A DNA stretch of 64,000 nt from the NCBI GenBank assembly GCA_041650615.1, contig JBAZKU010000001.1, forward strand, positions 91,763 to 155,762, written 5' to 3'. This document shows, in pieces, positions 1 through 64,000 of this stretch. The translations under genes and the position numbers were made by a program. The DNA comes from Minisyncoccota bacterium. Lineage in GTDB: Bacteria > Patescibacteriota > Minisyncoccia > Phycocordibacterales > UBA9973. A model generated the notes under the pieces. The model was not told the origin of the DNA. It saw nothing but the letters and a program-made list of their open reading frames with translations, and made no database searches. Position 1 is the stretch's first letter. Every line of letters begins with the position of its first letter.

Positions 1-159
1 GATGTGCGAACAAAAGATCGCTTAAAATATTTAACAATTTTACAAGCATATCCATATACTTGCTGTTATTGCCAGAAAAAAATTGAAGCCTATTATTTAC
101 CCGAATGGGGATATAAGAAAATTGCCTGTGAAGAGTGTTATAAGCAGAATATAAATTAA
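1..159 (+). CDS. 3' end of a gene running in from upstream; the C-terminus carries CxxC...CxxC zinc-ribbon pairs (TCCYCQ...CEECYKQ)
   Basis: Open frame 1 from the window edge to TAA at 157-159. Cys-pair spacing resembles the C-terminal ribbons of the 162/6688/8543 paralogs. Confidence 0.3.
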   Translation, partial: DVRTKDRLKYLTILQAYPYTCCYCQKKIEAYYLPEWGYKKIACEECYKQNIN

Positions 160-161
160 TT

Positions 162-1874
162 ATGCAAAGCGAAATAAAAAATTGTCAGAACTGCAAAAAG
201 GATTTCGTGATTGAGCCGGAAGATTTTAATTTCTATGAAAAAATAAAAGTGCCTCCGCCGACTTGGTGTCCGGAATGTCGGATGATAAGGAGAATGATAT
301 TTAGAAACGAACGTGTTTTTTATAAAGATGTTTGTAGTTTATGTGGAAAAAATATAATTTCAATGTATAGCCCCAACAATCAATTAAAAATTTATTGTGA
401 TAAATGCTGGTGGGGAGATGGATGGGACGAAATGAATTACGGAATGGAATATGATTGGAATACACCCTTCTTTTCACAATGGATAAAATTATTTAAACAA
501 GTTCCTTTAATTCAAGCTTGGAAGTTTAACAACATTAATTCAGATTACATAAATTATGCCACTGACGATAAAAATTGTTATCTCTCATCTTCTATATTAG
601 ATTGTGAAAATGTTTATTACTCTTATGCTGTTGATAAAAGCCAGTATATATTTGATTCAATATATTCTAATAAGTCTTCTTTGTGTTATGAAAATATAGA
701 TTCTCAAAATAATTATAATAGTATTTTTTTAATAAATTGCAGTAATTGCATAGATTCTGCTTTGTTGTTTGATTGTGTAAATTGTCAAAATTGTTTTCTA
801 TCTTCTAACTTGCGTAATAAAAAATATATTTTCAAGAATATTCAGTATTCTAAACCAGAATATAAATCAAAAGTATCAGAAATAAAAACAGGGGATTTTT
901 CTACTTTGCGAAAATCATTGTCAGAATTTACTGAAATAAAAGAAAAAAAATCAATTCATAAATATATTCAAGTAATAAATGCAATTAAGTATTTGGGAAA
1001 TAATATTGAAAATTCTAAAAATATAATTTTTTCCTTTAATATTTATAATGCTGAAAATATTAAATATTCTGCCCGTGGAGCAAATGGTAAAGATATTATG
1101 GATGTTTATGGAGCAGGAGATTCGGAACTTGTTTATGAAGGCGTTGCTCCGTCATTTAAAGGATCGAACGCACAATTTTGTATAACGAACAGAGCTTCAC
1201 ATAATATAAAATATTCTTTTTTATGTTCTGCTTCCCAAAATCTCTTTGCCTGCATCGGTCTTCGCTCCAAATCCTACTGCATTCTCAACAAACAATATAC
1301 TAAGGAAGAATATGAAGAATTAGTACCGAAAATAATTAAACACATGAACGATATGCCTTATGTTGATAAAAAGGGTAGAGTCTACAAATACGGAGAATTC
1401 TTTCCTTCAGAATTAAGTCCATTTTGTTACAACGAAACCATAGCTCAAGAATACTTTCCTCTAACCAAAGAAGAAGCCTTCAAACAAGGATATAAGTGGA
1501 AAGAGAAAGAAGAAAGAAACTATCAAATAGATATTAAAAATGAAGAGATTCCGAATGATATTAAAGAGGTAGATGATTCAATCATTAATAAAGTGATAGA
1601 ATGCGAACATAAAGGAAAATGTAACGAACAATGCACCGAAGCCTTCAAAATCATTCCAGATGAACTGACTTTCTATAAACGAATGAATCTACCTTTACCT
1701 CATTTGTGTCCCAACTGCAGACATTATCAGAGACTAAAACAACGCAATCCTTTAAAACTCTGGCATAGAAAATGCATGAAAGAAGGATGCAATAATGAAT
1801 TTGAAACCAGCTACGCTCCAGATAGGCCGGAGATTGTTTACTGTGAAAGATGTTATCAACAAGAAGTGTATTAA
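162..1874 (+). CDS. Cys-rich multi-zinc-ribbon protein, paralog A (function unknown)
   Basis: 570-aa ORF. N-terminus has CxNC-x17-CPECR plus a second CxxC..CxxC. The centre has ~20-aa Cys/Ser/Asn-rich repeats (CxNCxDSxxLxDCxxCxNCF). The C-terminal ~200 aa is conserved with the ORFs at 6688 and 8543 (MPYxDKKGRxYKYGEFFP ... LCPNCR ... NEFETxYAPDRPEIVYCExCY). Confidence 0.85.
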   Translation: MQSEIKNCQNCKKDFVIEPEDFNFYEKIKVPPPTWCPECRMIRRMIFRNERVFYKDVCSLCGKNIISMYSPNNQLKIYCDKCWWGDGWDEMNYGMEYDWNTPFFSQWIKLFKQVPLIQAWKFNNINSDYINYATDDKNCYLSSSILDCENVYYSYAVDKSQYIFDSIYSNKSSLCYENIDSQNNYNSIFLINCSNCIDSALLFDCVNCQNCFLSSNLRNKKYIFKNIQYSKPEYKSKVSEIKTGDFSTLRKSLSEFTEIKEKKSIHKYIQVINAIKYLGNNIENSKNIIFSFNIYNAENIKYSARGANGKDIMDVYGAGDSELVYEGVAPSFKGSNAQFCITNRASHNIKYSFLCSASQNLFACIGLRSKSYCILNKQYTKEEYEELVPKIIKHMNDMPYVDKKGRVYKYGEFFPSELSPFCYNETIAQEYFPLTKEEAFKQGYKWKEKEERNYQIDIKNEEIPNDIKEVDDSIINKVIECEHKGKCNEQCTEAFKIIPDELTFYKRMNLPLPHLCPNCRHYQRLKQRNPLKLWHRKCMKEGCNNEFETSYAPDRPEIVYCERCYQQEVY

Positions 1875-2410
1875 TTTTTTACACTTTTAAGAAAAGCGAG
1901 ATTTGTTTCTTCGTCTAATTTATCGGTGACGATAATCATCAATTCGGTTCCCAACCCCAAATCTTTTTTGATGTTTGTAAAAAGATGTTCATACGGAAAA
2001 GGAGAAATCCAGACGGTATTTTTAATGCAAACGAAATCCGCTTTCTTTAAAAGATAACGCAGTGCTTCGCGTTCGTTTTTTCTTTCTTCTGGAATATCTA
2101 AAATTATAATTCTCCAAAAACCATCCCAAGTGGTGGATACAAGTGCGCCTTCTCCCTCAAGCTTAATGGAGTTTAGTTTATTTTTACCTTTTTTTGTTAA
2201 TTTTAAGTAGCTTTTATTATCAGACTGAATCATTTCAACACAGCCTGACTCAACTAAATTCTTTATAGAACGGGTAGTTGCATACATCCCCTCCTTGTTG
2301 AGGAGGGGGGTAGGGGTGGTGATTTTATTCTTTATTTCTTCTAAAGAAATAGCTGGTTTTTCGGCTAAAACTTTAAGAATTTTATTAGAATATTCTTTTC
2401 TGCTTGACAT
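1871..2410 (-). CDS. putative wHTH transcriptional regulator, PaaX-like C-terminal region (VWISPFP)
   Basis: 179-aa ORF with a 4-nt overlap with the upstream gene. The motif NTVWISP resembles PaaX_C. Family assignment is weak. Confidence 0.4.
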   Translation of the reverse strand: MSSRKEYSNKILKVLAEKPAISLEEIKNKITTPTPLLNKEGMYATTRSIKNLVESGCVEMIQSDNKSYLKLTKKGKNKLNSIKLEGEGALVSTTWDGFWRIIILDIPEERKNEREALRYLLKKADFVCIKNTVWISPFPYEHLFTNIKKDLGLGTELMIIVTDKLDEETNLAFLKSVKN

Positions 2411-2510
2411 GTGTCTATGTTATCATATATACTCTAATTATACAAGTTTTCAGTGGTCGCAAAATAGTCGTTAAATAAACATTATAAGTAATAAATATAA
2501 TAGTTAATTT

Positions 2511-4421
2511 ATGAGTAAAATAATAGGTATAGATTTGGGTACAACAAATTCGGCTGTCGCTATCATTGAAGGAGGAGCGCCGAAAATTATTGAAAATGTG
2601 GAAGGTAATCGCACTACGCCTTCTGTTGTGGCTATAACAAAAAATGGTGATCGTATCATCGGACTTCTGGCAAAAAGACAAGCAGTTACCAATCCGGAAA
2701 ATACAATTTCTGAAATGAAGCGCTATATGGGCCACCGTTTTGACGATCCCGGAGTACAAAAAGATAAAACTTCTGCTCCTTTTAAAATTGAAGCGGGAGA
2801 AGACGGCGGAGTAAAAGTAAAAATGTCCGATAAATTTTATCGTCCGGAAGAAATTTCTGCGATGGTTTTACAAAAAATAAAATCTGACGTTGAGGCTAAA
2901 TTAGGAGAAAAAATAACTGAAGCAGTTATCACGGTTCCTGCATATTTTAATGATGCGCAAAGAAAAGCGACCAAAGATGCGGGACAAATTGCCGGTCTTG
3001 ATGTAAAACGTATTATTAATGAACCGACGGCTGCCGCTCTTGCTTATGGATTTAATAAAAAGAAAAATGAAAAAATAGTTGTCTACGATTTCGGTGGAGG
3101 AACTTTTGATATATCGGTGCTTGAAATTGGCGATGATGTTATTGAAGTAAAATCAACCGATGGCGACTCGCATATGGGTGGAGGAGATATTGATAGGAAA
3201 GTTATTGCTTGGATTGCCGAAGAGTATAAAAAGGAATCAGGAATTGATATTAGAAAAGATCCGCTTGCTCATCAAAGATTAAAAGAAGCGGCTGAAAAAG
3301 CGAAACATGAACTTTCCACTACCTTGGAAGCGGAAATAAATATTCCGTTCATTACTTCCGATTCTGGAGGACCGAAACATTTACTGATGAAAATGACCCG
3401 AGCCACGCTGGAATCTTTAGCCAAAGAATATATTGATCGTTCTATTGAAATAACTAAAAGAGCGCTTGAGGCATCTCCGTTTAAGATGAATGAAATAAAT
3501 GAGATTGTAATGGTGGGCGGACAAACTAGAATGCCAATGATGGTAGAAGCGGTAAAAAATCTTTTCGGTAAAACGCCGAATATGACCATTAATCCTGATG
3601 AAGTTGTAGCCTTGGGTGCTGCCGTGCAAGGAGGTGTCTTAGCCGGAGATGTGCGGGATGTATTGCTCTTGGACGTGATACCGCTTTCTCTTGGTATTGA
3701 GACATTGGGAGGGGTAGCTACAAAATTAATTGATAGAAATACAACTATTCCAGCTTCTAAATCTCAAGTATTTTCAACAGCAGCTGATAATCAGACTTCT
3801 GTGGAAATTCATATAGTACAAGGGGAACGCCCGATGGCATCCGATAATAAATCTCTCGGTAGATTTATTTTAGATGGGATTCCACCAGCTCCTCGCGGTA
3901 TACCGCAAGTGGAAGTTACTTTTGATATTGACGTGAATGGAATATTAAATGTAAAAGCGATGGATAAAGCTTCTGGCAAAGCCCAGTCAATTAAAATAGA
4001 AGCAAGTTCGGGATTGAAAGAGGAAGATATTAAAAGAATGCAAGCGGATGCCGAATCGCATGCTGAAGAAGATAAAAAGAAAAAAGAAATTGTGGATGTA
4101 AAAAATACGGCGGAAATGATTATTTACACTGCTGAAAAGGCATTGAAAGACAATGAAGCAAAAATTCCAACCGATGTGAAAGAAAGTGTCAACACAAAAA
4201 TAACTGCTTTGCGCGGAGTAAAAGATGGCACTGATACGGAAGCAATTAAAAAAGCTACCGAAGAACTTTCCAATGAAATGTCTAAAATCGGCGAAGCCAT
4301 GAGCAAGGCCGGAGGAACACCTCCTCCAGGTGCTTCAGCTCCCGAAGAGCAGGGGCCAGAAGTTCATGATGCAGAATTCAAGGAGGGGGATAAAGGTAAA
4401 GAAGAACCTCCGAAACAGTAA
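2511..4421 (+). CDS. dnaK: molecular chaperone DnaK (Hsp70)
   Basis: 636 aa with [39 protein letters not shown] and a charged C-terminal tail. Confidence 0.97.
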
Positions 4422-4430
4422 ATAATTTTT

Positions 4431-4470
4431 CCCGGACACCTTCCGGACACCTGGTGTCCGGAACCAAAAC
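4431..4470. repeat. 23-bp perfect palindrome TTCCGGACACC-T-GGTGTCCGGAA preceded by a direct half-site CCCGGACACC
   Basis: Read directly. The half-site ACCTGGTGTCCGGA is identical to 14 nt of the TWCPEC-coding motif at 8642..8655. Confidence 0.7.
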
Positions 4471-4500
4471 AAAAAGCCCTTTTAAAAGGGCTTTTTGTTT
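4471..4500 (+). terminator. rho-independent terminator after dnaK
   Basis: Stem AAAGCCCTTT / AAAGGGCTTT with a TTAA loop, followed by TTTTTGTTT. Confidence 0.7.
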
Positions 4501-4528
4501 TGATAAAAATTTAATTTTAGGGTATAAT
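4500..4528 (+). promoter_or_regulatory. promoter TTGATA-17-TATAAT, 8 nt upstream of ATG 4537 (leaderless)
   Basis: TTGATA at 4500..4505, TATAAT at 4523..4528, ATG at 4537. Confidence 0.5.
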
Positions 4529-4536
4529 TTACCCGT

Positions 4537-6624
4537 ATGGAGTTGCACGAGTTACCTAAAAATAAAGAAATAACATATATTGGTTATACCACTTACCGGG
4601 ATAAAAATCAGCTTTTTGGCATAAAACGCAAAGATAGGCGTCAGCATGTTTATATCCTCGGAAAATCCGGTACCGGTAAATCTGCGTTGATGTTCAATAT
4701 GATTATTCAGAATATTGAAAACGGCGACGGAGTTTGCATGGTTGACCCGCACGGGGAAAATGTGGAAGCAATTTTATCAGCTATTCCGCCGCACCGCATG
4801 AAAGATGTCGTTTATTTCAATCCGGCAGATACAGATTTTCATATTGGATTTAATGTTTTGGAACTCATTGACCCAAAATACAAACACTTAGTGGCTTCAG
4901 GGCTTATGGGTATTTTCACAAAAATTTGGGCGAACGCTTGGAGCGCTCGAATGGAATACATTTTAAATAATGCGATTTTAGCATTACTTGATACTCCAGG
5001 TTCAACTCTTCTCGGTATTCCTAGAATGCTAGTGGACAAAGATTATCGACAAAAAATAATCACCAATTTAAAAGACCCTGTAATCAAGGCTTTCTGGGTG
5101 CATGAATATGAGGCCTGGCAGGATAAATTCAGAAACGAAGCTATCGCGCCGATTCAAAATAAAGTCGGACAATTTCTTTCCACTTCCATTATCAGAAATA
5201 TTGTCGGTCAATCTATCAGTACCATAAATATTTTTGACATAATGAATGAAGGCAAGATTTTTCTGGTGAATGTTTCCAAGGGGCGTATCGGTGAAGACAA
5301 TTCTTCGCTCTTGGGAGGAATGATCATTACCAAAATTCAGTTGGCGGCTATGGAACGCGTGCGTATCCCGGAAGAAGTCAGAAAAGATTTCTATCTTTAT
5401 GTGGATGAATTTCAAAATTTCGTAACTGATGCTTTCGCTGGTATTTTGTCTGAAGCCAGAAAATATAGATTAAATCTTACGGTGGCCCATCAATACACCG
5501 CTCAACTTATTACGGAAAAAAATTCGAGTGTTCGAGATGCTATTTTTGGAAACGTCGGAACGATGATAGTTTTTAGAGTCGGAGCTGATGATGCGGAATT
5601 TTTGGAAAAAGAATTTGAACCGGAGTTTACCCCTCAAGATATTGTCAATTTGCCAAACTTTAAAGTCTATTTGAAATTAATGATAGATGGTGTATCATCT
5701 CGTCCGTTTTCCGCCAAGACTCTTCCGCCGATGGTAAAATCAGGCAATAAAGAAGTGGAAGAAGAAGTTATAAAAACTTCTCGCGCCCTTTATTGCAGGC
5801 CGAGAGAAGTAGTGGAAAGAGAAATAAATGATTGGAGCGGAATGTCCATCGGTGATGATAGTAATTCCGGTGGCGTAGAAAAATTTCCGGCTATATGCTC
5901 CAATTGCGGAAAAGAAACGACAGTGCCTTTCAAACCGGAGCCGGGCAGGGCAGTATATTGTAAGGATTGTATAGCCAAAATAAAATCTGGAGAAATAAAA
6001 CCGATTGCCGGAGCCACAAAACAAATCAAACAAGATGAGACCAAGTTTTATAAACCCTTGGCTGATTTAGGGATAGAGTTTAAATCAAAAGATGGAACTA
6101 ATGGTATTAATGGAGAAGCAGAAAGATATCCGGAAAGATTAGGTAAGGCCGTACCGCATGATTTTGATAAAAAAATTCCAACTTCCGCAGGAAATGCTTC
6201 ATTTGCGCGTCCGCGAATATTTTCAACAATTAAGAAAGTTTTTACTAAAGGCACTACGAATGAAAAAGCAGCTCCAGTAAAAACAGTGAGAGAAAATCCA
6301 GGGTTAAAAGAGATTTTAAATAAAGCGCTATCTGAAAATAAACCTTCTGTTTCAACACCCATTAAAACTCCAACCCCTGTTTCTGTTCCCACACCAGCCC
6401 CGATTTCTCTTGATGCTCTTAAAACAGTACCTTCAAAACCTGCCCGCAGTGCTACACATGGCGTTGCAGGCGGGGACCGCGCAGCTAGTGCTGAAGATAT
6501 GGATAAATTAAAGAATCTTATTTCAGAGAAAGTTCCCGCGTCCGCGAATAAAGCAAAAGCTTCGCCCGTAGGGACACAGCCGAGGGAAGTTCCGGAAGAT
6601 GTTTTGAGAAAAATTTTAGAGTAA
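4537..6624 (+). CDS. soluble FtsK/HerA/TraD (type IV coupling-protein)-like P-loop ATPase with C-terminal CxxC-x17-CxxC zinc ribbon and Pro/Ala/Lys-rich tail
   Basis: 695 aa. Walker A ILGKSGTGKS, then DPHGE, then Walker B FYLYVDEFQNF. No N-terminal TM segment. Paralog of the ORF at 10477. Confidence 0.75.
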   Translation: MELHELPKNKEITYIGYTTYRDKNQLFGIKRKDRRQHVYILGKSGTGKSALMFNMIIQNIENGDGVCMVDPHGENVEAILSAIPPHRMKDVVYFNPADTDFHIGFNVLELIDPKYKHLVASGLMGIFTKIWANAWSARMEYILNNAILALLDTPGSTLLGIPRMLVDKDYRQKIITNLKDPVIKAFWVHEYEAWQDKFRNEAIAPIQNKVGQFLSTSIIRNIVGQSISTINIFDIMNEGKIFLVNVSKGRIGEDNSSLLGGMIITKIQLAAMERVRIPEEVRKDFYLYVDEFQNFVTDAFAGILSEARKYRLNLTVAHQYTAQLITEKNSSVRDAIFGNVGTMIVFRVGADDAEFLEKEFEPEFTPQDIVNLPNFKVYLKLMIDGVSSRPFSAKTLPPMVKSGNKEVEEEVIKTSRALYCRPREVVEREINDWSGMSIGDDSNSGGVEKFPAICSNCGKETTVPFKPEPGRAVYCKDCIAKIKSGEIKPIAGATKQIKQDETKFYKPLADLGIEFKSKDGTNGINGEAERYPERLGKAVPHDFDKKIPTSAGNASFARPRIFSTIKKVFTKGTTNEKAAPVKTVRENPGLKEILNKALSENKPSVSTPIKTPTPVSVPTPAPISLDALKTVPSKPARSATHGVAGGDRAASAEDMDKLKNLISEKVPASANKAKASPVGTQPREVPEDVLRKILE

Positions 6625-6638
6625 AATTGGCGGGGAAA

Positions 6639-6670
6639 GGTCTTGCCTTAAGGGAGTTCAAGGCAAGACC
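6639..6670 (+). terminator. 11-bp perfect stem-loop (GGTCTTGCCTT...AAGGCAAGACC) between the ATPase and paralog B; no U-tract
   Basis: Inverted repeat read directly. A terminator or processing site is possible. Confidence 0.35.
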
Positions 6671-6687
6671 TTGAGAAGCCAAGATAT

Positions 6688-8415
6688 ATGAATAATGCTA
6701 GTGAAAAGAAAATATGTCAAAACTGTCATGCTGAATTTACCATTGAGCCTGAAGATTTTAAATTTTATGAAAAAATAAAAGTTCCACCACCGACTTTTTG
6801 TCCTGAATGCCGAACGGTTCGGCGTTTATGCTGGAGAAATGAAATGTCTCTTTTTAAGAGAAAATGTGATGCAGAAGGACATGACGAAAATGTTATTACC
6901 ATCTATCACCCCGACGAAAAACTCACAGTATATGATATAAAATCTTGGTGGGGAGATAAATGGAATGCTGTTTTACACGGAAAAGATTATGACTTCTCCA
7001 AACCATTTTTTCAGCAATGGAAAGAGTTGCGCGACAGCATCCCGCTTCAATGTCTTTCGAATTCAAAAGCAACAAATAGCGATTATTGCAATGTTGCCGA
7101 AGAAAGTAAAGATAGTTATATGTCTTCAGCTTCCTGGAAAATAGAAAAGACATTTTATTCAAATAGGATAGGAGAAACCAAAGAATCTTCAGATCTTTAC
7201 GTAGTTCATAAGTCTGAGCTTTGTTATGAAGATATATTTTGCACGGATTGTTATCATACTTTGTATTCCCTAAAGTGCAAAAATTGTGTAGATTCATATT
7301 TTTTGTATGATTGTAACGGTTGCATAGATTGTTTCGGATGTAGTAATCTTCGAAGTAAGTCATATTGCATGTGGAATGAACAGCTTACAAGGGAAGAATA
7401 TATGAACCGTTTGGCGAAACTGGATCTTAAAAGTTACAAAACGATACTTGAATCAAAAAAGAAATTTGACGAGCTTTACCTAAAATCAATTCATCGTTTT
7501 GCCAACCAGATTAGAATAATAAATTCTACCGGCGATAATCTTGATGGAGCAAAGAACTGTAAGGCATGTTTTGATACATTTGACCAAGTGGAAGATTGTA
7601 AATATTCTCATTGGAACATACGCGTGAAAGATGCATATGATTCAGGCCCAGGGGGTGGAGAAGGAGAATTGATGTATGAAATATTTGACACTGGACTGGG
7701 TAATTTTCGCAATTTATTTACTAATGTAGTTTATAGTTCTAATGACATTGAATATTCTTTTTATTGTTATGGTTGCTCATATTTATTTGGATGTATCGGT
7801 ATAAGAAATAAAAATTATTGCATTTTAAATAAACAATATACAAAAGAATCCTTCGAGGAACTCAGGACAAAAATCAAAGAGCAGATGAATGAAATGCCAT
7901 ATATTGATAAAAGAGGAATTGTCTATAAATACGGAGAATTTTTTCCAGCTGAAATTTCTCCATTTTGCTACAATGAAACTCAAGCGCAAGATTATTTTCC
8001 ATTAACCAAAGAAGAAGCGCTTAAGAGAGGGTATAGATGGCGGGATAGAAAAACTAGTGATTATGTAACGACAATACAGGCCGAAGATCTTCCAGATAGC
8101 TTGGATGATACTCCAGATTCTATTACTGAAGAGATTATAGGTTGCTTGCATAAAGGAAAATGTAAAGATCGCTGTTTAGGGGCCTTTAAAATAACAGAGA
8201 ACGAGTTTAGATTATATCACCAACTCGGAGTACCACTGCCACGCCTTTGTTTTATTTGTCGTCACGAAGCCAGATTAAGAAAACGCAACCCTATGAAATT
8301 ATGGCGCCGAAAGTGTATGAAACCTGGTTGTTCCAATGAATTTGAAACAACTTACGCTCCCGATAGGCCGGAAATAATTTACTGCGAGAGTTGTTATAAT
8401 AAAGAGGTGTATTAG
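6688..8415 (+). CDS. Cys-rich multi-zinc-ribbon protein, paralog B
   Basis: 575 aa with the same N-terminal CxNC..CPECR ribbon and the same conserved C-terminal domain as the ORF at 162. Confidence 0.85.
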   Translation: MNNASEKKICQNCHAEFTIEPEDFKFYEKIKVPPPTFCPECRTVRRLCWRNEMSLFKRKCDAEGHDENVITIYHPDEKLTVYDIKSWWGDKWNAVLHGKDYDFSKPFFQQWKELRDSIPLQCLSNSKATNSDYCNVAEESKDSYMSSASWKIEKTFYSNRIGETKESSDLYVVHKSELCYEDIFCTDCYHTLYSLKCKNCVDSYFLYDCNGCIDCFGCSNLRSKSYCMWNEQLTREEYMNRLAKLDLKSYKTILESKKKFDELYLKSIHRFANQIRIINSTGDNLDGAKNCKACFDTFDQVEDCKYSHWNIRVKDAYDSGPGGGEGELMYEIFDTGLGNFRNLFTNVVYSSNDIEYSFYCYGCSYLFGCIGIRNKNYCILNKQYTKESFEELRTKIKEQMNEMPYIDKRGIVYKYGEFFPAEISPFCYNETQAQDYFPLTKEEALKRGYRWRDRKTSDYVTTIQAEDLPDSLDDTPDSITEEIIGCLHKGKCKDRCLGAFKITENEFRLYHQLGVPLPRLCFICRHEARLRKRNPMKLWRRKCMKPGCSNEFETTYAPDRPEIIYCESCYNKEVY

Positions 8416-8451
8416 TAAAAATTAATGAACGAAGTGAATATAATTTTTTTA

Positions 8452-8514
8452 ACCCTGTTAAATAATTTTTTATAAAAATTGTTCAAAGGACATTTAACAG
8501 GGTAATGATTTTAA
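8452..8514. repeat. 12-bp perfect inverted repeat ACCCTGTTAAAT / ATTTAACAGGGT with a 39-nt loop between paralogs B and C
   Basis: Read directly. Confidence 0.6.
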
Positions 8515-8542
8515 TACTCATTTCTTTCATTTAAAATCAATT

Positions 8543-10318
8543 ATGCAAGCTGAAACAAAAAATTGTCAGAATTGTAAAAAGGATTTCGTGATTGAACCGG
8601 AAGATTTTAAATTTTACGAAAAAATAAAAGTTCCTCCACCGACCTGGTGTCCGGAGTGTAGGCTTATTCGGCGGCTTGTCTATCGTGAAGATAGACCTCT
8701 GTATAAAGATAAATGTGATAAATGCGGTAAAGATATTATAAGTATTTTTTCTCCAGGAAATCCTTTTGTAGTTTATTGTCAACCTTGTTGGTTTGGAGAT
8801 TCCTGGGATGGAAAAGATTATGGTAGAGATTATGATTTTTCAAAACCGTTTTTTGAACAATTTTATGAATTACAAAAAGTTGTTCCTAACCAGGCCACTG
8901 GTTCAAAAAATTCAGAAAATTGTAATTACTCAAATGGTAATATTCGTTGCAAGAATTGCACTTTAACCTTTGACGGTTATGAATCAATTAACTGTTACAA
9001 CTGTCAAACCCCTGGTTTTGTTCGTGATTCAATAGATTCAGATATTTTAATAAATGGTGATCATTGTTATGAGACCGTAAATTCAAATAATGTGTATAAT
9101 ACAAGATTTACTTATTTTTCTAATGATTGTTTAGATTCCTCTTTTCTTTTTAATTGTATGGGATGTTCAAATTGTTTTTGTTGTGTGAATTTAAGAAATC
9201 AAAAGTATCAAATTTTTAATAAACAATACACAAAAGAGGAATATAGAAAAGAAATAGAAAAATGGGATTTGGGAAGTTATGAAATTACCCAAGAGGCAAA
9301 AGAGAAATTCTGGAAATTTTGCAGTAAAATTCCCAGACGCTTTTCTTTAATTGTAAATTCTAAGAACGTTACAGGTGAGGATATAAAAAATACAAAAAAT
9401 TGTCAAAATTGTTTTTCTACCCTTATGGGTGTAGAAAATTGTAAATACATATTACTTTGTGGTTTATTATTGAAAGACAGTTATGATGTTACCTTAGGTG
9501 GGGGTACTTCAGAACTTTATTATGAAAATTCCGGCGGAATGCAGTCTCAAAGATGTTTTTTTGGTCGTGCCCCTTATAATTCAAAAGATATTGAATATTC
9601 GGAAAAAGTTTACAATTGTTCAAATTGTTTTGGCTGCACAAAATTAAAGAATAAACAATATTGTATCTTAAATAAACAATATACAAAAGAAGAGTATGAA
9701 AAATTAATTCCTAAAATTAAAAAACACATGGATGATATGCCTTATATTGATAAAAAAGGCAGAACCTATAGATATGGCGAATATTTTCCAAGTAAATTTT
9801 CTTTGTGGGCATACAATGAAACGTGGGCGCAAAAATATTTCCCTTTGACAAAAAAAGAAGCATTGGAAAAAGGTTTTAACTGGTATGACGAAGAAGGGAG
9901 AGATTATAAAATAACAATTAAAGCACAAAATTTACCGGACAATATTGTAGATGTCCCCGATTCTATTTTAGAAGAAATTATAGAGTGCGAACATAAAGGA
10001 ACTTGCAATGAACAATGCACAACAGCCTTTCGTATATTACCCAATGAATTGCAATTTTACAGACAAATGAATTTGGCTTTACCTCATTTATGTCCGAGTT
10101 GTCGTTATGGGCAACGTATTAAAAAGAAAAATCCACCGAGATTATGGCATAGAAAATGTATGTGTAATGGGGTAGAATCAGAAGGAGGTATTTATAAAAA
10201 TACTATTAAACATTCTCATGGGGACGGTGAGTGTAAAAACGAGTTTGAGACGGCGATAGGGCCGGAGAGAAAAGAAATAGTATATTGCGAGAAGTGTTAT
10301 CAAGCTGAATTTGTATGA
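8543..10318 (+). CDS. Cys-rich multi-zinc-ribbon protein, paralog C
   Basis: 591 aa with NCQNCKKDFVIEPEDFKFYEKIKVPPPTWCPECR at the N-terminus and the family C-terminal domain. A -10-like TAAAAT lies 6 nt upstream of the ATG. Confidence 0.85.
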   Translation: MQAETKNCQNCKKDFVIEPEDFKFYEKIKVPPPTWCPECRLIRRLVYREDRPLYKDKCDKCGKDIISIFSPGNPFVVYCQPCWFGDSWDGKDYGRDYDFSKPFFEQFYELQKVVPNQATGSKNSENCNYSNGNIRCKNCTLTFDGYESINCYNCQTPGFVRDSIDSDILINGDHCYETVNSNNVYNTRFTYFSNDCLDSSFLFNCMGCSNCFCCVNLRNQKYQIFNKQYTKEEYRKEIEKWDLGSYEITQEAKEKFWKFCSKIPRRFSLIVNSKNVTGEDIKNTKNCQNCFSTLMGVENCKYILLCGLLLKDSYDVTLGGGTSELYYENSGGMQSQRCFFGRAPYNSKDIEYSEKVYNCSNCFGCTKLKNKQYCILNKQYTKEEYEKLIPKIKKHMDDMPYIDKKGRTYRYGEYFPSKFSLWAYNETWAQKYFPLTKKEALEKGFNWYDEEGRDYKITIKAQNLPDNIVDVPDSILEEIIECEHKGTCNEQCTTAFRILPNELQFYRQMNLALPHLCPSCRYGQRIKKKNPPRLWHRKCMCNGVESEGGIYKNTIKHSHGDGECKNEFETAIGPERKEIVYCEKCYQAEFV

Positions 10319-10441
10319 TAAAAAAAATAAAAGCAAAATTAGAATATTTTAAACAAGTTCTACCAATGATTTGGCAAGTAATTAAATTTCGCGTTAAAGT
10401 CTGGTGGCATAATGTTTTTTAAATTACCCTAAAGAAGTTTA

Positions 10442-10470
10442 TTGAAAATAAGGTAAAAATATGCTAAAAT
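10442..10470 (+). promoter_or_regulatory. promoter TTGAAA-17-TAAAAT, 6 nt upstream of ATG 10477
   Basis: Positions read directly. Confidence 0.5.
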
Positions 10471-10476
10471 AACCAT

Positions 10477-11982
10477 ATGCCGAAAGCAAATCGGGTGCAA
10501 ATAATCAAATACGGTCCGCCTCCGCCAGAATTGCCGGTGTTTGGAAAAGTTAAGCCGGAAGAGGCTTCTTTTATTGGACGTACCAATTATGTCGCTTCTC
10601 TTGAAGAAAAGAAATTTATTTTCGGTATTAAACGCATAGACCGCAGACGACATCTTTATATTGTTGGAAAATCCGGAGTTGGAAAAAGTAAATTACTTGA
10701 GCTTCTTATGCGTCAAGATATAACCTATGGTCATGGTTTGTGTTTTATTGACCCGCACGGAGATGTCATAGAAGCTATGCTTGATTACATACCTAAAGAA
10801 CGCATAGAAGATGTTTGCATGATAGACCCAGGAGATGTTGACTTTCCGGCTTCTTTCAATCCGCTAGCCAATGTTGACCCGATGTTTAAATTTCAATTGA
10901 CTCAAGGATTGATTGAAGTTTTACAGAAACAATTCGGAGCCAACTGGACGCCTCGTTTGGAACACGTTTTTCGTTTTACTTGCTTGGCTTTGCTTGATTA
11001 TCCGCATGCTACGATGCGCGGAATGATTTCAATGCTGACAGACAGAAATTACAGACAGAAAGTGGTTGAATATATTACCGACGATATGGTCAAAAGATTC
11101 TTCGCTATAGAATTCGCCGACTGGTCCGAGAAATTTGATACGGATGCTATTATTCCGCTGGTCAACAAACTTGGGCAATTTTTATCCGACCCATTACTGC
11201 GAAATATTTTCGGTCAGAAACAAAATAAAATAGATATAAGCGAATTGATGGACCAAGGCAAACTGATTTTCATAAATCTTTCAAAAGGACGTATTGGGGA
11301 AGAAAATTCAAGCTTCTTCGGTTCAATGTTTTTGACCAAAATAAAACAAGCAGGAATGGAGCGGGCGACTATTCCCGAAGAAGAACGCCGAGATTTTTAT
11401 TTATACATAGATGAGTTTCATAACATTGTTACCCAAACATTTGAAAATATTTTATCTGAAGCTAGAAAATATGCTCTCAATCTTACAATCGCTCACCAAT
11501 ATATCGGTCAACTTATTCCGCAAGTACAACACGCAGTGCTTGGAAATACCGGAAGCTTGATTTGTTTCAGAGTCGGGGGAGAGGACGCAGTTAAATTGAA
11601 ACCGGAATTTGAGCCATTATTCGGTGTTAAAGATATGATTAATTTGGCAGTAGCGGAATTTTATATCAAAATGACGATTGACGGGGAATCTTATGATCCA
11701 TTTTCGGCGGAAACTCTGCGGGTCTTGCCTCCAACCCATGTTTCTTATCGAAAAGAAATCATCGAGGCTTCACGTAGAAAGTATTCAATATCAAAAGATG
11801 ATGCGCAGAAACTAATAGAAGAGGAAGAAGCATCAATTATCCGAAGCGCGGAAGAGAAAGCAATTATAGAAGGTAAGGGAAAGAAAAAAGAAGGCGAAGA
11901 AGAGACAGGAGAAAATAAAGAGGAAAATAAAAAAGAAGAAGTAAAAGGTAAGGTTTCTCAAGAGGCCGAACCTATGATATAA
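10477..11982 (+). CDS. FtsK/HerA/TraD-like P-loop ATPase, paralog 2 (Glu/Lys-rich C-terminal tail)
   Basis: 501 aa with Walker A IVGKSGVGKS, DPHGD and Walker B FYLYIDEFHNI; collinear with the ORF at 4537. Confidence 0.75.
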   Translation: MPKANRVQIIKYGPPPPELPVFGKVKPEEASFIGRTNYVASLEEKKFIFGIKRIDRRRHLYIVGKSGVGKSKLLELLMRQDITYGHGLCFIDPHGDVIEAMLDYIPKERIEDVCMIDPGDVDFPASFNPLANVDPMFKFQLTQGLIEVLQKQFGANWTPRLEHVFRFTCLALLDYPHATMRGMISMLTDRNYRQKVVEYITDDMVKRFFAIEFADWSEKFDTDAIIPLVNKLGQFLSDPLLRNIFGQKQNKIDISELMDQGKLIFINLSKGRIGEENSSFFGSMFLTKIKQAGMERATIPEEERRDFYLYIDEFHNIVTQTFENILSEARKYALNLTIAHQYIGQLIPQVQHAVLGNTGSLICFRVGGEDAVKLKPEFEPLFGVKDMINLAVAEFYIKMTIDGESYDPFSAETLRVLPPTHVSYRKEIIEASRRKYSISKDDAQKLIEEEEASIIRSAEEKAIIEGKGKKKEGEEETGENKEENKKEEVKGKVSQEAEPMI

Positions 11983-11991
11983 ATAAAAATT

Positions 11992-13086
11992 ATGAGTAAA
12001 GATTATTACAATATTTTGGGCGTAAATAAAGGCGCTTCTAAAGATGAAATAAAGAAGGCTTTTTATAAATTGGCGCATAAATATCATCCTGATAAAAAAG
12101 AGGGGAATGAAGCAAAATTTAAAGAAGTAAACGAAGCTTACCAAGTGCTTTCGGATGACACTAAACGTTCAAAATACGACCAATTTGGGTCCGGTTTTGA
12201 AAATATGGGGCAAGGATATGGAGGAGCCAGACAGAGTGGTTTTGAAGGTTTCGATTTTTCTGGTTTTCAAAATGGCGGTGCGGATTTTGACTTTGGTAAT
12301 TTAAATGATATTTTTAGTGATTTCTTTACTGGTGGAATGGGTGGGGGAAGTAGAAGAGAAGCGAGACGCGGACGTGATATCTCTACTGAAATACAGATTT
12401 CTTTTTCTGAATCTGTTTTTGGAACCAGTAGAAAAATTTTAATTACTAAAACCTCAAATTGTGCCGTTTGCGAAGGTTCCGGCGCAAAACCCGGTACCAA
12501 AATGGAAACTTGTAAGTATTGCAATGGTCAGGGAAAAATTCGCGAAGCAAAAAGAACGATTCTTGGTACTATCTCGAGCACAAAAATTTGCGAGGAATGT
12601 CTGGGTTCCGGAGAAGTACCGAAAGAAAAATGCGAAAATTGTAAAGGCAAAGGAGTATTGCGCCGTGAAGAAGAAATTTCTGTAAATATACCAGCCGGAA
12701 TGCGAGATGGAGAAATGATTAGAATGTCGGGAATGGGCGAAGCGGTTTCAAAGGGAACTGCCGGAGACTTGTATATAAAAGTAAATGTAGCAGCGCACCC
12801 TGTATTTAAACGAGAGGGAAATGACTTAGTAATGAATCTGGAATTAAAATTATCCGATGCTATGCTCGGTACGGAATATCCAATCCAGACTTTGGATGGA
12901 GAAATAAGCGTCAAAATTCCGGAAGGCGTATCTATCAACGAAATTCTTCGAGTAAAGGGAAAGGGCGTACCTATTTCAAAAAGCAAGCGCGGGGATTTGT
13001 TAATTAAGCTCAAAATAAAACTTCCTAAAAAACTTTCCCATAAATCCCGCGAGATTATTGAACAGCTCAAAAAAGAGGGGATATAA
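11992..13086 (+). CDS. dnaJ: chaperone DnaJ
   Basis: J-domain YHPDK, a G/F-rich region and four CxxCxGxG zinc motifs; 364 aa. Confidence 0.95.
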
Positions 13087-13165
13087 AATACCTGTCCCGT
13101 ACTAAATTTTTGTGTAAAACAAATGACCACTATTATTAACAGTTTAAAATTTTAGTACTGGGATG
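13084..13165 (+). repeat. stop-to-start intercistronic palindromic element, type II (CCCGTACTAAATTTTT ... AAAATTTTAGTACTGGGATG)
   Basis: Begins at the dnaJ TAA and ends with the ATG of the next gene at 13163. About 90% identical to the reverse complement of 55014..55093. Confidence 0.8.
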
Positions 13166-13753
13166 CTTCCTGAAAATATAATTTTTGTTGGGGTTTTGGT
13201 AAACTTGCTTGCCTCTCTTTGGTATATCAAAACTATTTTCCACGGGAATACTAAACCAAACTTGGTTTCTTGGGTTATTTGGATGCTAGCACCTTTTATT
13301 GGTTTTTTCTTGCAAATAAAGGCTGGAGCTGGAATATCTACCCTGCCAGTATTTATGGCAGGTTTTGGACCTTTTTTGGTGATTATTTTTTCTTTATTCA
13401 AAAAAAATGCCTTTTGGAAAATACAACCTTTTGATTTACTTTGCGGACTTTTTTCCATTCTGGCTCTCATTATTTACATAACTACAAGTAATCTAGGAAT
13501 TTCGGTTTTCTTTGCCGTTTTAAGCGATTTATTAGCCTATATCCCAACTTTTATAAAATCTTGGAAATTTCCGGAAACCGAATCATCGTCCACTTACTCA
13601 GCAAGTATATTTAGCAATGTTTTGTCTTTACTCGTCATAAAAAATTGGATTTTTGCAATATATTCATTTCCAATTTATCTTATATTGGCAAATTTACTTG
13701 AAGTTTATTTCATTTTTCACAAAAGAATTTTTAAGAAAGTAATTTCTTTTTGA
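13163..13753 (+). CDS. hypothetical polytopic membrane protein
   Basis: 196 aa, strongly hydrophobic. Confidence 0.6.
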   Translation: MLPENIIFVGVLVNLLASLWYIKTIFHGNTKPNLVSWVIWMLAPFIGFFLQIKAGAGISTLPVFMAGFGPFLVIIFSLFKKNAFWKIQPFDLLCGLFSILALIIYITTSNLGISVFFAVLSDLLAYIPTFIKSWKFPETESSSTYSASIFSNVLSLLVIKNWIFAIYSFPIYLILANLLEVYFIFHKRIFKKVISF

Positions 13754-14618
13754 ATTTCCGCGTTAGCATTTTATAGCAAATTAAAGCGGCGCCAAATTCC
13801 GTAAGCACTGAATCGCGTTGAGGCGAAACTTCTACAATATCCGCGCCTATTAATTCCTTTTCATCTATCGCTTTTTCAATCAAATCAAGTCCATAATACC
13901 ATTCCAAACCACCCTGTACTGGCGTACCGGTTCCCGGCATATATGCAGGGTCAAATCCATCCACATCAACCGTGATATAGATTTTTTTGGTTTTAATTGA
14001 TTTCAATATTTCTTTTATGGAAACCTCTTTTTTATCCCACTCAAAAACAGTGATTGTTTTTTTATTTTTTTGCCAATATTCATACTCATATTTTGAATAT
14101 GTTCTAATACCCACTTGCACGATAGGGAAGCCGAGTTCATGTATTCTGCGCATTGTGCACGAATGCGCAAATCTTTCATGTTCTTCACTGTAATCACTAT
14201 TATCATCACGAAGATCTTGATGGGCATCTATTTGGAGAACAGTTATCTCTTTCGGATTTTCTTTTTTTGAGATAGCTTCCATTGCTCCGACTGAGACAGT
14301 ATGTTCTCCGCCTAACATAATCATAAATTTTCCGCTATTAAATAATTCTCTATATTCGAAACTTATTTTTTGTACTGCTTTTTCCGGGACAAGTTTTTCC
14401 ATATCGGATATTTCTCTATGAGCAGTTTTTAATATTTTTGCCGGTTCGCAATGCAATTCAACATCAAAAAGTTCCAGGTTGCTATTTAAACAATCTAATA
14501 TTTCCTTGGGAGCTTTGGAAGTGCCTCCCATAAAAGAAACGCTATTTTCATAAGGGGCGCTTAATATAACTGCATCAGCTTCCTCTATATTTTTTGTATT
14601 TACAACCTTGTCTATCAT
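13731..14618 (-). CDS. arginase-family hydrolase (agmatinase / formimidoylglutamase-like)
   Basis: Mn-binding motifs IDAHQDL and VDVDGFDPAYMPGTGTPVQGGL. Confidence 0.8.
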   Translation of the reverse strand: MIDKVVNTKNIEEADAVILSAPYENSVSFMGGTSKAPKEILDCLNSNLELFDVELHCEPAKILKTAHREISDMEKLVPEKAVQKISFEYRELFNSGKFMIMLGGEHTVSVGAMEAISKKENPKEITVLQIDAHQDLRDDNSDYSEEHERFAHSCTMRRIHELGFPIVQVGIRTYSKYEYEYWQKNKKTITVFEWDKKEVSIKEILKSIKTKKIYITVDVDGFDPAYMPGTGTPVQGGLEWYYGLDLIEKAIDEKELIGADIVEVSPQRDSVLTEFGAALICYKMLTRKFKKKLLS

Positions 14619-14624
14619 AATAAT

Positions 14625-15980
14625 TTACATTTTATTTATTTTATATCCATCTCCTCCGTCCTTTATTTCGTATCCCAGAGAGTTTATTTTAACTCGCAAT
14701 TCGTCGGATTTTTTGAAGTCTTTATTTTTGCGGACCCGTTCTCGCTCCTCCGCCAATTTTAAAATTTCTTCCGGAATTTCTTCTTCTTTTATATTTTCAA
14801 AACCGAGCCCTAATACTTTATCAAAATCAAGAATAGTGGCTTTTTTATCGGCAGGGGAAATGATTTCGTCTTTTACTACGTCCCAAACTAAAGCTAAAGC
14901 TCTCGGAGTGTCTAGGTCGTCTTCTAGGTATTCTTTGAACTTTTGCTGGTATTCGCTACTTATTTTACCCACCTTGCTCCCAAGCTCAATATAGAGCTTA
15001 TAAAGCCGTTTTAGGGCTATATCTGCGCCTTCTAGCGCATCCCAGACGAAGTTTACCCTAGTCCTATAACTAGCCATTAAAAGCCAAAATCTATAGGAAA
15101 TTGGGCTAATTCCTTTATCCGAAACATCCTTTAAAGTGTAAAAATTATGCTCCGATTTTGCCATTTTCTTCTGATCAACCAAGACCCATTCATTGTGCAT
15201 CCAATATTTTACAAATTGTTTGCCGGTCGCGCCTTCGGATTGAGCGATTTCATTTTCATGGTGGGGAAATATATTATCCACCCCACCTGTGTGCAAGTCT
15301 ATTTGTTCTCCTAAATTTGACATGGACATCGCAGAGCATTCAATATGCCAGCCGGGTCGTCCTTTTCCCAATTCGTTTTCCCAAAAAACATCTCCATCTT
15401 TTTCATCCCAAGCTTTCCAAAGAGCAAAATCTTGAATATTATCTTTTTCATATTCGTCCGTTTTTATTCTTCCGGCCGCATTTTCTTTTTGTTCTTCCAA
15501 GACAAGATGAGAAAGTTTTCCATAATTTTTGAATTTTTTTATATCAAAATAAATGCTATTGTCATTGCTTTTATAAGCTAGGCCATTTTTCATTAATTTT
15601 TTTATAAGATCAACCATTTCATCAATATAATCCGTAGCCTTCGTAAACTTAGTCGGTTTTAAAATATTGAGCTTTTTTTCATCTTCCAAAAAAGCTTCAG
15701 TATAAAACTCCGTAAATTCCTTCAATGTTTTTTTTGCTTTTTGCGAATCTCTTATAGTCTTATCGTCAATATCAGTCAAATTCATTATGTGTTTTACTTT
15801 AAAACCCTCATACAGCAAAACGCGCTTTAATATATCGGCAAAAATATAAGCGCGGTAATTTCCGATATGAGGATAATTGTAAACGGTAGGCCCACAGGAA
15901 TAAAAACTGACATTAGGAGGGTCAATCGGAGTAAAAATCTCTTTTTCTCTTGTCAGTGTATTGTAAAATCTTAAAGGCAT
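14625..15980 (-). CDS. cysS: cysteinyl-tRNA synthetase
   Basis: CGPTVYNYPHIGN (HIGH motif) and KMAKS (KMSKS motif); 451 aa. Confidence 0.9.
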   Translation of the reverse strand: MPLRFYNTLTREKEIFTPIDPPNVSFYSCGPTVYNYPHIGNYRAYIFADILKRVLLYEGFKVKHIMNLTDIDDKTIRDSQKAKKTLKEFTEFYTEAFLEDEKKLNILKPTKFTKATDYIDEMVDLIKKLMKNGLAYKSNDNSIYFDIKKFKNYGKLSHLVLEEQKENAAGRIKTDEYEKDNIQDFALWKAWDEKDGDVFWENELGKGRPGWHIECSAMSMSNLGEQIDLHTGGVDNIFPHHENEIAQSEGATGKQFVKYWMHNEWVLVDQKKMAKSEHNFYTLKDVSDKGISPISYRFWLLMASYRTRVNFVWDALEGADIALKRLYKLYIELGSKVGKISSEYQQKFKEYLEDDLDTPRALALVWDVVKDEIISPADKKATILDFDKVLGLGFENIKEEEIPEEILKLAEERERVRKNKDFKKSDELRVKINSLGYEIKDGGDGYKINKM

Positions 15981-15994
15981 TTTATTTTTTCAGT

Positions 15995-17017
15995 TTATAA
16001 AGATATATTTTGCTTGAATTCATTTCTATATATTGAAATAAGAGTGTAGAGCAAACTTATGGTTAAAGGTCCTATTAAAATACCAATCGGACCCAAAAGA
16101 GAGATTCCACCTAAGACAGAAAATAGGATTAAAAGGGGAGGCAAGTTTATTTTATTGCCTACAATAATTGGATTCAATATATTGTCTATAGTTCCAACAA
16201 TTGCTACTGCCCAAATCAAAAGCCCTATGGATTCCATTGTATTTCCTGTCATAAAGAGAAATATTATAGCCGGTATGGAAACAAGCCCAGTTCCAATAGT
16301 GGGAATGAGAGCTGCTATCATGGCTACCAATCCCCAAAGCGCCGGATTTGGTATTCCAAAAAATGCAAATCCGAGACTTATTAATGTTCCTTGGATAAGA
16401 GCAACAAGAAGATATCCTTTAAGAATACCATTTACCGCGCGCGCAAGTTTTTTTATTATTTTTTCATCATCAACATCCGAAAGTGGGCTTAATACTTTTA
16501 TTGCTTTTTTCCAGTGTGTGCCATCCTTCAAAAAATAAAAAATAGATAAAAGAGTAAGAATTGAAGAAAGAATAGCAGACAATGTAGAAGTAAAGATATT
16601 TGCTATATTATTTGTTATAAAAGAAATAAAACTTGAAATTTTTTCATATAAGTCAAAAGAAACACCCTCAGGCAGTATTCTATTTATTGAATTATTTATT
16701 GAATCTATAAAAGACAAAGAGTGAACATTATTAATTATCATTTGATAAGCATCTTGACTTTGATTAAAAACCAGCAAACTTATGCCAAAAAGAGGAATAC
16801 CAATTATTATTATAAAAAAAAGTACAGTGAGGAATGAAGATAACCAATCCGGCAATTTTCTTTTATTGAACCATTCATAAACCGGATAAAGTACTATGGA
16901 AAAAGAAATACCGAGTACCAGTACTATCCAAAAAGGGCGAAAAATCAAAAAAGAAAAAATAAAAACAGCGAATAGTAAAATAAAGAAAAAATATCTTTCA
17001 ATAATTTTTGATTGCAT
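15995..17017 (-). CDS. AI-2E family (UPF0118/PerM-like) transporter
   Basis: 340-aa polytopic protein with the conserved segment GILKGYLLVALIQG...IPTIGTG. Confidence 0.75.
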   Translation of the reverse strand: MQSKIIERYFFFILLFAVFIFSFLIFRPFWIVLVLGISFSIVLYPVYEWFNKRKLPDWLSSFLTVLFFIIIIGIPLFGISLLVFNQSQDAYQMIINNVHSLSFIDSINNSINRILPEGVSFDLYEKISSFISFITNNIANIFTSTLSAILSSILTLLSIFYFLKDGTHWKKAIKVLSPLSDVDDEKIIKKLARAVNGILKGYLLVALIQGTLISLGFAFFGIPNPALWGLVAMIAALIPTIGTGLVSIPAIIFLFMTGNTMESIGLLIWAVAIVGTIDNILNPIIVGNKINLPPLLILFSVLGGISLLGPIGILIGPLTISLLYTLISIYRNEFKQNISL

Positions 17018-17094
17018 ATGTCAAATATTATAGACTATAAATCTATAAATTACAACCATATTTTGACACAGGGTTGCCTTTTTCAAAAATTTCA

Positions 17095-17100
17095 TATAAT
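17095..17100 (+). promoter_or_regulatory. -10 box TATAAT, 9 nt upstream of the rplU ATG
   Basis: Read directly. Confidence 0.4.
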
Positions 17101-17109
17101 ATAGATTCT

Positions 17110-17427
17110 ATGAAATTTGCGGTTATACAAACAGGCGGAAAACAATACAAAGTCTCTAAAGACGGCTTCCTTTCCATTGAAAAGATAATAGGGGAATATA
17201 AAGTCGGGGATAAAGTTTCCTTTGATAAGGTTCTCTTAGTTGACGACGGCAAGAATACCACCATTGGCACGCCTTATATTGAAGACGCTAAAGTAAATGC
17301 GGAAATTGTAGAAATCGGCCGTTCTAGAAAAGTTTTGGTTATGAAATACAAGCAGAAATCTCGCTACCTCCGTCGCAACGGCCACCGCCAGCCATTCTTT
17401 AAAGTAAAAATTCTTGATATAAAATAA
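17110..17427 (+). CDS. rplU: ribosomal protein bL21
   Basis: MKFAVIQTGGKQYKV...RRNGHRQPFFKVKI. The start is 36 nt inside the tracked ORF. Confidence 0.9.
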   Translation: MKFAVIQTGGKQYKVSKDGFLSIEKIIGEYKVGDKVSFDKVLLVDDGKNTTIGTPYIEDAKVNAEIVEIGRSRKVLVMKYKQKSRYLRRNGHRQPFFKVKILDIK

Positions 17428-17431
17428 AAAA

Positions 17432-17464
17432 AACATCCCGATTTAAATTAGGATGTTTTTTTTG
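17432..17464 (+). terminator. rho-independent terminator after rplU
   Basis: Stem AACATCC/GGATGTT followed by T9. Confidence 0.7.
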
Positions 17465-17493
17465 TGAAAAACCCAAGAATAATGTTTTTAAGG

Positions 17494-18205
17494 GTGTACA
17501 TAGGAGTGTACATAGGAGTTTCCTATGTATTTGTATCACTAAAGTTAAGCCATTCAAATAGTTCCTTTTTATGATCAATTAATTTTTTAAAATAAATAGG
17601 GAATTGTGATGGATTTAGGATTTGAAATTTTTGCTCAGTATATTCTTTTATGCTTGAATAAGGATATTTTAGAACGTAATTTAGTAAATTAGTTCTATTA
17701 TTATTTTTACTCTCTCGCCAATTTTTATTTATCAATTTTGCTGGATTTAAATGTATATATGAATAAATATATTTTAAATAATTATCTTTATCTATATGAA
17801 TTGATTTAAATACACCCTCATACAATTTACCAGTTCTTTTATATTTTTTATTAAAATACATTGAATATCCAGTTAACAATTTACGCATATATGTAGAAAT
17901 GCCGTTTTCTTTTTTTTCGCGGACAAGAATATGGAAATGATTTGGCATTAAACAATATGCTCCAACATCAACGATTGTTTCTTCTCTATTAAAAAATTTA
18001 TCAATTTCTCTTAGAATGATACTTTTTTCTGTATTACAAAGATACATCAGAAATAGAAAATGTTCATAGTCTTTTTTATCTAAAAATATTATTCTTTTTT
18101 CTGTGCCACGATTATATAAATGATAGTATTCATTTATCGAGAAGGATTGTTTTCTCAGAGCCATAATTTAAGTATAACACATACATAGGAAACTCCTATG
18201 TATTA
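17494..18205 (-). mobile_element. IS200/IS605-like (REP-associated tyrosine transposase) element with hairpin ends
   Basis: Left end: GTACATAGGAG x2 then ACATAGGAGTTTCCTATGT (17496..17529). Right end: ACATAGGAAACTCCTATGT (18183..18201), its exact reverse complement. Confidence 0.7.
17523..18164 (-). CDS. HUH tyrosine transposase (RAYT / TnpA-IS200-like)
   Basis: YHLYNRG, LMPNHFHILV (HuH) and a C-terminal YSYIHLNP motif; 213 aa. Confidence 0.75.
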   Translation of the reverse strand: MALRKQSFSINEYYHLYNRGTEKRIIFLDKKDYEHFLFLMYLCNTEKSIILREIDKFFNREETIVDVGAYCLMPNHFHILVREKKENGISTYMRKLLTGYSMYFNKKYKRTGKLYEGVFKSIHIDKDNYLKYIYSYIHLNPAKLINKNWRESKNNNRTNLLNYVLKYPYSSIKEYTEQKFQILNPSQFPIYFKKLIDHKKELFEWLNFSDTNT

Positions 18206-18331
18206 TGTATTATTTTTGTTGACAAGTTAAAATTTTTCTGCTATTCTATATATAGAGATATTCGTATAGAAAAAGTAATTATTGTTATTTGTTAAATCAA
18301 ACATTTTAACCAAATTTTTTTGGAGGTATTT

Positions 18332-18610
18332 ATGATTATCACCCATAATATACAGTACGACGGAAACGTACATATCATCAAGATTTTACAACCAAAAGGT
18401 ATTTTGGTAACTATGCGGATAATGTTACCTGGTCAATATGATTTTGGCGTAGTTGGGGCAGGGTCTAAACAAAAAATAACTGTAATCTATGGCCAAATGA
18501 GAATAAACGACAGTGTTTATTTTACCGGGCAAACATGCATTTTAGAATCGGGAAACCCGATTCTTGTTGTGACTATGGAACCATGTGGATACAAGTGTAT
18601 CTATGAATAA
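18332..18610 (+). CDS. ppnP: pyrimidine/purine nucleoside phosphorylase PpnP-like (DUF1255 cupin)
   Basis: 92 aa. MLPGQYDFG...EPCGYKCIY matches the YaiE/PpnP pattern. GGAGG lies 7 nt upstream of the ATG at 18332. Confidence 0.55.
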   Translation: MIITHNIQYDGNVHIIKILQPKGILVTMRIMLPGQYDFGVVGAGSKQKITVIYGQMRINDSVYFTGQTCILESGNPILVVTMEPCGYKCIYE

Positions 18611-18659
18611 ATATGATTGAATTTTTCTCCCAACGGATTGAGGTCCATTGGGAGATTTT

Positions 18660-19307
18660 TTATTGTCTATTTTTTAGGGCGTTTTTGAGAGTATCGTTAT
18701 CGGAATATTCAAGTTCAGTGCCGGTGGAGAGACCCCTGCCTAGTGAAGAAATCTTTATGCCTAAAGGTTCAGCAACAGGTTTTAACTGATTGCGAACATA
18801 TAAATCGGTATGATTACCTTGCGGACTTAAGGAAAAAGCTAGAACAATTTCCCCGCCTCGCGTCGACGAGTCTCCACGAGTCGAGGCGGGTTTTAAAAAA
18901 TCTCTTTTTATTTTTTCTATCAGCTCATTAATTCTTATTCTTTTATTTGTATTTTTTTCAACAATCGGCACCAGTCCTCCCAAAATAAAATATTTGCCGT
19001 TATAAACCCTGCTGGCATTTATACTTTCAAAATCGGAATCTTTTTCCACCACCATCAGAGTGGAAGAATCAATACTTTTATCGGCGCAAATTTCGCACAC
19101 TTTTTCTTTTTTGGATTCAGATATAAAAAATCTAAAACATTCAGAACATTGCATGGTATCTTTTCTTAATTCTTTAATTAAATCGGATAAATTAGAAGTG
19201 TAATCTAAATTTTTAGCCATCAAAAAATAAACAAAACGTTTTGCTTGTCTTTCTCCAATACCGGGAAATTCTTTAAAAATTTCAGTTAATTTTTCTATGG
19301 TGTTCAT
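18660..19307 (-). CDS. recR: recombination protein RecR
   Basis: HhH FPGIGERQAKR, a C4 zinc finger CSECFRF...CEICAD and a Toprim region. Carries the in-frame 39-bp palindrome (PASTRGDSSTRGG). Confidence 0.9.
   Translation of the reverse strand: MNTIEKLTEIFKEFPGIGERQAKRFVYFLMAKNLDYTSNLSDLIKELRKDTMQCSECFRFFISESKKEKVCEICADKSIDSSTLMVVEKDSDFESINASRVYNGKYFILGGLVPIVEKNTNKRIRINELIEKIKRDFLKPASTRGDSSTRGGEIVLAFSLSPQGNHTDLYVRNQLKPVAEPLGIKISSLGRGLSTGTELEYSDNDTLKNALKNRQ
18852..18890. repeat. 39-bp GC-rich palindromic element (CCCGCCTCG...CGAGGCGGG) inserted in frame in recR
   Basis: Differs by 1 nt from the reverse complement of 32375..32413; related to 33353..33391. Confidence 0.85.
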
Positions 19308-19355
19308 AATGTCTTGGGCGAAGTTCTTGCAAAGAATTTTTTGAAACTGCGCCCT

Positions 19356-20747
19356 CTAAAATTCCTCCAAATCTCCGCTTATTTTTGACTGGGAAAACTC
19401 ACTAAGGTTGCTTTTTTCAAGATTCAAGAAAGTAGTGGTTTTCTCGTCAAAATAAAGCTCCACTTTTCCAGTTGGACCGTTACGATGTTTTTCAATCAAG
19501 ATTTCAGCGATATTTGTTTTTTCTGATTCCTCTTTTCCTTTATCTTCTCGGTGAATAAACATAACCACATCCGCATCTTGTTCTATGGAACCGGAATCGC
19601 GAAGGTCTGAAAGTCTTGGCTTGCCACCGCGAGATTCCACGGCGCGAGAAAGTTGAGAAAGAGCCAATACCGGCACATCCAGTTCCTTTGCCAGGCTTTT
19701 TAATGACCTTGAAATTTCTGTCACTTGATTAACCATGGAATCATAATTCTTGGAAGTGGTCATAAGCTGCAAATAGTCAACAACAATGAGGTCCAATCCT
19801 TTTTCCGCTTTTAATCTGCGAGAAAGAGCTTTCATTCGAACTATGGAATTGCCTGGCTGGTCATCAATATAAATTTTAGCTTTAGCTAATTTATCCAAAG
19901 AATCTCGAAGTTGGGAAAAATCTCTATCGGAAGATAAATGTCCGGTACGCAAATTCCAAGCATTCACGCGCGATTGCGCCGACAGCATTCTGTCCACCAA
20001 TTGCTGAGAAGACATTTCCAAAGAAAATATTAAAACCGACTTATCGTGAGTGATTGAAGTCACACGGGCAATATCAAGGGCAAGTGTGGTTTTTCCCATA
20101 GAAGGTCTGGCCGCAATGATAACCAAATCGGATTTTTGCAAACCGGAAAGCGTATTGTCCAAATCTCGAAAACCGGTCGGCAATCCGCGAAGCGATCCTT
20201 TATGCTCATGTAATTTTTCTAGACGTTCCCATGCTTCTGGCAGGGCATCTTTCAGATTTGTGTATTTTTGACTTTTCGGAGACGATATCACACTAAATAT
20301 TTTCTTTTCAGCCATATCCAGAATGTCGTCCATATGGTCATCACCTTCTTCAAAACCAAGTTCGGAAACATAATCTGCCGCTTCTATCAAACTTCTCAAA
20401 ACATATTTTTTTTGAACAATTTCCGCATAATGTTTTACATTTGTGGAAGAGGGAACGATATTCACCAGTTCTGTCAGATATTCATTACCCCCGATTCTTT
20501 CCAACGCTTTTTGTTCACTTAACTTGGTGGAAAGCGAAAGCATATCTATCGGTTCATTTTTCAAGGACAGATCAAGCATCGCTTTGAAAATTATTTTATT
20601 TTTTTCAACATAGAAAGAATCTGGGCCTATAATGTCTTCCACTTCATGCATGGCTTCTTTGCGGAGCATTATAGAACCAAGTACCGCTTGTTCCGAAGGA
20701 ATGCTCTGAGGCGGGATGCGTACATCGGTTTTCTTAGTTTTTACCAT
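19356..20747 (-). CDS. dnaB: replicative DNA helicase DnaB
   Basis: 463 aa; Walker A AARPSMGKTT plus the DnaB N-terminal and RecA-like domains. Confidence 0.95.
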   Translation of the reverse strand: MVKTKKTDVRIPPQSIPSEQAVLGSIMLRKEAMHEVEDIIGPDSFYVEKNKIIFKAMLDLSLKNEPIDMLSLSTKLSEQKALERIGGNEYLTELVNIVPSSTNVKHYAEIVQKKYVLRSLIEAADYVSELGFEEGDDHMDDILDMAEKKIFSVISSPKSQKYTNLKDALPEAWERLEKLHEHKGSLRGLPTGFRDLDNTLSGLQKSDLVIIAARPSMGKTTLALDIARVTSITHDKSVLIFSLEMSSQQLVDRMLSAQSRVNAWNLRTGHLSSDRDFSQLRDSLDKLAKAKIYIDDQPGNSIVRMKALSRRLKAEKGLDLIVVDYLQLMTTSKNYDSMVNQVTEISRSLKSLAKELDVPVLALSQLSRAVESRGGKPRLSDLRDSGSIEQDADVVMFIHREDKGKEESEKTNIAEILIEKHRNGPTGKVELYFDEKTTTFLNLEKSNLSEFSQSKISGDLEEF

Positions 20748-20827
20748 TAGGACATTCTAGCACTTTTAAAAAATAGTCAAAGAAAAAAAATGCATAAATA
20801 TGTTATTAAAATGGGGACAATTCTTAA

Positions 20828-20917
20828 GCACATTTTGTGAAGGATTTTCGAAACTGCGCCCTCGGAGTCATAAGGGCAGGGGACCCACACGTTTCTTAAA
20901 ATCCTTCACAAAATGTG
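20828..20917 (+). repeat. diverged copy of the GC-rich promoter-proximal element (GCGCCCTCGGAGTC..GGGCAGGGGACCCAC), nested in a 21-bp inverted repeat (GCACATTTTGTGAAGGATTTT / AAAATCCTTCACAAAATGTGC)
   Basis: Lies directly upstream of the trpS promoter (TAATAT at 20919..20924, ATG at 20932). Confidence 0.7.
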
Positions 20918-20931
20918 CTAATATATTAAGT

Positions 20932-21882
20932 ATGTCTAAAAAAGTATTATTATCAGGCGTAAAACCAACCGGGGCACCGCATATTGGCAACTATTTCGGC
21001 GCGATGAAGCAGTTTGTGGACCTACAGAAAGATTATGATGGCTATGTTTTTATAGCCGATTATCACGCCTTGAATTTTATTCAAAATAAGGAAGAGATGG
21101 AAAAAAATATCATAGGGGTTTTGCTTGATTATTTGGCTATTGGTTTGGACCCAAAAAAATTAATCATATTCAAACAGTCTGATATTTCCGAACACACGGA
21201 ACTCACTTGGATTTTTGATGCTATTACCACTATGCCATACTTGATGCGCGCGCATGCCTTTAAAGACGCGGAAGCCAAAAATAAAGAAATTTGCGTGGGA
21301 ACTTTCAATTACCCGATGCTTATGGCTGCCGACATTTTGCTTTACGGTCCGGATATAGTACCCGTAGGGGCTGATCAAAAACAGCACGTTGAAATAGCGC
21401 GAGATACCGCCGAAAAATTTAATCATATTTTTGGAGAAACTTTTAAATTGCCGGAACCGATGATTATGAAAGATGTAGCAGTGGTGCCGGGAACTGACGG
21501 AAGAAAAATGTCCAAGAGCTACAATAATCATATTCCGCTTTTTGCCGAATACGAAGAAATAAAAAAATGCGTGATGAACATAGTTACTGATTCAAGCGGA
21601 GGAATTCCAAAAAATGTTTTTGCTATTCATAATCTGCTTCGCCCTGCTTCGGAACTTTTACCGATTTACGAAAGTAAAACAGGGAAATATAAAGAATTGA
21701 AAGAAATACTGATTGAAGATTTGGAAAAATTCATTGCGCCTATGAGGGAAAGACGAAAAGAATTTGCCAAAAATATTCCGGAAGCCTTGAAAATATTAAA
21801 AGCGGGCAGTGAAAAAGCAAAAAAAATAGCCGGAGTTAAAATGGAAGAAGTGCGAAAAAAAATCGGAGTGAGTGTATATTAA
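20932..21882 (+). CDS. trpS: tryptophanyl-tRNA synthetase
   Basis: KPTGAPHIGNY (HIGH motif) and KMSKS; 316 aa measured from the internal Met. Confidence 0.9.
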   Translation: MSKKVLLSGVKPTGAPHIGNYFGAMKQFVDLQKDYDGYVFIADYHALNFIQNKEEMEKNIIGVLLDYLAIGLDPKKLIIFKQSDISEHTELTWIFDAITTMPYLMRAHAFKDAEAKNKEICVGTFNYPMLMAADILLYGPDIVPVGADQKQHVEIARDTAEKFNHIFGETFKLPEPMIMKDVAVVPGTDGRKMSKSYNNHIPLFAEYEEIKKCVMNIVTDSSGGIPKNVFAIHNLLRPASELLPIYESKTGKYKELKEILIEDLEKFIAPMRERRKEFAKNIPEALKILKAGSEKAKKIAGVKMEEVRKKIGVSVY

Positions 21883-21991
21883 AATTATGTATTTTTAGTT
21901 CTTTCAAAAAGGAGGTGATTCCTATGGGATGGGATATAGATTGGTGGTTCTAAGGGCTGGCAGTAAAGCGACTTTGCCCATCGCGCAAAAT

Positions 21992-22043
21992 GGCGAATAT
22001 TCTCGAAAGAGAATATTCGCCATTTCTTTTTCTGCTTTTTTTA
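21992..22043 (+). terminator. strong rho-independent terminator (13-bp stem GGCGAATATTCTC, GAAA loop, T-rich tail)
   Basis: Read directly. Lies ~110 nt after the trpS stop. Confidence 0.75.
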
Positions 22044-22076
22044 TTTATTTATTCATGATAAAATACTTAGATACTT

Positions 22077-22144
22077 ATCCCGTTAGAAAATCAACGGGCT
22101 TGTATGAAAGATGAATTTTATTAGTTTAATTTTCTAATGGGATG
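22077..22144 (+). repeat. type I palindromic element (ATCCCGTTAGAA ... TTCTAATGGGATG) in the aspS leader
   Basis: The right arm ends in the aspS ATG at 22142. Confidence 0.75.
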
Positions 22145-23554
22145 CAAAATAGGGTTTATATAAAAGATTTAAAAGATAATATAGGTAAAGAAATAATTAT
22201 CGCCGGCTGGGTGAATATCAGACGCGACCAGGGGAAAATGGTTTTTTTTGATATGCGAGATATGACGGGCTTGGTGCAATGCGTAGTCTTGCCGAGTCAC
22301 GCCGAGGCCATAGAAAAAGCCAAAGAAATTCGCCCTGAATGGGTTTTAAAAATTACCGGTATGGTCAATAAGCGCCCGGACAAAAATGTAAAAGCTGGTG
22401 TCTTAAATGGTGAAGTAGAACTGGAAGTTACGGATATTGAGGTATTAAGCAAAGCAGAAACCCCAGCCATTGATGTATCAACTGATGGATATGAAATAGG
22501 GGAAGAACATAGGCTAGAACACAGATATCTTGATTTACGTAGAGGTCGCATGCAGAAAAATATTCGCAACAGACATAAAGTTGTAAAATTTATTCGTGAT
22601 TACTTGGATAAAGAAAATTTTATTGAGATAGAAACCCCTATACTTTCCAAATCGACAGCTGAAGGGGCTCGGGATTTTATTGTGCCTTCAAGATTGGACC
22701 AAGGAAAATTTTATGCATTACCTCAAGCTCCCCAGCAATATAAACAACTTTTAATGGCATCTGGTATAGAAAAATATTTCCAAATGGCAAAATGTATGCG
22801 TGATGAAGACTTACGAGGGGATCGTCAGCCGGAATTTACTCAACTTGATCTTGAAATGAGTTTTGTAGATCGCGAAGAAGTAATGTCTCTTAATGAAGAT
22901 TTATTGATAAAAATCGTAAAGAAACTGTATCCAGAAAAAGAAATACAAGAAATTCCTTTTCCCAGAATTGCCTACAAGGATGCAATGAAGAAATACGGGA
23001 GTGATAGGCCAGATTTAAGAAAAGATAAGAATAATAAAAATATTCTGGCTTTCTGTTGGGTTGTTGATTTTCCATTTTTCGAAAAAGCAAACAAAGATAA
23101 TAATCCACAGGCAGAAGGTGAATGGACTTTTACGCACAATCCTTTTTCAGCCACACAGCCGCAATTTCACGATGATTTATTAAATAAAAGAAATATTCCA
23201 AATATCCTTACAAATCAATATGATATTATTTTAAACGGTTTTGAAATTGGCGGTGGTTCAATCAGGAACCATGAACCTGAAGCGCTTCTTGCTGTTTATG
23301 AGATAATGGGTGTAAAAAAGGAACAAGTAGAAAAAAATCTATTCTATATGTTAGAAGCTTTTCGTTCCGGTACCCCTCCACATGGAGGTATCGCTTGGGG
23401 TTTTGATCGATTAATGATGGTACTTGAGAATGAATCGAATATCAGAGAAGTAATAGCATTTCCAAAAAATGGTGAAGGGAAAGACTTAATGATGAATTCT
23501 CCTTCAGAAATACCTGAAAAGCAATTGAAAGAATTGGGGATAAAATTAAAGTAA
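22142..23554 (+). CDS. aspS: aspartyl-tRNA synthetase (short, archaeal/non-discriminating-like length)
   Basis: 470 aa with class II motifs (FRDE-like CMRDEDLR, GGGSIRNH). Confidence 0.9.
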   Translation: MQNRVYIKDLKDNIGKEIIIAGWVNIRRDQGKMVFFDMRDMTGLVQCVVLPSHAEAIEKAKEIRPEWVLKITGMVNKRPDKNVKAGVLNGEVELEVTDIEVLSKAETPAIDVSTDGYEIGEEHRLEHRYLDLRRGRMQKNIRNRHKVVKFIRDYLDKENFIEIETPILSKSTAEGARDFIVPSRLDQGKFYALPQAPQQYKQLLMASGIEKYFQMAKCMRDEDLRGDRQPEFTQLDLEMSFVDREEVMSLNEDLLIKIVKKLYPEKEIQEIPFPRIAYKDAMKKYGSDRPDLRKDKNNKNILAFCWVVDFPFFEKANKDNNPQAEGEWTFTHNPFSATQPQFHDDLLNKRNIPNILTNQYDIILNGFEIGGGSIRNHEPEALLAVYEIMGVKKEQVEKNLFYMLEAFRSGTPPHGGIAWGFDRLMMVLENESNIREVIAFPKNGEGKDLMMNSPSEIPEKQLKELGIKLK

Positions 23555-26104
23555 AAAATCCTTTATATTTTTTCTATCTCTTTTGAGCCATTCAATATTG
23601 TTTTCCAATTGTTCTATTACTTGCTCCATAGAGCGTTCGGCGCCGGTGGCGCCACGGTGAGCAGCCGCAAATTTTTTAAAAAGCGATAAATGCCTTTTTT
23701 CAGCGCTTCTATCTATTATTTTAATGAGTCCCGCCAATGTATGGTTGCCATCTCCATAATGCGCTACTAATGTCTTCCAATTTTTTTTAACAAAATTTAA
23801 CCAAATATCGCGACCTGCCGGATTTATTCCAACTGACGAGATTATACTTATTACATCCTGTGCTCGAACATCTTTAGATAGCGCGAATTGACATGCTTTT
23901 GATAAAATTTTAGGTTCGGAGAAATATCCCAAGGCGCGACCAATACGCTCTTTTTCTTCGTGAAATTTTTCTTTTTTATACAGTTTTATGAAGGTTTGGT
24001 ATTCTTTCATACCTCCCCAAGTTGCTATTATTGCATAAATAGCGCCGCGAATGTCCGGATTGATATAACCACCTTTTTTCATTATGTTAAATTTCTTTTT
24101 TGCTTTAATTATGATTTTCTTATCCCCCAATCTTCCCAGTTTAGAAATTATAAGCGGTCTAAGAAGCGTATCGTTATATGATTCGGATTTTTTTTCTTCC
24201 CAGTCAAGGCGTTTAAAAGCAGGGGAGAATAGGTCAAATATTAGAAAATCCAGTTTTTCTTTCAATTCTGTTTTAGCCACAAGCTGTTCAAGTCGCGCCA
24301 GTCCGCCAGTAAGTTCAAACCACACAGTATAATTATTTTCATTTTTATATGCTTTTAAAAATTCCAAAGCATAACTGGTTGGAATATCACCCGATTCAGC
24401 CAAAGCGAAGAGGTCTCGGATAATGCCAAGTCTGTCGCAAGGAGAAAGAATTTTATTTTGAACCGGCTTAATTAAATTTTTCAGAAGTGTTTTTTCATAA
24501 GCTATTCTGAAAAATCCGTTTTCGCCTATGTTTATTTTTATCCACGGAAGAGAATTTGGAACGGATATTTTTTTATCCGAAAGAAAAACCATTTTTTTGT
24601 TTTTATCATTTCCGACAAAGACGGGGGTTTGCCAAACGGTTTTATCTTTTGCTTTAATTTTTGATTTAGCACTCATAAAAAATCTGTTTTGAGATAAAGC
24701 AAGCTTATCATTCACAATATCCGTTTTAATAACTGGATAGCCGGATTTAGAAGTCCAGTTATGCATAACACCGGCTACTGGTTTTTTGGAAACCTTTTCA
24801 AAGGCTTTCCATAAGTGAATCGTTTCCGTATTTTTATAACTATGTTTTTTCAAATAATATCTGAGTCCGTTTTTGAAATTTTTCTCGCCCAGATAACTTG
24901 CCAACATTTTTATAATTGCCGGTCCTTTGGAATATGAAATTCTGTCAAATATTTCTCCAATTTCGCTTGGATGACGCACTGTTATTTGAATAGGGTGAGT
25001 AGATAAAAGTGAATCTAATCTCAAAGCCATATTGGATGAAACACTTGTGCTATTGGCGGAAAATTGCGTCCAGATATCCCATTTTGGGAAAAGCTTATCC
25101 ACGGCCAAATATTCTATATATGAAGCGAAACCCTCGTTTAGCCATAAATGGGTCCACCATTCCATGGTAACCAAATTACCGAACCATTGATGGGCAAGCT
25201 CGTGTGCCACAACAAGGGCCACCCATTGCTTTTGGGATAAAGAGGAGTGATTTTCATCAATTAGAAGCGAAGTTTCGCGATAAGTAATTGCTCCCCAGTT
25301 TTCCATGGCGGCTGAAGCAAAATCCGGAATAGCTATCATGTCCAATGTTGGCAATGGGTAGGGAATGGCGAAATATTTCTCAAAAAATTCCAAAGTTTTT
25401 ACGGCGCAATCAAGAGCAAATTTTGCCTGATGTTTTTTGCCGGGAGTGGTAAAGACACGCACTAATTTACCGTTTTTGGTTTTTGATTCTAAATATTCAA
25501 AATCCCCAATAATGAATGCCAAGAGATAAGTGGACATTTTGGGAGTAGGGGAGAATTTTATAATTTCAAATCCGGCACTATGTTCGGCAACAGAGACAGG
25601 TAATGTGTTTGAAATCGCCGTTTTACCTTTCGGCACAATAAGTGATACATGAAAAACGGCTTTATGCGCCGGTTCATCAAAACAAGGGAAAGCTCGACGC
25701 GCATCGGTGGATTCAAACTGAGTGGTGGCCATATGATGTTCTTTACCTTCAAAATAATATTTGCTTCGGTAAAATCCCCGCATTTTTTCATTTAATATGC
25801 CTGCAAAAACAATAGTAAGTTTTATGTCTTTTTTAATGGGAATATATCTGGGGAATAAAAATATAGCTGTTTCGTTTTTATCATCGTAGGATATTTTTTT
25901 GGCAAATATTTTTTCTTTATCAATTACAATACTGGCGGTTTCTATTTCAAGTTCCTTAGAGTGAAGAATAATGGATTTTGTTTTCTTTAAAATAGAAAGG
26001 GTTATCGTCTCCATACCCTCAAAAGTAAAATTCTCCAAATCTGGTTGGAGTTGTATTTCGTATTTTGTTGGAATTACTTTTTTTGAAAGCCGAATATTTT
26101 GCAT
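23546..26104 (-). CDS. pepN: M1 family aminopeptidase N
   Basis: AAMENWG plus HELAHQWFGNLVTMEWW...NEGFASY; 852 aa. Confidence 0.9.
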   Translation of the reverse strand: MQNIRLSKKVIPTKYEIQLQPDLENFTFEGMETITLSILKKTKSIILHSKELEIETASIVIDKEKIFAKKISYDDKNETAIFLFPRYIPIKKDIKLTIVFAGILNEKMRGFYRSKYYFEGKEHHMATTQFESTDARRAFPCFDEPAHKAVFHVSLIVPKGKTAISNTLPVSVAEHSAGFEIIKFSPTPKMSTYLLAFIIGDFEYLESKTKNGKLVRVFTTPGKKHQAKFALDCAVKTLEFFEKYFAIPYPLPTLDMIAIPDFASAAMENWGAITYRETSLLIDENHSSLSQKQWVALVVAHELAHQWFGNLVTMEWWTHLWLNEGFASYIEYLAVDKLFPKWDIWTQFSANSTSVSSNMALRLDSLLSTHPIQITVRHPSEIGEIFDRISYSKGPAIIKMLASYLGEKNFKNGLRYYLKKHSYKNTETIHLWKAFEKVSKKPVAGVMHNWTSKSGYPVIKTDIVNDKLALSQNRFFMSAKSKIKAKDKTVWQTPVFVGNDKNKKMVFLSDKKISVPNSLPWIKINIGENGFFRIAYEKTLLKNLIKPVQNKILSPCDRLGIIRDLFALAESGDIPTSYALEFLKAYKNENNYTVWFELTGGLARLEQLVAKTELKEKLDFLIFDLFSPAFKRLDWEEKKSESYNDTLLRPLIISKLGRLGDKKIIIKAKKKFNIMKKGGYINPDIRGAIYAIIATWGGMKEYQTFIKLYKKEKFHEEKERIGRALGYFSEPKILSKACQFALSKDVRAQDVISIISSVGINPAGRDIWLNFVKKNWKTLVAHYGDGNHTLAGLIKIIDRSAEKRHLSLFKKFAAAHRGATGAERSMEQVIEQLENNIEWLKRDRKNIKDFLL

Positions 26105-26158
26105 ATATTTCCAGTATATCTTTTTTTTGTGAAAATGCTAATATATAAGAATAAATCT

Positions 26159-26971
26159 ATGCTAAAACCTTATTACGAAAAACCGAAATTTAAACTTTAT
26201 CATGCAAATTGCTTAGATATTCTTTCAAAAATTCCAGAGAATTCAGTTGATATGGTTTTTGCAGATCCACCTTACCTGCTTTCAAATGGTGGCTTTTCTG
26301 TTCATGCTGGGAAACGAGTAAGTGTTAATAAGGGGGAATGGGATAAAAGTAATGGTTTAAAAAAAGACTTTGAATTTCATCTTGAATGGATAAAAGCTGT
26401 TAAACGTGTGTTAAAACCAAGTGGGACAATTTGGATTAGTGGAACCTATCATTCAATTTATCAATGTGGTTTTGCACTTCAGGTCGCTGGATTTCATGTT
26501 CTTAATGATATCGCATGGTTTAAGCCAAATGCATCACCTAATTTAAGTTGTCGTTTTTTTACTGCTAGTCACGAGACCCTTGTTTGGGCACGAAAAGATA
26601 AAAAAGCAAAACATATTTTTAATTATAATTTAATGAAAAATGGTACTTGGCCGGAGGATGCACTAAAAAAACCAGGACTCCAAATGCGTTCTGTTTGGTC
26701 TTTAGGAACTCCTAAGCCAGTTGAAAAAAAATTTGGGAAACATCCTACACAAAAACCAGGAGATTTATTGAAGAGGATTATATTAGCAAGTACCAATAAA
26801 GGTGATTTAATAGTTGATCCATTTACAGGGAGTTCAACAACTGGAATCGTGGCACATTTCTATGGAAGAAATTTTATAGGAATTGATACTGAAAAAAAAT
26901 ATTTAGATTTATCAATAAAAAGGTTTAGGGAATTAGAGAAAAATTTAAAAAGTAAAAAGAAAAAAATATGA
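26159..26971 (+). CDS. beta-class DNA methyltransferase (N6-adenine or N4-cytosine)
   Basis: FADPPY (motif IV) lies N-terminal to DPFTGSSTTG (motif I). Start chosen at the internal Met to avoid overlapping pepN. Confidence 0.85.
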   Translation: MLKPYYEKPKFKLYHANCLDILSKIPENSVDMVFADPPYLLSNGGFSVHAGKRVSVNKGEWDKSNGLKKDFEFHLEWIKAVKRVLKPSGTIWISGTYHSIYQCGFALQVAGFHVLNDIAWFKPNASPNLSCRFFTASHETLVWARKDKKAKHIFNYNLMKNGTWPEDALKKPGLQMRSVWSLGTPKPVEKKFGKHPTQKPGDLLKRIILASTNKGDLIVDPFTGSSTTGIVAHFYGRNFIGIDTEKKYLDLSIKRFRELEKNLKSKKKKI

Positions 26972-27588
26972 AGATCATCACACGTACAGTAGCAATAAAA
27001 AATCTTAAAAAACACATTGGTAAAGATTTAAGAAAATTAGCTTTAGAACATAAAATTACAACTTATGAAACTGGTAAGCAAAATAAGGGATGGAAAGGGC
27101 TCGTTTTAGAAAGATTAGCTGGACTTGAAACAAATGTTTCAAAAGCGCCCAATGGTCTTTCCTGGGAGCTTAAATCGGTTGCTTTTCATTACGTTAAAAA
27201 TAAATTAGTACCAAAAGAAACTATGGCGATAACAATGATAAATCCAGAAGAACTAAAAGCTCACTCATTTTTTGAAAGTCATTGTTGGGCAAAATTAAAA
27301 GCTATTGTTTTTTGTGCTGTGCAATGGAATGGAGAAAATTCAAAAAGTGGTGAACTTTTAAAAGTTGCGAGTTTAGATTTTTCAGAAGATGATAAATTAA
27401 TAAAGGAAATAAAAGCTGATTATGATTTTATTCGTAATAAATTAATGACAAAGGGTTTCAAGTCCTTAACAGGGAAAGATGGTAAATGGATACAAGCACG
27501 AACAAAAGGTCCAGGACATGGTTCAACAAGTCGTGCTTTTTATGCACGAACAGCGTTAGTTAAGAAAATTTTTGAAATAGCTTCATAA
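26968..27588 (+). CDS. putative restriction endonuclease, MutH/Sau3AI-like
   Basis: NKGWKGLVLERLAG...SWELKSV resembles the MutH segment DKGWVGQLLE...GVELKT. Overlaps the MTase by 4 nt. Confidence 0.45.
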   Translation: MKIITRTVAIKNLKKHIGKDLRKLALEHKITTYETGKQNKGWKGLVLERLAGLETNVSKAPNGLSWELKSVAFHYVKNKLVPKETMAITMINPEELKAHSFFESHCWAKLKAIVFCAVQWNGENSKSGELLKVASLDFSEDDKLIKEIKADYDFIRNKLMTKGFKSLTGKDGKWIQARTKGPGHGSTSRAFYARTALVKKIFEIAS

Positions 27589-27615
27589 ATTATTAAAATA
27601 TGTTATAATAGATAT

Positions 27616-28632
27616 ATGTCAAAAACTGATTTAATTAAAAAAATTGAAGAAAAAAGAGGGTCAAAAGTTATTACTTATATTACAAGCGATAAACCAGGTC
27701 CAGTAAATGCTCGTGTAGCTATGGATATTATTCCGATTATCAGTGAACAACTTCGTAAAATAGGGAAAGTAAGTAAAATAGATCTCTTTCTTTATACAGC
27801 AGGTGGAGACACGATGGTTCCCTGGCGTTTAGTTTCTATGATTCGTGAATACTGTGATATTTTTTCCGTGCTTGTTCCTTATAAAGCTCATAGCGCAGGA
27901 ACGATGATAGCTTTAGGCGCTGACGAAATTGTAATGTCCGACCTTTCAGAAATTTCCCCAATTGATCCATCTACAGCAAATGTTTTCAATCCCAATGACC
28001 CAAATAATCCTCAAGCGAAAATTCCAATTTCTGTGGAAGACGTAATTGCATATTTTGATTTAGCTAAAAATAAATTTGGTATAAAAACTGATGAAGATTT
28101 AACAAAAATATTTAATAAATTTACAGAATCAAATCCACAGATCCATCCTCTGGCTCTAGGGAATGTTAACAGAACCCATAATTTAATTCGCTTACTTGCA
28201 AAGCGACTATTAAAAAGCCATGTAGATCCCATAAAAGAAGATCAGATTGAAAAAATAGTTGAATTCTTTACTGAAAAACTTTATTCACATCAATATTTTA
28301 TTGGGAGAAAGGAAGCCAAAGAAGAATTAGGGGTTAAATCGGTTGTTGATGCTGACTCTGAACTTTCGAAGTTAATGTCTGATTTATATACAGAATATGT
28401 GAAAGAAATGGAATTAGGAAGTCCTGTTTGGAATCTTGAAAATGAATTAGGTTTTAATAATAGTCAAAACAAGAAAGAATATAAAATTGCTTTCGTTGAA
28501 AGTAGTTTATTGTCAAAGTTTTATAAAATTACTATGGAATTTCGTCGACAACAGGTAATGATTAATCAAAATGGTATCCAAGTTCCACAAGAGCAAATAG
28601 CCCAACGAGTAGTGGAACAGGGGTGGAAATAA
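27616..28632 (+). CDS. ClpP/crotonase-fold serine protease (SDH-family-like)
   Basis: VPYKAHSAGTMIALGADEIVM...ISPIDPS; 338 aa. TATAAT lies 6 nt upstream of the ATG. Confidence 0.5.
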   Translation: MSKTDLIKKIEEKRGSKVITYITSDKPGPVNARVAMDIIPIISEQLRKIGKVSKIDLFLYTAGGDTMVPWRLVSMIREYCDIFSVLVPYKAHSAGTMIALGADEIVMSDLSEISPIDPSTANVFNPNDPNNPQAKIPISVEDVIAYFDLAKNKFGIKTDEDLTKIFNKFTESNPQIHPLALGNVNRTHNLIRLLAKRLLKSHVDPIKEDQIEKIVEFFTEKLYSHQYFIGRKEAKEELGVKSVVDADSELSKLMSDLYTEYVKEMELGSPVWNLENELGFNNSQNKKEYKIAFVESSLLSKFYKITMEFRRQQVMINQNGIQVPQEQIAQRVVEQGWK

Positions 28633-29261
28633 AGTTTATGCCGCAAACGAAATTTGATTTAAGAAAATATAATTTATTGGCTCTCATAATATTAGTATTT
28701 TTTGTTGGGTTTTTTGCCCATGAAGATCAAGGATTTATAGCCCTATCAAATTTTGTTAAGGATAATTTAGCAGTAATAGCCATTATTATTTCACCGATAA
28801 TAGCTTGGGGGGTTGCAGAAATAGTAAGAAAAAAAAGTGAAAGTAATAAGCAAAAGTATGAAGTTTTAAAAACCCTTATGTCTTATAGACATATTAAGGG
28901 TTCGCATGAATTTTTAAGTGCTTTAAATAGAATAAATCTTGTGTTTGATAGAGATTCTGAAATAAAAGATCTTGTAAAAAATCTTTGGAGATCTTATATT
29001 GATAAAGAAGAAAGAAAAGTAACTAATCAAAAAGAAATAGAATTAATTTATAAAATTTCCAAAAAAATGGGTTTTGATATTTCAGAATTTGAAATAGATA
29101 ATTTTTTTATCTCTGGAACTCAAATAATTCAACCTATTTCACAGAATCAAAATTCGAACAGTACAACTTCACAAAATCAAAGTAATTTATTTTCTCAAGA
29201 TATAAAAACTGATTCAATTACGGCAAATTCTTTTACATATAATCATGTTAGTTATGTGTAA
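28623..29261 (+). CDS. hypothetical membrane protein with an Asn/Gln/Ser-rich C-terminus
   Basis: Two predicted TM helices. Overlaps the protease gene by 10 nt. Confidence 0.6.
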   Translation: MEIKFMPQTKFDLRKYNLLALIILVFFVGFFAHEDQGFIALSNFVKDNLAVIAIIISPIIAWGVAEIVRKKSESNKQKYEVLKTLMSYRHIKGSHEFLSALNRINLVFDRDSEIKDLVKNLWRSYIDKEERKVTNQKEIELIYKISKKMGFDISEFEIDNFFISGTQIIQPISQNQNSNSTTSQNQSNLFSQDIKTDSITANSFTYNHVSYV

Positions 29262-29384
29262 TTTATTAATGCCCCCTTTCACCAAAAAGTTTATGAGGTT
29301 GTTAGAAAAATTCTCAAGAAAGCTAGTTTTGCATATTAACTGTGGTATAATATTATTATTAGCCATAATTAGATTATAAAATAT

Positions 29385-29798
29385 ATGTCAATTTTTTTTG
29401 AATGGGAAGAGAATATGTCTGTCGGTGAAGAGACCATAGATTCTCAACATAAAAAATTATTAGCGCAAGTAAATAAGATTATCAATGCTTTAGCTTTTGG
29501 AGTGCATTCAAAAGAGCTGGAAGAAGTGATTAAATTTTTTGACGAATATATAAAAGAGCATTTTGCTTATGAGGAAGGATATATGTCAAAAATTGGCTAT
29601 CCTAAAATAGAAGAACATAAAAAACTGCATCATAATTTTTTTGAAAACTATATTAAATTTAAAAAAGAATTTGAGCAAAATCTTAATAAAGATATTTTAG
29701 CGGCCGATATTGAAAGATATATTGGGGATTGGTGGTTGGAACATATAGGAAAAGAGGATAAAAAATATCGATTATTTGTAGAAAGTAAAAAATCATAG
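29385..29798 (+). CDS. hemerythrin-like metal-binding protein
   Basis: His/Glu ligand pattern H..KK...EHF.YEE...HKKLHH...WWLEH. Confidence 0.7.
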   Translation: MSIFFEWEENMSVGEETIDSQHKKLLAQVNKIINALAFGVHSKELEEVIKFFDEYIKEHFAYEEGYMSKIGYPKIEEHKKLHHNFFENYIKFKKEFEQNLNKDILAADIERYIGDWWLEHIGKEDKKYRLFVESKKS

Positions 29799-29865
29799 AA
29801 AAGATTTTGTGGGTTAATTATGCTATAATAGAAACATATTATTAATTAATAGAAGTAAAAATAAC

Positions 29866-37278: not shown

Positions 37279-38694
37279 ATGGAAAAGAAAGTTGTTACAA
37301 GATTTGCGCCCAGTCCGACGGGTTTTATGCATGTTGGAGGCATTCGCACTGCTTTATACGCATATTTATGGGCGAAGAAAAATAAAGGCACTTTTATATT
37401 AAGAATTGAAGATACGGATAAGGAAAGGGAAGTGAAGGGTTCAATAGACCATATTATTGAATCATTAAAATGGTTAGGGATTAATTGGGACGAAGGACCA
37501 AATATTGGAGGCCCACATAGTCCTTATTTACAATCAGAAAGGCTGGATTTATATAAAAAATACGCGAAAATTCTTATTGATAAAGGATTAGCATACCCTG
37601 ATCCATACACCGAAGAAGAAGTAGGGATTTTCCGCGATACGGCAGAATTAGCAAAAAAGCCGTTTTTATATAGGGAACACAGACCCGAGAAATTTGAAGA
37701 ATGGGATGGAACAAAACCGCTTCGTTTTAAAGTGTCTGAAATAAAAAGTTATAAATGGAACGATCTTGTTTATGGCGATTTATCTGCCGGACCTGAAGCG
37801 TTAGATGATTTTATTTTAATAAAAAGCGATGGTTATCCGACATATAATTTTGCGCATATTATAGACGATATTGAAATGGGTGTTACTTATGTCATGCGCG
37901 GTCAAGAATTTATCTCTTCCACTCCTAAATTTTTATCTATCTATGAAGCTTTAGGTATAAAACCGCCGCTTTATGCCACCTTGCCTCCAATAATGGCGGA
38001 TGGCGGAAAGAAAAAATTAGGCAAAAGAGATGGAGCAAAGGATATTTTAGAATATAGAAATGAAGGTTATTTGCCGGAAGCGATTATCAATTTCTTGGCT
38101 CTTTTAGGCTGGAACCCTGGCGATGACAGAGAAATTTTCACAATGAATGAGCTTATTGAGGTTTTTGATATTTCTCGTGTTGGACATTCTGGAGCGCAGA
38201 TGAATTTGGAGAAACTTGATTGGATAAATAAAGAGCACATCAAAAAACTTTCGACTGAAGAATTAAAAAAAGAAATTTTTAAATATTTGCCGGAAGAATT
38301 AAAAATAGAAAAAATTATTCCAGTAATATCGGAGAGAATCTCCAAATGGAGCGATATAAAAGATATGGTGGGAAGGGGAGACCTGGATTTCTTTTTTAAA
38401 CAGCCCAAATACGAAAAGGGGAAATTAATTTATAAAAACACAGCGGCTGAAAAAATCTCTCAGAATCTAACTGAAGCGATAAATGAATTGAACAAACTGG
38501 AAGAAAAAGATTTTAATCAAGAAAATATAAAAAATGTTTTGATGGAAATAGCTAATAAACTGGAAAGCAGGGGAGAATTATTGCATCCTGTCCGATACGC
38601 TTTATCGGGGCTTGATAAGTCTCCGGATCCGTTTATTATTGCCGAAATTTTAGGAAAAAATGAAACTTTGTCACGGCTACAGAAAACTATATAA
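37279..38694 (+). CDS. gltX: glutamyl-tRNA synthetase
   Basis: RFAPSPTGFMHVGG and KLGKRDG; TAAAAT lies 6 nt upstream of the ATG. Confidence 0.9.
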   Translation: MEKKVVTRFAPSPTGFMHVGGIRTALYAYLWAKKNKGTFILRIEDTDKEREVKGSIDHIIESLKWLGINWDEGPNIGGPHSPYLQSERLDLYKKYAKILIDKGLAYPDPYTEEEVGIFRDTAELAKKPFLYREHRPEKFEEWDGTKPLRFKVSEIKSYKWNDLVYGDLSAGPEALDDFILIKSDGYPTYNFAHIIDDIEMGVTYVMRGQEFISSTPKFLSIYEALGIKPPLYATLPPIMADGGKKKLGKRDGAKDILEYRNEGYLPEAIINFLALLGWNPGDDREIFTMNELIEVFDISRVGHSGAQMNLEKLDWINKEHIKKLSTEELKKEIFKYLPEELKIEKIIPVISERISKWSDIKDMVGRGDLDFFFKQPKYEKGKLIYKNTAAEKISQNLTEAINELNKLEEKDFNQENIKNVLMEIANKLESRGELLHPVRYALSGLDKSPDPFIIAEILGKNETLSRLQKTI

Positions 38695-39970
38695 GATAAC
38701 GTTTTTGTTTTTTTTAGGAGTTTTAATAATTATTCCTTTTGTTTTTTCTTATGCGCAGACAGTTCAGGAACTGAATAATAAAATAAATCAAAGAAATGCC
38801 GATATAGATAAATTAGAACAGGAAATAGCTCAGTATCAGACAGAACTTGATAGCTTAGGACAGCAGAAAGATTCTCTAAATACATCTTTAAAACAGCTTG
38901 ATTTAACCAGGAAAAAATTGGTAGCTAATATCTCCGTCACCCAAAATAAAATAGATAAAACGAATCTTAAAATACAAGAATTGAGTTTGCAAATAAACGA
39001 TAGGCAGGGTTCTATAACAAATAATACAGATGCCTTATCTCTAAGTATCAAAAACATGAATGAGCTTGAACAAAGCGATATATTAACAATGATATTGTCA
39101 GAAAATGGTTTTAGCTTGATTTGGAATGATATAGACAATATGGCTACCATAAATGATACGATTAGAGAAACAACTATTAAAGTAAGGCAAGCAAAAAGCA
39201 GTTTAGAAGATACTAAAGAAGAAACAACAGTCGCAAAGAATGAACTTGTCGCGCTTAAGGGGAGTCTTGCCGACCAGAAAAAGATTGTAGACCAAAATAC
39301 GGCAGAAAAAAAGGAACTTCTAGCACAAACAAAAAATAACGAATCTAATTATCAAAAATTACTAAAAGACAGATTAGCAAAAAAAGATGCATTTGAGAAA
39401 GAATTAAATGATTATGAATCCCAATTAAAATATATTCTTAATCCTTCTCTGCTTCCTAAGGGGGGAGTATTAAGTTGGCCGCTTGATTATGTATATATAA
39501 CTCAATTATTTGGTGTAACTAAGGATTCTAAACGTCTTTATGCTTCTGGTTCTCACAATGGTGTGGATTTTAGAGCTTCTGTGGGTACTCCTGTTAAAGC
39601 AATGGCTGATGGAATAGTTCTTGGAATCGGGGATACGGATATAACTTGCCCAGGCGCTTCTTTTGGAAAATTTGTTTTTATACAATACAACAATGGCCTT
39701 TCAAGCACTTATGGTCATCTTTCTTTAATTAAGGTTTCTAAGGGACAAAAGGTTTCAAGAGGAGAGATAGTAGGTTATTCCGGCAATACCGGTTACTCCA
39801 CCGGTCCACATCTACATGTATCAGTCTATGCTTCGGACGCGGTTAAAATGGAATCCAGGCCGAGTCAAGCCTGTGTAGGACGCACTTATACTATGCCTAT
39901 CGCCCCGATAGATGGTTATCTTGACCCGATGTATTATTTGCCCCCGACAACGGCAGATATGTTTAAATAG
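38660..39970 (+). CDS. M23 family peptidoglycan endopeptidase with N-terminal coiled coil (EnvC/LytM-like)
   Basis: HNGVDF and GPHLHVSV motifs. The 5' end overlaps gltX, so the true start may be downstream. Confidence 0.8.
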   Translation: MKLCHGYRKLYKITFLFFLGVLIIIPFVFSYAQTVQELNNKINQRNADIDKLEQEIAQYQTELDSLGQQKDSLNTSLKQLDLTRKKLVANISVTQNKIDKTNLKIQELSLQINDRQGSITNNTDALSLSIKNMNELEQSDILTMILSENGFSLIWNDIDNMATINDTIRETTIKVRQAKSSLEDTKEETTVAKNELVALKGSLADQKKIVDQNTAEKKELLAQTKNNESNYQKLLKDRLAKKDAFEKELNDYESQLKYILNPSLLPKGGVLSWPLDYVYITQLFGVTKDSKRLYASGSHNGVDFRASVGTPVKAMADGIVLGIGDTDITCPGASFGKFVFIQYNNGLSSTYGHLSLIKVSKGQKVSRGEIVGYSGNTGYSTGPHLHVSVYASDAVKMESRPSQACVGRTYTMPIAPIDGYLDPMYYLPPTTADMFK

Positions 39971-40013
39971 CGTAGTGTTGTCTTGAATGAATATTTTATG
40001 GTAAAATGTGAGA

Positions 40014-40086
40014 TGAATCCCGTTAGAAATTCAACTGACGGGGAGTATAGTATAATTATTAATTAATATAAATTTCTAACGGGATG
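40014..40086 (+). repeat. type I palindromic element
   Basis: TGAATCCCGTTAGAAATTC ... AATTTCTAACGGGATG; its ATG opens a 48-codon ORF. Confidence 0.8.
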
Positions 40087-40230
40087 GATAATAATATAAA
40101 AAATAAACAAGGCGGGTTTTTGAAATTGATAATTCTAATTGTTGTCATTTTGTTTTTGTTAAGTTATTTTCATGTTTCGGTAAGCCAAGCAATAGATTGG
40201 GTCATAAATACAATAAAAAGTGTTTTTTAA
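40084..40230 (+). CDS. 48-aa single-TM micro-protein (below the ORF-track cutoff)
   Basis: The ATG is supplied by the right arm of a type I element, as for ftsW, murG and aspS. It has a hydrophobic core LKLIILIVVILFLL. Confidence 0.4.
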   Translation: MDNNIKNKQGGFLKLIILIVVILFLLSYFHVSVSQAIDWVINTIKSVF

Positions 40231-40248
40231 CATTTATTTAACATTAAA

Positions 40249-40572
40249 ATGACAAAATTCAAAAAAGAAAGAGGAGGAATAAGTATTATCGGAATTTTAC
40301 TTTTTGGATTTGTTGTCATATTAGTGCTTAGTTATTTTAAAATAAGCGTCAGATCAGTGGTAGAAAGTCCTACCGGACAGGACAATATAAGCTATGTCGG
40401 GGGAGGGACTAGAAGTTTATGGAATGATTACCTCAAAGAACCGGCATCATATCTTTGGAATGATATTTTTATAGATATTTTTTGGAAATCTTTTATAAAT
40501 AATATGGAGCGAATTAGAGATGGTGAACCGACGGACTATGAGATGAATGCTCCTGTTGTAAACAGGCAATAG
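40249..40572 (+). CDS. hypothetical membrane-anchored protein
   Basis: 107 aa with an N-terminal TM helix. Confidence 0.55.
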   Translation: MTKFKKERGGISIIGILLFGFVVILVLSYFKISVRSVVESPTGQDNISYVGGGTRSLWNDYLKEPASYLWNDIFIDIFWKSFINNMERIRDGEPTDYEMNAPVVNRQ

Positions 40573-40627
40573 GGAATAGCCTTTTTGTCAACATTGCTAG
40601 GTTAATACCACGTCGCACAATATATGT

Positions 40628-40668
40628 TTGGGGTAGTATAATACTACCCCAAACATTGCGCAGATTGT
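40628..40668. terminator. bidirectional terminator candidate: 16-bp perfect stem ATGTTTGGGGTAGTAT-AA-ATACTACCCCAAACAT between convergent genes
   Basis: Flanked by the direct repeat ACGTCGCACAAT at 40611 and 40681. Confidence 0.5.
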
Positions 40669-40711
40669 ACGAGCATTAAAACGTCGCACAATCTGCTTTA
40701 GGTATGGTTTA

Positions 40712-41164
40712 TTATCTACACGAACTAGAAAGCACATAACCTGCACTCTCCGCTTCTGTAGATGTTGCAAAATAAATTCTATTTTCTTGTTTGATAGTTT
40801 TTCCAGCAGAACAACTTATGGAATAATATTTACTCCCCTTACTTGAAGCAAAAAAATTCCCTGAAGTTGATTTTGACGTATTTATTGAATTTTGGTCTAT
40901 AGAACTTATTACATTGGCTTCTTGACCCTCATATTCTCCTGCCTGCGCAGGCAGGATTTTTATACCTGAGTTTGTGTCACTTTTAGATAGTCTACCTAGC
41001 TCAAATGAGCCTAAACCAACCAAAATTATGATAATAATGACCAAAATATCCTTACCCTTATCGCTTTCTACGAATTGCTTGACCCCGTTAAAGACAGGGG
41101 GTCGCTGCGAGCCCTCGCGGTCTTTAACGGGGTTGATTTTTTTTGAGGGATAGTGTAAACTCAT
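40712..41164 (-). CDS. hypothetical secreted/anchored protein carrying two in-frame palindromic insertions
   Basis: 150 aa with an N-terminal TM. Contains the 18-bp palindrome (LPAQAG) and a 50-bp palindrome at 41083..41132. Confidence 0.6.
   Translation of the reverse strand: MSLHYPSKKINPVKDREGSQRPPVFNGVKQFVESDKGKDILVIIIIILVGLGSFELGRLSKSDTNSGIKILPAQAGEYEGQEANVISSIDQNSINTSKSTSGNFFASSKGSKYYSISCSAGKTIKQENRIYFATSTEAESAGYVLSSSCR
40938..40955. repeat. 18-bp palindrome CCTGCCTGCGCAGGCAGG, in frame (LPAQAG)
   Basis: One of four copies. Confidence 0.85.
41083..41132. repeat. ~50-bp GC-rich palindrome CCCCGTTAAAGAC ... GTCTTTAACGGGG inside a CDS
   Basis: Read directly. Confidence 0.6.
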
Positions 41165-41196
41165 ATTGTTTATAAATTATATCATAAAAACAACAT

Positions 41197-41469
41197 ATGG
41201 CACATAGAAAAGCCGGCGGAACAGCGAAAAACTTAAGAGATTCAAATCCAAAGTACCTTGGTACTAAGCTTACGGATGGCCAAAAGGCAGAATCCGGCTC
41301 TATTATCATCCGCCAACGTGGTACGGTCATTATGGCTGGTAATAATGTCTCTATGGGTAAGGACCATACTCTTTTTGCCCTAAAACCTGGTATAGTTAAA
41401 TTTGGCTCTAGACGCAAAATCTCCTTTAATGGTAGGACGGTAATCAAAAAGACTGTTAGTGTAATTTAA
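41197..41469 (+). CDS. rpmA: ribosomal protein bL27
   Basis: [22 protein letters not shown]...IIIRQRGT. Confidence 0.95.
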
Positions 41470-41476
41470 AAAAGCA

Positions 41477-41932
41477 TTATTCTGCTTTTTTTATTTCTTC
41501 TATGATAAGCTTAAACGAAGATTTTTTGCCTTTTATTAGAATTGGGATTTCAAACTCCCCTATTTCTTTAATTGGTTTTTCCAGAACAATAAATTTTTCA
41601 TCTATTTGGACATGGCATTCTTCATTCATGGCGTCTACTATCATTTTTTCATGAATGGCGGAAAAAAGATGACCCTTTTCATCCGCTTTTGCCTTTATAG
41701 TAATAGTCTTACCCTTTATCTCTTCTAAATTTTTTTCCAAAAGATCTTCTTGCACTTCCCTTTCAATTACGATTTCTTTTTTATGTATTTCAACTTCCGC
41801 TATGGCTTTCGGAGTTGCAAGTGTTGCCCATTTTTTGGGGAATAAAAAATTTAAAGCATAGCCATCATTTATTTCTTTTATATCATATTTTCTGCCTACT
41901 TTCGGTATATCTTGTAAAAGGATTATTTTCAT
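41477..41932 (-). CDS. rplI: ribosomal protein bL9
   Basis: MKIILLQDIPKVGRKYDIKEINDGYALNFLFP. Confidence 0.9.
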   Translation of the reverse strand: MKIILLQDIPKVGRKYDIKEINDGYALNFLFPKKWATLATPKAIAEVEIHKKEIVIEREVQEDLLEKNLEEIKGKTITIKAKADEKGHLFSAIHEKMIVDAMNEECHVQIDEKFIVLEKPIKEIGEFEIPILIKGKKSSFKLIIEEIKKAE

Positions 41933-41935
41933 ATT

Positions 41936-43162
41936 TTATTTAATACCCGGCCAATTAATTAATAAATCTACCGCTTTATTTAACTGAGGGTCTATTTTAT
42001 TATTAATATCTTTTTGAGTAATAGATGCCTTGTAATCCGGGGTTAATCCTTTTTCAGAAATGGAATTGCCATTTGGGGTTAACCACTTGGCCACAGTAAT
42101 CTTTAAAATAGTATCTTGAGTTACATTTACAACTTCTTGAACGGAACCTTTTCCATAACTCTGTTCTCCTACTAGTAAAGCCTTTTTATAATCTTGCATT
42201 GCCCCGGCAAGTATTTCAGACGCTGATGCAGAACCGTTATCTATTAAAATTACAAATTTTAATTTATCTGTAAATACATTATATCCTTCACTCCTATATA
42301 TTTTGGGTTTTGAATTATTTCCGTAATCTTCCGTTACGACGGGTTTTCCTCCTTCTAAAAACCAACTTGACATACTAACAGCCGCATCCAAATATCCTCC
42401 CGGATTCCCTCTCAAATCAAGTAATAATTTATCGGACCCCGATATGGAAAATTCTTTAAGCGCACTTTGGAAAAGCCTAGCTGAGCTTGCGGAGAAACTA
42501 TAAAGTTTTATCACAAAAATTCCGTCTTTTCTCAATTCCGTATCAAGAGTCGGTATTTCTATAGTGTCTCGCACGATTTTTATTTCTTTTGGTTTTTTAT
42601 CTCCATCGCGCAAAATTGTAAGCGTTACTGTCGTACCCGCTTTTCCTCTAATGAAACTTATTGCCTTCTCTACGCTCAAACCGGAAGTGGCCATATTATC
42701 AATCTTAAGAATTTGGTCGCCCGATTTTATATCAGCTTTATAAGCGGGGGTATCTTTGAGAGGGGCAATTACTGTAAGCACTTTATCTTTCATACCCACT
42801 TCCATACCGACTCCTTCAAAATTTCCCTGTATATTGCCCTCAAACAACTCAGTTTCTTCTGGGGTGAAAAATATGCTATATGGGTCATTTAAGGAGCCCA
42901 CAAGCCCAGAAATAGCCCCATATATCTTCTCTTGGTCTGTTATCTTGCTGACATTTGGGTATTTATCGTTTATACTGTTCCAAACTTTCCAAAATGGAGA
43001 GAAATCAGCCTGGGTTGCAACTGCAGTCTCTTTGCCTAATATATTGACAACTTTATCTATTTCTGGTCCATTATGAAATCCTACATAAACACCAAAACCA
43101 AAAAAAACAGCTACAAGTAAAATTGTGGCTTGCGTGCGTCTCATTTTAAGGTATTCCAACAT
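41936..43162 (-). CDS. ctpA: S41 C-terminal processing peptidase
   Basis: PDZ domain plus DLRGNPGGYL; N-terminal TM anchor. Confidence 0.85.
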   Translation of the reverse strand: MLEYLKMRRTQATILLVAVFFGFGVYVGFHNGPEIDKVVNILGKETAVATQADFSPFWKVWNSINDKYPNVSKITDQEKIYGAISGLVGSLNDPYSIFFTPEETELFEGNIQGNFEGVGMEVGMKDKVLTVIAPLKDTPAYKADIKSGDQILKIDNMATSGLSVEKAISFIRGKAGTTVTLTILRDGDKKPKEIKIVRDTIEIPTLDTELRKDGIFVIKLYSFSASSARLFQSALKEFSISGSDKLLLDLRGNPGGYLDAAVSMSSWFLEGGKPVVTEDYGNNSKPKIYRSEGYNVFTDKLKFVILIDNGSASASEILAGAMQDYKKALLVGEQSYGKGSVQEVVNVTQDTILKITVAKWLTPNGNSISEKGLTPDYKASITQKDINNKIDPQLNKAVDLLINWPGIK

Positions 43163-43185
43163 AAGATTTTATTATATCACTAAAT

Positions 43186-43458
43186 TTATTTTTTATTTAA
43201 TTTGACTTGTTCTTCCAAGTTTATCTCAATTTCATTAAAATTATTATTTTCGGAAAAATTATCGAAGGTTTTTTCTTCTGTCTCCCCTGCTTTAAAATCC
43301 CTGTATAGCATATAACCGAAACAAATAATTGCCAGGCCGGAGATTGAAAAGAGTATATTCTTAAAAGAATATGGAAAACCTAAATATGGCAATACCGCTA
43401 CCCAAACACCTAATCCAAAAATTATTTTCACTTTAGTCATTTTTATATTATATAGCAT
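43186..43458 (-). CDS. small membrane protein
   Basis: 90 aa with two TM helices. Confidence 0.5.
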   Translation of the reverse strand: MLYNIKMTKVKIIFGLGVWVAVLPYLGFPYSFKNILFSISGLAIICFGYMLYRDFKAGETEEKTFDNFSENNNFNEIEINLEEQVKLNKK

Positions 43459-43510
43459 TTAAATAAGCAAAACAATACTTTTTCACGGACCGAAAAAAGC
43501 ATTGTTTTGC

Positions 43511-45205
43511 TTATTTAAAATACTCCGGAGTATTTATGGACATCCAATCCAAAAGTTGACGCATGACGGAAGATGCGCCTACGCTATTCGAAGATGGTCC
43601 TGCTTCCATCATTATAGTGAACGCATATTTGGGATTTTCATAAGGGAAAAACCCTATAATCCAAGAGTTAACTTTATTTTTATTTACCCCGAGCTGAGCG
43701 GTCCCGGTTTTAGAAGCGACTTGCACATAAGGCACATTTATTAGTGAGGAAGTTCCTACCAAAACGCTTTGTCTCATTCCTTCATGAACAACATCAAAAT
43801 ATTCTCTTTTTAAATCCAAGATTGAAATTTTATTTTCCTTTTCCACATCTCCTAAAACATAATGCGGAGTAATCAATGTACCATAATTCGCGATAGCAGA
43901 TACCGCACGCGTCATTTCTATAGGAGTTACTTGAAATCCATATTGTCCGATAACAGTATTATAAGTATCTCCTACGCGCCATGGTTCACCCTTAAAGTTT
44001 TTTATTTTCCATTCAGGACTTGGAATTACTCCTCCTTTTTCATCCGGCAAATCCACTCCGGTTTTTTCTCCAATGCCGAAAAGTTTTGCATATTTTTCAA
44101 TATTAACTATACCCAAACCTTTTTGGTCTTCAAATCCACCGCCGATTTCATAAAAATAAATGTCGCTGGATACGGCCAAAGCTTGCCGCATATCTACCCA
44201 TCCATGCGCTTTCCAGTCTTTAAAAACAGTCTTCTGGTCCGGGAAATATGGATTTGGTATTGAAATAGAATCTGTAGATAATATTTTTTTCAAGGGATCA
44301 ATTACGCCTTCTGTCAGCGCTCCTATGGCAAAAAATGGCTTTACGATAGAACCTGGCGTATAAAGTCCGGAGATGGTTTTATCTAAAAAAACTTTTCTTT
44401 TATCATTTAAATAATCTTGAATTGTTTTAGTATCTTTACCCAGAGAAAGGATTTCAGAATTATATTCCGGGAAACTGACAGAAGCTAATACTTCCCCGTT
44501 ATTAACATCCATTAATATGCCTGCTCCACCCGAAAAAGAATTGCTTTGTGATAGATTCTGAATCAGGGTATATAACTCTTTTTGAATACGCGAATCAATT
44601 GTTGTTACCAGGTCAACGCCGCGCAATGGAGCATTTACTATATTTTCTGAATGGACTATCTTATGTGCATCTATTTCTACTATTTTTGAGCCATTGGTTC
44701 CTTCCAGTGATTGATTATATTGTTTTTCCAACCCATCTTTGCCTATAAAATTGCTTTGCCAATAGTTTCCGGATTTATCTTGCATTGGATAACTTACGTA
44801 GCCCAAAAGATGTGAAAATCCTGGAGATAAATATGAGCGAATTGAGGTAGGTAAATCGGCATTTTTTGTGTTCCAAGCAAGTTCTTTTTTATTTCTGTCA
44901 TAAATAATTCCCCTATCGCTGAAAATAATTTGTTTTTCTAAGACATTGTTTTGGCTTCTATTTAAATATGCCTCACCTTTTTGTATTTGAAGATAACCAA
45001 GTCTGACAGAAAATATTCCTACAAATAATAAAAAAAAAGCGCCGATAAAGGAGATGGTTTTTTTAGAAATTGGTTTTTCTATTCGGCCTTCAAATTGCTG
45101 GCGGTCGAAATTTTGTAAATTTTTAGAATCAAGAAAAATCTCATCGGGCTCTACGAAGAAGTTGGCATTTTTAATTTTTCTTTTCCTTAACATTTTTCTA
45201 ATCAT
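43511..45205 (-). CDS. class B penicillin-binding protein (PBP2/FtsI-type transpeptidase)
   Basis: SIVKP (SxxK), SSD (SxN) and KTGTA (KTG) motifs; N-terminal TM. Confidence 0.85.
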   Translation of the reverse strand: MIRKMLRKRKIKNANFFVEPDEIFLDSKNLQNFDRQQFEGRIEKPISKKTISFIGAFFLLFVGIFSVRLGYLQIQKGEAYLNRSQNNVLEKQIIFSDRGIIYDRNKKELAWNTKNADLPTSIRSYLSPGFSHLLGYVSYPMQDKSGNYWQSNFIGKDGLEKQYNQSLEGTNGSKIVEIDAHKIVHSENIVNAPLRGVDLVTTIDSRIQKELYTLIQNLSQSNSFSGGAGILMDVNNGEVLASVSFPEYNSEILSLGKDTKTIQDYLNDKRKVFLDKTISGLYTPGSIVKPFFAIGALTEGVIDPLKKILSTDSISIPNPYFPDQKTVFKDWKAHGWVDMRQALAVSSDIYFYEIGGGFEDQKGLGIVNIEKYAKLFGIGEKTGVDLPDEKGGVIPSPEWKIKNFKGEPWRVGDTYNTVIGQYGFQVTPIEMTRAVSAIANYGTLITPHYVLGDVEKENKISILDLKREYFDVVHEGMRQSVLVGTSSLINVPYVQVASKTGTAQLGVNKNKVNSWIIGFFPYENPKYAFTIMMEAGPSSNSVGASSVMRQLLDWMSINTPEYFK

Positions 45206-45213
45206 ATTGCTGT

Positions 45214-45477
45214 TTAATTTGAAACTCTGATTTTCTTTTTTAATAATTCAATTATTATCAAAACTAAAAAGGAAACGATTAAAGAAACAAAAAATATATT
45301 GAAAAATCGAGCTTCACTCACTCCATAAAGTAAATCCGAAAGGAAGAATAAAACGACACTTTCCCAAAAAAAAGAGAAATAGACCATTCCTGCCAAGGCC
45401 AGTATAATGGATACCCAAAAAGGCATAAAAAGTATAGATAATAGCAGTATCAAAAAGGCTGAAATTCGGAGTACCAT
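45214..45477 (-). CDS. small polytopic membrane protein, possibly MreD-like
   Basis: 87 aa with three TM helices, immediately upstream of the PBP2 gene. Assignment rests on position only. Confidence 0.3.
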   Translation of the reverse strand: MVLRISAFLILLLSILFMPFWVSIILALAGMVYFSFFWESVVLFFLSDLLYGVSEARFFNIFFVSLIVSFLVLIIIELLKKKIRVSN

Positions 45478-45508
45478 AATCCTATTTTACACGCTTAAAT
45501 TTAAAAAG

Positions 45509-46318
45509 CTAGAAAAAGAAATTCCAAATAAAACGCAAAATTAAAAAAGCAATAATAGCCAAAACGCCATAAAATAAAATTTTATTATTGAGAATAAATG
45601 AAGAAATTGTAAGGAAAAATAATTCCACATATTTTAGCGGTTGTAATATGGAATTTTGAGGGACTTCTTCTTTTGGCGTAGTGGTAGTATTAGCCAAAGC
45701 CTTTATTTCTTTTTGTACTTCTGTTTTTTTACTATCAGACGCAATATTTATATTTGTTCGAAATTGTTCCAAGGCGTTTACGGCAGAAATTATGGGTTCT
45801 GTGATAAAACTTGGCGTTTTTTCTGTTATAGTTTTTTCTATATCTGAAATAGATGTAAAAGTGGAATTTGCGCCAGTATCGGTGGATTGGGAAGTTATTT
45901 TTTTAGAAACGGTGCGGGAACTTTTTTCTGTTTGATTTTCAGTGAGAGATACCGTTTCATAATTTCCATTTGATAATAAGAATTTGGCGTTTTCAATCTG
46001 ACCGAAAATTGTATGGTCTCCGGCAGTGACCGTCCAATTAATAGAAATAGTGCTTGTAGCATTAGCAGCTACCGTAAAGTCTTTTTTACCCAATAAAATA
46101 GTATTATCGAAAAAATTTACCGTGCCGGATAATTGCCTATTGTCGGGGTTAAAAACAAATGTATAAATCTTGATCTTATCCCCTTCTATAAATGGGTCTT
46201 TGGAATACCAAATATTAGCCGAGACAAAACCGGTATTCGCGCTTTGGGCGAATATTTTTTGGATTGGAAATAAAGAAAATATTAAAAATAAAATTATTCC
46301 GATTTTTTTAAGAGTCAT
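45509..46318 (-). CDS. hypothetical surface protein (signal peptide, Ser/Thr-rich linker, C-terminal TM)
   Basis: 269 aa. Confidence 0.6.
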   Translation of the reverse strand: MTLKKIGIILFLIFSLFPIQKIFAQSANTGFVSANIWYSKDPFIEGDKIKIYTFVFNPDNRQLSGTVNFFDNTILLGKKDFTVAANATSTISINWTVTAGDHTIFGQIENAKFLLSNGNYETVSLTENQTEKSSRTVSKKITSQSTDTGANSTFTSISDIEKTITEKTPSFITEPIISAVNALEQFRTNINIASDSKKTEVQKEIKALANTTTTPKEEVPQNSILQPLKYVELFFLTISSFILNNKILFYGVLAIIAFLILRFIWNFFF

Positions 46319-46395
46319 AGGAATATTATATCAGATTTTACCACAAGTCAGACATGTGAGTTATCCCACATGTCTGACTTGTGGAATGACTTCTG

Positions 46396-47628
46396 TTATT
46401 CATACCTTAGTGCATCAATAGGATTTTTCTTACCAGCCTTACGAGCTGGATAGATTCCGAAAGCAAGGCCAGCAATACTGGATACCGCTAGCCCCAAAAT
46501 TACGGCCGAGATAGGAAAAGCAAAAACCCAGCCAATAGAAAAAAAAGTTATAAGAATAAAGTATGCCAGACCCACAGTACCTGCTCCTATAATAATACCT
46601 ATTATGCCACCTATAGAAGTTAGTAAAATTGATTCAATCATAAATTGTTTTAAAATATCGTTATCTGTTGCGCCGACTGCCTTGCGAAGACCTATCTCTC
46701 GCGTTCGTTCCGTAACGGATACCAACATAATATTCATAATACCGATACCGCCAACCACTAAAGAGATAGCAGCAATTGCCGATAAAAATATGGTGAGCAT
46801 AGACATGATATTACCGAGCATATTTAATGTTTCGTCCATTGATGTGACCATAAAGTCGTCTTTTGTTGGGTCTGTAATATGGTGAGATGTCCGGAGAACC
46901 GAAATAACTCTTGATTTAACAAACTCTGAATCATATGTGGGATCAAACTGAATGTTCAGTTCCTGGTAATAATCAATACCGCGGAGTTGTTTCTGTCCGA
47001 CAGAGAGTGGTATTATTGCATATTCGTCCATACTAAATATACCAGTACCTTTGGTTTCAAGGACTCCGATGACACGAAAGCTTGTGTCGCTGAAGCGAAT
47101 AGATTTACCAACCGGTTCTATATCCCCGAACAGTGAGTCTGCGATCTTTGAACCAAGGACAACGACATGTCTATATGCATTCTCATCCGCGTTGGTGAAT
47201 CCATACCCGCTGGAGAAATTAAGGTTCGTCATTTTGAAAATGTTTGGAGTTGTTGCTACCCAAATAGTTGACTTACTTTTGTTTTCGTAGACGATGCGAG
47301 ACTCCCCAACGACATTCGGCGCCACATTTGTAATGGACGGTTCCCGTTCCAGAGCTTCAACATCTCGTTTAGTAAGTGTCTTAATAACAATACCCATTGC
47401 AGATGATGGTGCGCCACCCATTACTGGAGCGCCAGGCTGCACATTAACCATATTGGGCGCCATGGATTGGATCTGACCCACGATGTATTGTTCTGCTGAA
47501 GCACTTAGCGACATAATGACGATTACCGAGGCAATACCAATAACAATACCCAACATCGTTAAAATTGAACGCATTTTGCCATGCGTAAGACTTCGGGTAG
47601 CGGTTTTGAATGCGTCTCTAAAAAGCAT
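46396..47628 (-). CDS. ABC transporter permease, MacB/FtsX-like
   Basis: MacB_PCD-like periplasmic region plus the C-terminal FtsX domain. Confidence 0.85.
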   Translation of the reverse strand: MLFRDAFKTATRSLTHGKMRSILTMLGIVIGIASVIVIMSLSASAEQYIVGQIQSMAPNMVNVQPGAPVMGGAPSSAMGIVIKTLTKRDVEALEREPSITNVAPNVVGESRIVYENKSKSTIWVATTPNIFKMTNLNFSSGYGFTNADENAYRHVVVLGSKIADSLFGDIEPVGKSIRFSDTSFRVIGVLETKGTGIFSMDEYAIIPLSVGQKQLRGIDYYQELNIQFDPTYDSEFVKSRVISVLRTSHHITDPTKDDFMVTSMDETLNMLGNIMSMLTIFLSAIAAISLVVGGIGIMNIMLVSVTERTREIGLRKAVGATDNDILKQFMIESILLTSIGGIIGIIIGAGTVGLAYFILITFFSIGWVFAFPISAVILGLAVSSIAGLAFGIYPARKAGKKNPIDALRYE

Positions 47629-47629
47629 A

Positions 47630-48337
47630 TTATTTTAAATTCTCGCGATGATGACGATTTGCGATAATTTGTTTATCGCTTTCTATCATCCCGTCTTTTA
47701 TTTTAATAATGCGATTGGCGAATTCAGCTGTTTGAGTTTCATGCGTTACCAGCACCACAGTATGGCCTTTGTCATTAAGTGATTCAAGTATTTCCATCAC
47801 TTGCAAGCCCGATTGTGAATCAAGATTACCGGTTGGTTCATCGGCAAAAATAATATCCGGCTTAGTCACCAGCGCTCGAGCAATAGCCACGCGCTGTTTT
47901 TGCCCGCCGGAAAGTTTACCTGCCGCGGTATATAATTTTTCTTTAAGTCCGACCGATTGAACAGCTTCTTCCACTAGTGTGGCGCGTTTCTTTGGAGAAA
48001 TGTCGGAATAAAGAAGCGGTATTTCAACATTTTCATATACCGTCAATCGAGAAAGCAGGTTGAATGACTGGAAGACGAAACCCATGTCTTTATTTCGTGC
48101 ATAAGCAAGTTCCTTGTCTGTCATCTCATCAATACTTTTTCCTTGAAATTTATAAGAGCCTCCAGTGGGTCGGTCAAGAAAACTTAATATATGAAGAAGA
48201 GTTGATTTACCTGAACCCGAAGGACCCATAATAGAAACAAATTCTCCTTTTTCAACAGAAAAAGTTACCCCGCACAAAGCTTTTGTCGGTGTTTCTTCTT
48301 CCCAATATTCCTTTTTTAAATCATTTACCTCTATCAT
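47630..48337 (-). CDS. ABC transporter ATP-binding protein (MacB/LolD-like)
   Basis: [24 protein letters not shown] and [11 protein letters not shown]. Confidence 0.9.
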
Positions 48338-48459
48338 CCCGTTAGAGGCAGGTCGCGGTCTTCCACTTCCTTGCCATTTATTGGTTATTATAATAATTTT
48401 TTACTAAATATTAATTTTATTGAATCCAAATGAAGCGACCGCGGCCTCTAACGGGATCA
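48335..48459 (-). repeat. type I stop-to-start palindromic element (adaptor gene to ABC ATPase, minus strand)
   Basis: The minus-strand stop TGA at 48457..48459 lies in the left arm; the start ATG at 48335..48337 lies in the right arm. Confidence 0.85.
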
Positions 48460-49887
48460 TTGCGCTTTGAGTCCGATATTGAGAACTTGTTCTCCTTCTG
48501 AGACGCCAGAAATTATTTCAACATTTCCTTCTTTGTCTTGTATACCAAGTGTCACTGGGTTTTCTTTGATAACATTATTTTCAAGCGTTTGTATAAACGC
48601 TCCTTCATCATTTTGTAAAATAGCATACTGCGGAAGGATCAATACATTATCTTTGCGTTCGGTTTCTATATCAAGATTAGCCGTGAGTCCGCTTTTTAAT
48701 CGCGGATCAGGTTGATCAAAAGAAATTTTAATTTTGAAACTAATAACTCCTTGGACATTTGTGTCTGCCGGAGCAATATAGAATACTGACCCTGTAAATG
48801 TTTCATTAGGAAAAGCGTCAAGGGTCATTGAAACCTTATCGCCAATTGAAATTTTTCCAATATCGGTTTCAGAAACGCCTGCATCTACCTCATAACCGCT
48901 ATTTGATATTATGGAGACAAGAGGCACGCTTGAAGACGCAAGCTGTCCCACTTTTGCGTCAAATTGAGTAACGGTACCGCTAATAGGAGCAACAATTTGG
49001 GCATTTAGTATTTTTGCTTTTGCGCTATCTACACTTGCTTGCGCTTGCGCGACTTGTGCATCAACTACTGAAGAAGAATCAATGGTTCCTACGCTTGCTT
49101 GTGCATCGGCAATAGCTTTATTACGAGTTTCAAGCGCTAGTTGATAAGCATTGTAATTAGTTAAATAATCTGAAGCTTTCTTATTTGGGATTTCAATATC
49201 CCAGTCATAAATATTTATGACAGAAGAAGAACATTTAATATACAAACCTGAATCACCTAACGGTTGAGGTAAAATTGTGTTGCAAGATCCACTGCCATTA
49301 GAAAGACCGGATATATTAAAGCTTATACCGCTAGAACTGTAATAAAATTTAACTTTTATTACACCTTCTTTGTTCAAATTGTAATTACCGCTAATTACCG
49401 GAGCGATGTAATCGCTTGAGCTATCGTGCGGAACTGCCTCGGGGGTTGAATTAAGAAGATTGCGATAAGCGTTTTGAACCAGGATATCCTGTTGAGCGGT
49501 AACGTTTGTGACATTACTTTTTGAAACAGACGCATTTTGCTGGGCAATTACAAGACTTGCCTCTGCGCTGTGTAATTGGGCTAGAAGATCATTCATATTA
49601 AGTTCTGCCAGTACTTGCCCTTTATTTACTTGTTTTCCAAGGTCGGAGTAGATATTGGAAACTATACCGCTGTTACCAAAGGTCAGAGAGACGCTTTGTA
49701 AAGGCGTGGTGTTGCCGGTCAGAGAAACAGTTTGCGTAATGGAACCATTTTGCACGGTTATATATTGATATGTTGGATCTTTATGAAAAAGAAAATATCC
49801 ACCTACTCCGAGAATCAGCAAGATTACTATTCCAATCGTCCATTTGGATTTTAAAAAATTTGGTATTTTAGCTAAAAGTGGTTGCAT
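48457..49887 (-). CDS. periplasmic adaptor / membrane-fusion protein (HlyD/MacA-like)
   Basis: N-terminal TM, coiled-coil and beta-barrel regions; 476 aa. Confidence 0.7.
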   Translation of the reverse strand: MQPLLAKIPNFLKSKWTIGIVILLILGVGGYFLFHKDPTYQYITVQNGSITQTVSLTGNTTPLQSVSLTFGNSGIVSNIYSDLGKQVNKGQVLAELNMNDLLAQLHSAEASLVIAQQNASVSKSNVTNVTAQQDILVQNAYRNLLNSTPEAVPHDSSSDYIAPVISGNYNLNKEGVIKVKFYYSSSGISFNISGLSNGSGSCNTILPQPLGDSGLYIKCSSSVINIYDWDIEIPNKKASDYLTNYNAYQLALETRNKAIADAQASVGTIDSSSVVDAQVAQAQASVDSAKAKILNAQIVAPISGTVTQFDAKVGQLASSSVPLVSIISNSGYEVDAGVSETDIGKISIGDKVSMTLDAFPNETFTGSVFYIAPADTNVQGVISFKIKISFDQPDPRLKSGLTANLDIETERKDNVLILPQYAILQNDEGAFIQTLENNVIKENPVTLGIQDKEGNVEIISGVSEGEQVLNIGLKAQ

Positions 49888-49981
49888 GGCGTTTATTTTT
49901 TCTATAATTTATAATTTTTTGTATAACAAAATATAGTATAGCACAATTAAGCTTAGAAACAAAGCTTAAATTTACAGAAAA

Positions 49982-50284
49982 TTATACTTTTGGTTTATCT
50001 AATTTTTCTATTCTCAGAATTTTAAATCCGAAATAGACAACGAATGCTACTATTAAAAAATCTATCACTACGCTTATTAAATCACCGTAAAGAATTTGAA
50101 CTGAGCCCATTCCAAACGAAGCGGTTTTTAATTCGCCGGTTACGCCAATAATTATGCTAAGAATCGGATTGATAATATCTGTTACCAAAGCACTAACTAC
50201 TTTAGAAACAGCTCCTCCTAAAATAAAACCTATAGCTAAACCAACCACTCCTTGCTCTCTAATGAAATCTATAAATCCTTTCAT
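49982..50284 (-). CDS. mscL: large-conductance mechanosensitive channel
   Basis: GLAIGFILGGAVSKVVSALVTDIINP. Confidence 0.9.
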   Translation of the reverse strand: MKGFIDFIREQGVVGLAIGFILGGAVSKVVSALVTDIINPILSIIIGVTGELKTASFGMGSVQILYGDLISVVIDFLIVAFVVYFGFKILRIEKLDKPKV

Positions 50285-50381
50285 ATTTTTTATATTACGT
50301 TAGTAATTTTTTGATATGGGAACAATAACACCTACTATTATAATCACTGCAATTAAAACTATGAATATTATCAACATAATT

Positions 50382-50831
50382 TTATACTAAATTTAATTGC
50401 TTATCTAGAGGAGGATATGAAAAATATACTCTTACGTTTTCTCCCTTTTTATATAATTCTATCATTTCAAAATTATCTCTTGGAATAAGCGAAAAGCCAG
50501 GTTTTTTGAGATATTTTTCTTTAAAGGAAGGATAATTTGAAACGGTAAAATCAGCATCTCCACGCTCTGGTTTCGTAGGGTCGGGCTGTCTGATTCTAAG
50601 AAGTTGTAATTTACCGGCAACAGTTTCAATAGGAGAAATTTTAAATAATAAACTGTTGGGTCTTTTTTCTATTACTGTTCCTAATCTATGAGTTTCTTTT
50701 TGAAATTTATAATATTCTTCTTCTGACTGGCAAAAAATGCAGGTATAATTAACAGGAATATTTTTCTGGTCCGTGTATTTATCCTTCAAAATTTCCGCAT
50801 CCCTAACTATATTTTGGATTAAAACCCTCAT
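50382..50831 (-). CDS. hypothetical protein
   Basis: 149 aa with no recognised motif. Confidence 0.5.
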   Translation of the reverse strand: MRVLIQNIVRDAEILKDKYTDQKNIPVNYTCIFCQSEEEYYKFQKETHRLGTVIEKRPNSLLFKISPIETVAGKLQLLRIRQPDPTKPERGDADFTVSNYPSFKEKYLKKPGFSLIPRDNFEMIELYKKGENVRVYFSYPPLDKQLNLV

Positions 50832-50880
50832 AAATTTATTGTCCCCAATCTACTAATTTAATTTTTAAATCACTATTTAA

Positions 50881-51588
50881 TTAAAAACGAAAATCAAAAG
50901 TTTTTTTAAACTCGCCCTTCGACATATTGATTTTTTCTATAATATCATTCCTAATCTCTAGAGTGATTTTTTCTATTTCGTTGTTAATATTTTCAGCATC
51001 TTTTAATATATTGTCTATATTATCTAAAGTTTTATTTTTAAAAAGAGGATCTTTAAGGACTTCAATATTTTTACTATAGTTAAGAGCTATGGTTGCATAG
51101 CTGGTTGCCATTTGACTTAACTTGTCCTGTAGATTATTCCATTTCAAATTTTGTTCTGGGAAGTATGTGTCTATATATGTTGCTACTAAATCCATTCCGC
51201 CTTCCACATCTTTTTTAGACATTGTTTCATTAGTATCCTCATAAAATAGCTTAGAATTTAGTATTTTTTTATGCATCTTTATACCTTCAAGATAAATATA
51301 ACTTTTACTTTTTATACTTATTAATTTAGATATCACTTTTAAACCTTTATCTTCAATTGATTCAATAAGTCTTAAATTGTATGCATATTTTTTATCTTTT
51401 GAAGATTGAATTAAACTAAGAAAAAGTGCCATCACAGTAAAAAATCCTATAATAAAATTTGGATCAATTCCTTGGATTTCAAGAAATAATCTAAATTTAG
51501 TACAAAAAATATAAAAAACTAATAATGTTATTACAATTATTAAACCAATATGAATAATATAATTCTTAAGTTTTTTTATTTTATCCAT
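50881..51588 (-). CDS. hypothetical membrane protein with a coiled-coil C-terminal half
   Basis: 235 aa with two N-terminal TM helices. Confidence 0.55.
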   Translation of the reverse strand: MDKIKKLKNYIIHIGLIIVITLLVFYIFCTKFRLFLEIQGIDPNFIIGFFTVMALFLSLIQSSKDKKYAYNLRLIESIEDKGLKVISKLISIKSKSYIYLEGIKMHKKILNSKLFYEDTNETMSKKDVEGGMDLVATYIDTYFPEQNLKWNNLQDKLSQMATSYATIALNYSKNIEVLKDPLFKNKTLDNIDNILKDAENINNEIEKITLEIRNDIIEKINMSKGEFKKTFDFRF

Positions 51589-51592
51589 TTTG

Positions 51593-51663
51593 CTGGGAGA
51601 CTTGGAATCGAACCAAGATTCACGGCTTCAAAGGCCGCTGTCCTACCGTTAGACGATCTCCCA
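51593..51663 (-). tRNA. tRNA-Gln (anticodon UUG)
   Basis: Folded by hand: 7-bp acceptor TGGGAGA/TCTCCCA, U8, D-arm, anticodon stem GCGGC/GCCGT with loop CTTTGAA, T-arm CTTGG-TTCGATT-CCAAG, discriminator G. CCA is not encoded. Confidence 0.85.
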
Positions 51664-51669
51664 ATATTT

Positions 51670-52764
51670 TTACTGAACAGCTTTATCTTGCCCCAAAATC
51701 TTCACCAACGCAAGCTCCAACGGAAGCTCGGAAACAAAAGCTCGATCTATGTCATTATAAGCCTCAAGGAGAATTGAAAGCGCTGGAGAACGAAGAATAC
51801 CTTCTTTGTCGGACTTCACTAAACCCTTCAAGAATTCCAAATCTTCTTCTCCTAAATCCCCTACCATTCCTGCCTGCGCAGGCAGGTCTTTTTCTAATTT
51901 AGGTGCATATTTTAAAATTATAGCCATACGAAACTTCTCTATGATTAATTTGGAATAAAGTTTCATATCTAAACTTTCTCCTGCCGCTTTGCGAATAGTC
52001 ATAATCCCCTCTTCTAAATTTTTATTAGCGATAGCGGAAATGAAATCATTTACCAAGACTGTTTTCGGCGCGCCGGTTATTTTTTCTATATCTTCTCGTT
52101 TTACCAGCCTCGCCGAGTCTAGGCGGGTTTTTTTATCTCTACCGGAGAAATTTAAAACTTTTTGCAACGTGCCTAAGGCATCGCGGAATGAACCATCGCC
52201 CAAAATAGCTATCAATTCAGCTCCGCCGGCATCCAATTCAAAGCCTTCTTTTTTAGAAACTTCCAAAACCATTTTTTTAGAAGCAATATCGGAAGCCTTT
52301 CTAAAAGTGAAAACCTGACAGCGGGAGATAATGGTTTCCGGCACTTTATGAATTTCGGTTGTGGCTAAAATAAAAATAACATGCTTTGGCGGTTCTTCTA
52401 AGGTCTTCAGCAAAGCACCCCAAGCATCCTTGGAGAGCATATGTACTTCATCTATAATATAAACCTTATATTTTGAATCAAAAGGCAGAACCCTCGCCCC
52501 ATCCCGAAGCGCTCTGATATCTTCAATTCCCCTATTAGAAGCGGCATCTATTTCATAAAGGTCATTTTCTGAAACCCCTATATCTTTGGCAAAAATTCTA
52601 GCCACAGAAGTTTTGCCTGTGCCCCTAGAGCCCACAAAAAGGTAAGCATGCGAAACTTTATTAGTCTCTACGGAGCTTTCCAGCACTTTTACTATATGGT
52701 CTTGCCCGATGACTTCCTGAAAGGTTTTAGGTCTGTATTTTCTATATAATGCCAAATCATGCAT
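51670..52764 (-). CDS. dnaX: DNA polymerase III subunit gamma/tau (short form)
   Basis: YRPKTF..VIGQ, GSRGTGKTS, EIDAASNRGIEDIR, DEVHMLS, SRCQ. Contains the 18-bp palindrome (LPAQAG). Confidence 0.9.
   Translation of the reverse strand: MHDLALYRKYRPKTFQEVIGQDHIVKVLESSVETNKVSHAYLFVGSRGTGKTSVARIFAKDIGVSENDLYEIDAASNRGIEDIRALRDGARVLPFDSKYKVYIIDEVHMLSKDAWGALLKTLEEPPKHVIFILATTEIHKVPETIISRCQVFTFRKASDIASKKMVLEVSKKEGFELDAGGAELIAILGDGSFRDALGTLQKVLNFSGRDKKTRLDSARLVKREDIEKITGAPKTVLVNDFISAIANKNLEEGIMTIRKAAGESLDMKLYSKLIIEKFRMAIILKYAPKLEKDLPAQAGMVGDLGEEDLEFLKGLVKSDKEGILRSPALSILLEAYNDIDRAFVSELPLELALVKILGQDKAVQ
51869..51886. repeat. 18-bp palindrome CCTGCCTGCGCAGGCAGG, in frame in dnaX
   Basis: Read directly. 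Confidence 0.85.
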
Positions 52765-52800
52765 GGTTTGATTATAACCCGTGATAAAAGAAATTCAAAG

Positions 52801-52870
52801 AATTTTAAGAGTCGTGGGTTCCCTGTCCTCACGGACTCCGAGGGCGAAGGCTCAGAAATTTTTTGAATTT
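52801..52870 (-). repeat. GC-rich promoter-proximal element (reverse-complement copy) upstream of dnaX
   Basis: Sense with respect to dnaX. TTATAAT lies 6 nt before the dnaX ATG. Confidence 0.85.
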
Positions 52871-52906
52871 CTTTTATTAAAAAAACTCAAGAATTAATGT
52901 TTTTGC

Positions 52907-52972
52907 CGGTACGGATTTTTTGAAGCTTAAAAAATCCTGAAGTTTTCGCGCCGTCGCGCTCAAAACCCCTTA
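52907..52972. repeat. double-hairpin repeat, second copy
   Basis: Over 90% identical to 30168..30240. Confidence 0.8.
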
Positions 52973-54037
52973 AAACATTATTCTTGAGTTTTTTTTATTG
53001 AGAAAATCATTTATGATTTTCTCTACTTCTTTGGCATTTTTTGTTTTCATTAATTTTACCCGCAATTCTTTGGCTCCTTTAAAGTCATTTACATATGCCT
53101 TAAAATGTTTTTTCATAACGGAAAAATTTTTATGCTTAGGTTTTGAAAGTTCTTTCTCAAAAATTTGGGTGTGTTCTACAAGAACTTCTAATTTTTCCTG
53201 AATAAAACTGAACTCTCTTAAATTTTTTGTCCCCGAGGGTCCCACGGCGACCTCGCCGGGATCGGCGAAGGGCGCAGGGGCAGAAAATTTAAGAGAGTGA
53301 GGTTTTTGATTAAAAAACCATGGATTACCAAAAACCGCTCTCCCAATCATTATTCCATCGCAACCAGTTTCTCTTACTTTTTGTTTAGCTTCTTCCAGAC
53401 TTTGAACATCACCATTTCCTATTATCAGAGTTTTATATCCTAATTCATCGCGAATTTCCACGATTCTTTTCATTAATTCCCAATGCGCGGGGCCATTAGA
53501 CATTTCCTTGCGAGTTCGCAGATGTATAATCAATGCCGCTAAATTTTCTTTTAAAAGTCCTTTTACCCAAGTTTCAATTTCATTTTTATTATAGCCAATG
53601 CGAGTTTTGACCGAAACAGGCAATCCTTTTCCATCTTTCTGGACTGTGTGAATAATTTCTCGCGCTAATTTTAAATTTTTCATCAAGGCTGCGCCTGCCC
53701 CTTGCTTCTCAATTGATTTATCCGGACAGCCCATATTTATATCTATGCCGTCAAAGCCCAGTTTTTTACAAAGAGCGGAAGCTTTTCTCATATTTTCCGT
53801 ATTTGAACCAAATAATTGCACCACTATTGGATGTTCTTTTTTAGAAAATTTTAAATCAATTAGAAGTTTATCCTTCCCTTTTGCGTGAACAAGACCGTTA
53901 GCAGAAACAAATTCCGTCCAGATTACATCTGGTTTTCCATGTTGGGCTATCATCTGTCTGAAAGCGCAATCGGTGACATCCGACATCGGAGCTAGGCAGA
54001 AAAATGGTTTATTTAATTTTTTCCAAAAGTTGTTCAT
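52970..54037 (-). CDS. dus: tRNA-dihydrouridine synthase
   Basis: CLAPMSDVTDCAFR and IDINMGCP. Has an internal GC-rich low-complexity insert at 53228..53285 (APAPFADPGEVAVGPSGT). Confidence 0.85.
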   Translation of the reverse strand: MNNFWKKLNKPFFCLAPMSDVTDCAFRQMIAQHGKPDVIWTEFVSANGLVHAKGKDKLLIDLKFSKKEHPIVVQLFGSNTENMRKASALCKKLGFDGIDINMGCPDKSIEKQGAGAALMKNLKLAREIIHTVQKDGKGLPVSVKTRIGYNKNEIETWVKGLLKENLAALIIHLRTRKEMSNGPAHWELMKRIVEIRDELGYKTLIIGNGDVQSLEEAKQKVRETGCDGIMIGRAVFGNPWFFNQKPHSLKFSAPAPFADPGEVAVGPSGTKNLREFSFIQEKLEVLVEHTQIFEKELSKPKHKNFSVMKKHFKAYVNDFKGAKELRVKLMKTKNAKEVEKIINDFLNKKNSRIMF

Positions 54038-54063
54038 AAATCTTCCAAACTAAGAAAATTAAA

Positions 54064-54133
54064 AATTTTAAGAGTCGTGGGTCCCCTGTCCTCACGGACT
54101 CCGAGGGCGAAGGCTCAGAAATTTTTGAATTTT
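54064..54133 (-). repeat. GC-rich promoter-proximal element (reverse-complement copy) upstream of dus
   Basis: Read directly. Confidence 0.85.
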
Positions 54134-54146
54134 TTAGTTTGATATT

Positions 54147-55016
54147 TTACTTGAATTTGTAATATACCTTATTCCCAAACCGAAGGTCAATATAAAGGAG
54201 TGAAGAATATTTATTTTTAAAATCTGATTTAAAGGGTTCCGTGCCAAGCACCGTTTGCAGATTTTCTGCCACTTTTTCAAAATCGGAATCTGTTTTTAAA
54301 ATTATTTTCGGTCCCAACTGTGATTCTGATGTGGAAGAGAGAAACATTTCTATATCTCCATTATCTTGTACATAAAATATTACCGGTTTTATTGCAATTT
54401 TTTCAAGTGTTTCTTTAAGTAATATTAATTTGCCAAAAATTGGTTGGGAAAAATAAGAGCCAAATGAAGCAGTTCCATAAAACTTCAAATAAACTTCTCC
54501 GGAGAAATAAGGAGCCTCATCAAAAATATAACCGCTATCATCCATAAAATAACATTTATTATTGTTTTGAATTTCAATCTCTGAATTATTTAACTCTGGT
54601 GGCATAGTACCACAATATGTATATAGCGCGGTTCTCTCGGTTAAAGAAATATCCAATGTTTGCAGATTTTTGATACTAATGGAAATATCTTTCAATCTTT
54701 TGAATTTATCAGCCAATTCTTTTTTTATTTCCCCTTTGGGATAAAGTAAAAAATTTGTTTTTGGCAAAACCCATAAAAAGTTACCGGCAATTTTTTCTTT
54801 TGCAATATCTTCAATCATTTTGGTTTCCACTACCTTGTTGCCCGAAATTTGGATATTATTTATATTTACTTTTTCCCATTTAGAGAGAAAAGACAGACCA
54901 ACCAAAACTAAAATAAGCAAAAAAACCAAAAAAAATATTTTTCTTCTTAAAATTTTACGTTGTTTTCTTTTTAATTCTAAAAGACGAGGAGAATTTAAAA
55001 CATTTTGATTTTTCAT
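54147..55016 (-). CDS. FtsQ/DivIB-like cell-division protein (N-terminal TM plus POTRA-like region)
   Basis: 289 aa. Similarity to the FtsQ POTRA pattern (..ISGN....E......G.N........L...P.IK...I.......L.I.V.ER.A) is weak. Confidence 0.4.
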   Translation of the reverse strand: MKNQNVLNSPRLLELKRKQRKILRRKIFFLVFLLILVLVGLSFLSKWEKVNINNIQISGNKVVETKMIEDIAKEKIAGNFLWVLPKTNFLLYPKGEIKKELADKFKRLKDISISIKNLQTLDISLTERTALYTYCGTMPPELNNSEIEIQNNNKCYFMDDSGYIFDEAPYFSGEVYLKFYGTASFGSYFSQPIFGKLILLKETLEKIAIKPVIFYVQDNGDIEMFLSSTSESQLGPKIILKTDSDFEKVAENLQTVLGTEPFKSDFKNKYSSLLYIDLRFGNKVYYKFK

Positions 55017-55093
55017 CCCAGTACTAAAATTTTAAGTTGTTAATAATCGTGGTCATTTCTCTTACTCAAAAATTTAGTACGGGACAGGTATTA
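55014..55093 (-). repeat. type II stop-to-start palindromic element (serS to FtsQ-like gene)
   Basis: The serS stop TAA (55091..55093 on the minus strand) lies in the left arm; the downstream ATG (55014..55016) ends the right arm. Confidence 0.85.
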
Positions 55094-56356
55094 CTTGATG
55101 AATTCTTTTCCACCCATGTATTTTTTCAAAACTTCCGGAATTTTTACAGTGCCATCCGCCTGTTGATAATTTTCTAGGATAGCTGCCGGCAATCTTGAGG
55201 TAGCGCAAGCGGTGTTATTTAGAGAATGAACATATTTTGATTTTCCCTCTCTGTCTTTATATTTAATATTTAATCTGCGAGCTTGAAAATCATGAAAATA
55301 GGAAGAGGAGTGAGTTTCGCGATATTTGTTTTGAGAAGGCATCCAAGCTTCTATATCATATTTCTTTACTTGACCCAAACCGAGGTCGCCTCCGCAGTTG
55401 GCAACCACACGATATGGAATTTTTAATTCCTGCATTAAGTGTTCCACATGGTTTGTTATTTCTTCATGCAGTTTGGCAGATTCTTCATGGCTGGCTTCGC
55501 ATAATAAAACTTGTTCAAGTTTAAAAAATTCATGCACTCTAATTATTCCTTTCACATCTTTTCCATGACTTCCTGCTTCTCGCCTAAAACAAGGAGAAAA
55601 AGCGATAAACTTTTTAGGAAGCGAATCTTTTGGCAAAATTTCTCCCGAATAATAAGACATAGCCGCAACTTCTGCAGTACCGGCAAAATATTCTCCGTCT
55701 TGTGTCTTATACAAATCATCTTCACCTTGAGGCAAATATCCCGTACCCATTAATGTTTCTTTTCTTACAAGCGATGGCACAATCATCGGAATGTATCCTT
55801 TGTTTACAAAATAATCTAAAAAGTACTGCCAAAGCGCAAAAAATAATAAAGCCCCGTCATTTTTCATAAAGTATCCGCGAAAACCGGAAACTTTTGTGCC
55901 TCGCTCAAAATCAACCAAGTCAAGATTTTCCACAATTGCCACATGGTCTTTAGGAGTAAAATTAAATACGGGTCTTTCTCCCCAAGCCCTCACTTCAAGA
56001 TTTTCTTCATCACTTTTCCCATTAGGAACAGAAATGTCTGGAATATTTGGAACTTGCAACATAATCTTTTGCCATTCTTCCATTATTTTTCTTAATTTTT
56101 CCTCTTTTTCTTTTATATCTTCTTTTACCGCGCGCATTTCTTCAATTAGTTGCATCTTATGAGCGCTGTCTTGATTGCGAGAAATATCATTTGAAACTTT
56201 GTTTACTTCACCTCTCAAATCTTCCACTTCTTTGAGTTGTTTTAAACGTTCATCATCTAACGCAATAAGTTTTTCAATATCAACTTCTATGAATTTCTTT
56301 TTTGCGCCTTCTTTCACTATTTCTTTGTTTTCACGAATGAATTTGATGTCTAACAT
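55091..56356 (-). CDS. serS: seryl-tRNA synthetase
   Basis: N-terminus MLDIKFIREN plus the class II core. The start is set at the internal Met; the tracked ORF extends 120 nt further. Confidence 0.9.
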   Translation of the reverse strand: MLDIKFIRENKEIVKEGAKKKFIEVDIEKLIALDDERLKQLKEVEDLRGEVNKVSNDISRNQDSAHKMQLIEEMRAVKEDIKEKEEKLRKIMEEWQKIMLQVPNIPDISVPNGKSDEENLEVRAWGERPVFNFTPKDHVAIVENLDLVDFERGTKVSGFRGYFMKNDGALLFFALWQYFLDYFVNKGYIPMIVPSLVRKETLMGTGYLPQGEDDLYKTQDGEYFAGTAEVAAMSYYSGEILPKDSLPKKFIAFSPCFRREAGSHGKDVKGIIRVHEFFKLEQVLLCEASHEESAKLHEEITNHVEHLMQELKIPYRVVANCGGDLGLGQVKKYDIEAWMPSQNKYRETHSSSYFHDFQARRLNIKYKDREGKSKYVHSLNNTACATSRLPAAILENYQQADGTVKIPEVLKKYMGGKEFIK

Positions 56357-56379
56357 ATTTGTATTATATACTATAGCGT

Positions 56380-57261
56380 ATGAAAATTCAAAAGCTCCCC
56401 AAAAATAAATTCCCGAGAGCCCTTTTGGAAATTCCGCAACCGCCGGAAGATCTTTGGATAATCGGCAACCTGCCAAAACCTGCCTGCGCAGGCGGGGAAA
56501 ACCTAATTTATTTATGTGTGGTGGGCTCGCGTAAATTTACTTCCTACGGAAAAGAAGCTTGTGAAAAGATAATTGCTGGTTTGAAAGGATATCCAATCGC
56601 CATAGTTTCCGGTTTTGCCATGGGTATAGACACCATAGCTCACAAGAAAGCGATGCAAGTCGGATTAAAAACGATAGTTTTTCCGGGTTCCGGGCTTTCA
56701 GATGAAGCGATGTATCCAAAAATGAATGTTCGCTTAATGAGAGAGGTGGTGGAAAAAGGCGGGTGCTTGATTTCCGAATTTGAACCCGATTTCAAAGCAA
56801 CTCAGTGGAGTTTCCCTATGCGCAATCGCCTAATGGCTGGTATTTCCAAATCCGTGCTGATAATAGAAGCGGAGGAAAAATCCGGTACTCTTATTACTGC
56901 CAGATTGGCTACAGAATACAATAGAGATGTGCTTGTTGTCCCTGGATCAATTTCTTCACCGTCTTCCAAAGGTACCAATAAATTAATCAAACAAGGCGCA
57001 ACGCCTGTAACCTGCGCGGAAGATGTACTGGAAGCTTTGGGATTTGAGTTAAAAAAAGATAAAGAAAAACAGCAAAAACTTTTTGAAGATTTGTCACCGG
57101 AAGAACAAAAAGTAGTAAAACTTCTTCGTGAACCGATTCCCCGCGATGATTTAATTCGCGCCATGAAAATGCCGACTCCTAACGCCAATGCGATACTTTC
57201 CATTATGGAAATAAAAGAACTGATAAAAGAAGAATTAGGTGAGATTAGGCTAGGTACCTAA
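56380..57261 (+). CDS. dprA: DNA processing protein DprA (Smf)
   Basis: VVGSRKFTSYG....IVSGFAMGIDTIAH; contains a 1-mismatch copy of the 18-bp palindrome. Confidence 0.8.
   Translation: MKIQKLPKNKFPRALLEIPQPPEDLWIIGNLPKPACAGGENLIYLCVVGSRKFTSYGKEACEKIIAGLKGYPIAIVSGFAMGIDTIAHKKAMQVGLKTIVFPGSGLSDEAMYPKMNVRLMREVVEKGGCLISEFEPDFKATQWSFPMRNRLMAGISKSVLIIEAEEKSGTLITARLATEYNRDVLVVPGSISSPSSKGTNKLIKQGATPVTCAEDVLEALGFELKKDKEKQQKLFEDLSPEEQKVVKLLREPIPRDDLIRAMKMPTPNANAILSIMEIKELIKEELGEIRLGT
56479..56496. repeat. 18-bp palindrome, 1-mismatch copy (CCTGCCTGCGCAGGCGGG), in frame in dprA (PACAGG)
   Basis: Read directly. Confidence 0.8.
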
Positions 57262-57407
57262 TCGCAAGGCCGGAGCACGACGGTGCGAGGCGAGCTCAAC
57301 AGAATTTTTTAGTAGAAAAATATCTGGAGAGATTAAATTGGCTTGACCCTTCTTTTCATCAGGACAAGTTTGCAAAAAAAAACTATTTCGTGTAATACTT
57401 AGCAAAT

Positions 57408-59672
57408 ATGAAATTATTAATCGTTGAATCGCCATCAAAAGCAAAGACCATTGAGAAATATCTCGAGGGTGTTTATACTGTGCGCGCATCTGTCGGGCAT
57501 ATCCGCGATTTACCGAAATCAAATAAGCAAGCGATAGACATAGAAGGCGGGTTCATACCGCATTATGAAGTTTCCAAAGGCAAGGAAAAAATTATACATG
57601 AACTCCGATCTCTTGGAGAAAAAGCTAGTGAAATACTTTTAGCCACAGACCCTGATCGCGAAGGAGAAGCGATAGCTTGGCATATTGAAGAATTATTGAA
57701 TAAAGATCCCGAAGGAAAGCAAGTTTCCTACGGGGCGGGTAAAAAAAAAGCTTCTATAAAAAGAGTTAGATTTTATGAAATAACCGAGGAAGCAGTAAAA
57801 GAAGCCTTGAAGTACCCTGAAGAAATTGATATGAAGCTAGTAAAAGCTCAAGAAGCTAGACGAGTATTAGACAGACTTGTCGGTTATGATCTTTCGGGAC
57901 TTATTTGGAAAAAAGTACGTTATGGACTTTCTGCAGGGCGAGTTCAATCCCCTGCGCTTCGCATAATAATGGAACGCGAACGTGAGATTCGCGCTTTTGT
58001 TCCGGAACAGTATTGGAAATTATTCGGTCTCTTTGAAACTCAAAAAAAGGGAAAATTGACCCTTTTTTGTTCAGAAGAACCTAAAAATGAAAAATTGGTT
58101 GAAAAAATACTTGAAGAAGGGAAAAAAGGAAATTGGCTGGTAAAAGAAGTAAAAGAATCCGAACAAAAAAGAATTCCTCGGGCTCCATTCACTACTTCTA
58201 CTTTGCAACAAACAGCAAGCTCACGGCTTGGTTATTCCCCTTCTAGAACAATGCAAATAGCGCAAAAACTTTATGAAGCTGGACATATTACATATATGAG
58301 AACGGATAGTACAAATCTGTCCTCGGCCGCGCAAGCGCAAATCGTTTCCCTTATTAATAAAAAATATGGAAATGAATATGCTTTACCACGAGCTTATAAG
58401 GCTAGATCTAAAAATGCCCAAGAAGCGCATGAAGCAATTCGCCCGACCCATATAGAAAATTTAGGAGCTGGTACTGAGGAGCAGCAAAGACTTTACAAAT
58501 TGATTTGGGAACGCGCTGTATCTTCACAAATGGCTGATGCAAAATTATTAAAAACAAAAATAAACGCAAATATTTCTCCAGATGCACCTATTCCTGATTT
58601 TACAGCTACCGGTTCACGGATTCTTTTTCCCGGATGGCTTCTTGTGGATAAAGATAGTGTGGGAGAGGACATAGAATTGCCGGAAGTAAAGAAAGGAGAA
58701 AAATTAAAATTGTTGAATCTGATAAAAGAAGAAAAATTTACTGAGCCACCTAATAGATACAGTGAAGCGGGCCTAATAAAGGAACTGGAGGCGAGAGATA
58801 TAGGCCGGCCATCTACATATGCTTCCATAATGAAAACACTGGAAGACAGAGAATATGTAAAAAAAGAAGGTAAAACTCTCTACCCTACCGATGTCGGCGA
58901 AGTCGTATCTGATTTTCTGGAAAAATATTTTGCTAATTATATTTCCGATACTTTTACAGCAGAAATGGAAGATGAATTGGATGAAATTTCCAGAGGTGAA
59001 CGCGAATATGAAAAAACACTTAAAGATTTTTATGGACCATTTTCCAAAGATGTAAAATCAAAAGAAAAATTAGAAAAAGCGACTAATTTGGGCGATGCCC
59101 CGGAAAATATAAAATGTCCAAAATGTGGAAGTAAAATGATTATTAAACTTTCCCGCGGAGGCAAGTTTTATTCTTGTTCAAGATATCCTGATTGCGACGG
59201 CGCATTAATGATAGATGGAACGGAGTTAAAGGGTCCGAAAGAAACAGGAGAAATGTGTCCGCTATGCGGCCTGCCTGCGCAGGCAGGAGAAAAAAAGAAA
59301 AAAAACTATGGTGGTAAACTTATTATCCGAGAAAGACGCGATGGAAGCGGAACTTTTATTTCTTGTTCACGTTATCCAAAATGCAAGTTTATTAAAAAAG
59401 ATGAAGCAGAAGAAGCCAAAAAAAGGACAGGTATTATTTGTCCTTTGTGTAAAAAGGGAGATATAACTGAACGGCGCGGAAGGTTCGGTATATTTTATTC
59501 TTGTTCAAATTATCCCGATTGTAAATTTGCCATGAAAGCAAAACCTACCGGTAGAATATGCGACAAATGCGGTTCTTTAATGATGGAGGGAACAAAAACT
59601 ATCCCCGAAAGATGCAGTAACAAGTCTTGCTCAAACCATAATCCTCATAAAATATCAAAAATTGATAAATAA
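57408..59672 (+). CDS. topA: DNA topoisomerase I with four C-terminal C4 zinc ribbons
   Basis: Toprim MKLLIVESPSKAKTI and the active-site region. The 18-bp palindrome sits between zinc ribbons. Confidence 0.95.
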   Translation: MKLLIVESPSKAKTIEKYLEGVYTVRASVGHIRDLPKSNKQAIDIEGGFIPHYEVSKGKEKIIHELRSLGEKASEILLATDPDREGEAIAWHIEELLNKDPEGKQVSYGAGKKKASIKRVRFYEITEEAVKEALKYPEEIDMKLVKAQEARRVLDRLVGYDLSGLIWKKVRYGLSAGRVQSPALRIIMEREREIRAFVPEQYWKLFGLFETQKKGKLTLFCSEEPKNEKLVEKILEEGKKGNWLVKEVKESEQKRIPRAPFTTSTLQQTASSRLGYSPSRTMQIAQKLYEAGHITYMRTDSTNLSSAAQAQIVSLINKKYGNEYALPRAYKARSKNAQEAHEAIRPTHIENLGAGTEEQQRLYKLIWERAVSSQMADAKLLKTKINANISPDAPIPDFTATGSRILFPGWLLVDKDSVGEDIELPEVKKGEKLKLLNLIKEEKFTEPPNRYSEAGLIKELEARDIGRPSTYASIMKTLEDREYVKKEGKTLYPTDVGEVVSDFLEKYFANYISDTFTAEMEDELDEISRGEREYEKTLKDFYGPFSKDVKSKEKLEKATNLGDAPENIKCPKCGSKMIIKLSRGGKFYSCSRYPDCDGALMIDGTELKGPKETGEMCPLCGLPAQAGEKKKKNYGGKLIIRERRDGSGTFISCSRYPKCKFIKKDEAEEAKKRTGIICPLCKKGDITERRGRFGIFYSCSNYPDCKFAMKAKPTGRICDKCGSLMMEGTKTIPERCSNKSCSNHNPHKISKIDK
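59270..59287. repeat. 18-bp palindrome CCTGCCTGCGCAGGCAGG, in frame in topA (LPAQAG)
   Basis: Read directly. Confidence 0.85.
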
Positions 59673-59689
59673 GGAGGCCATAGTATAAT
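59662..59689 (+). promoter_or_regulatory. promoter TTGATA-16-TATAAT, 6 nt upstream of the rel ATG
   Basis: Read directly. Confidence 0.5.
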
Positions 59690-59695
59690 AAAACT

Positions 59696-61162
59696 ATGGC
59701 AAGTGTAAAAGAAATAACGGACCTTATGAAAGGAGGAGTAAATAAAGGAGAGGAAGAGCTCATAAAAAAGGCTTATGAATTGGCGGAGCGCGCGCACTCG
59801 GGGCAAAAAAGAATGAGTGGAGAGCCATATTTTATCCATGTTTTTGAAACAGCCAAAACACTGGCTAAATTCGGGATGGATACTCCGACTATAGTTGCCG
59901 GACTTTTACATGATGTGTTGGAAGATACAAAAATTACCGAAGAAGAGATGAGAAAAGAATTCGGAGAAGATATTGTTTTTTTAGTAAAAGGGGTAACTAA
60001 ACTGGGAACTCTGAAGTATCACGGACACGAACAGCATGTGGAAAGTTTAAGAAAATTTTTCGTGGCAATGACGAACGATTTACGGGTAGTTATTATAAAA
60101 TTTGCTGACAGATTACATAATTTGCAAACCCTTCAATTCATACCGGAAGAAAAAAGAAAAAGAATAGCCATGGAATCAATAGAAGTCTATGCTCCATTAG
60201 CTAACCGTTTGGGAATGGGAAAATTGAAAGGTGAAATAGAAGATGCCGCCTTCCCTTTCGCTTTTCCGAAAGAATACGCGCAAATAGAAGAAATAATAGA
60301 GAAAGGAAAAAAAATATATGAAAAAAATTTGGAAGAAATTCATCGGGAACTTAAAAAAGAATTATATAAAAACAAAGTGAAAGTGGTTGAAATTAATTAT
60401 CGGATGAAACATAAATACAGTTTGTGGAAAAAACTTCTCAAACGTGAAATGGATATAGAAAAAATTTACGATATAGTGGCCCTTCGCGTAGTAGTAGAAA
60501 GTGTGGAAGAATGTTATAGAGTTTTGGGTATTATCCATTCCATTTGGAGGCCTCTGCCAGGCAGAATTAAGGATTATATAGCCGTGCCAAAACCCAATGG
60601 TTATCGTTCCATTCATACTACTATTTTTACCGGCGCGGGAGGAGTAGCGGAAATTCAGATAAGAACTAAAGAAATGCATGCCGAAGCGGCTTATGGTGTT
60701 GCCGCGCATTTTGCTTACAAAGAAAAAGGTAAAAAAATTCATGATGAAAAATCAAAGTTTAAATGGATTGAAGAATTAAAGAATTTTAATCATGAATTTA
60801 ATGAACCCAAAAAGTATTTAGAACACTTAAAAACGGATTTTTTCAATAATCGCATTTTTATTTTTACTCCTAAGGGTGATGTTATTGATTTGCCGGAAGA
60901 TTCCAGTCCGATAGATTTTGCTTATTCCATTCACTCGGATATTGGCGATCACATTTCTGGAACAAAAGTAAACGGTAAAATAGCCCCGATTCTTTCAAAA
61001 TTAAAAAATGGGGATATTGTGGAAATAATAACTAAAAAAGATTCACATCCGTCCAGTAAATGGTTGGAATATTCAAAAACGAATATAGCCAAAAAGAATA
61101 TAAGATCTTATGTGGAAAAAAATAGCTTACTTTCCAAACTTAAGTCCTTCGGTAGTAGTTAA
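59696..61162 (+). CDS. rel: bifunctional (p)ppGpp synthetase/hydrolase, short RelA/SpoT homologue (HD + synthetase + TGS, no ACT)
   Basis: HD motif LLHDVLEDT, synthetase motif YRSIHTTI and a TGS domain; 488 aa. Confidence 0.85.
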   Translation: MASVKEITDLMKGGVNKGEEELIKKAYELAERAHSGQKRMSGEPYFIHVFETAKTLAKFGMDTPTIVAGLLHDVLEDTKITEEEMRKEFGEDIVFLVKGVTKLGTLKYHGHEQHVESLRKFFVAMTNDLRVVIIKFADRLHNLQTLQFIPEEKRKRIAMESIEVYAPLANRLGMGKLKGEIEDAAFPFAFPKEYAQIEEIIEKGKKIYEKNLEEIHRELKKELYKNKVKVVEINYRMKHKYSLWKKLLKREMDIEKIYDIVALRVVVESVEECYRVLGIIHSIWRPLPGRIKDYIAVPKPNGYRSIHTTIFTGAGGVAEIQIRTKEMHAEAAYGVAAHFAYKEKGKKIHDEKSKFKWIEELKNFNHEFNEPKKYLEHLKTDFFNNRIFIFTPKGDVIDLPEDSSPIDFAYSIHSDIGDHISGTKVNGKIAPILSKLKNGDIVEIITKKDSHPSSKWLEYSKTNIAKKNIRSYVEKNSLLSKLKSFGSS

Positions 61163-62127
61163 ACGTTGAAACTGGAAATATCATAAAGTTTGGAGTCATC
61201 TTCTTTTATTTCTTCTTTTGTTCTATCGTCTAGGGGAGTTTCGCTTATTTCAGTATTCTTAGCAATATAATTCTCCAACATTTCCCCCGGTTTCTTTTCA
61301 GTGACTGATTTATTTATTAAGTCTAAAATTTGACGCAAATCTTCGGTGGAGAAAAAATCTATTTTAATTTGTCCCCCTAGTTCTTTTCTATCTATATGAA
61401 CGCGAGTACCTAACTTATCTTGAAATTCTTCTTCTAGTTCTGTTATTTCCGGGTCTGGTATAAATTCTTTCTTGCGCACGCGATCATAAGCTATTTTTCT
61501 AGCTAATCTTTCTGCCTCACGCACAGTTATTTTTTTGTATAGAATTTCTTTAAATAAAACTATTTGCTCTTCAGGGTGGTCAGCAAGCATTAAGATTGGT
61601 CGAGTATGGCCTTCAGTAATTTTACCCTCGCCTAAAGCGCTTAATATTTCTTCAGATAAAGACAAGATACGCAAAGTATTTGAAACATATTCTCTGCTTC
61701 TGCCTATTTTTTTAGCAATTTCGCTATGAGTAAATTTAAATTCATTTGCCAATCTAAAAAAAGCGCGAGCGCGATCAACTACGTTTAGATCTTCACGTTG
61801 TAAGTTTTCTATGATAGCAAGTTCAAGTTTCATCATAGAAGTATCCCCTGTACGGATTATGACTGGTATTTGTAATACTTGAGCTATCTTAGCCGCGCGA
61901 AGCCTGCGTTCCCCGGCGATAAGTTCATATTCCGTATTTAAACCGCCATCTTCTTTTTCCAATTCTACACGAGAAACTATCAACGGCTGAAGTACTCCGT
62001 ATTGTTTTATGGAATCAGCCAAATCTTGCAAACGAGCCTCGTCAAAATCTCGCCTTGGTTGATATGGATTTGGTTTTACTTTGTCAGTATCAATCCAGAA
62101 AATTGAGTTGGAATATAAGTTAGACAT
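61159..62127 (-). CDS. parB: chromosome partitioning protein ParB/Spo0J
   Basis: GERRLRAAK plus an HTH; 322 aa. Confidence 0.85.
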   Translation of the reverse strand: MSNLYSNSIFWIDTDKVKPNPYQPRRDFDEARLQDLADSIKQYGVLQPLIVSRVELEKEDGGLNTEYELIAGERRLRAAKIAQVLQIPVIIRTGDTSMMKLELAIIENLQREDLNVVDRARAFFRLANEFKFTHSEIAKKIGRSREYVSNTLRILSLSEEILSALGEGKITEGHTRPILMLADHPEEQIVLFKEILYKKITVREAERLARKIAYDRVRKKEFIPDPEITELEEEFQDKLGTRVHIDRKELGGQIKIDFFSTEDLRQILDLINKSVTEKKPGEMLENYIAKNTEISETPLDDRTKEEIKEDDSKLYDISSFNV

Positions 62128-62212
62128 TGTTCTATTCTAGCATATTAAAAATTTTTTATTAAATTGATTTTTAAACCTTTTTTGTGTAAAATGTGTGAAT
62201 TGCTCTTGTTTT

Positions 62213-62296
62213 GCCCAGGTGGCGGAATTGGTAGACGCGATAGACTCAAAATCTATTGATGGCAACATCATGAGAGTTCAATTCTCTCCCTGGGCA
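62213..62296 (+). tRNA. tRNA-Leu (anticodon CAA)
   Basis: Acceptor GCCCAGG/CCTGGGC, anticodon loop CTCAAAA, long variable arm, T-arm GAGAG-TTCAATT-CTCTC. Confidence 0.85.
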
Positions 62297-62328
62297 CTAA
62301 ACTGAAAGTTTTGTGAGTCCGCAAATAT

Positions 62329-63660
62329 ATGAAAAAGATAAAAGAAACCGAAAATAAAATAATAGATTTTAAAATTACCGGAGGAAAGCAATTACACGGC
62401 GGTATTACCACCGGTTTTTCCAAAAACGGATCCGTCGGACTTTTATGCGCTTCTCTTTTAAATAAAGGAACAACAACCTTACATGGTATTGCTTGTATTG
62501 AAGAAACGCATAGAGTAATTGAAATTTTAAAAAGTATCGGAGTCTCCATTAAGTGGGTTGGTAAAAATTCAGTTAAAATTGTTCCACCCAGAATTTTCGA
62601 TATGAAGAAAATAAACCGGGAATCCGCCATAAAAACCCGTTCTATTATTATGTTCCTAGGCCCCCTGGTTCATGTCTTAAAGAGTTTTTATTTGCCTCAT
62701 GCCGAAGGATGCAAGCTTGGAAAAAGAACTATCAGCGCTCACAGTTATGCTCTGGAAGAGCTTGGTATAAAAATAAAAACAACCAACACAAGTTATAATG
62801 TTTCTTTGAGAAAACTTAAACCGGCAAATATTGTAATGTATGAATCTGGCGATACCGCTTGCGAAAACGCTCTGATGGTAGCCGCTAAAATCCCAGGCAG
62901 AACTATTATAGAATGCGCCAGTGGAAATTATATGGTTCAGGAAATATGTTTTTTTCTGCAAACTTTGGGTGTAAAAATTGAAGGCATCGGTACTGGAACT
63001 TTAATAATTGATGGAATTGCGGAAATCAATAAAAATATTGAATATTCAAACAGTGAAGACCCGATTGAATCAATGATGTTCATTTCTGCCGCTATCGTTA
63101 CGGATTCGCATCTCAAAATTAAAAGGTGTCCAATAGATTTCCTCACTCTTGAGCTTTATAAATTAAAAAAAATGGGTTTGAAATATAAAACCCTAAAAAA
63201 ATATTTTTCGTATAATGGAAAAACAAAACTAATTGATATTGAAATTTTTCCAAGCAAATTAAAAGCGCCGCCGGACAAAATTCACGCTAATCCGTATCCG
63301 GGAATAAATATTGACAATCTTCCTTTTTTTGTCCCTATTGCTGTTCGGGCAAAAGGTACCACGCTTATTCATGATTGGTTTTATGAAAATCGGGCAATAT
63401 ATTCCACCGAATTAAATCGCCTAGGAGCAGATGTCACTTTAGCTGATCCTCATCGAATTTATGTTCAAGGTGGAACACCTTTAAAATCTGCCCAAGTAGT
63501 TTGTCCACCTGCCTTGCGTCCATCGATGGTAATCCTCATATCAATGCTTGCTGCCGAAGGTACATCAATACTCCGTAATGTTTATATGATTAATCGCGGT
63601 TATGAAGAAATAGCTAAGCGCCTAAACTCCATAGGCGCGAATATTAAAATCTTGAAATAA
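62329..63660 (+). CDS. murA: UDP-N-acetylglucosamine 1-carboxyvinyltransferase
   Basis: 443-aa EPSP-synthase-fold protein; KITGGKQLHGG... Confidence 0.9.
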   Translation: MKKIKETENKIIDFKITGGKQLHGGITTGFSKNGSVGLLCASLLNKGTTTLHGIACIEETHRVIEILKSIGVSIKWVGKNSVKIVPPRIFDMKKINRESAIKTRSIIMFLGPLVHVLKSFYLPHAEGCKLGKRTISAHSYALEELGIKIKTTNTSYNVSLRKLKPANIVMYESGDTACENALMVAAKIPGRTIIECASGNYMVQEICFFLQTLGVKIEGIGTGTLIIDGIAEINKNIEYSNSEDPIESMMFISAAIVTDSHLKIKRCPIDFLTLELYKLKKMGLKYKTLKKYFSYNGKTKLIDIEIFPSKLKAPPDKIHANPYPGINIDNLPFFVPIAVRAKGTTLIHDWFYENRAIYSTELNRLGADVTLADPHRIYVQGGTPLKSAQVVCPPALRPSMVILISMLAAEGTSILRNVYMINRGYEEIAKRLNSIGANIKILK

Positions 63661-63696
63661 AACAAGTGAGGATATATTTTAATCATTTTTTGAAAA

Positions 63697-64000
63697 ATGA
63701 AAAAAGTTATTGTAATATTAGGACTTACAGCCACCGGGAAAAGCGACTTAGCGGTTAAAATAGCCAAAAAAGTTGACAGCGAGGTTATTTCGGCTGATTC
63801 TAGACAAGTTTACAAAGGACTTGATATTGGTACAGGGAAAATCACTAAGAAAGAGATGAAGGGAATTCCTCATTATTTGCTTGATGTAGTAAACCCTAAA
63901 CGTAAATTTACCGTTGCAGAATATCAAAAAAAAGCCATCTACGCTATTGCTGAGATTATAAAAAAAGGCAAAATTCCAATTATTTGCGGAGGTGCCGGAT
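63697..64000 (+). CDS. miaA: tRNA dimethylallyltransferase (5' partial; runs off the window)
   Basis: ILGLTATGKSDLA...ISADSRQVYKGLDIGTGK. Confidence 0.8.
   Translation, partial: MKKVIVILGLTATGKSDLAVKIAKKVDSEVISADSRQVYKGLDIGTGKITKKEMKGIPHYLLDVVNPKRKFTVAEYQKKAIYAIAEIIKKGKIPIICGGAG

What the first reader, a model, noticed from the sequence alone, without database searches (positions are those of the whole stretch)
40938..59287. 18-bp perfect palindrome CCTGCCTGCGCAGGCAGG present in frame in four unrelated genes (HIP-like)
Copies lie at 40938..40955 (hypothetical secreted protein), 51869..51886 (dnaX), 56479..56496 (dprA, one mismatch) and 59270..59287 (topA, between zinc ribbons).

Three copies encode L-P-A-Q-A-G and the dprA copy encodes P-A-C-A-G-G. 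Because the sequence is palindromic, either orientation gives the same peptide. At 18 bp (6 codons) the frame is preserved.

Chance recurrence of an 18-mer four times in 64 kb is negligible. It is either a small mobile or gene-conversion palindrome, or a site selected for a DNA-binding or restriction/uptake function. The core contains TGCGCA and CTGCGCAG.
Basis: seen in the sequence. Interest (0 to 1): 0.7.

Follow-up and report, generated by a model that had tools for sequence, protein, structure and literature searches.

The report
Tiny palindromic DNA insert inside genes
An 18-base perfect palindrome has been spliced cleanly and in frame into four housekeeping genes of this ultra-small (CPR/Patescibacteria) bacterium, and the identical 18-mer is scattered through hundreds of contigs from many CPR lineages, so it behaves like one of the smallest mobile DNA elements described.

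Summary
CCTGCCTGCGCAGGCAGG occurs at 40938, 51869 and 59270, plus a one-mismatch copy at 56479, against 0 expected. The genome is 35% GC.

Orthologue alignments show that all four copies are insertions. At the dnaX and topA sites DNA comparison shows exactly 18 bp added with no target-site duplication; the dprA copy is a net +15 bp.

The same 18-mer turned up in at least 117 genome loci and 120 metagenome loci. Most are Patescibacteria, and nearly all have unique flanks.

- **Frame bias:** among copies in long ORFs, about 75% read LPAQAG (43:9:3, replicated as 45:6:10; p≈1e-10).
- **Flanks:** the only flank rule is a purine next to each end.
- **Turnover:** near-identical orthologues differ by presence or absence. 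The same dnaX nucleotide was hit independently in different lineages. Old copies decay by point mutation. One topA insert allele sits on a clear recombination tract.
- **tRNA subclass:** a non-coding subclass sits in the D-arm of tRNA pseudo-fragments beside GIY-YIG/HNH homing-endonuclease ORFs.
- **Candidate enzyme:** the window encodes a RAYT-like HUH transposase, but its own flanking hairpins differ from the 18-mer.

Best reading: a selfish, trans-mobilised mini-palindrome filtered by selection. The mechanism is unproven. It is not HIP1-like and not a parS or uptake site by the tests possible here. I found no prior description.

The parts
40938..40955 (.). Copy 1: exact 18-mer, read as LPAQAG on the minus strand in ORF 40712-41164 (TM segment plus Ada_Zn_binding-like C-terminus)
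   Evidence: Among 121 orthologues, 77 read I-E (empty), 7 read I-LPAQAG-E, and about 18 carry decayed 6-aa inserts at the same position.
51869..51886 (.). Copy 2: exact 18-mer, read as LPAQAG on the minus strand in dnaX (51670-52764); it splits a GAA codon (GA^A)
   Evidence: The empty site GAAAAAGA^AATGG in L118 compares with the filled site in the window, giving exactly +18 bp and no target duplication. The same nucleotide is filled in L146 and L270, and carries a 21-bp variant in L119. The insert lies in a predicted inter-helix loop with pLDDT below 50.
56479..56496 (.). Copy 3: one-mismatch copy (CCTGCCTGCGCAGGCgGG), read as PACAGG on the plus strand near the N-terminus of dprA (56380-57261)
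   Evidence: It is absent from the dprA genes of L118, L119, L270, L148 and L149. L270 carries a different one-mismatch copy elsewhere in dprA.
59270..59287 (.). Copy 4: exact 18-mer, read as LPAQAG on the plus strand in topA (57408-59672), in the linker between C-terminal zinc ribbons
   Evidence: The site is filled in the window and L118, has a 1-mismatch copy in L270 and a decayed copy in L148, and is empty in L119 (TGTGG^AGGAAAG). 19 of 120 orthologues are filled; these are scattered in the tree but share a linked EKKKKVYGG tract.
17523..18164 (-). Candidate only, no link shown: RAYT-like HUH (Y1) transposase gene, a possible class of trans-acting hairpin mobiliser
   Evidence: Pfam Y1_Tnp E=2.5e-8. 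The best NCBIfam hit is REP-associated tyrosine transposase at 40.9 bits, below the cutoff of 80. The HUH motif PNHFHILV is present. The gene is flanked by inverted hairpins ACATAGGA-GTT/AAC-TCCTATGT at 17510-17528 and 18183-18201, which are not the 18-mer.

Best explanation
The 18-mer is a non-autonomous, selfish mini-insertion element: a GC-rich perfect palindrome that can form a 7-bp-stem hairpin. It is repeatedly inserted into Patescibacterial genomes by a trans-acting mechanism that leaves no target-site duplication and only weakly prefers a purine|pyrimidine step.

It is 18 bp long, has no stop codon in any frame, and is its own reverse complement. Any insertion therefore keeps the host reading frame. 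Selection then removes most copies except those in tolerant loops that read as the small, flexible peptide LPAQAG. Once fixed, copies decay by AT-biased point mutation. Filled and empty alleles are also shuffled between related lineages by homologous recombination.

Shown: the insertion status of all four copies; the exact 18-bp size at the dnaX and topA sites; absence of target duplication; the frame bias; recurrent independent hits; decay; one recombination tract; a phylum-wide distribution with unique flanks.

Inferred: that the element is selfish rather than useful, and that a hairpin-specific enzyme (for example an HUH/RAYT-like transposase such as the one encoded at 17523-18164) or a break-repair process does the inserting.
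For: - **Clean insertion:** 18 bp exactly, with unambiguous borders (dnaX L118 vs window; L147 vs L146; topA L119 vs window).
- **No target duplication:** the distribution of flanking direct-repeat lengths in 127 copies equals that of random positions.
- **The 18-mer is the unit:** flanks are unique in CPR copies.
- **Independent gain:** each filled dnaX allele matches its own empty relative right up to the insertion point (window~L118, L146~L147; also L270). dprA was hit at two different sites in two lineages.
- **Fast turnover:** DnaX P0171 (filled) and P0194 (empty) are 98% identical outside the site.
- **Frame filter:** 43 LPAQAG: 9 PACAGR: 3 CLRRQ (p=1.2e-11), replicated as 45:6:10 (p=1.3e-10).
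- **Neutral decay:** LPAQTG, LSVQTG, MSTEVG, INTQTG and others at the copy-1 site; C->T and G->A changes in L148.
- **Recombination:** topA in L148 vs L149 has 0 mismatches over 1,660 nt, then about 12% divergence across the insert region.
- **Distribution:** at least 117 genome loci, about 68 of them named CPR lineages, and 120 further metagenome loci.
- **Tolerated position:** the dnaX insert sits in a loop.
- **Genomic background:** the window carries several other GC-rich palindromic families, some also in frame, and a RAYT-like HUH gene.
Against: - No enzyme is linked to the 18-mer. Every RAYT-like gene found has its own, different flanking hairpins, and its proximity to the 18-mer (171 and 196 bp in L030 and L028) is not statistically secure.
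- There is no conserved target tetranucleotide of the kind IS200/IS605 or RAYT chemistry uses; only a purine at -1.
- Identity of the 18-mer across very deep lineages is hard to explain for a selfish element unless the machinery is universally conserved or horizontal spread is rampant.
- Exact same-nucleotide recurrence implies a targeting rule that I could not define.
- Copy number per genome appears low, which is atypical for a proliferating repeat.
Confidence: 0.6

Rival explanations
1. Break-repair scar. The palindrome is filler DNA joined into blunt double-strand breaks, for example breaks made by homing endonucleases. It would then mark past cleavage sites rather than being a transposing element.
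For: At least 10 non-coding copies lie at fixed positions in the D-arm of tRNA pseudo-fragments (9/10, 10/11, 12/13, about 21/22). These fragments sit next to an intact tRNA and a small GIY-YIG or HNH ORF. One junction of these cassettes is seamless and the other carries the palindrome. The insertion neither gains nor loses target bases. The flank rule is symmetric, R|Y. A self-complementary 18-mer would anneal to itself as a blunt duplex (inference).
Against: No source of such an oligonucleotide is known. The window has four copies but no homing endonuclease or tRNA fragment: its tRNA-Gln at 51592-51663 is intact. GIY-YIG enzymes usually leave 2-nt overhangs (general knowledge), which would be expected to add or remove bases. 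Extra CCTG units adjacent to the core occur only at chance level, 2 of 268 (and flank lists).
Confidence: 0.13
2. Functional DNA site selected by the host: a DNA-uptake signal spread by biased transformation, or a binding site for a conserved protein (parS-like centromere or another palindrome binder).
For: The four copies cluster within 18 kb beside parB (61159-62127), in dnaX, dprA and topA. The window has no canonical parS. Uptake sequences are known to favour genome-maintenance genes, and DNA-metabolism genes are frequent among hosts. A filled topA allele moved by recombination. The decayed L148 copy kept its symmetry (C5T/G14A). Sequence identity across phyla suggests constraint.
Against: parB is absent from the 8-kb neighbourhoods in all the other genome-scan loci. 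Density is about 1 per 18 kb here and 0-1 per 10-22 kb in relatives, against roughly 1 per kb for DUS/USS (general knowledge). Sites are present or absent among 98%-identical orthologues and decay freely. Copies also lie in dead tRNA fragments. The host-function bias is no more than about 2-fold against a matched control and is inflated by orthologous copies. The clustering of 4 points within 29% of the window is not significant (p≈0.08, my calculation).
Confidence: 0.12
3. HIP1-like hyper-abundant palindrome generated by mutation, methylation-linked repair or gene conversion.
For: It is a perfect GC-rich palindrome recurring inside genes.
Against: It arises by an 18-bp insertion, not by substitution. 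Abundance is low. No shorter core is over-represented: TGCGCA occurs 16 times in the window, and CTGCGCAG occurs only inside the copies. The host is not a cyanobacterium.
Confidence: 0.03
4. Assembly or sequencing artefact, or a conserved peptide motif selected at protein level.
For: All CPR sources are metagenome assemblies. The peptide LPAQAG recurs.
Against: Copies are reproduced in independent assemblies and studies. Orthologous copies show point-mutational decay and co-linear codon evolution. Most orthologues lack the peptide. The same DNA also occurs in the other two frames and in non-coding DNA.
Confidence: 0.02

Closest known systems
Rickettsia palindromic elements (RPEs)
   Same: Palindromic repeats inserted in frame into otherwise conserved protein genes, and also into RNA genes, of a reduced AT-rich genome. 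They are tolerated as extra surface peptides, patchy among orthologues, and regarded as selfish DNA (background knowledge; PMC1779305 appeared in the search).
   Different: RPEs are about 100-150 bp and restricted to one genus. This element is 18 bp, a perfect palindrome, identical across many candidate phyla, and shows same-nucleotide recurrence.
REP / REPIN elements with RAYT (HUH Y1) transposases
   Same: Short hairpin-forming repeats thought to be mobilised in trans by a single-copy IS200-like tyrosine transposase, with no target duplication. The window encodes a RAYT-like protein flanked by inverted hairpins.
   Different: REPs are extragenic imperfect palindromes of 20-40 bp with a GTAG or CGTC tag (PMC3733652) and usually occur in hundreds of copies. 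The 18-mer is mostly intragenic, has no tag, is low in copy number, and is not the hairpin that flanks any RAYT-like gene seen.
GC clusters of yeast mitochondrial DNA, and organellar palindromic repeats (Volvox)
   Same: Short GC-rich palindromes that invade an AT-rich compact genome, including coding regions, and are polymorphic between close strains (PMC4478555 and PMC2670323 surfaced).
   Different: Those are eukaryotic organelle elements of about 30-60 bp, often with short target duplications. Here the host is bacterial, the element is 18 bp, and there is no duplication.
PARCELs (palindromic amphipathic repeat coding elements)
   Same: Palindromic coding repeats that read as similar peptides in either orientation and are distributed horizontally (PMC2996958).
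   Different: PARCELs are about 100+ bp, encode amphipathic repeats and occur as tandem intragenic arrays. The 18-mer is a single unit.
HIP1 of cyanobacteria; DUS/USS uptake sequences; parS
   Same: Short palindromic or conserved words that often lie inside genes. parS occurs in a few copies near parB.
   Different: All three arise by substitution at pre-existing positions and are maintained by function or drive. The 18-mer is an insertion, decays, is unlinked to parB elsewhere, and is far sparser than HIP1, DUS or USS.

Membership tests
HIP1 (highly iterated palindrome) | Octamer GCGATCGC, or a comparably short word, present about once per 0.3-1 kb | tested here: not met
   The element is an 18-mer with 4 copies in about 74 kb. 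No shorter core is enriched outside the copies.
HIP1 (highly iterated palindrome) | Arises by substitution or gene conversion at existing positions, not by insertion | tested here: not met
   Empty-site alignments show exact +18 bp at the dnaX and topA sites.
REP/REPIN-RAYT system | The genome encodes a RAYT (HUH Y1 transposase) | tested here: inconclusive
   ORF 17523-18164 hits Y1_Tnp (E=2.5e-8). Its best NCBIfam hit is the REP-associated tyrosine transposase model, but at 40.9 bits against a cutoff of 80. The HUH motif is present.
REP/REPIN-RAYT system | The RAYT gene is flanked by its cognate REP in inverted orientation | tested here: not met
   The flanking hairpins are ACATAGGA-N3-TCCTATGT in the window and other lineage-specific hairpins in 7 other loci. 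None is the 18-mer.
REP/REPIN-RAYT system | Conserved GTAG/CGTC tag at one end; extragenic location | tested here: not met
   The only flank signal is a purine at -1 on both sides. About 70-75% of the CPR/low-GC copies lie in open frames of at least 120 codons.
IS200/IS605-type ssDNA transposition (works-like test) | No target-site duplication | tested here: met
   The distribution of flanking-repeat lengths equals the random control.
IS200/IS605-type ssDNA transposition (works-like test) | Insertion 3' of a specific tetra- or pentanucleotide | tested here: not met
   No k-mer (k=2-4) covers more than 31% of sites on either side.
Rickettsia palindromic element-like selfish coding insert | In-frame insertion absent from most orthologues, in tolerant protein regions | tested here: met
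   All four window sites meet this. A loop location is predicted for DnaX.
Rickettsia palindromic element-like selfish coding insert | Sequence homology to RPE families; length of about 100-150 bp | tested here: not met
   The unit is 18 bp with unique flanks.
parS / ParB centromere site | Association with parB and the origin region across genomes | tested here: not met
   parB was found only in the syntenic relatives L118 and L119 and one viral contig, and in none of the other genome-scan loci.
parS / ParB centromere site | Binding by ParB | not testable with these tools
   This needs ChIP-seq or in vitro binding assays.
DNA uptake sequence (DUS/USS) | Density of about 1 per kb, and lineage-specific dialects | tested here: not met
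   About 1 copy per 18 kb here. The identical word occurs across more than 20 candidate phyla.
DNA uptake sequence (DUS/USS) | Preferential uptake of DNA carrying the motif | not testable with these tools
   This needs a transformation or uptake assay. CPR bacteria are mostly uncultured.

The most novel reading that the evidence does not exclude
The 18-mer is a previously undescribed class of 'nano' mobile element: the whole element is just one 18-bp hairpin. Under this reading it is mobilised in trans across the entire Patescibacteria by a conserved hairpin-specific (HUH/RAYT-like) or break-repair-coupled machinery. It shows site-preferential insertion, including into the D-arm of tRNA genes. 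There it accompanies homing-endonuclease-plus-tRNA cassettes and may inactivate the resident tRNA copy, which would make the cassette indispensable.
Probability: 0.25. Interest if true: 0.85.

Novelty: new variant of a known kind. Interest (0 to 1): 0.66.

Why it matters
If this reading is right, it pushes the lower size limit of a mobile DNA unit down to a single 18-bp hairpin. It would also show that even the most streamlined bacterial genomes (CPR, about 1 Mb) are being colonised inside essential genes such as dnaX, topA and dprA.

The element gives a ready-made marker of very recent insertion, loss and recombination among uncultured lineages. It explains a recurrent odd hexapeptide (LPAQAG and its decayed forms) in CPR protein alignments. 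It also poses a concrete mechanistic question: what inserts a fixed palindrome without target duplication at reproducible nucleotides? That question could be tested with the RAYT-like and GIY-YIG/HNH proteins found next to some copies.

On the practical side, such inserts can mislead orthology, indel-based phylogenetic markers and structure prediction for CPR proteins.

Tried and rejected
- **Extended repeat or parent element:** rejected. There is no flank similarity among the window copies. All-vs-all BLAST of ±150-bp flanks groups only orthologous or duplicated loci and one Sphingobacteriales MAG.
- **Half-sites as ends of a larger transposon:** none found. CCTGCCTGC and GCAGGCAGG occur only inside the copies.
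- **Target-site duplication:** none beyond chance.
- **Conserved target motif:** none beyond a purine at -1. A shared AATGGTAGG next to the dnaX and tRNA-Gln sites sits at different offsets and is treated as coincidence.
- **Viral vector:** 25 IMG/VR hits, but 22 are in contigs of 50-67% GC where the word is chance-prone.
- **parS:** no canonical parS in the window and no parB linkage elsewhere.
- **Known RNA family:** Rfam finds only two tRNAs in the window.
- **Genome-maintenance host bias:** not convincing against a length-matched control.
- **Telomerase-like repeat addition (arms = (CCTG)2C):** extra CCTG units adjacent to the core occur only at chance level.
- **A nearby mobilising gene at 40-62 kb:** none; all genes there are housekeeping.
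- **The RAYT-like gene as cognate enzyme:** its flanking hairpins differ from the 18-mer, and the proximity statistics are weak.
- **Literature:** 0 papers for the 18-mer, for the LPAQAG peptide, or for Patescibacteria + palindromic + in-frame + insertion. Two broader searches gave only analogues.

Full report
**1. The observation**

CCTGCCTGCGCAGGCAGG is present exactly at 40938, 51869 and 59270, and with one mismatch (A16G) at 56479. No dinucleotide-preserving shuffle of the window produced a single match, even with three mismatches allowed. The window is 35% GC, whereas the palindrome is 78% GC. From base composition alone I calculate about 3e-13 expected matches per position. All CTGCGCAG octamers and all 9-nt half-sites in the window belong to these four copies. 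Aligning ±60 nt shows that similarity ends exactly at the 18-mer.

Translations confirm LPAQAG in ORF 40712-41164(-), dnaX 51670-52764(-) and topA 57408-59672(+), and PACAGG in dprA 56380-57261(+). Pfam confirms the host identities. An independent assembly of the same or a near-identical genome (L145) matches the window at 100% over 11.7 kb. It includes the dprA and topA copies and shows no further copy in the next 9.7 kb.

**2. The source organism**

TopA and DnaX are 100% identical to proteins of a Candidatus Paceibacterota (Nomurabacteria-like) MAG on a 598,563-bp contig. The nearest other orthologues are about 86% identical.

**3. The copies are insertions**

In alignments of 120 orthologues each, most TopA proteins read CPxCG-EKKGKSGGGKL and most DnaX proteins read EKE-MxGD. 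Only 14 TopA and 5 DnaX proteins contain LPAQAG, at the same positions, and a few more carry mutated or 7-residue variants. For the copy-1 host, 77 of 121 orthologues are empty (I-E) and 7 have I-LPAQAG-E. About 18 carry progressively decayed 6-residue inserts, including LPAQTG, LPAVAG, LSVQTG, MSTEVG and INTQTG.

DNA from syntenic relatives gives the exact event:
- **dnaX:** empty GAAAAAGA^AATGG (L118) against GAAAAAGA[18-mer]AATGG (window).
- **topA:** empty TGTGG^AGGAAAG (L119) against TGCGG[18-mer]AGAAAAAAAG (window). L118 is also filled.
- **dprA:** filled only in the window (net +15 bp in an A-rich tract).

The borders are unambiguous and no target bases are duplicated or lost at the dnaX and topA sites. 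Across 127 copies, the distribution of flanking direct-repeat lengths equals that of random positions.

**4. Distribution**

About 68 of them are explicitly named Patescibacteria from more than 20 candidate phyla or classes, including WWE3, Microgenomates groups, Parcubacteria groups, Saccharibacteria and Dojkabacteria. The remainder include a Sphingobacteriales MAG with 7 copies embedded in longer non-coding repeats, two other Bacteroidota MAGs, and scattered high-GC genomes where the word is chance-prone.

A metagenome scan gave 120 further non-redundant loci, again truncated. CPR copies have unique flanks, so the 18-mer itself is the repeat unit. Related hairpins with the same CCTGCC...GGCAGG arms and other centres exist. 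These include a 21-mer at the very same dnaX nucleotide in L119 and 20-mers of the form CCTGCCYRCCGGCAGGCAGG.

Viral contigs gave 25 hits, but almost all are in 50-67% GC DNA.

**5. Signs of selection after insertion**

The palindrome has no stop codon in any frame, and its three frames are the same on both strands. Among CPR copies lying in open frames of at least 120 codons, 43 read LPAQAG, 9 PACAGR and 3 CLRRQ (binomial p=1.2e-11). The independent low-GC metagenome set gives 45:6:10 (p=1.3e-10).

In coding orientation the element typically splits a GAN or GGN codon, giving D/G-LPAQAG-E/K/D. Pooled over both sides, the only flank signal is a purine adjacent to the element: 80% against 51% in controls, replicated at 75%.

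An AlphaFold model of DnaX (mean pLDDT 69.9) places residues 294-299 in a loop between helices, inside a segment with pLDDT below 50. The C-terminal domain is poorly modelled overall, so this is supportive evidence only.

As single-stranded DNA the element folds into a 7-bp stem with a GCGC loop, ΔG -6.5 kcal/mol.

**6. Dynamics**

Filled TopA alleles are scattered over a neighbour-joining tree built with the site masked. Only 5 of 19 have a filled nearest neighbour (permutation p=0.19).

Very close pairs differ in state. DnaX P0171 (filled) and P0194 (empty) are 98% identical elsewhere. TopA P0006 and P0010 are 98.4% identical yet carry different inserts. At DNA level two processes are visible:
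- **(a) Independent insertion.** The filled dnaX alleles of the window, L146 and L270 each resemble their own empty relatives right up to AGA^AATGG, not each other. dprA was hit at two different places in two lineages.
- **(b) Recombination.** topA of L148 and L149 is identical for 1,660 nt and then about 12% divergent through the insert site to the gene end. All filled topA alleles share a linked EKKKKVYGG tract.

Decay is AT-biased and non-synonymous. In L148 the sequence CTG TCT GCG CAG ACA GAA encodes LSAQTE, and two of its changes are symmetric so the palindrome is preserved.

**7. A special non-coding subclass**

In L026, L107, L036, L041 and L037 the 18-mer lies exactly between nt 10 and 11 of a non-functional tRNA-Gln 5' fragment or pseudo-copy. 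The usual arrangement is [tRNA 1-10][18-mer][11-25], then a small GIY-YIG ORF (an HNH-type ORF in L036), then the complete tRNA-Gln.

L173 shows the same design with tRNA-Leu, with two palindrome-bearing pseudo-copies flanking a GIY-YIG ORF plus the intact tRNA. L117 and two copies in L091 are in other tRNA-like 5' fragments, at positions 12/13 and 9/10.

Overall proximity to tRNAs is only mildly elevated: 18 of 268 copies lie within 600 bp, against 4.5% expected, and 7 lie within 70 bp, against about 2.4 expected. The window's own tRNA-Gln (51592-51663), directly downstream of dnaX, is intact. This association is unexplained. It is the main support for the break-repair-scar rival.

**8. A search for a mobilising enzyme**

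The 40-62 kb region contains only housekeeping genes. Elsewhere in the window, ORF 17523-18164(-) matches Pfam Y1_Tnp (E=2.5e-8). Its best NCBIfam hit is REP-associated tyrosine transposase (40.9 bits, below the cutoff of 80). It has an HUH motif (PNHFHILV) and is bracketed by inverted copies of ACATAGGA-N3-TCCTATGT.

Homologues occur in 7 other palindrome-bearing loci. In two of them the 18-mer lies within 200 bp of the gene (L030, L028). However, each gene has its own lineage-specific flanking hairpins, never the 18-mer, and the distance statistics are not significant. CPR genomes therefore possess the right kind of enzyme for hairpin mobilisation without target duplication, but the link to this element remains an inference.

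**9. Rivals tested**

- **parS-like site:** no canonical parS in the window and no parB within the other genome-scan loci.
- **Uptake sequence:** density is too low, the word is not lineage-specific, and copies decay. The DNA-metabolism bias among 108 host ORFs (Toprim 5, UvrC 3-4, PolA/5'-3' exonuclease 3, UvrD 2, PD-(D/E)XK 2, RNase_T 2) is matched by Fpg 3, GyrA 2 and SMC 2 in length-matched neighbouring ORFs.
- **HIP1-like:** contradicted by the insertion mode and the low abundance.
- **Known RNA families:** none.
- **Artefact:** contradicted by independent assemblies and by evolutionary decay.

**10. Context**

The window holds several other GC-rich palindromic families. One is a roughly 42-bp hairpin read in frame in RecR, ScpB and a D-Ala-D-Ala carboxypeptidase. 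The 18-mer is therefore the smallest member of a broader invasion of this AT-rich genome by GC-rich hairpins.

**11. Comparison and novelty**

Functionally the element most resembles Rickettsia RPEs and organellar GC clusters (selfish palindromes tolerated in frame), and mechanistically perhaps REP/RAYT systems. It fails the defining features of each family on size, tag, extragenic location and cognate flanking of a RAYT. It also differs by its extreme shortness, its perfect symmetry, its identity across a superphylum, and its same-nucleotide recurrence.

Full-text searches for the sequence, for the peptide and for the concept found nothing. Subscription literature could not be searched.

I rate it a new variant of a known kind, with interest 0.66.

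**Limitations**

- Both collection scans were truncated, so copy numbers per genome are unknown.
- Coding frames were assigned by the longest open frame.
- Taxon names are those given in the records.
- No read-level or experimental data were available.

Noticed in passing
window 17523-18164 (-), hairpins 17510-17528 and 18183-18201: A RAYT-like / IS200-like HUH tyrosine transposase gene (213 aa, PNHFHILV motif), bracketed by inverted copies of the hairpin ACATAGGA-N3-TCCTATGT. Homologues with their own lineage-specific flanking hairpins occur in L188, L030, L254, L197, L028, L158 and L064.
   Followed up: partly
window 18849-18890, 32375-32416, 33346-33394: A second GC-rich imperfect palindrome of about 42 bp (CCCGCCTCGACTCG..CGACGCGAGGCGGG). 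It lies in frame in RecR (18660-19307) and ScpB (32204-32815), read as PASTRGDSSTRGGE, and in a D-Ala-D-Ala carboxypeptidase (32799-33725), read as PPRVGEPLRVEAG.
   Followed up: partly
window 30171-30235 and 52906-52970; about 20857, 32123, 52832, 54095; 34805/35991; 34852/36083/48349: Three further intergenic or 5'-region GC-rich repeat families: a 65-bp repeat ending TCGCGCCGTCGCGCTC, a GGACTCCGAGGGCGAAGGCTC type, and AGCCGCGGTCGC / GCAGGTCGCGGT at gene ends. Their function is unknown and none matches Rfam.
   Followed up: no
window about 41085-41136 (N-terminal region of ORF 40712-41164): A hairpin with a 14-bp stem (ACCCCGTTAAAGAC...GTCTTTAACGGGGT) is translated as NPVKDREGSQRPPVFNGV. About half of the orthologues have this 27-residue N-terminal extension and the others start at MEKIK, so the true start codon or a conserved upstream DNA/RNA element is in question.
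   Followed up: partly
L026, L107, L036, L037, L041, L117, L091, L173 (other genomes): tRNA genes (Gln, Leu, others) are accompanied by pseudo-fragments whose D-arm carries the 18-mer. These usually sit beside a small free-standing GIY-YIG or HNH ORF, in an arrangement that looks like a homing-endonuclease-plus-tRNA cassette.
   Followed up: partly
L148 vs L149 (topA): A sharp recombination breakpoint: 0 differences over the first 1,660 nt of topA, then about 12% divergence to the end. This shows homologous exchange between fairly diverged CPR lineages.
   Followed up: yes
L102 vs L109 (Bacteroidota MAG paralogous regions): Next to the shared 18-mer, L102 has an extra 18-bp hairpin-like insertion (CTGCTTGATCAGGCAAGC) that is absent from L109. 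This hints that 18-bp hairpin insertions of other sequence also occur.
   Followed up: no
L001, L024, L052, L078, L089, L111, L063, L079: Several copies sit within 7-bp tandem-repeat or low-complexity tracts. Two of them (L078 with 14 bp, L089 with 7 bp) have identical direct repeats on both sides, unlike the general no-duplication rule.
   Followed up: partly
window 26135-27588: An N6/N4 DNA methylase gene followed by a MutH/Sau3AI-like endonuclease gene, a probable restriction-modification pair. It is unrelated to the 18-mer, which has no GATC.
   Followed up: no
window 4537-6624 and 10477-11982; 4465-4502: Two ORFs with weak matches to TrwB/VirD4-type coupling-protein and HerA-like ATPase families, among large ORFs with no Pfam match. 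Also a 38-bp perfect palindrome that looks like a terminator.
   Followed up: no
window 53231-53281 (Dus gene): A 51-nt stretch of very high GC content inside the dihydrouridine synthase gene (SAPAPFADPGEVAVGPSG). It may be another GC-rich insert; I did not compare it with orthologues.
   Followed up: no
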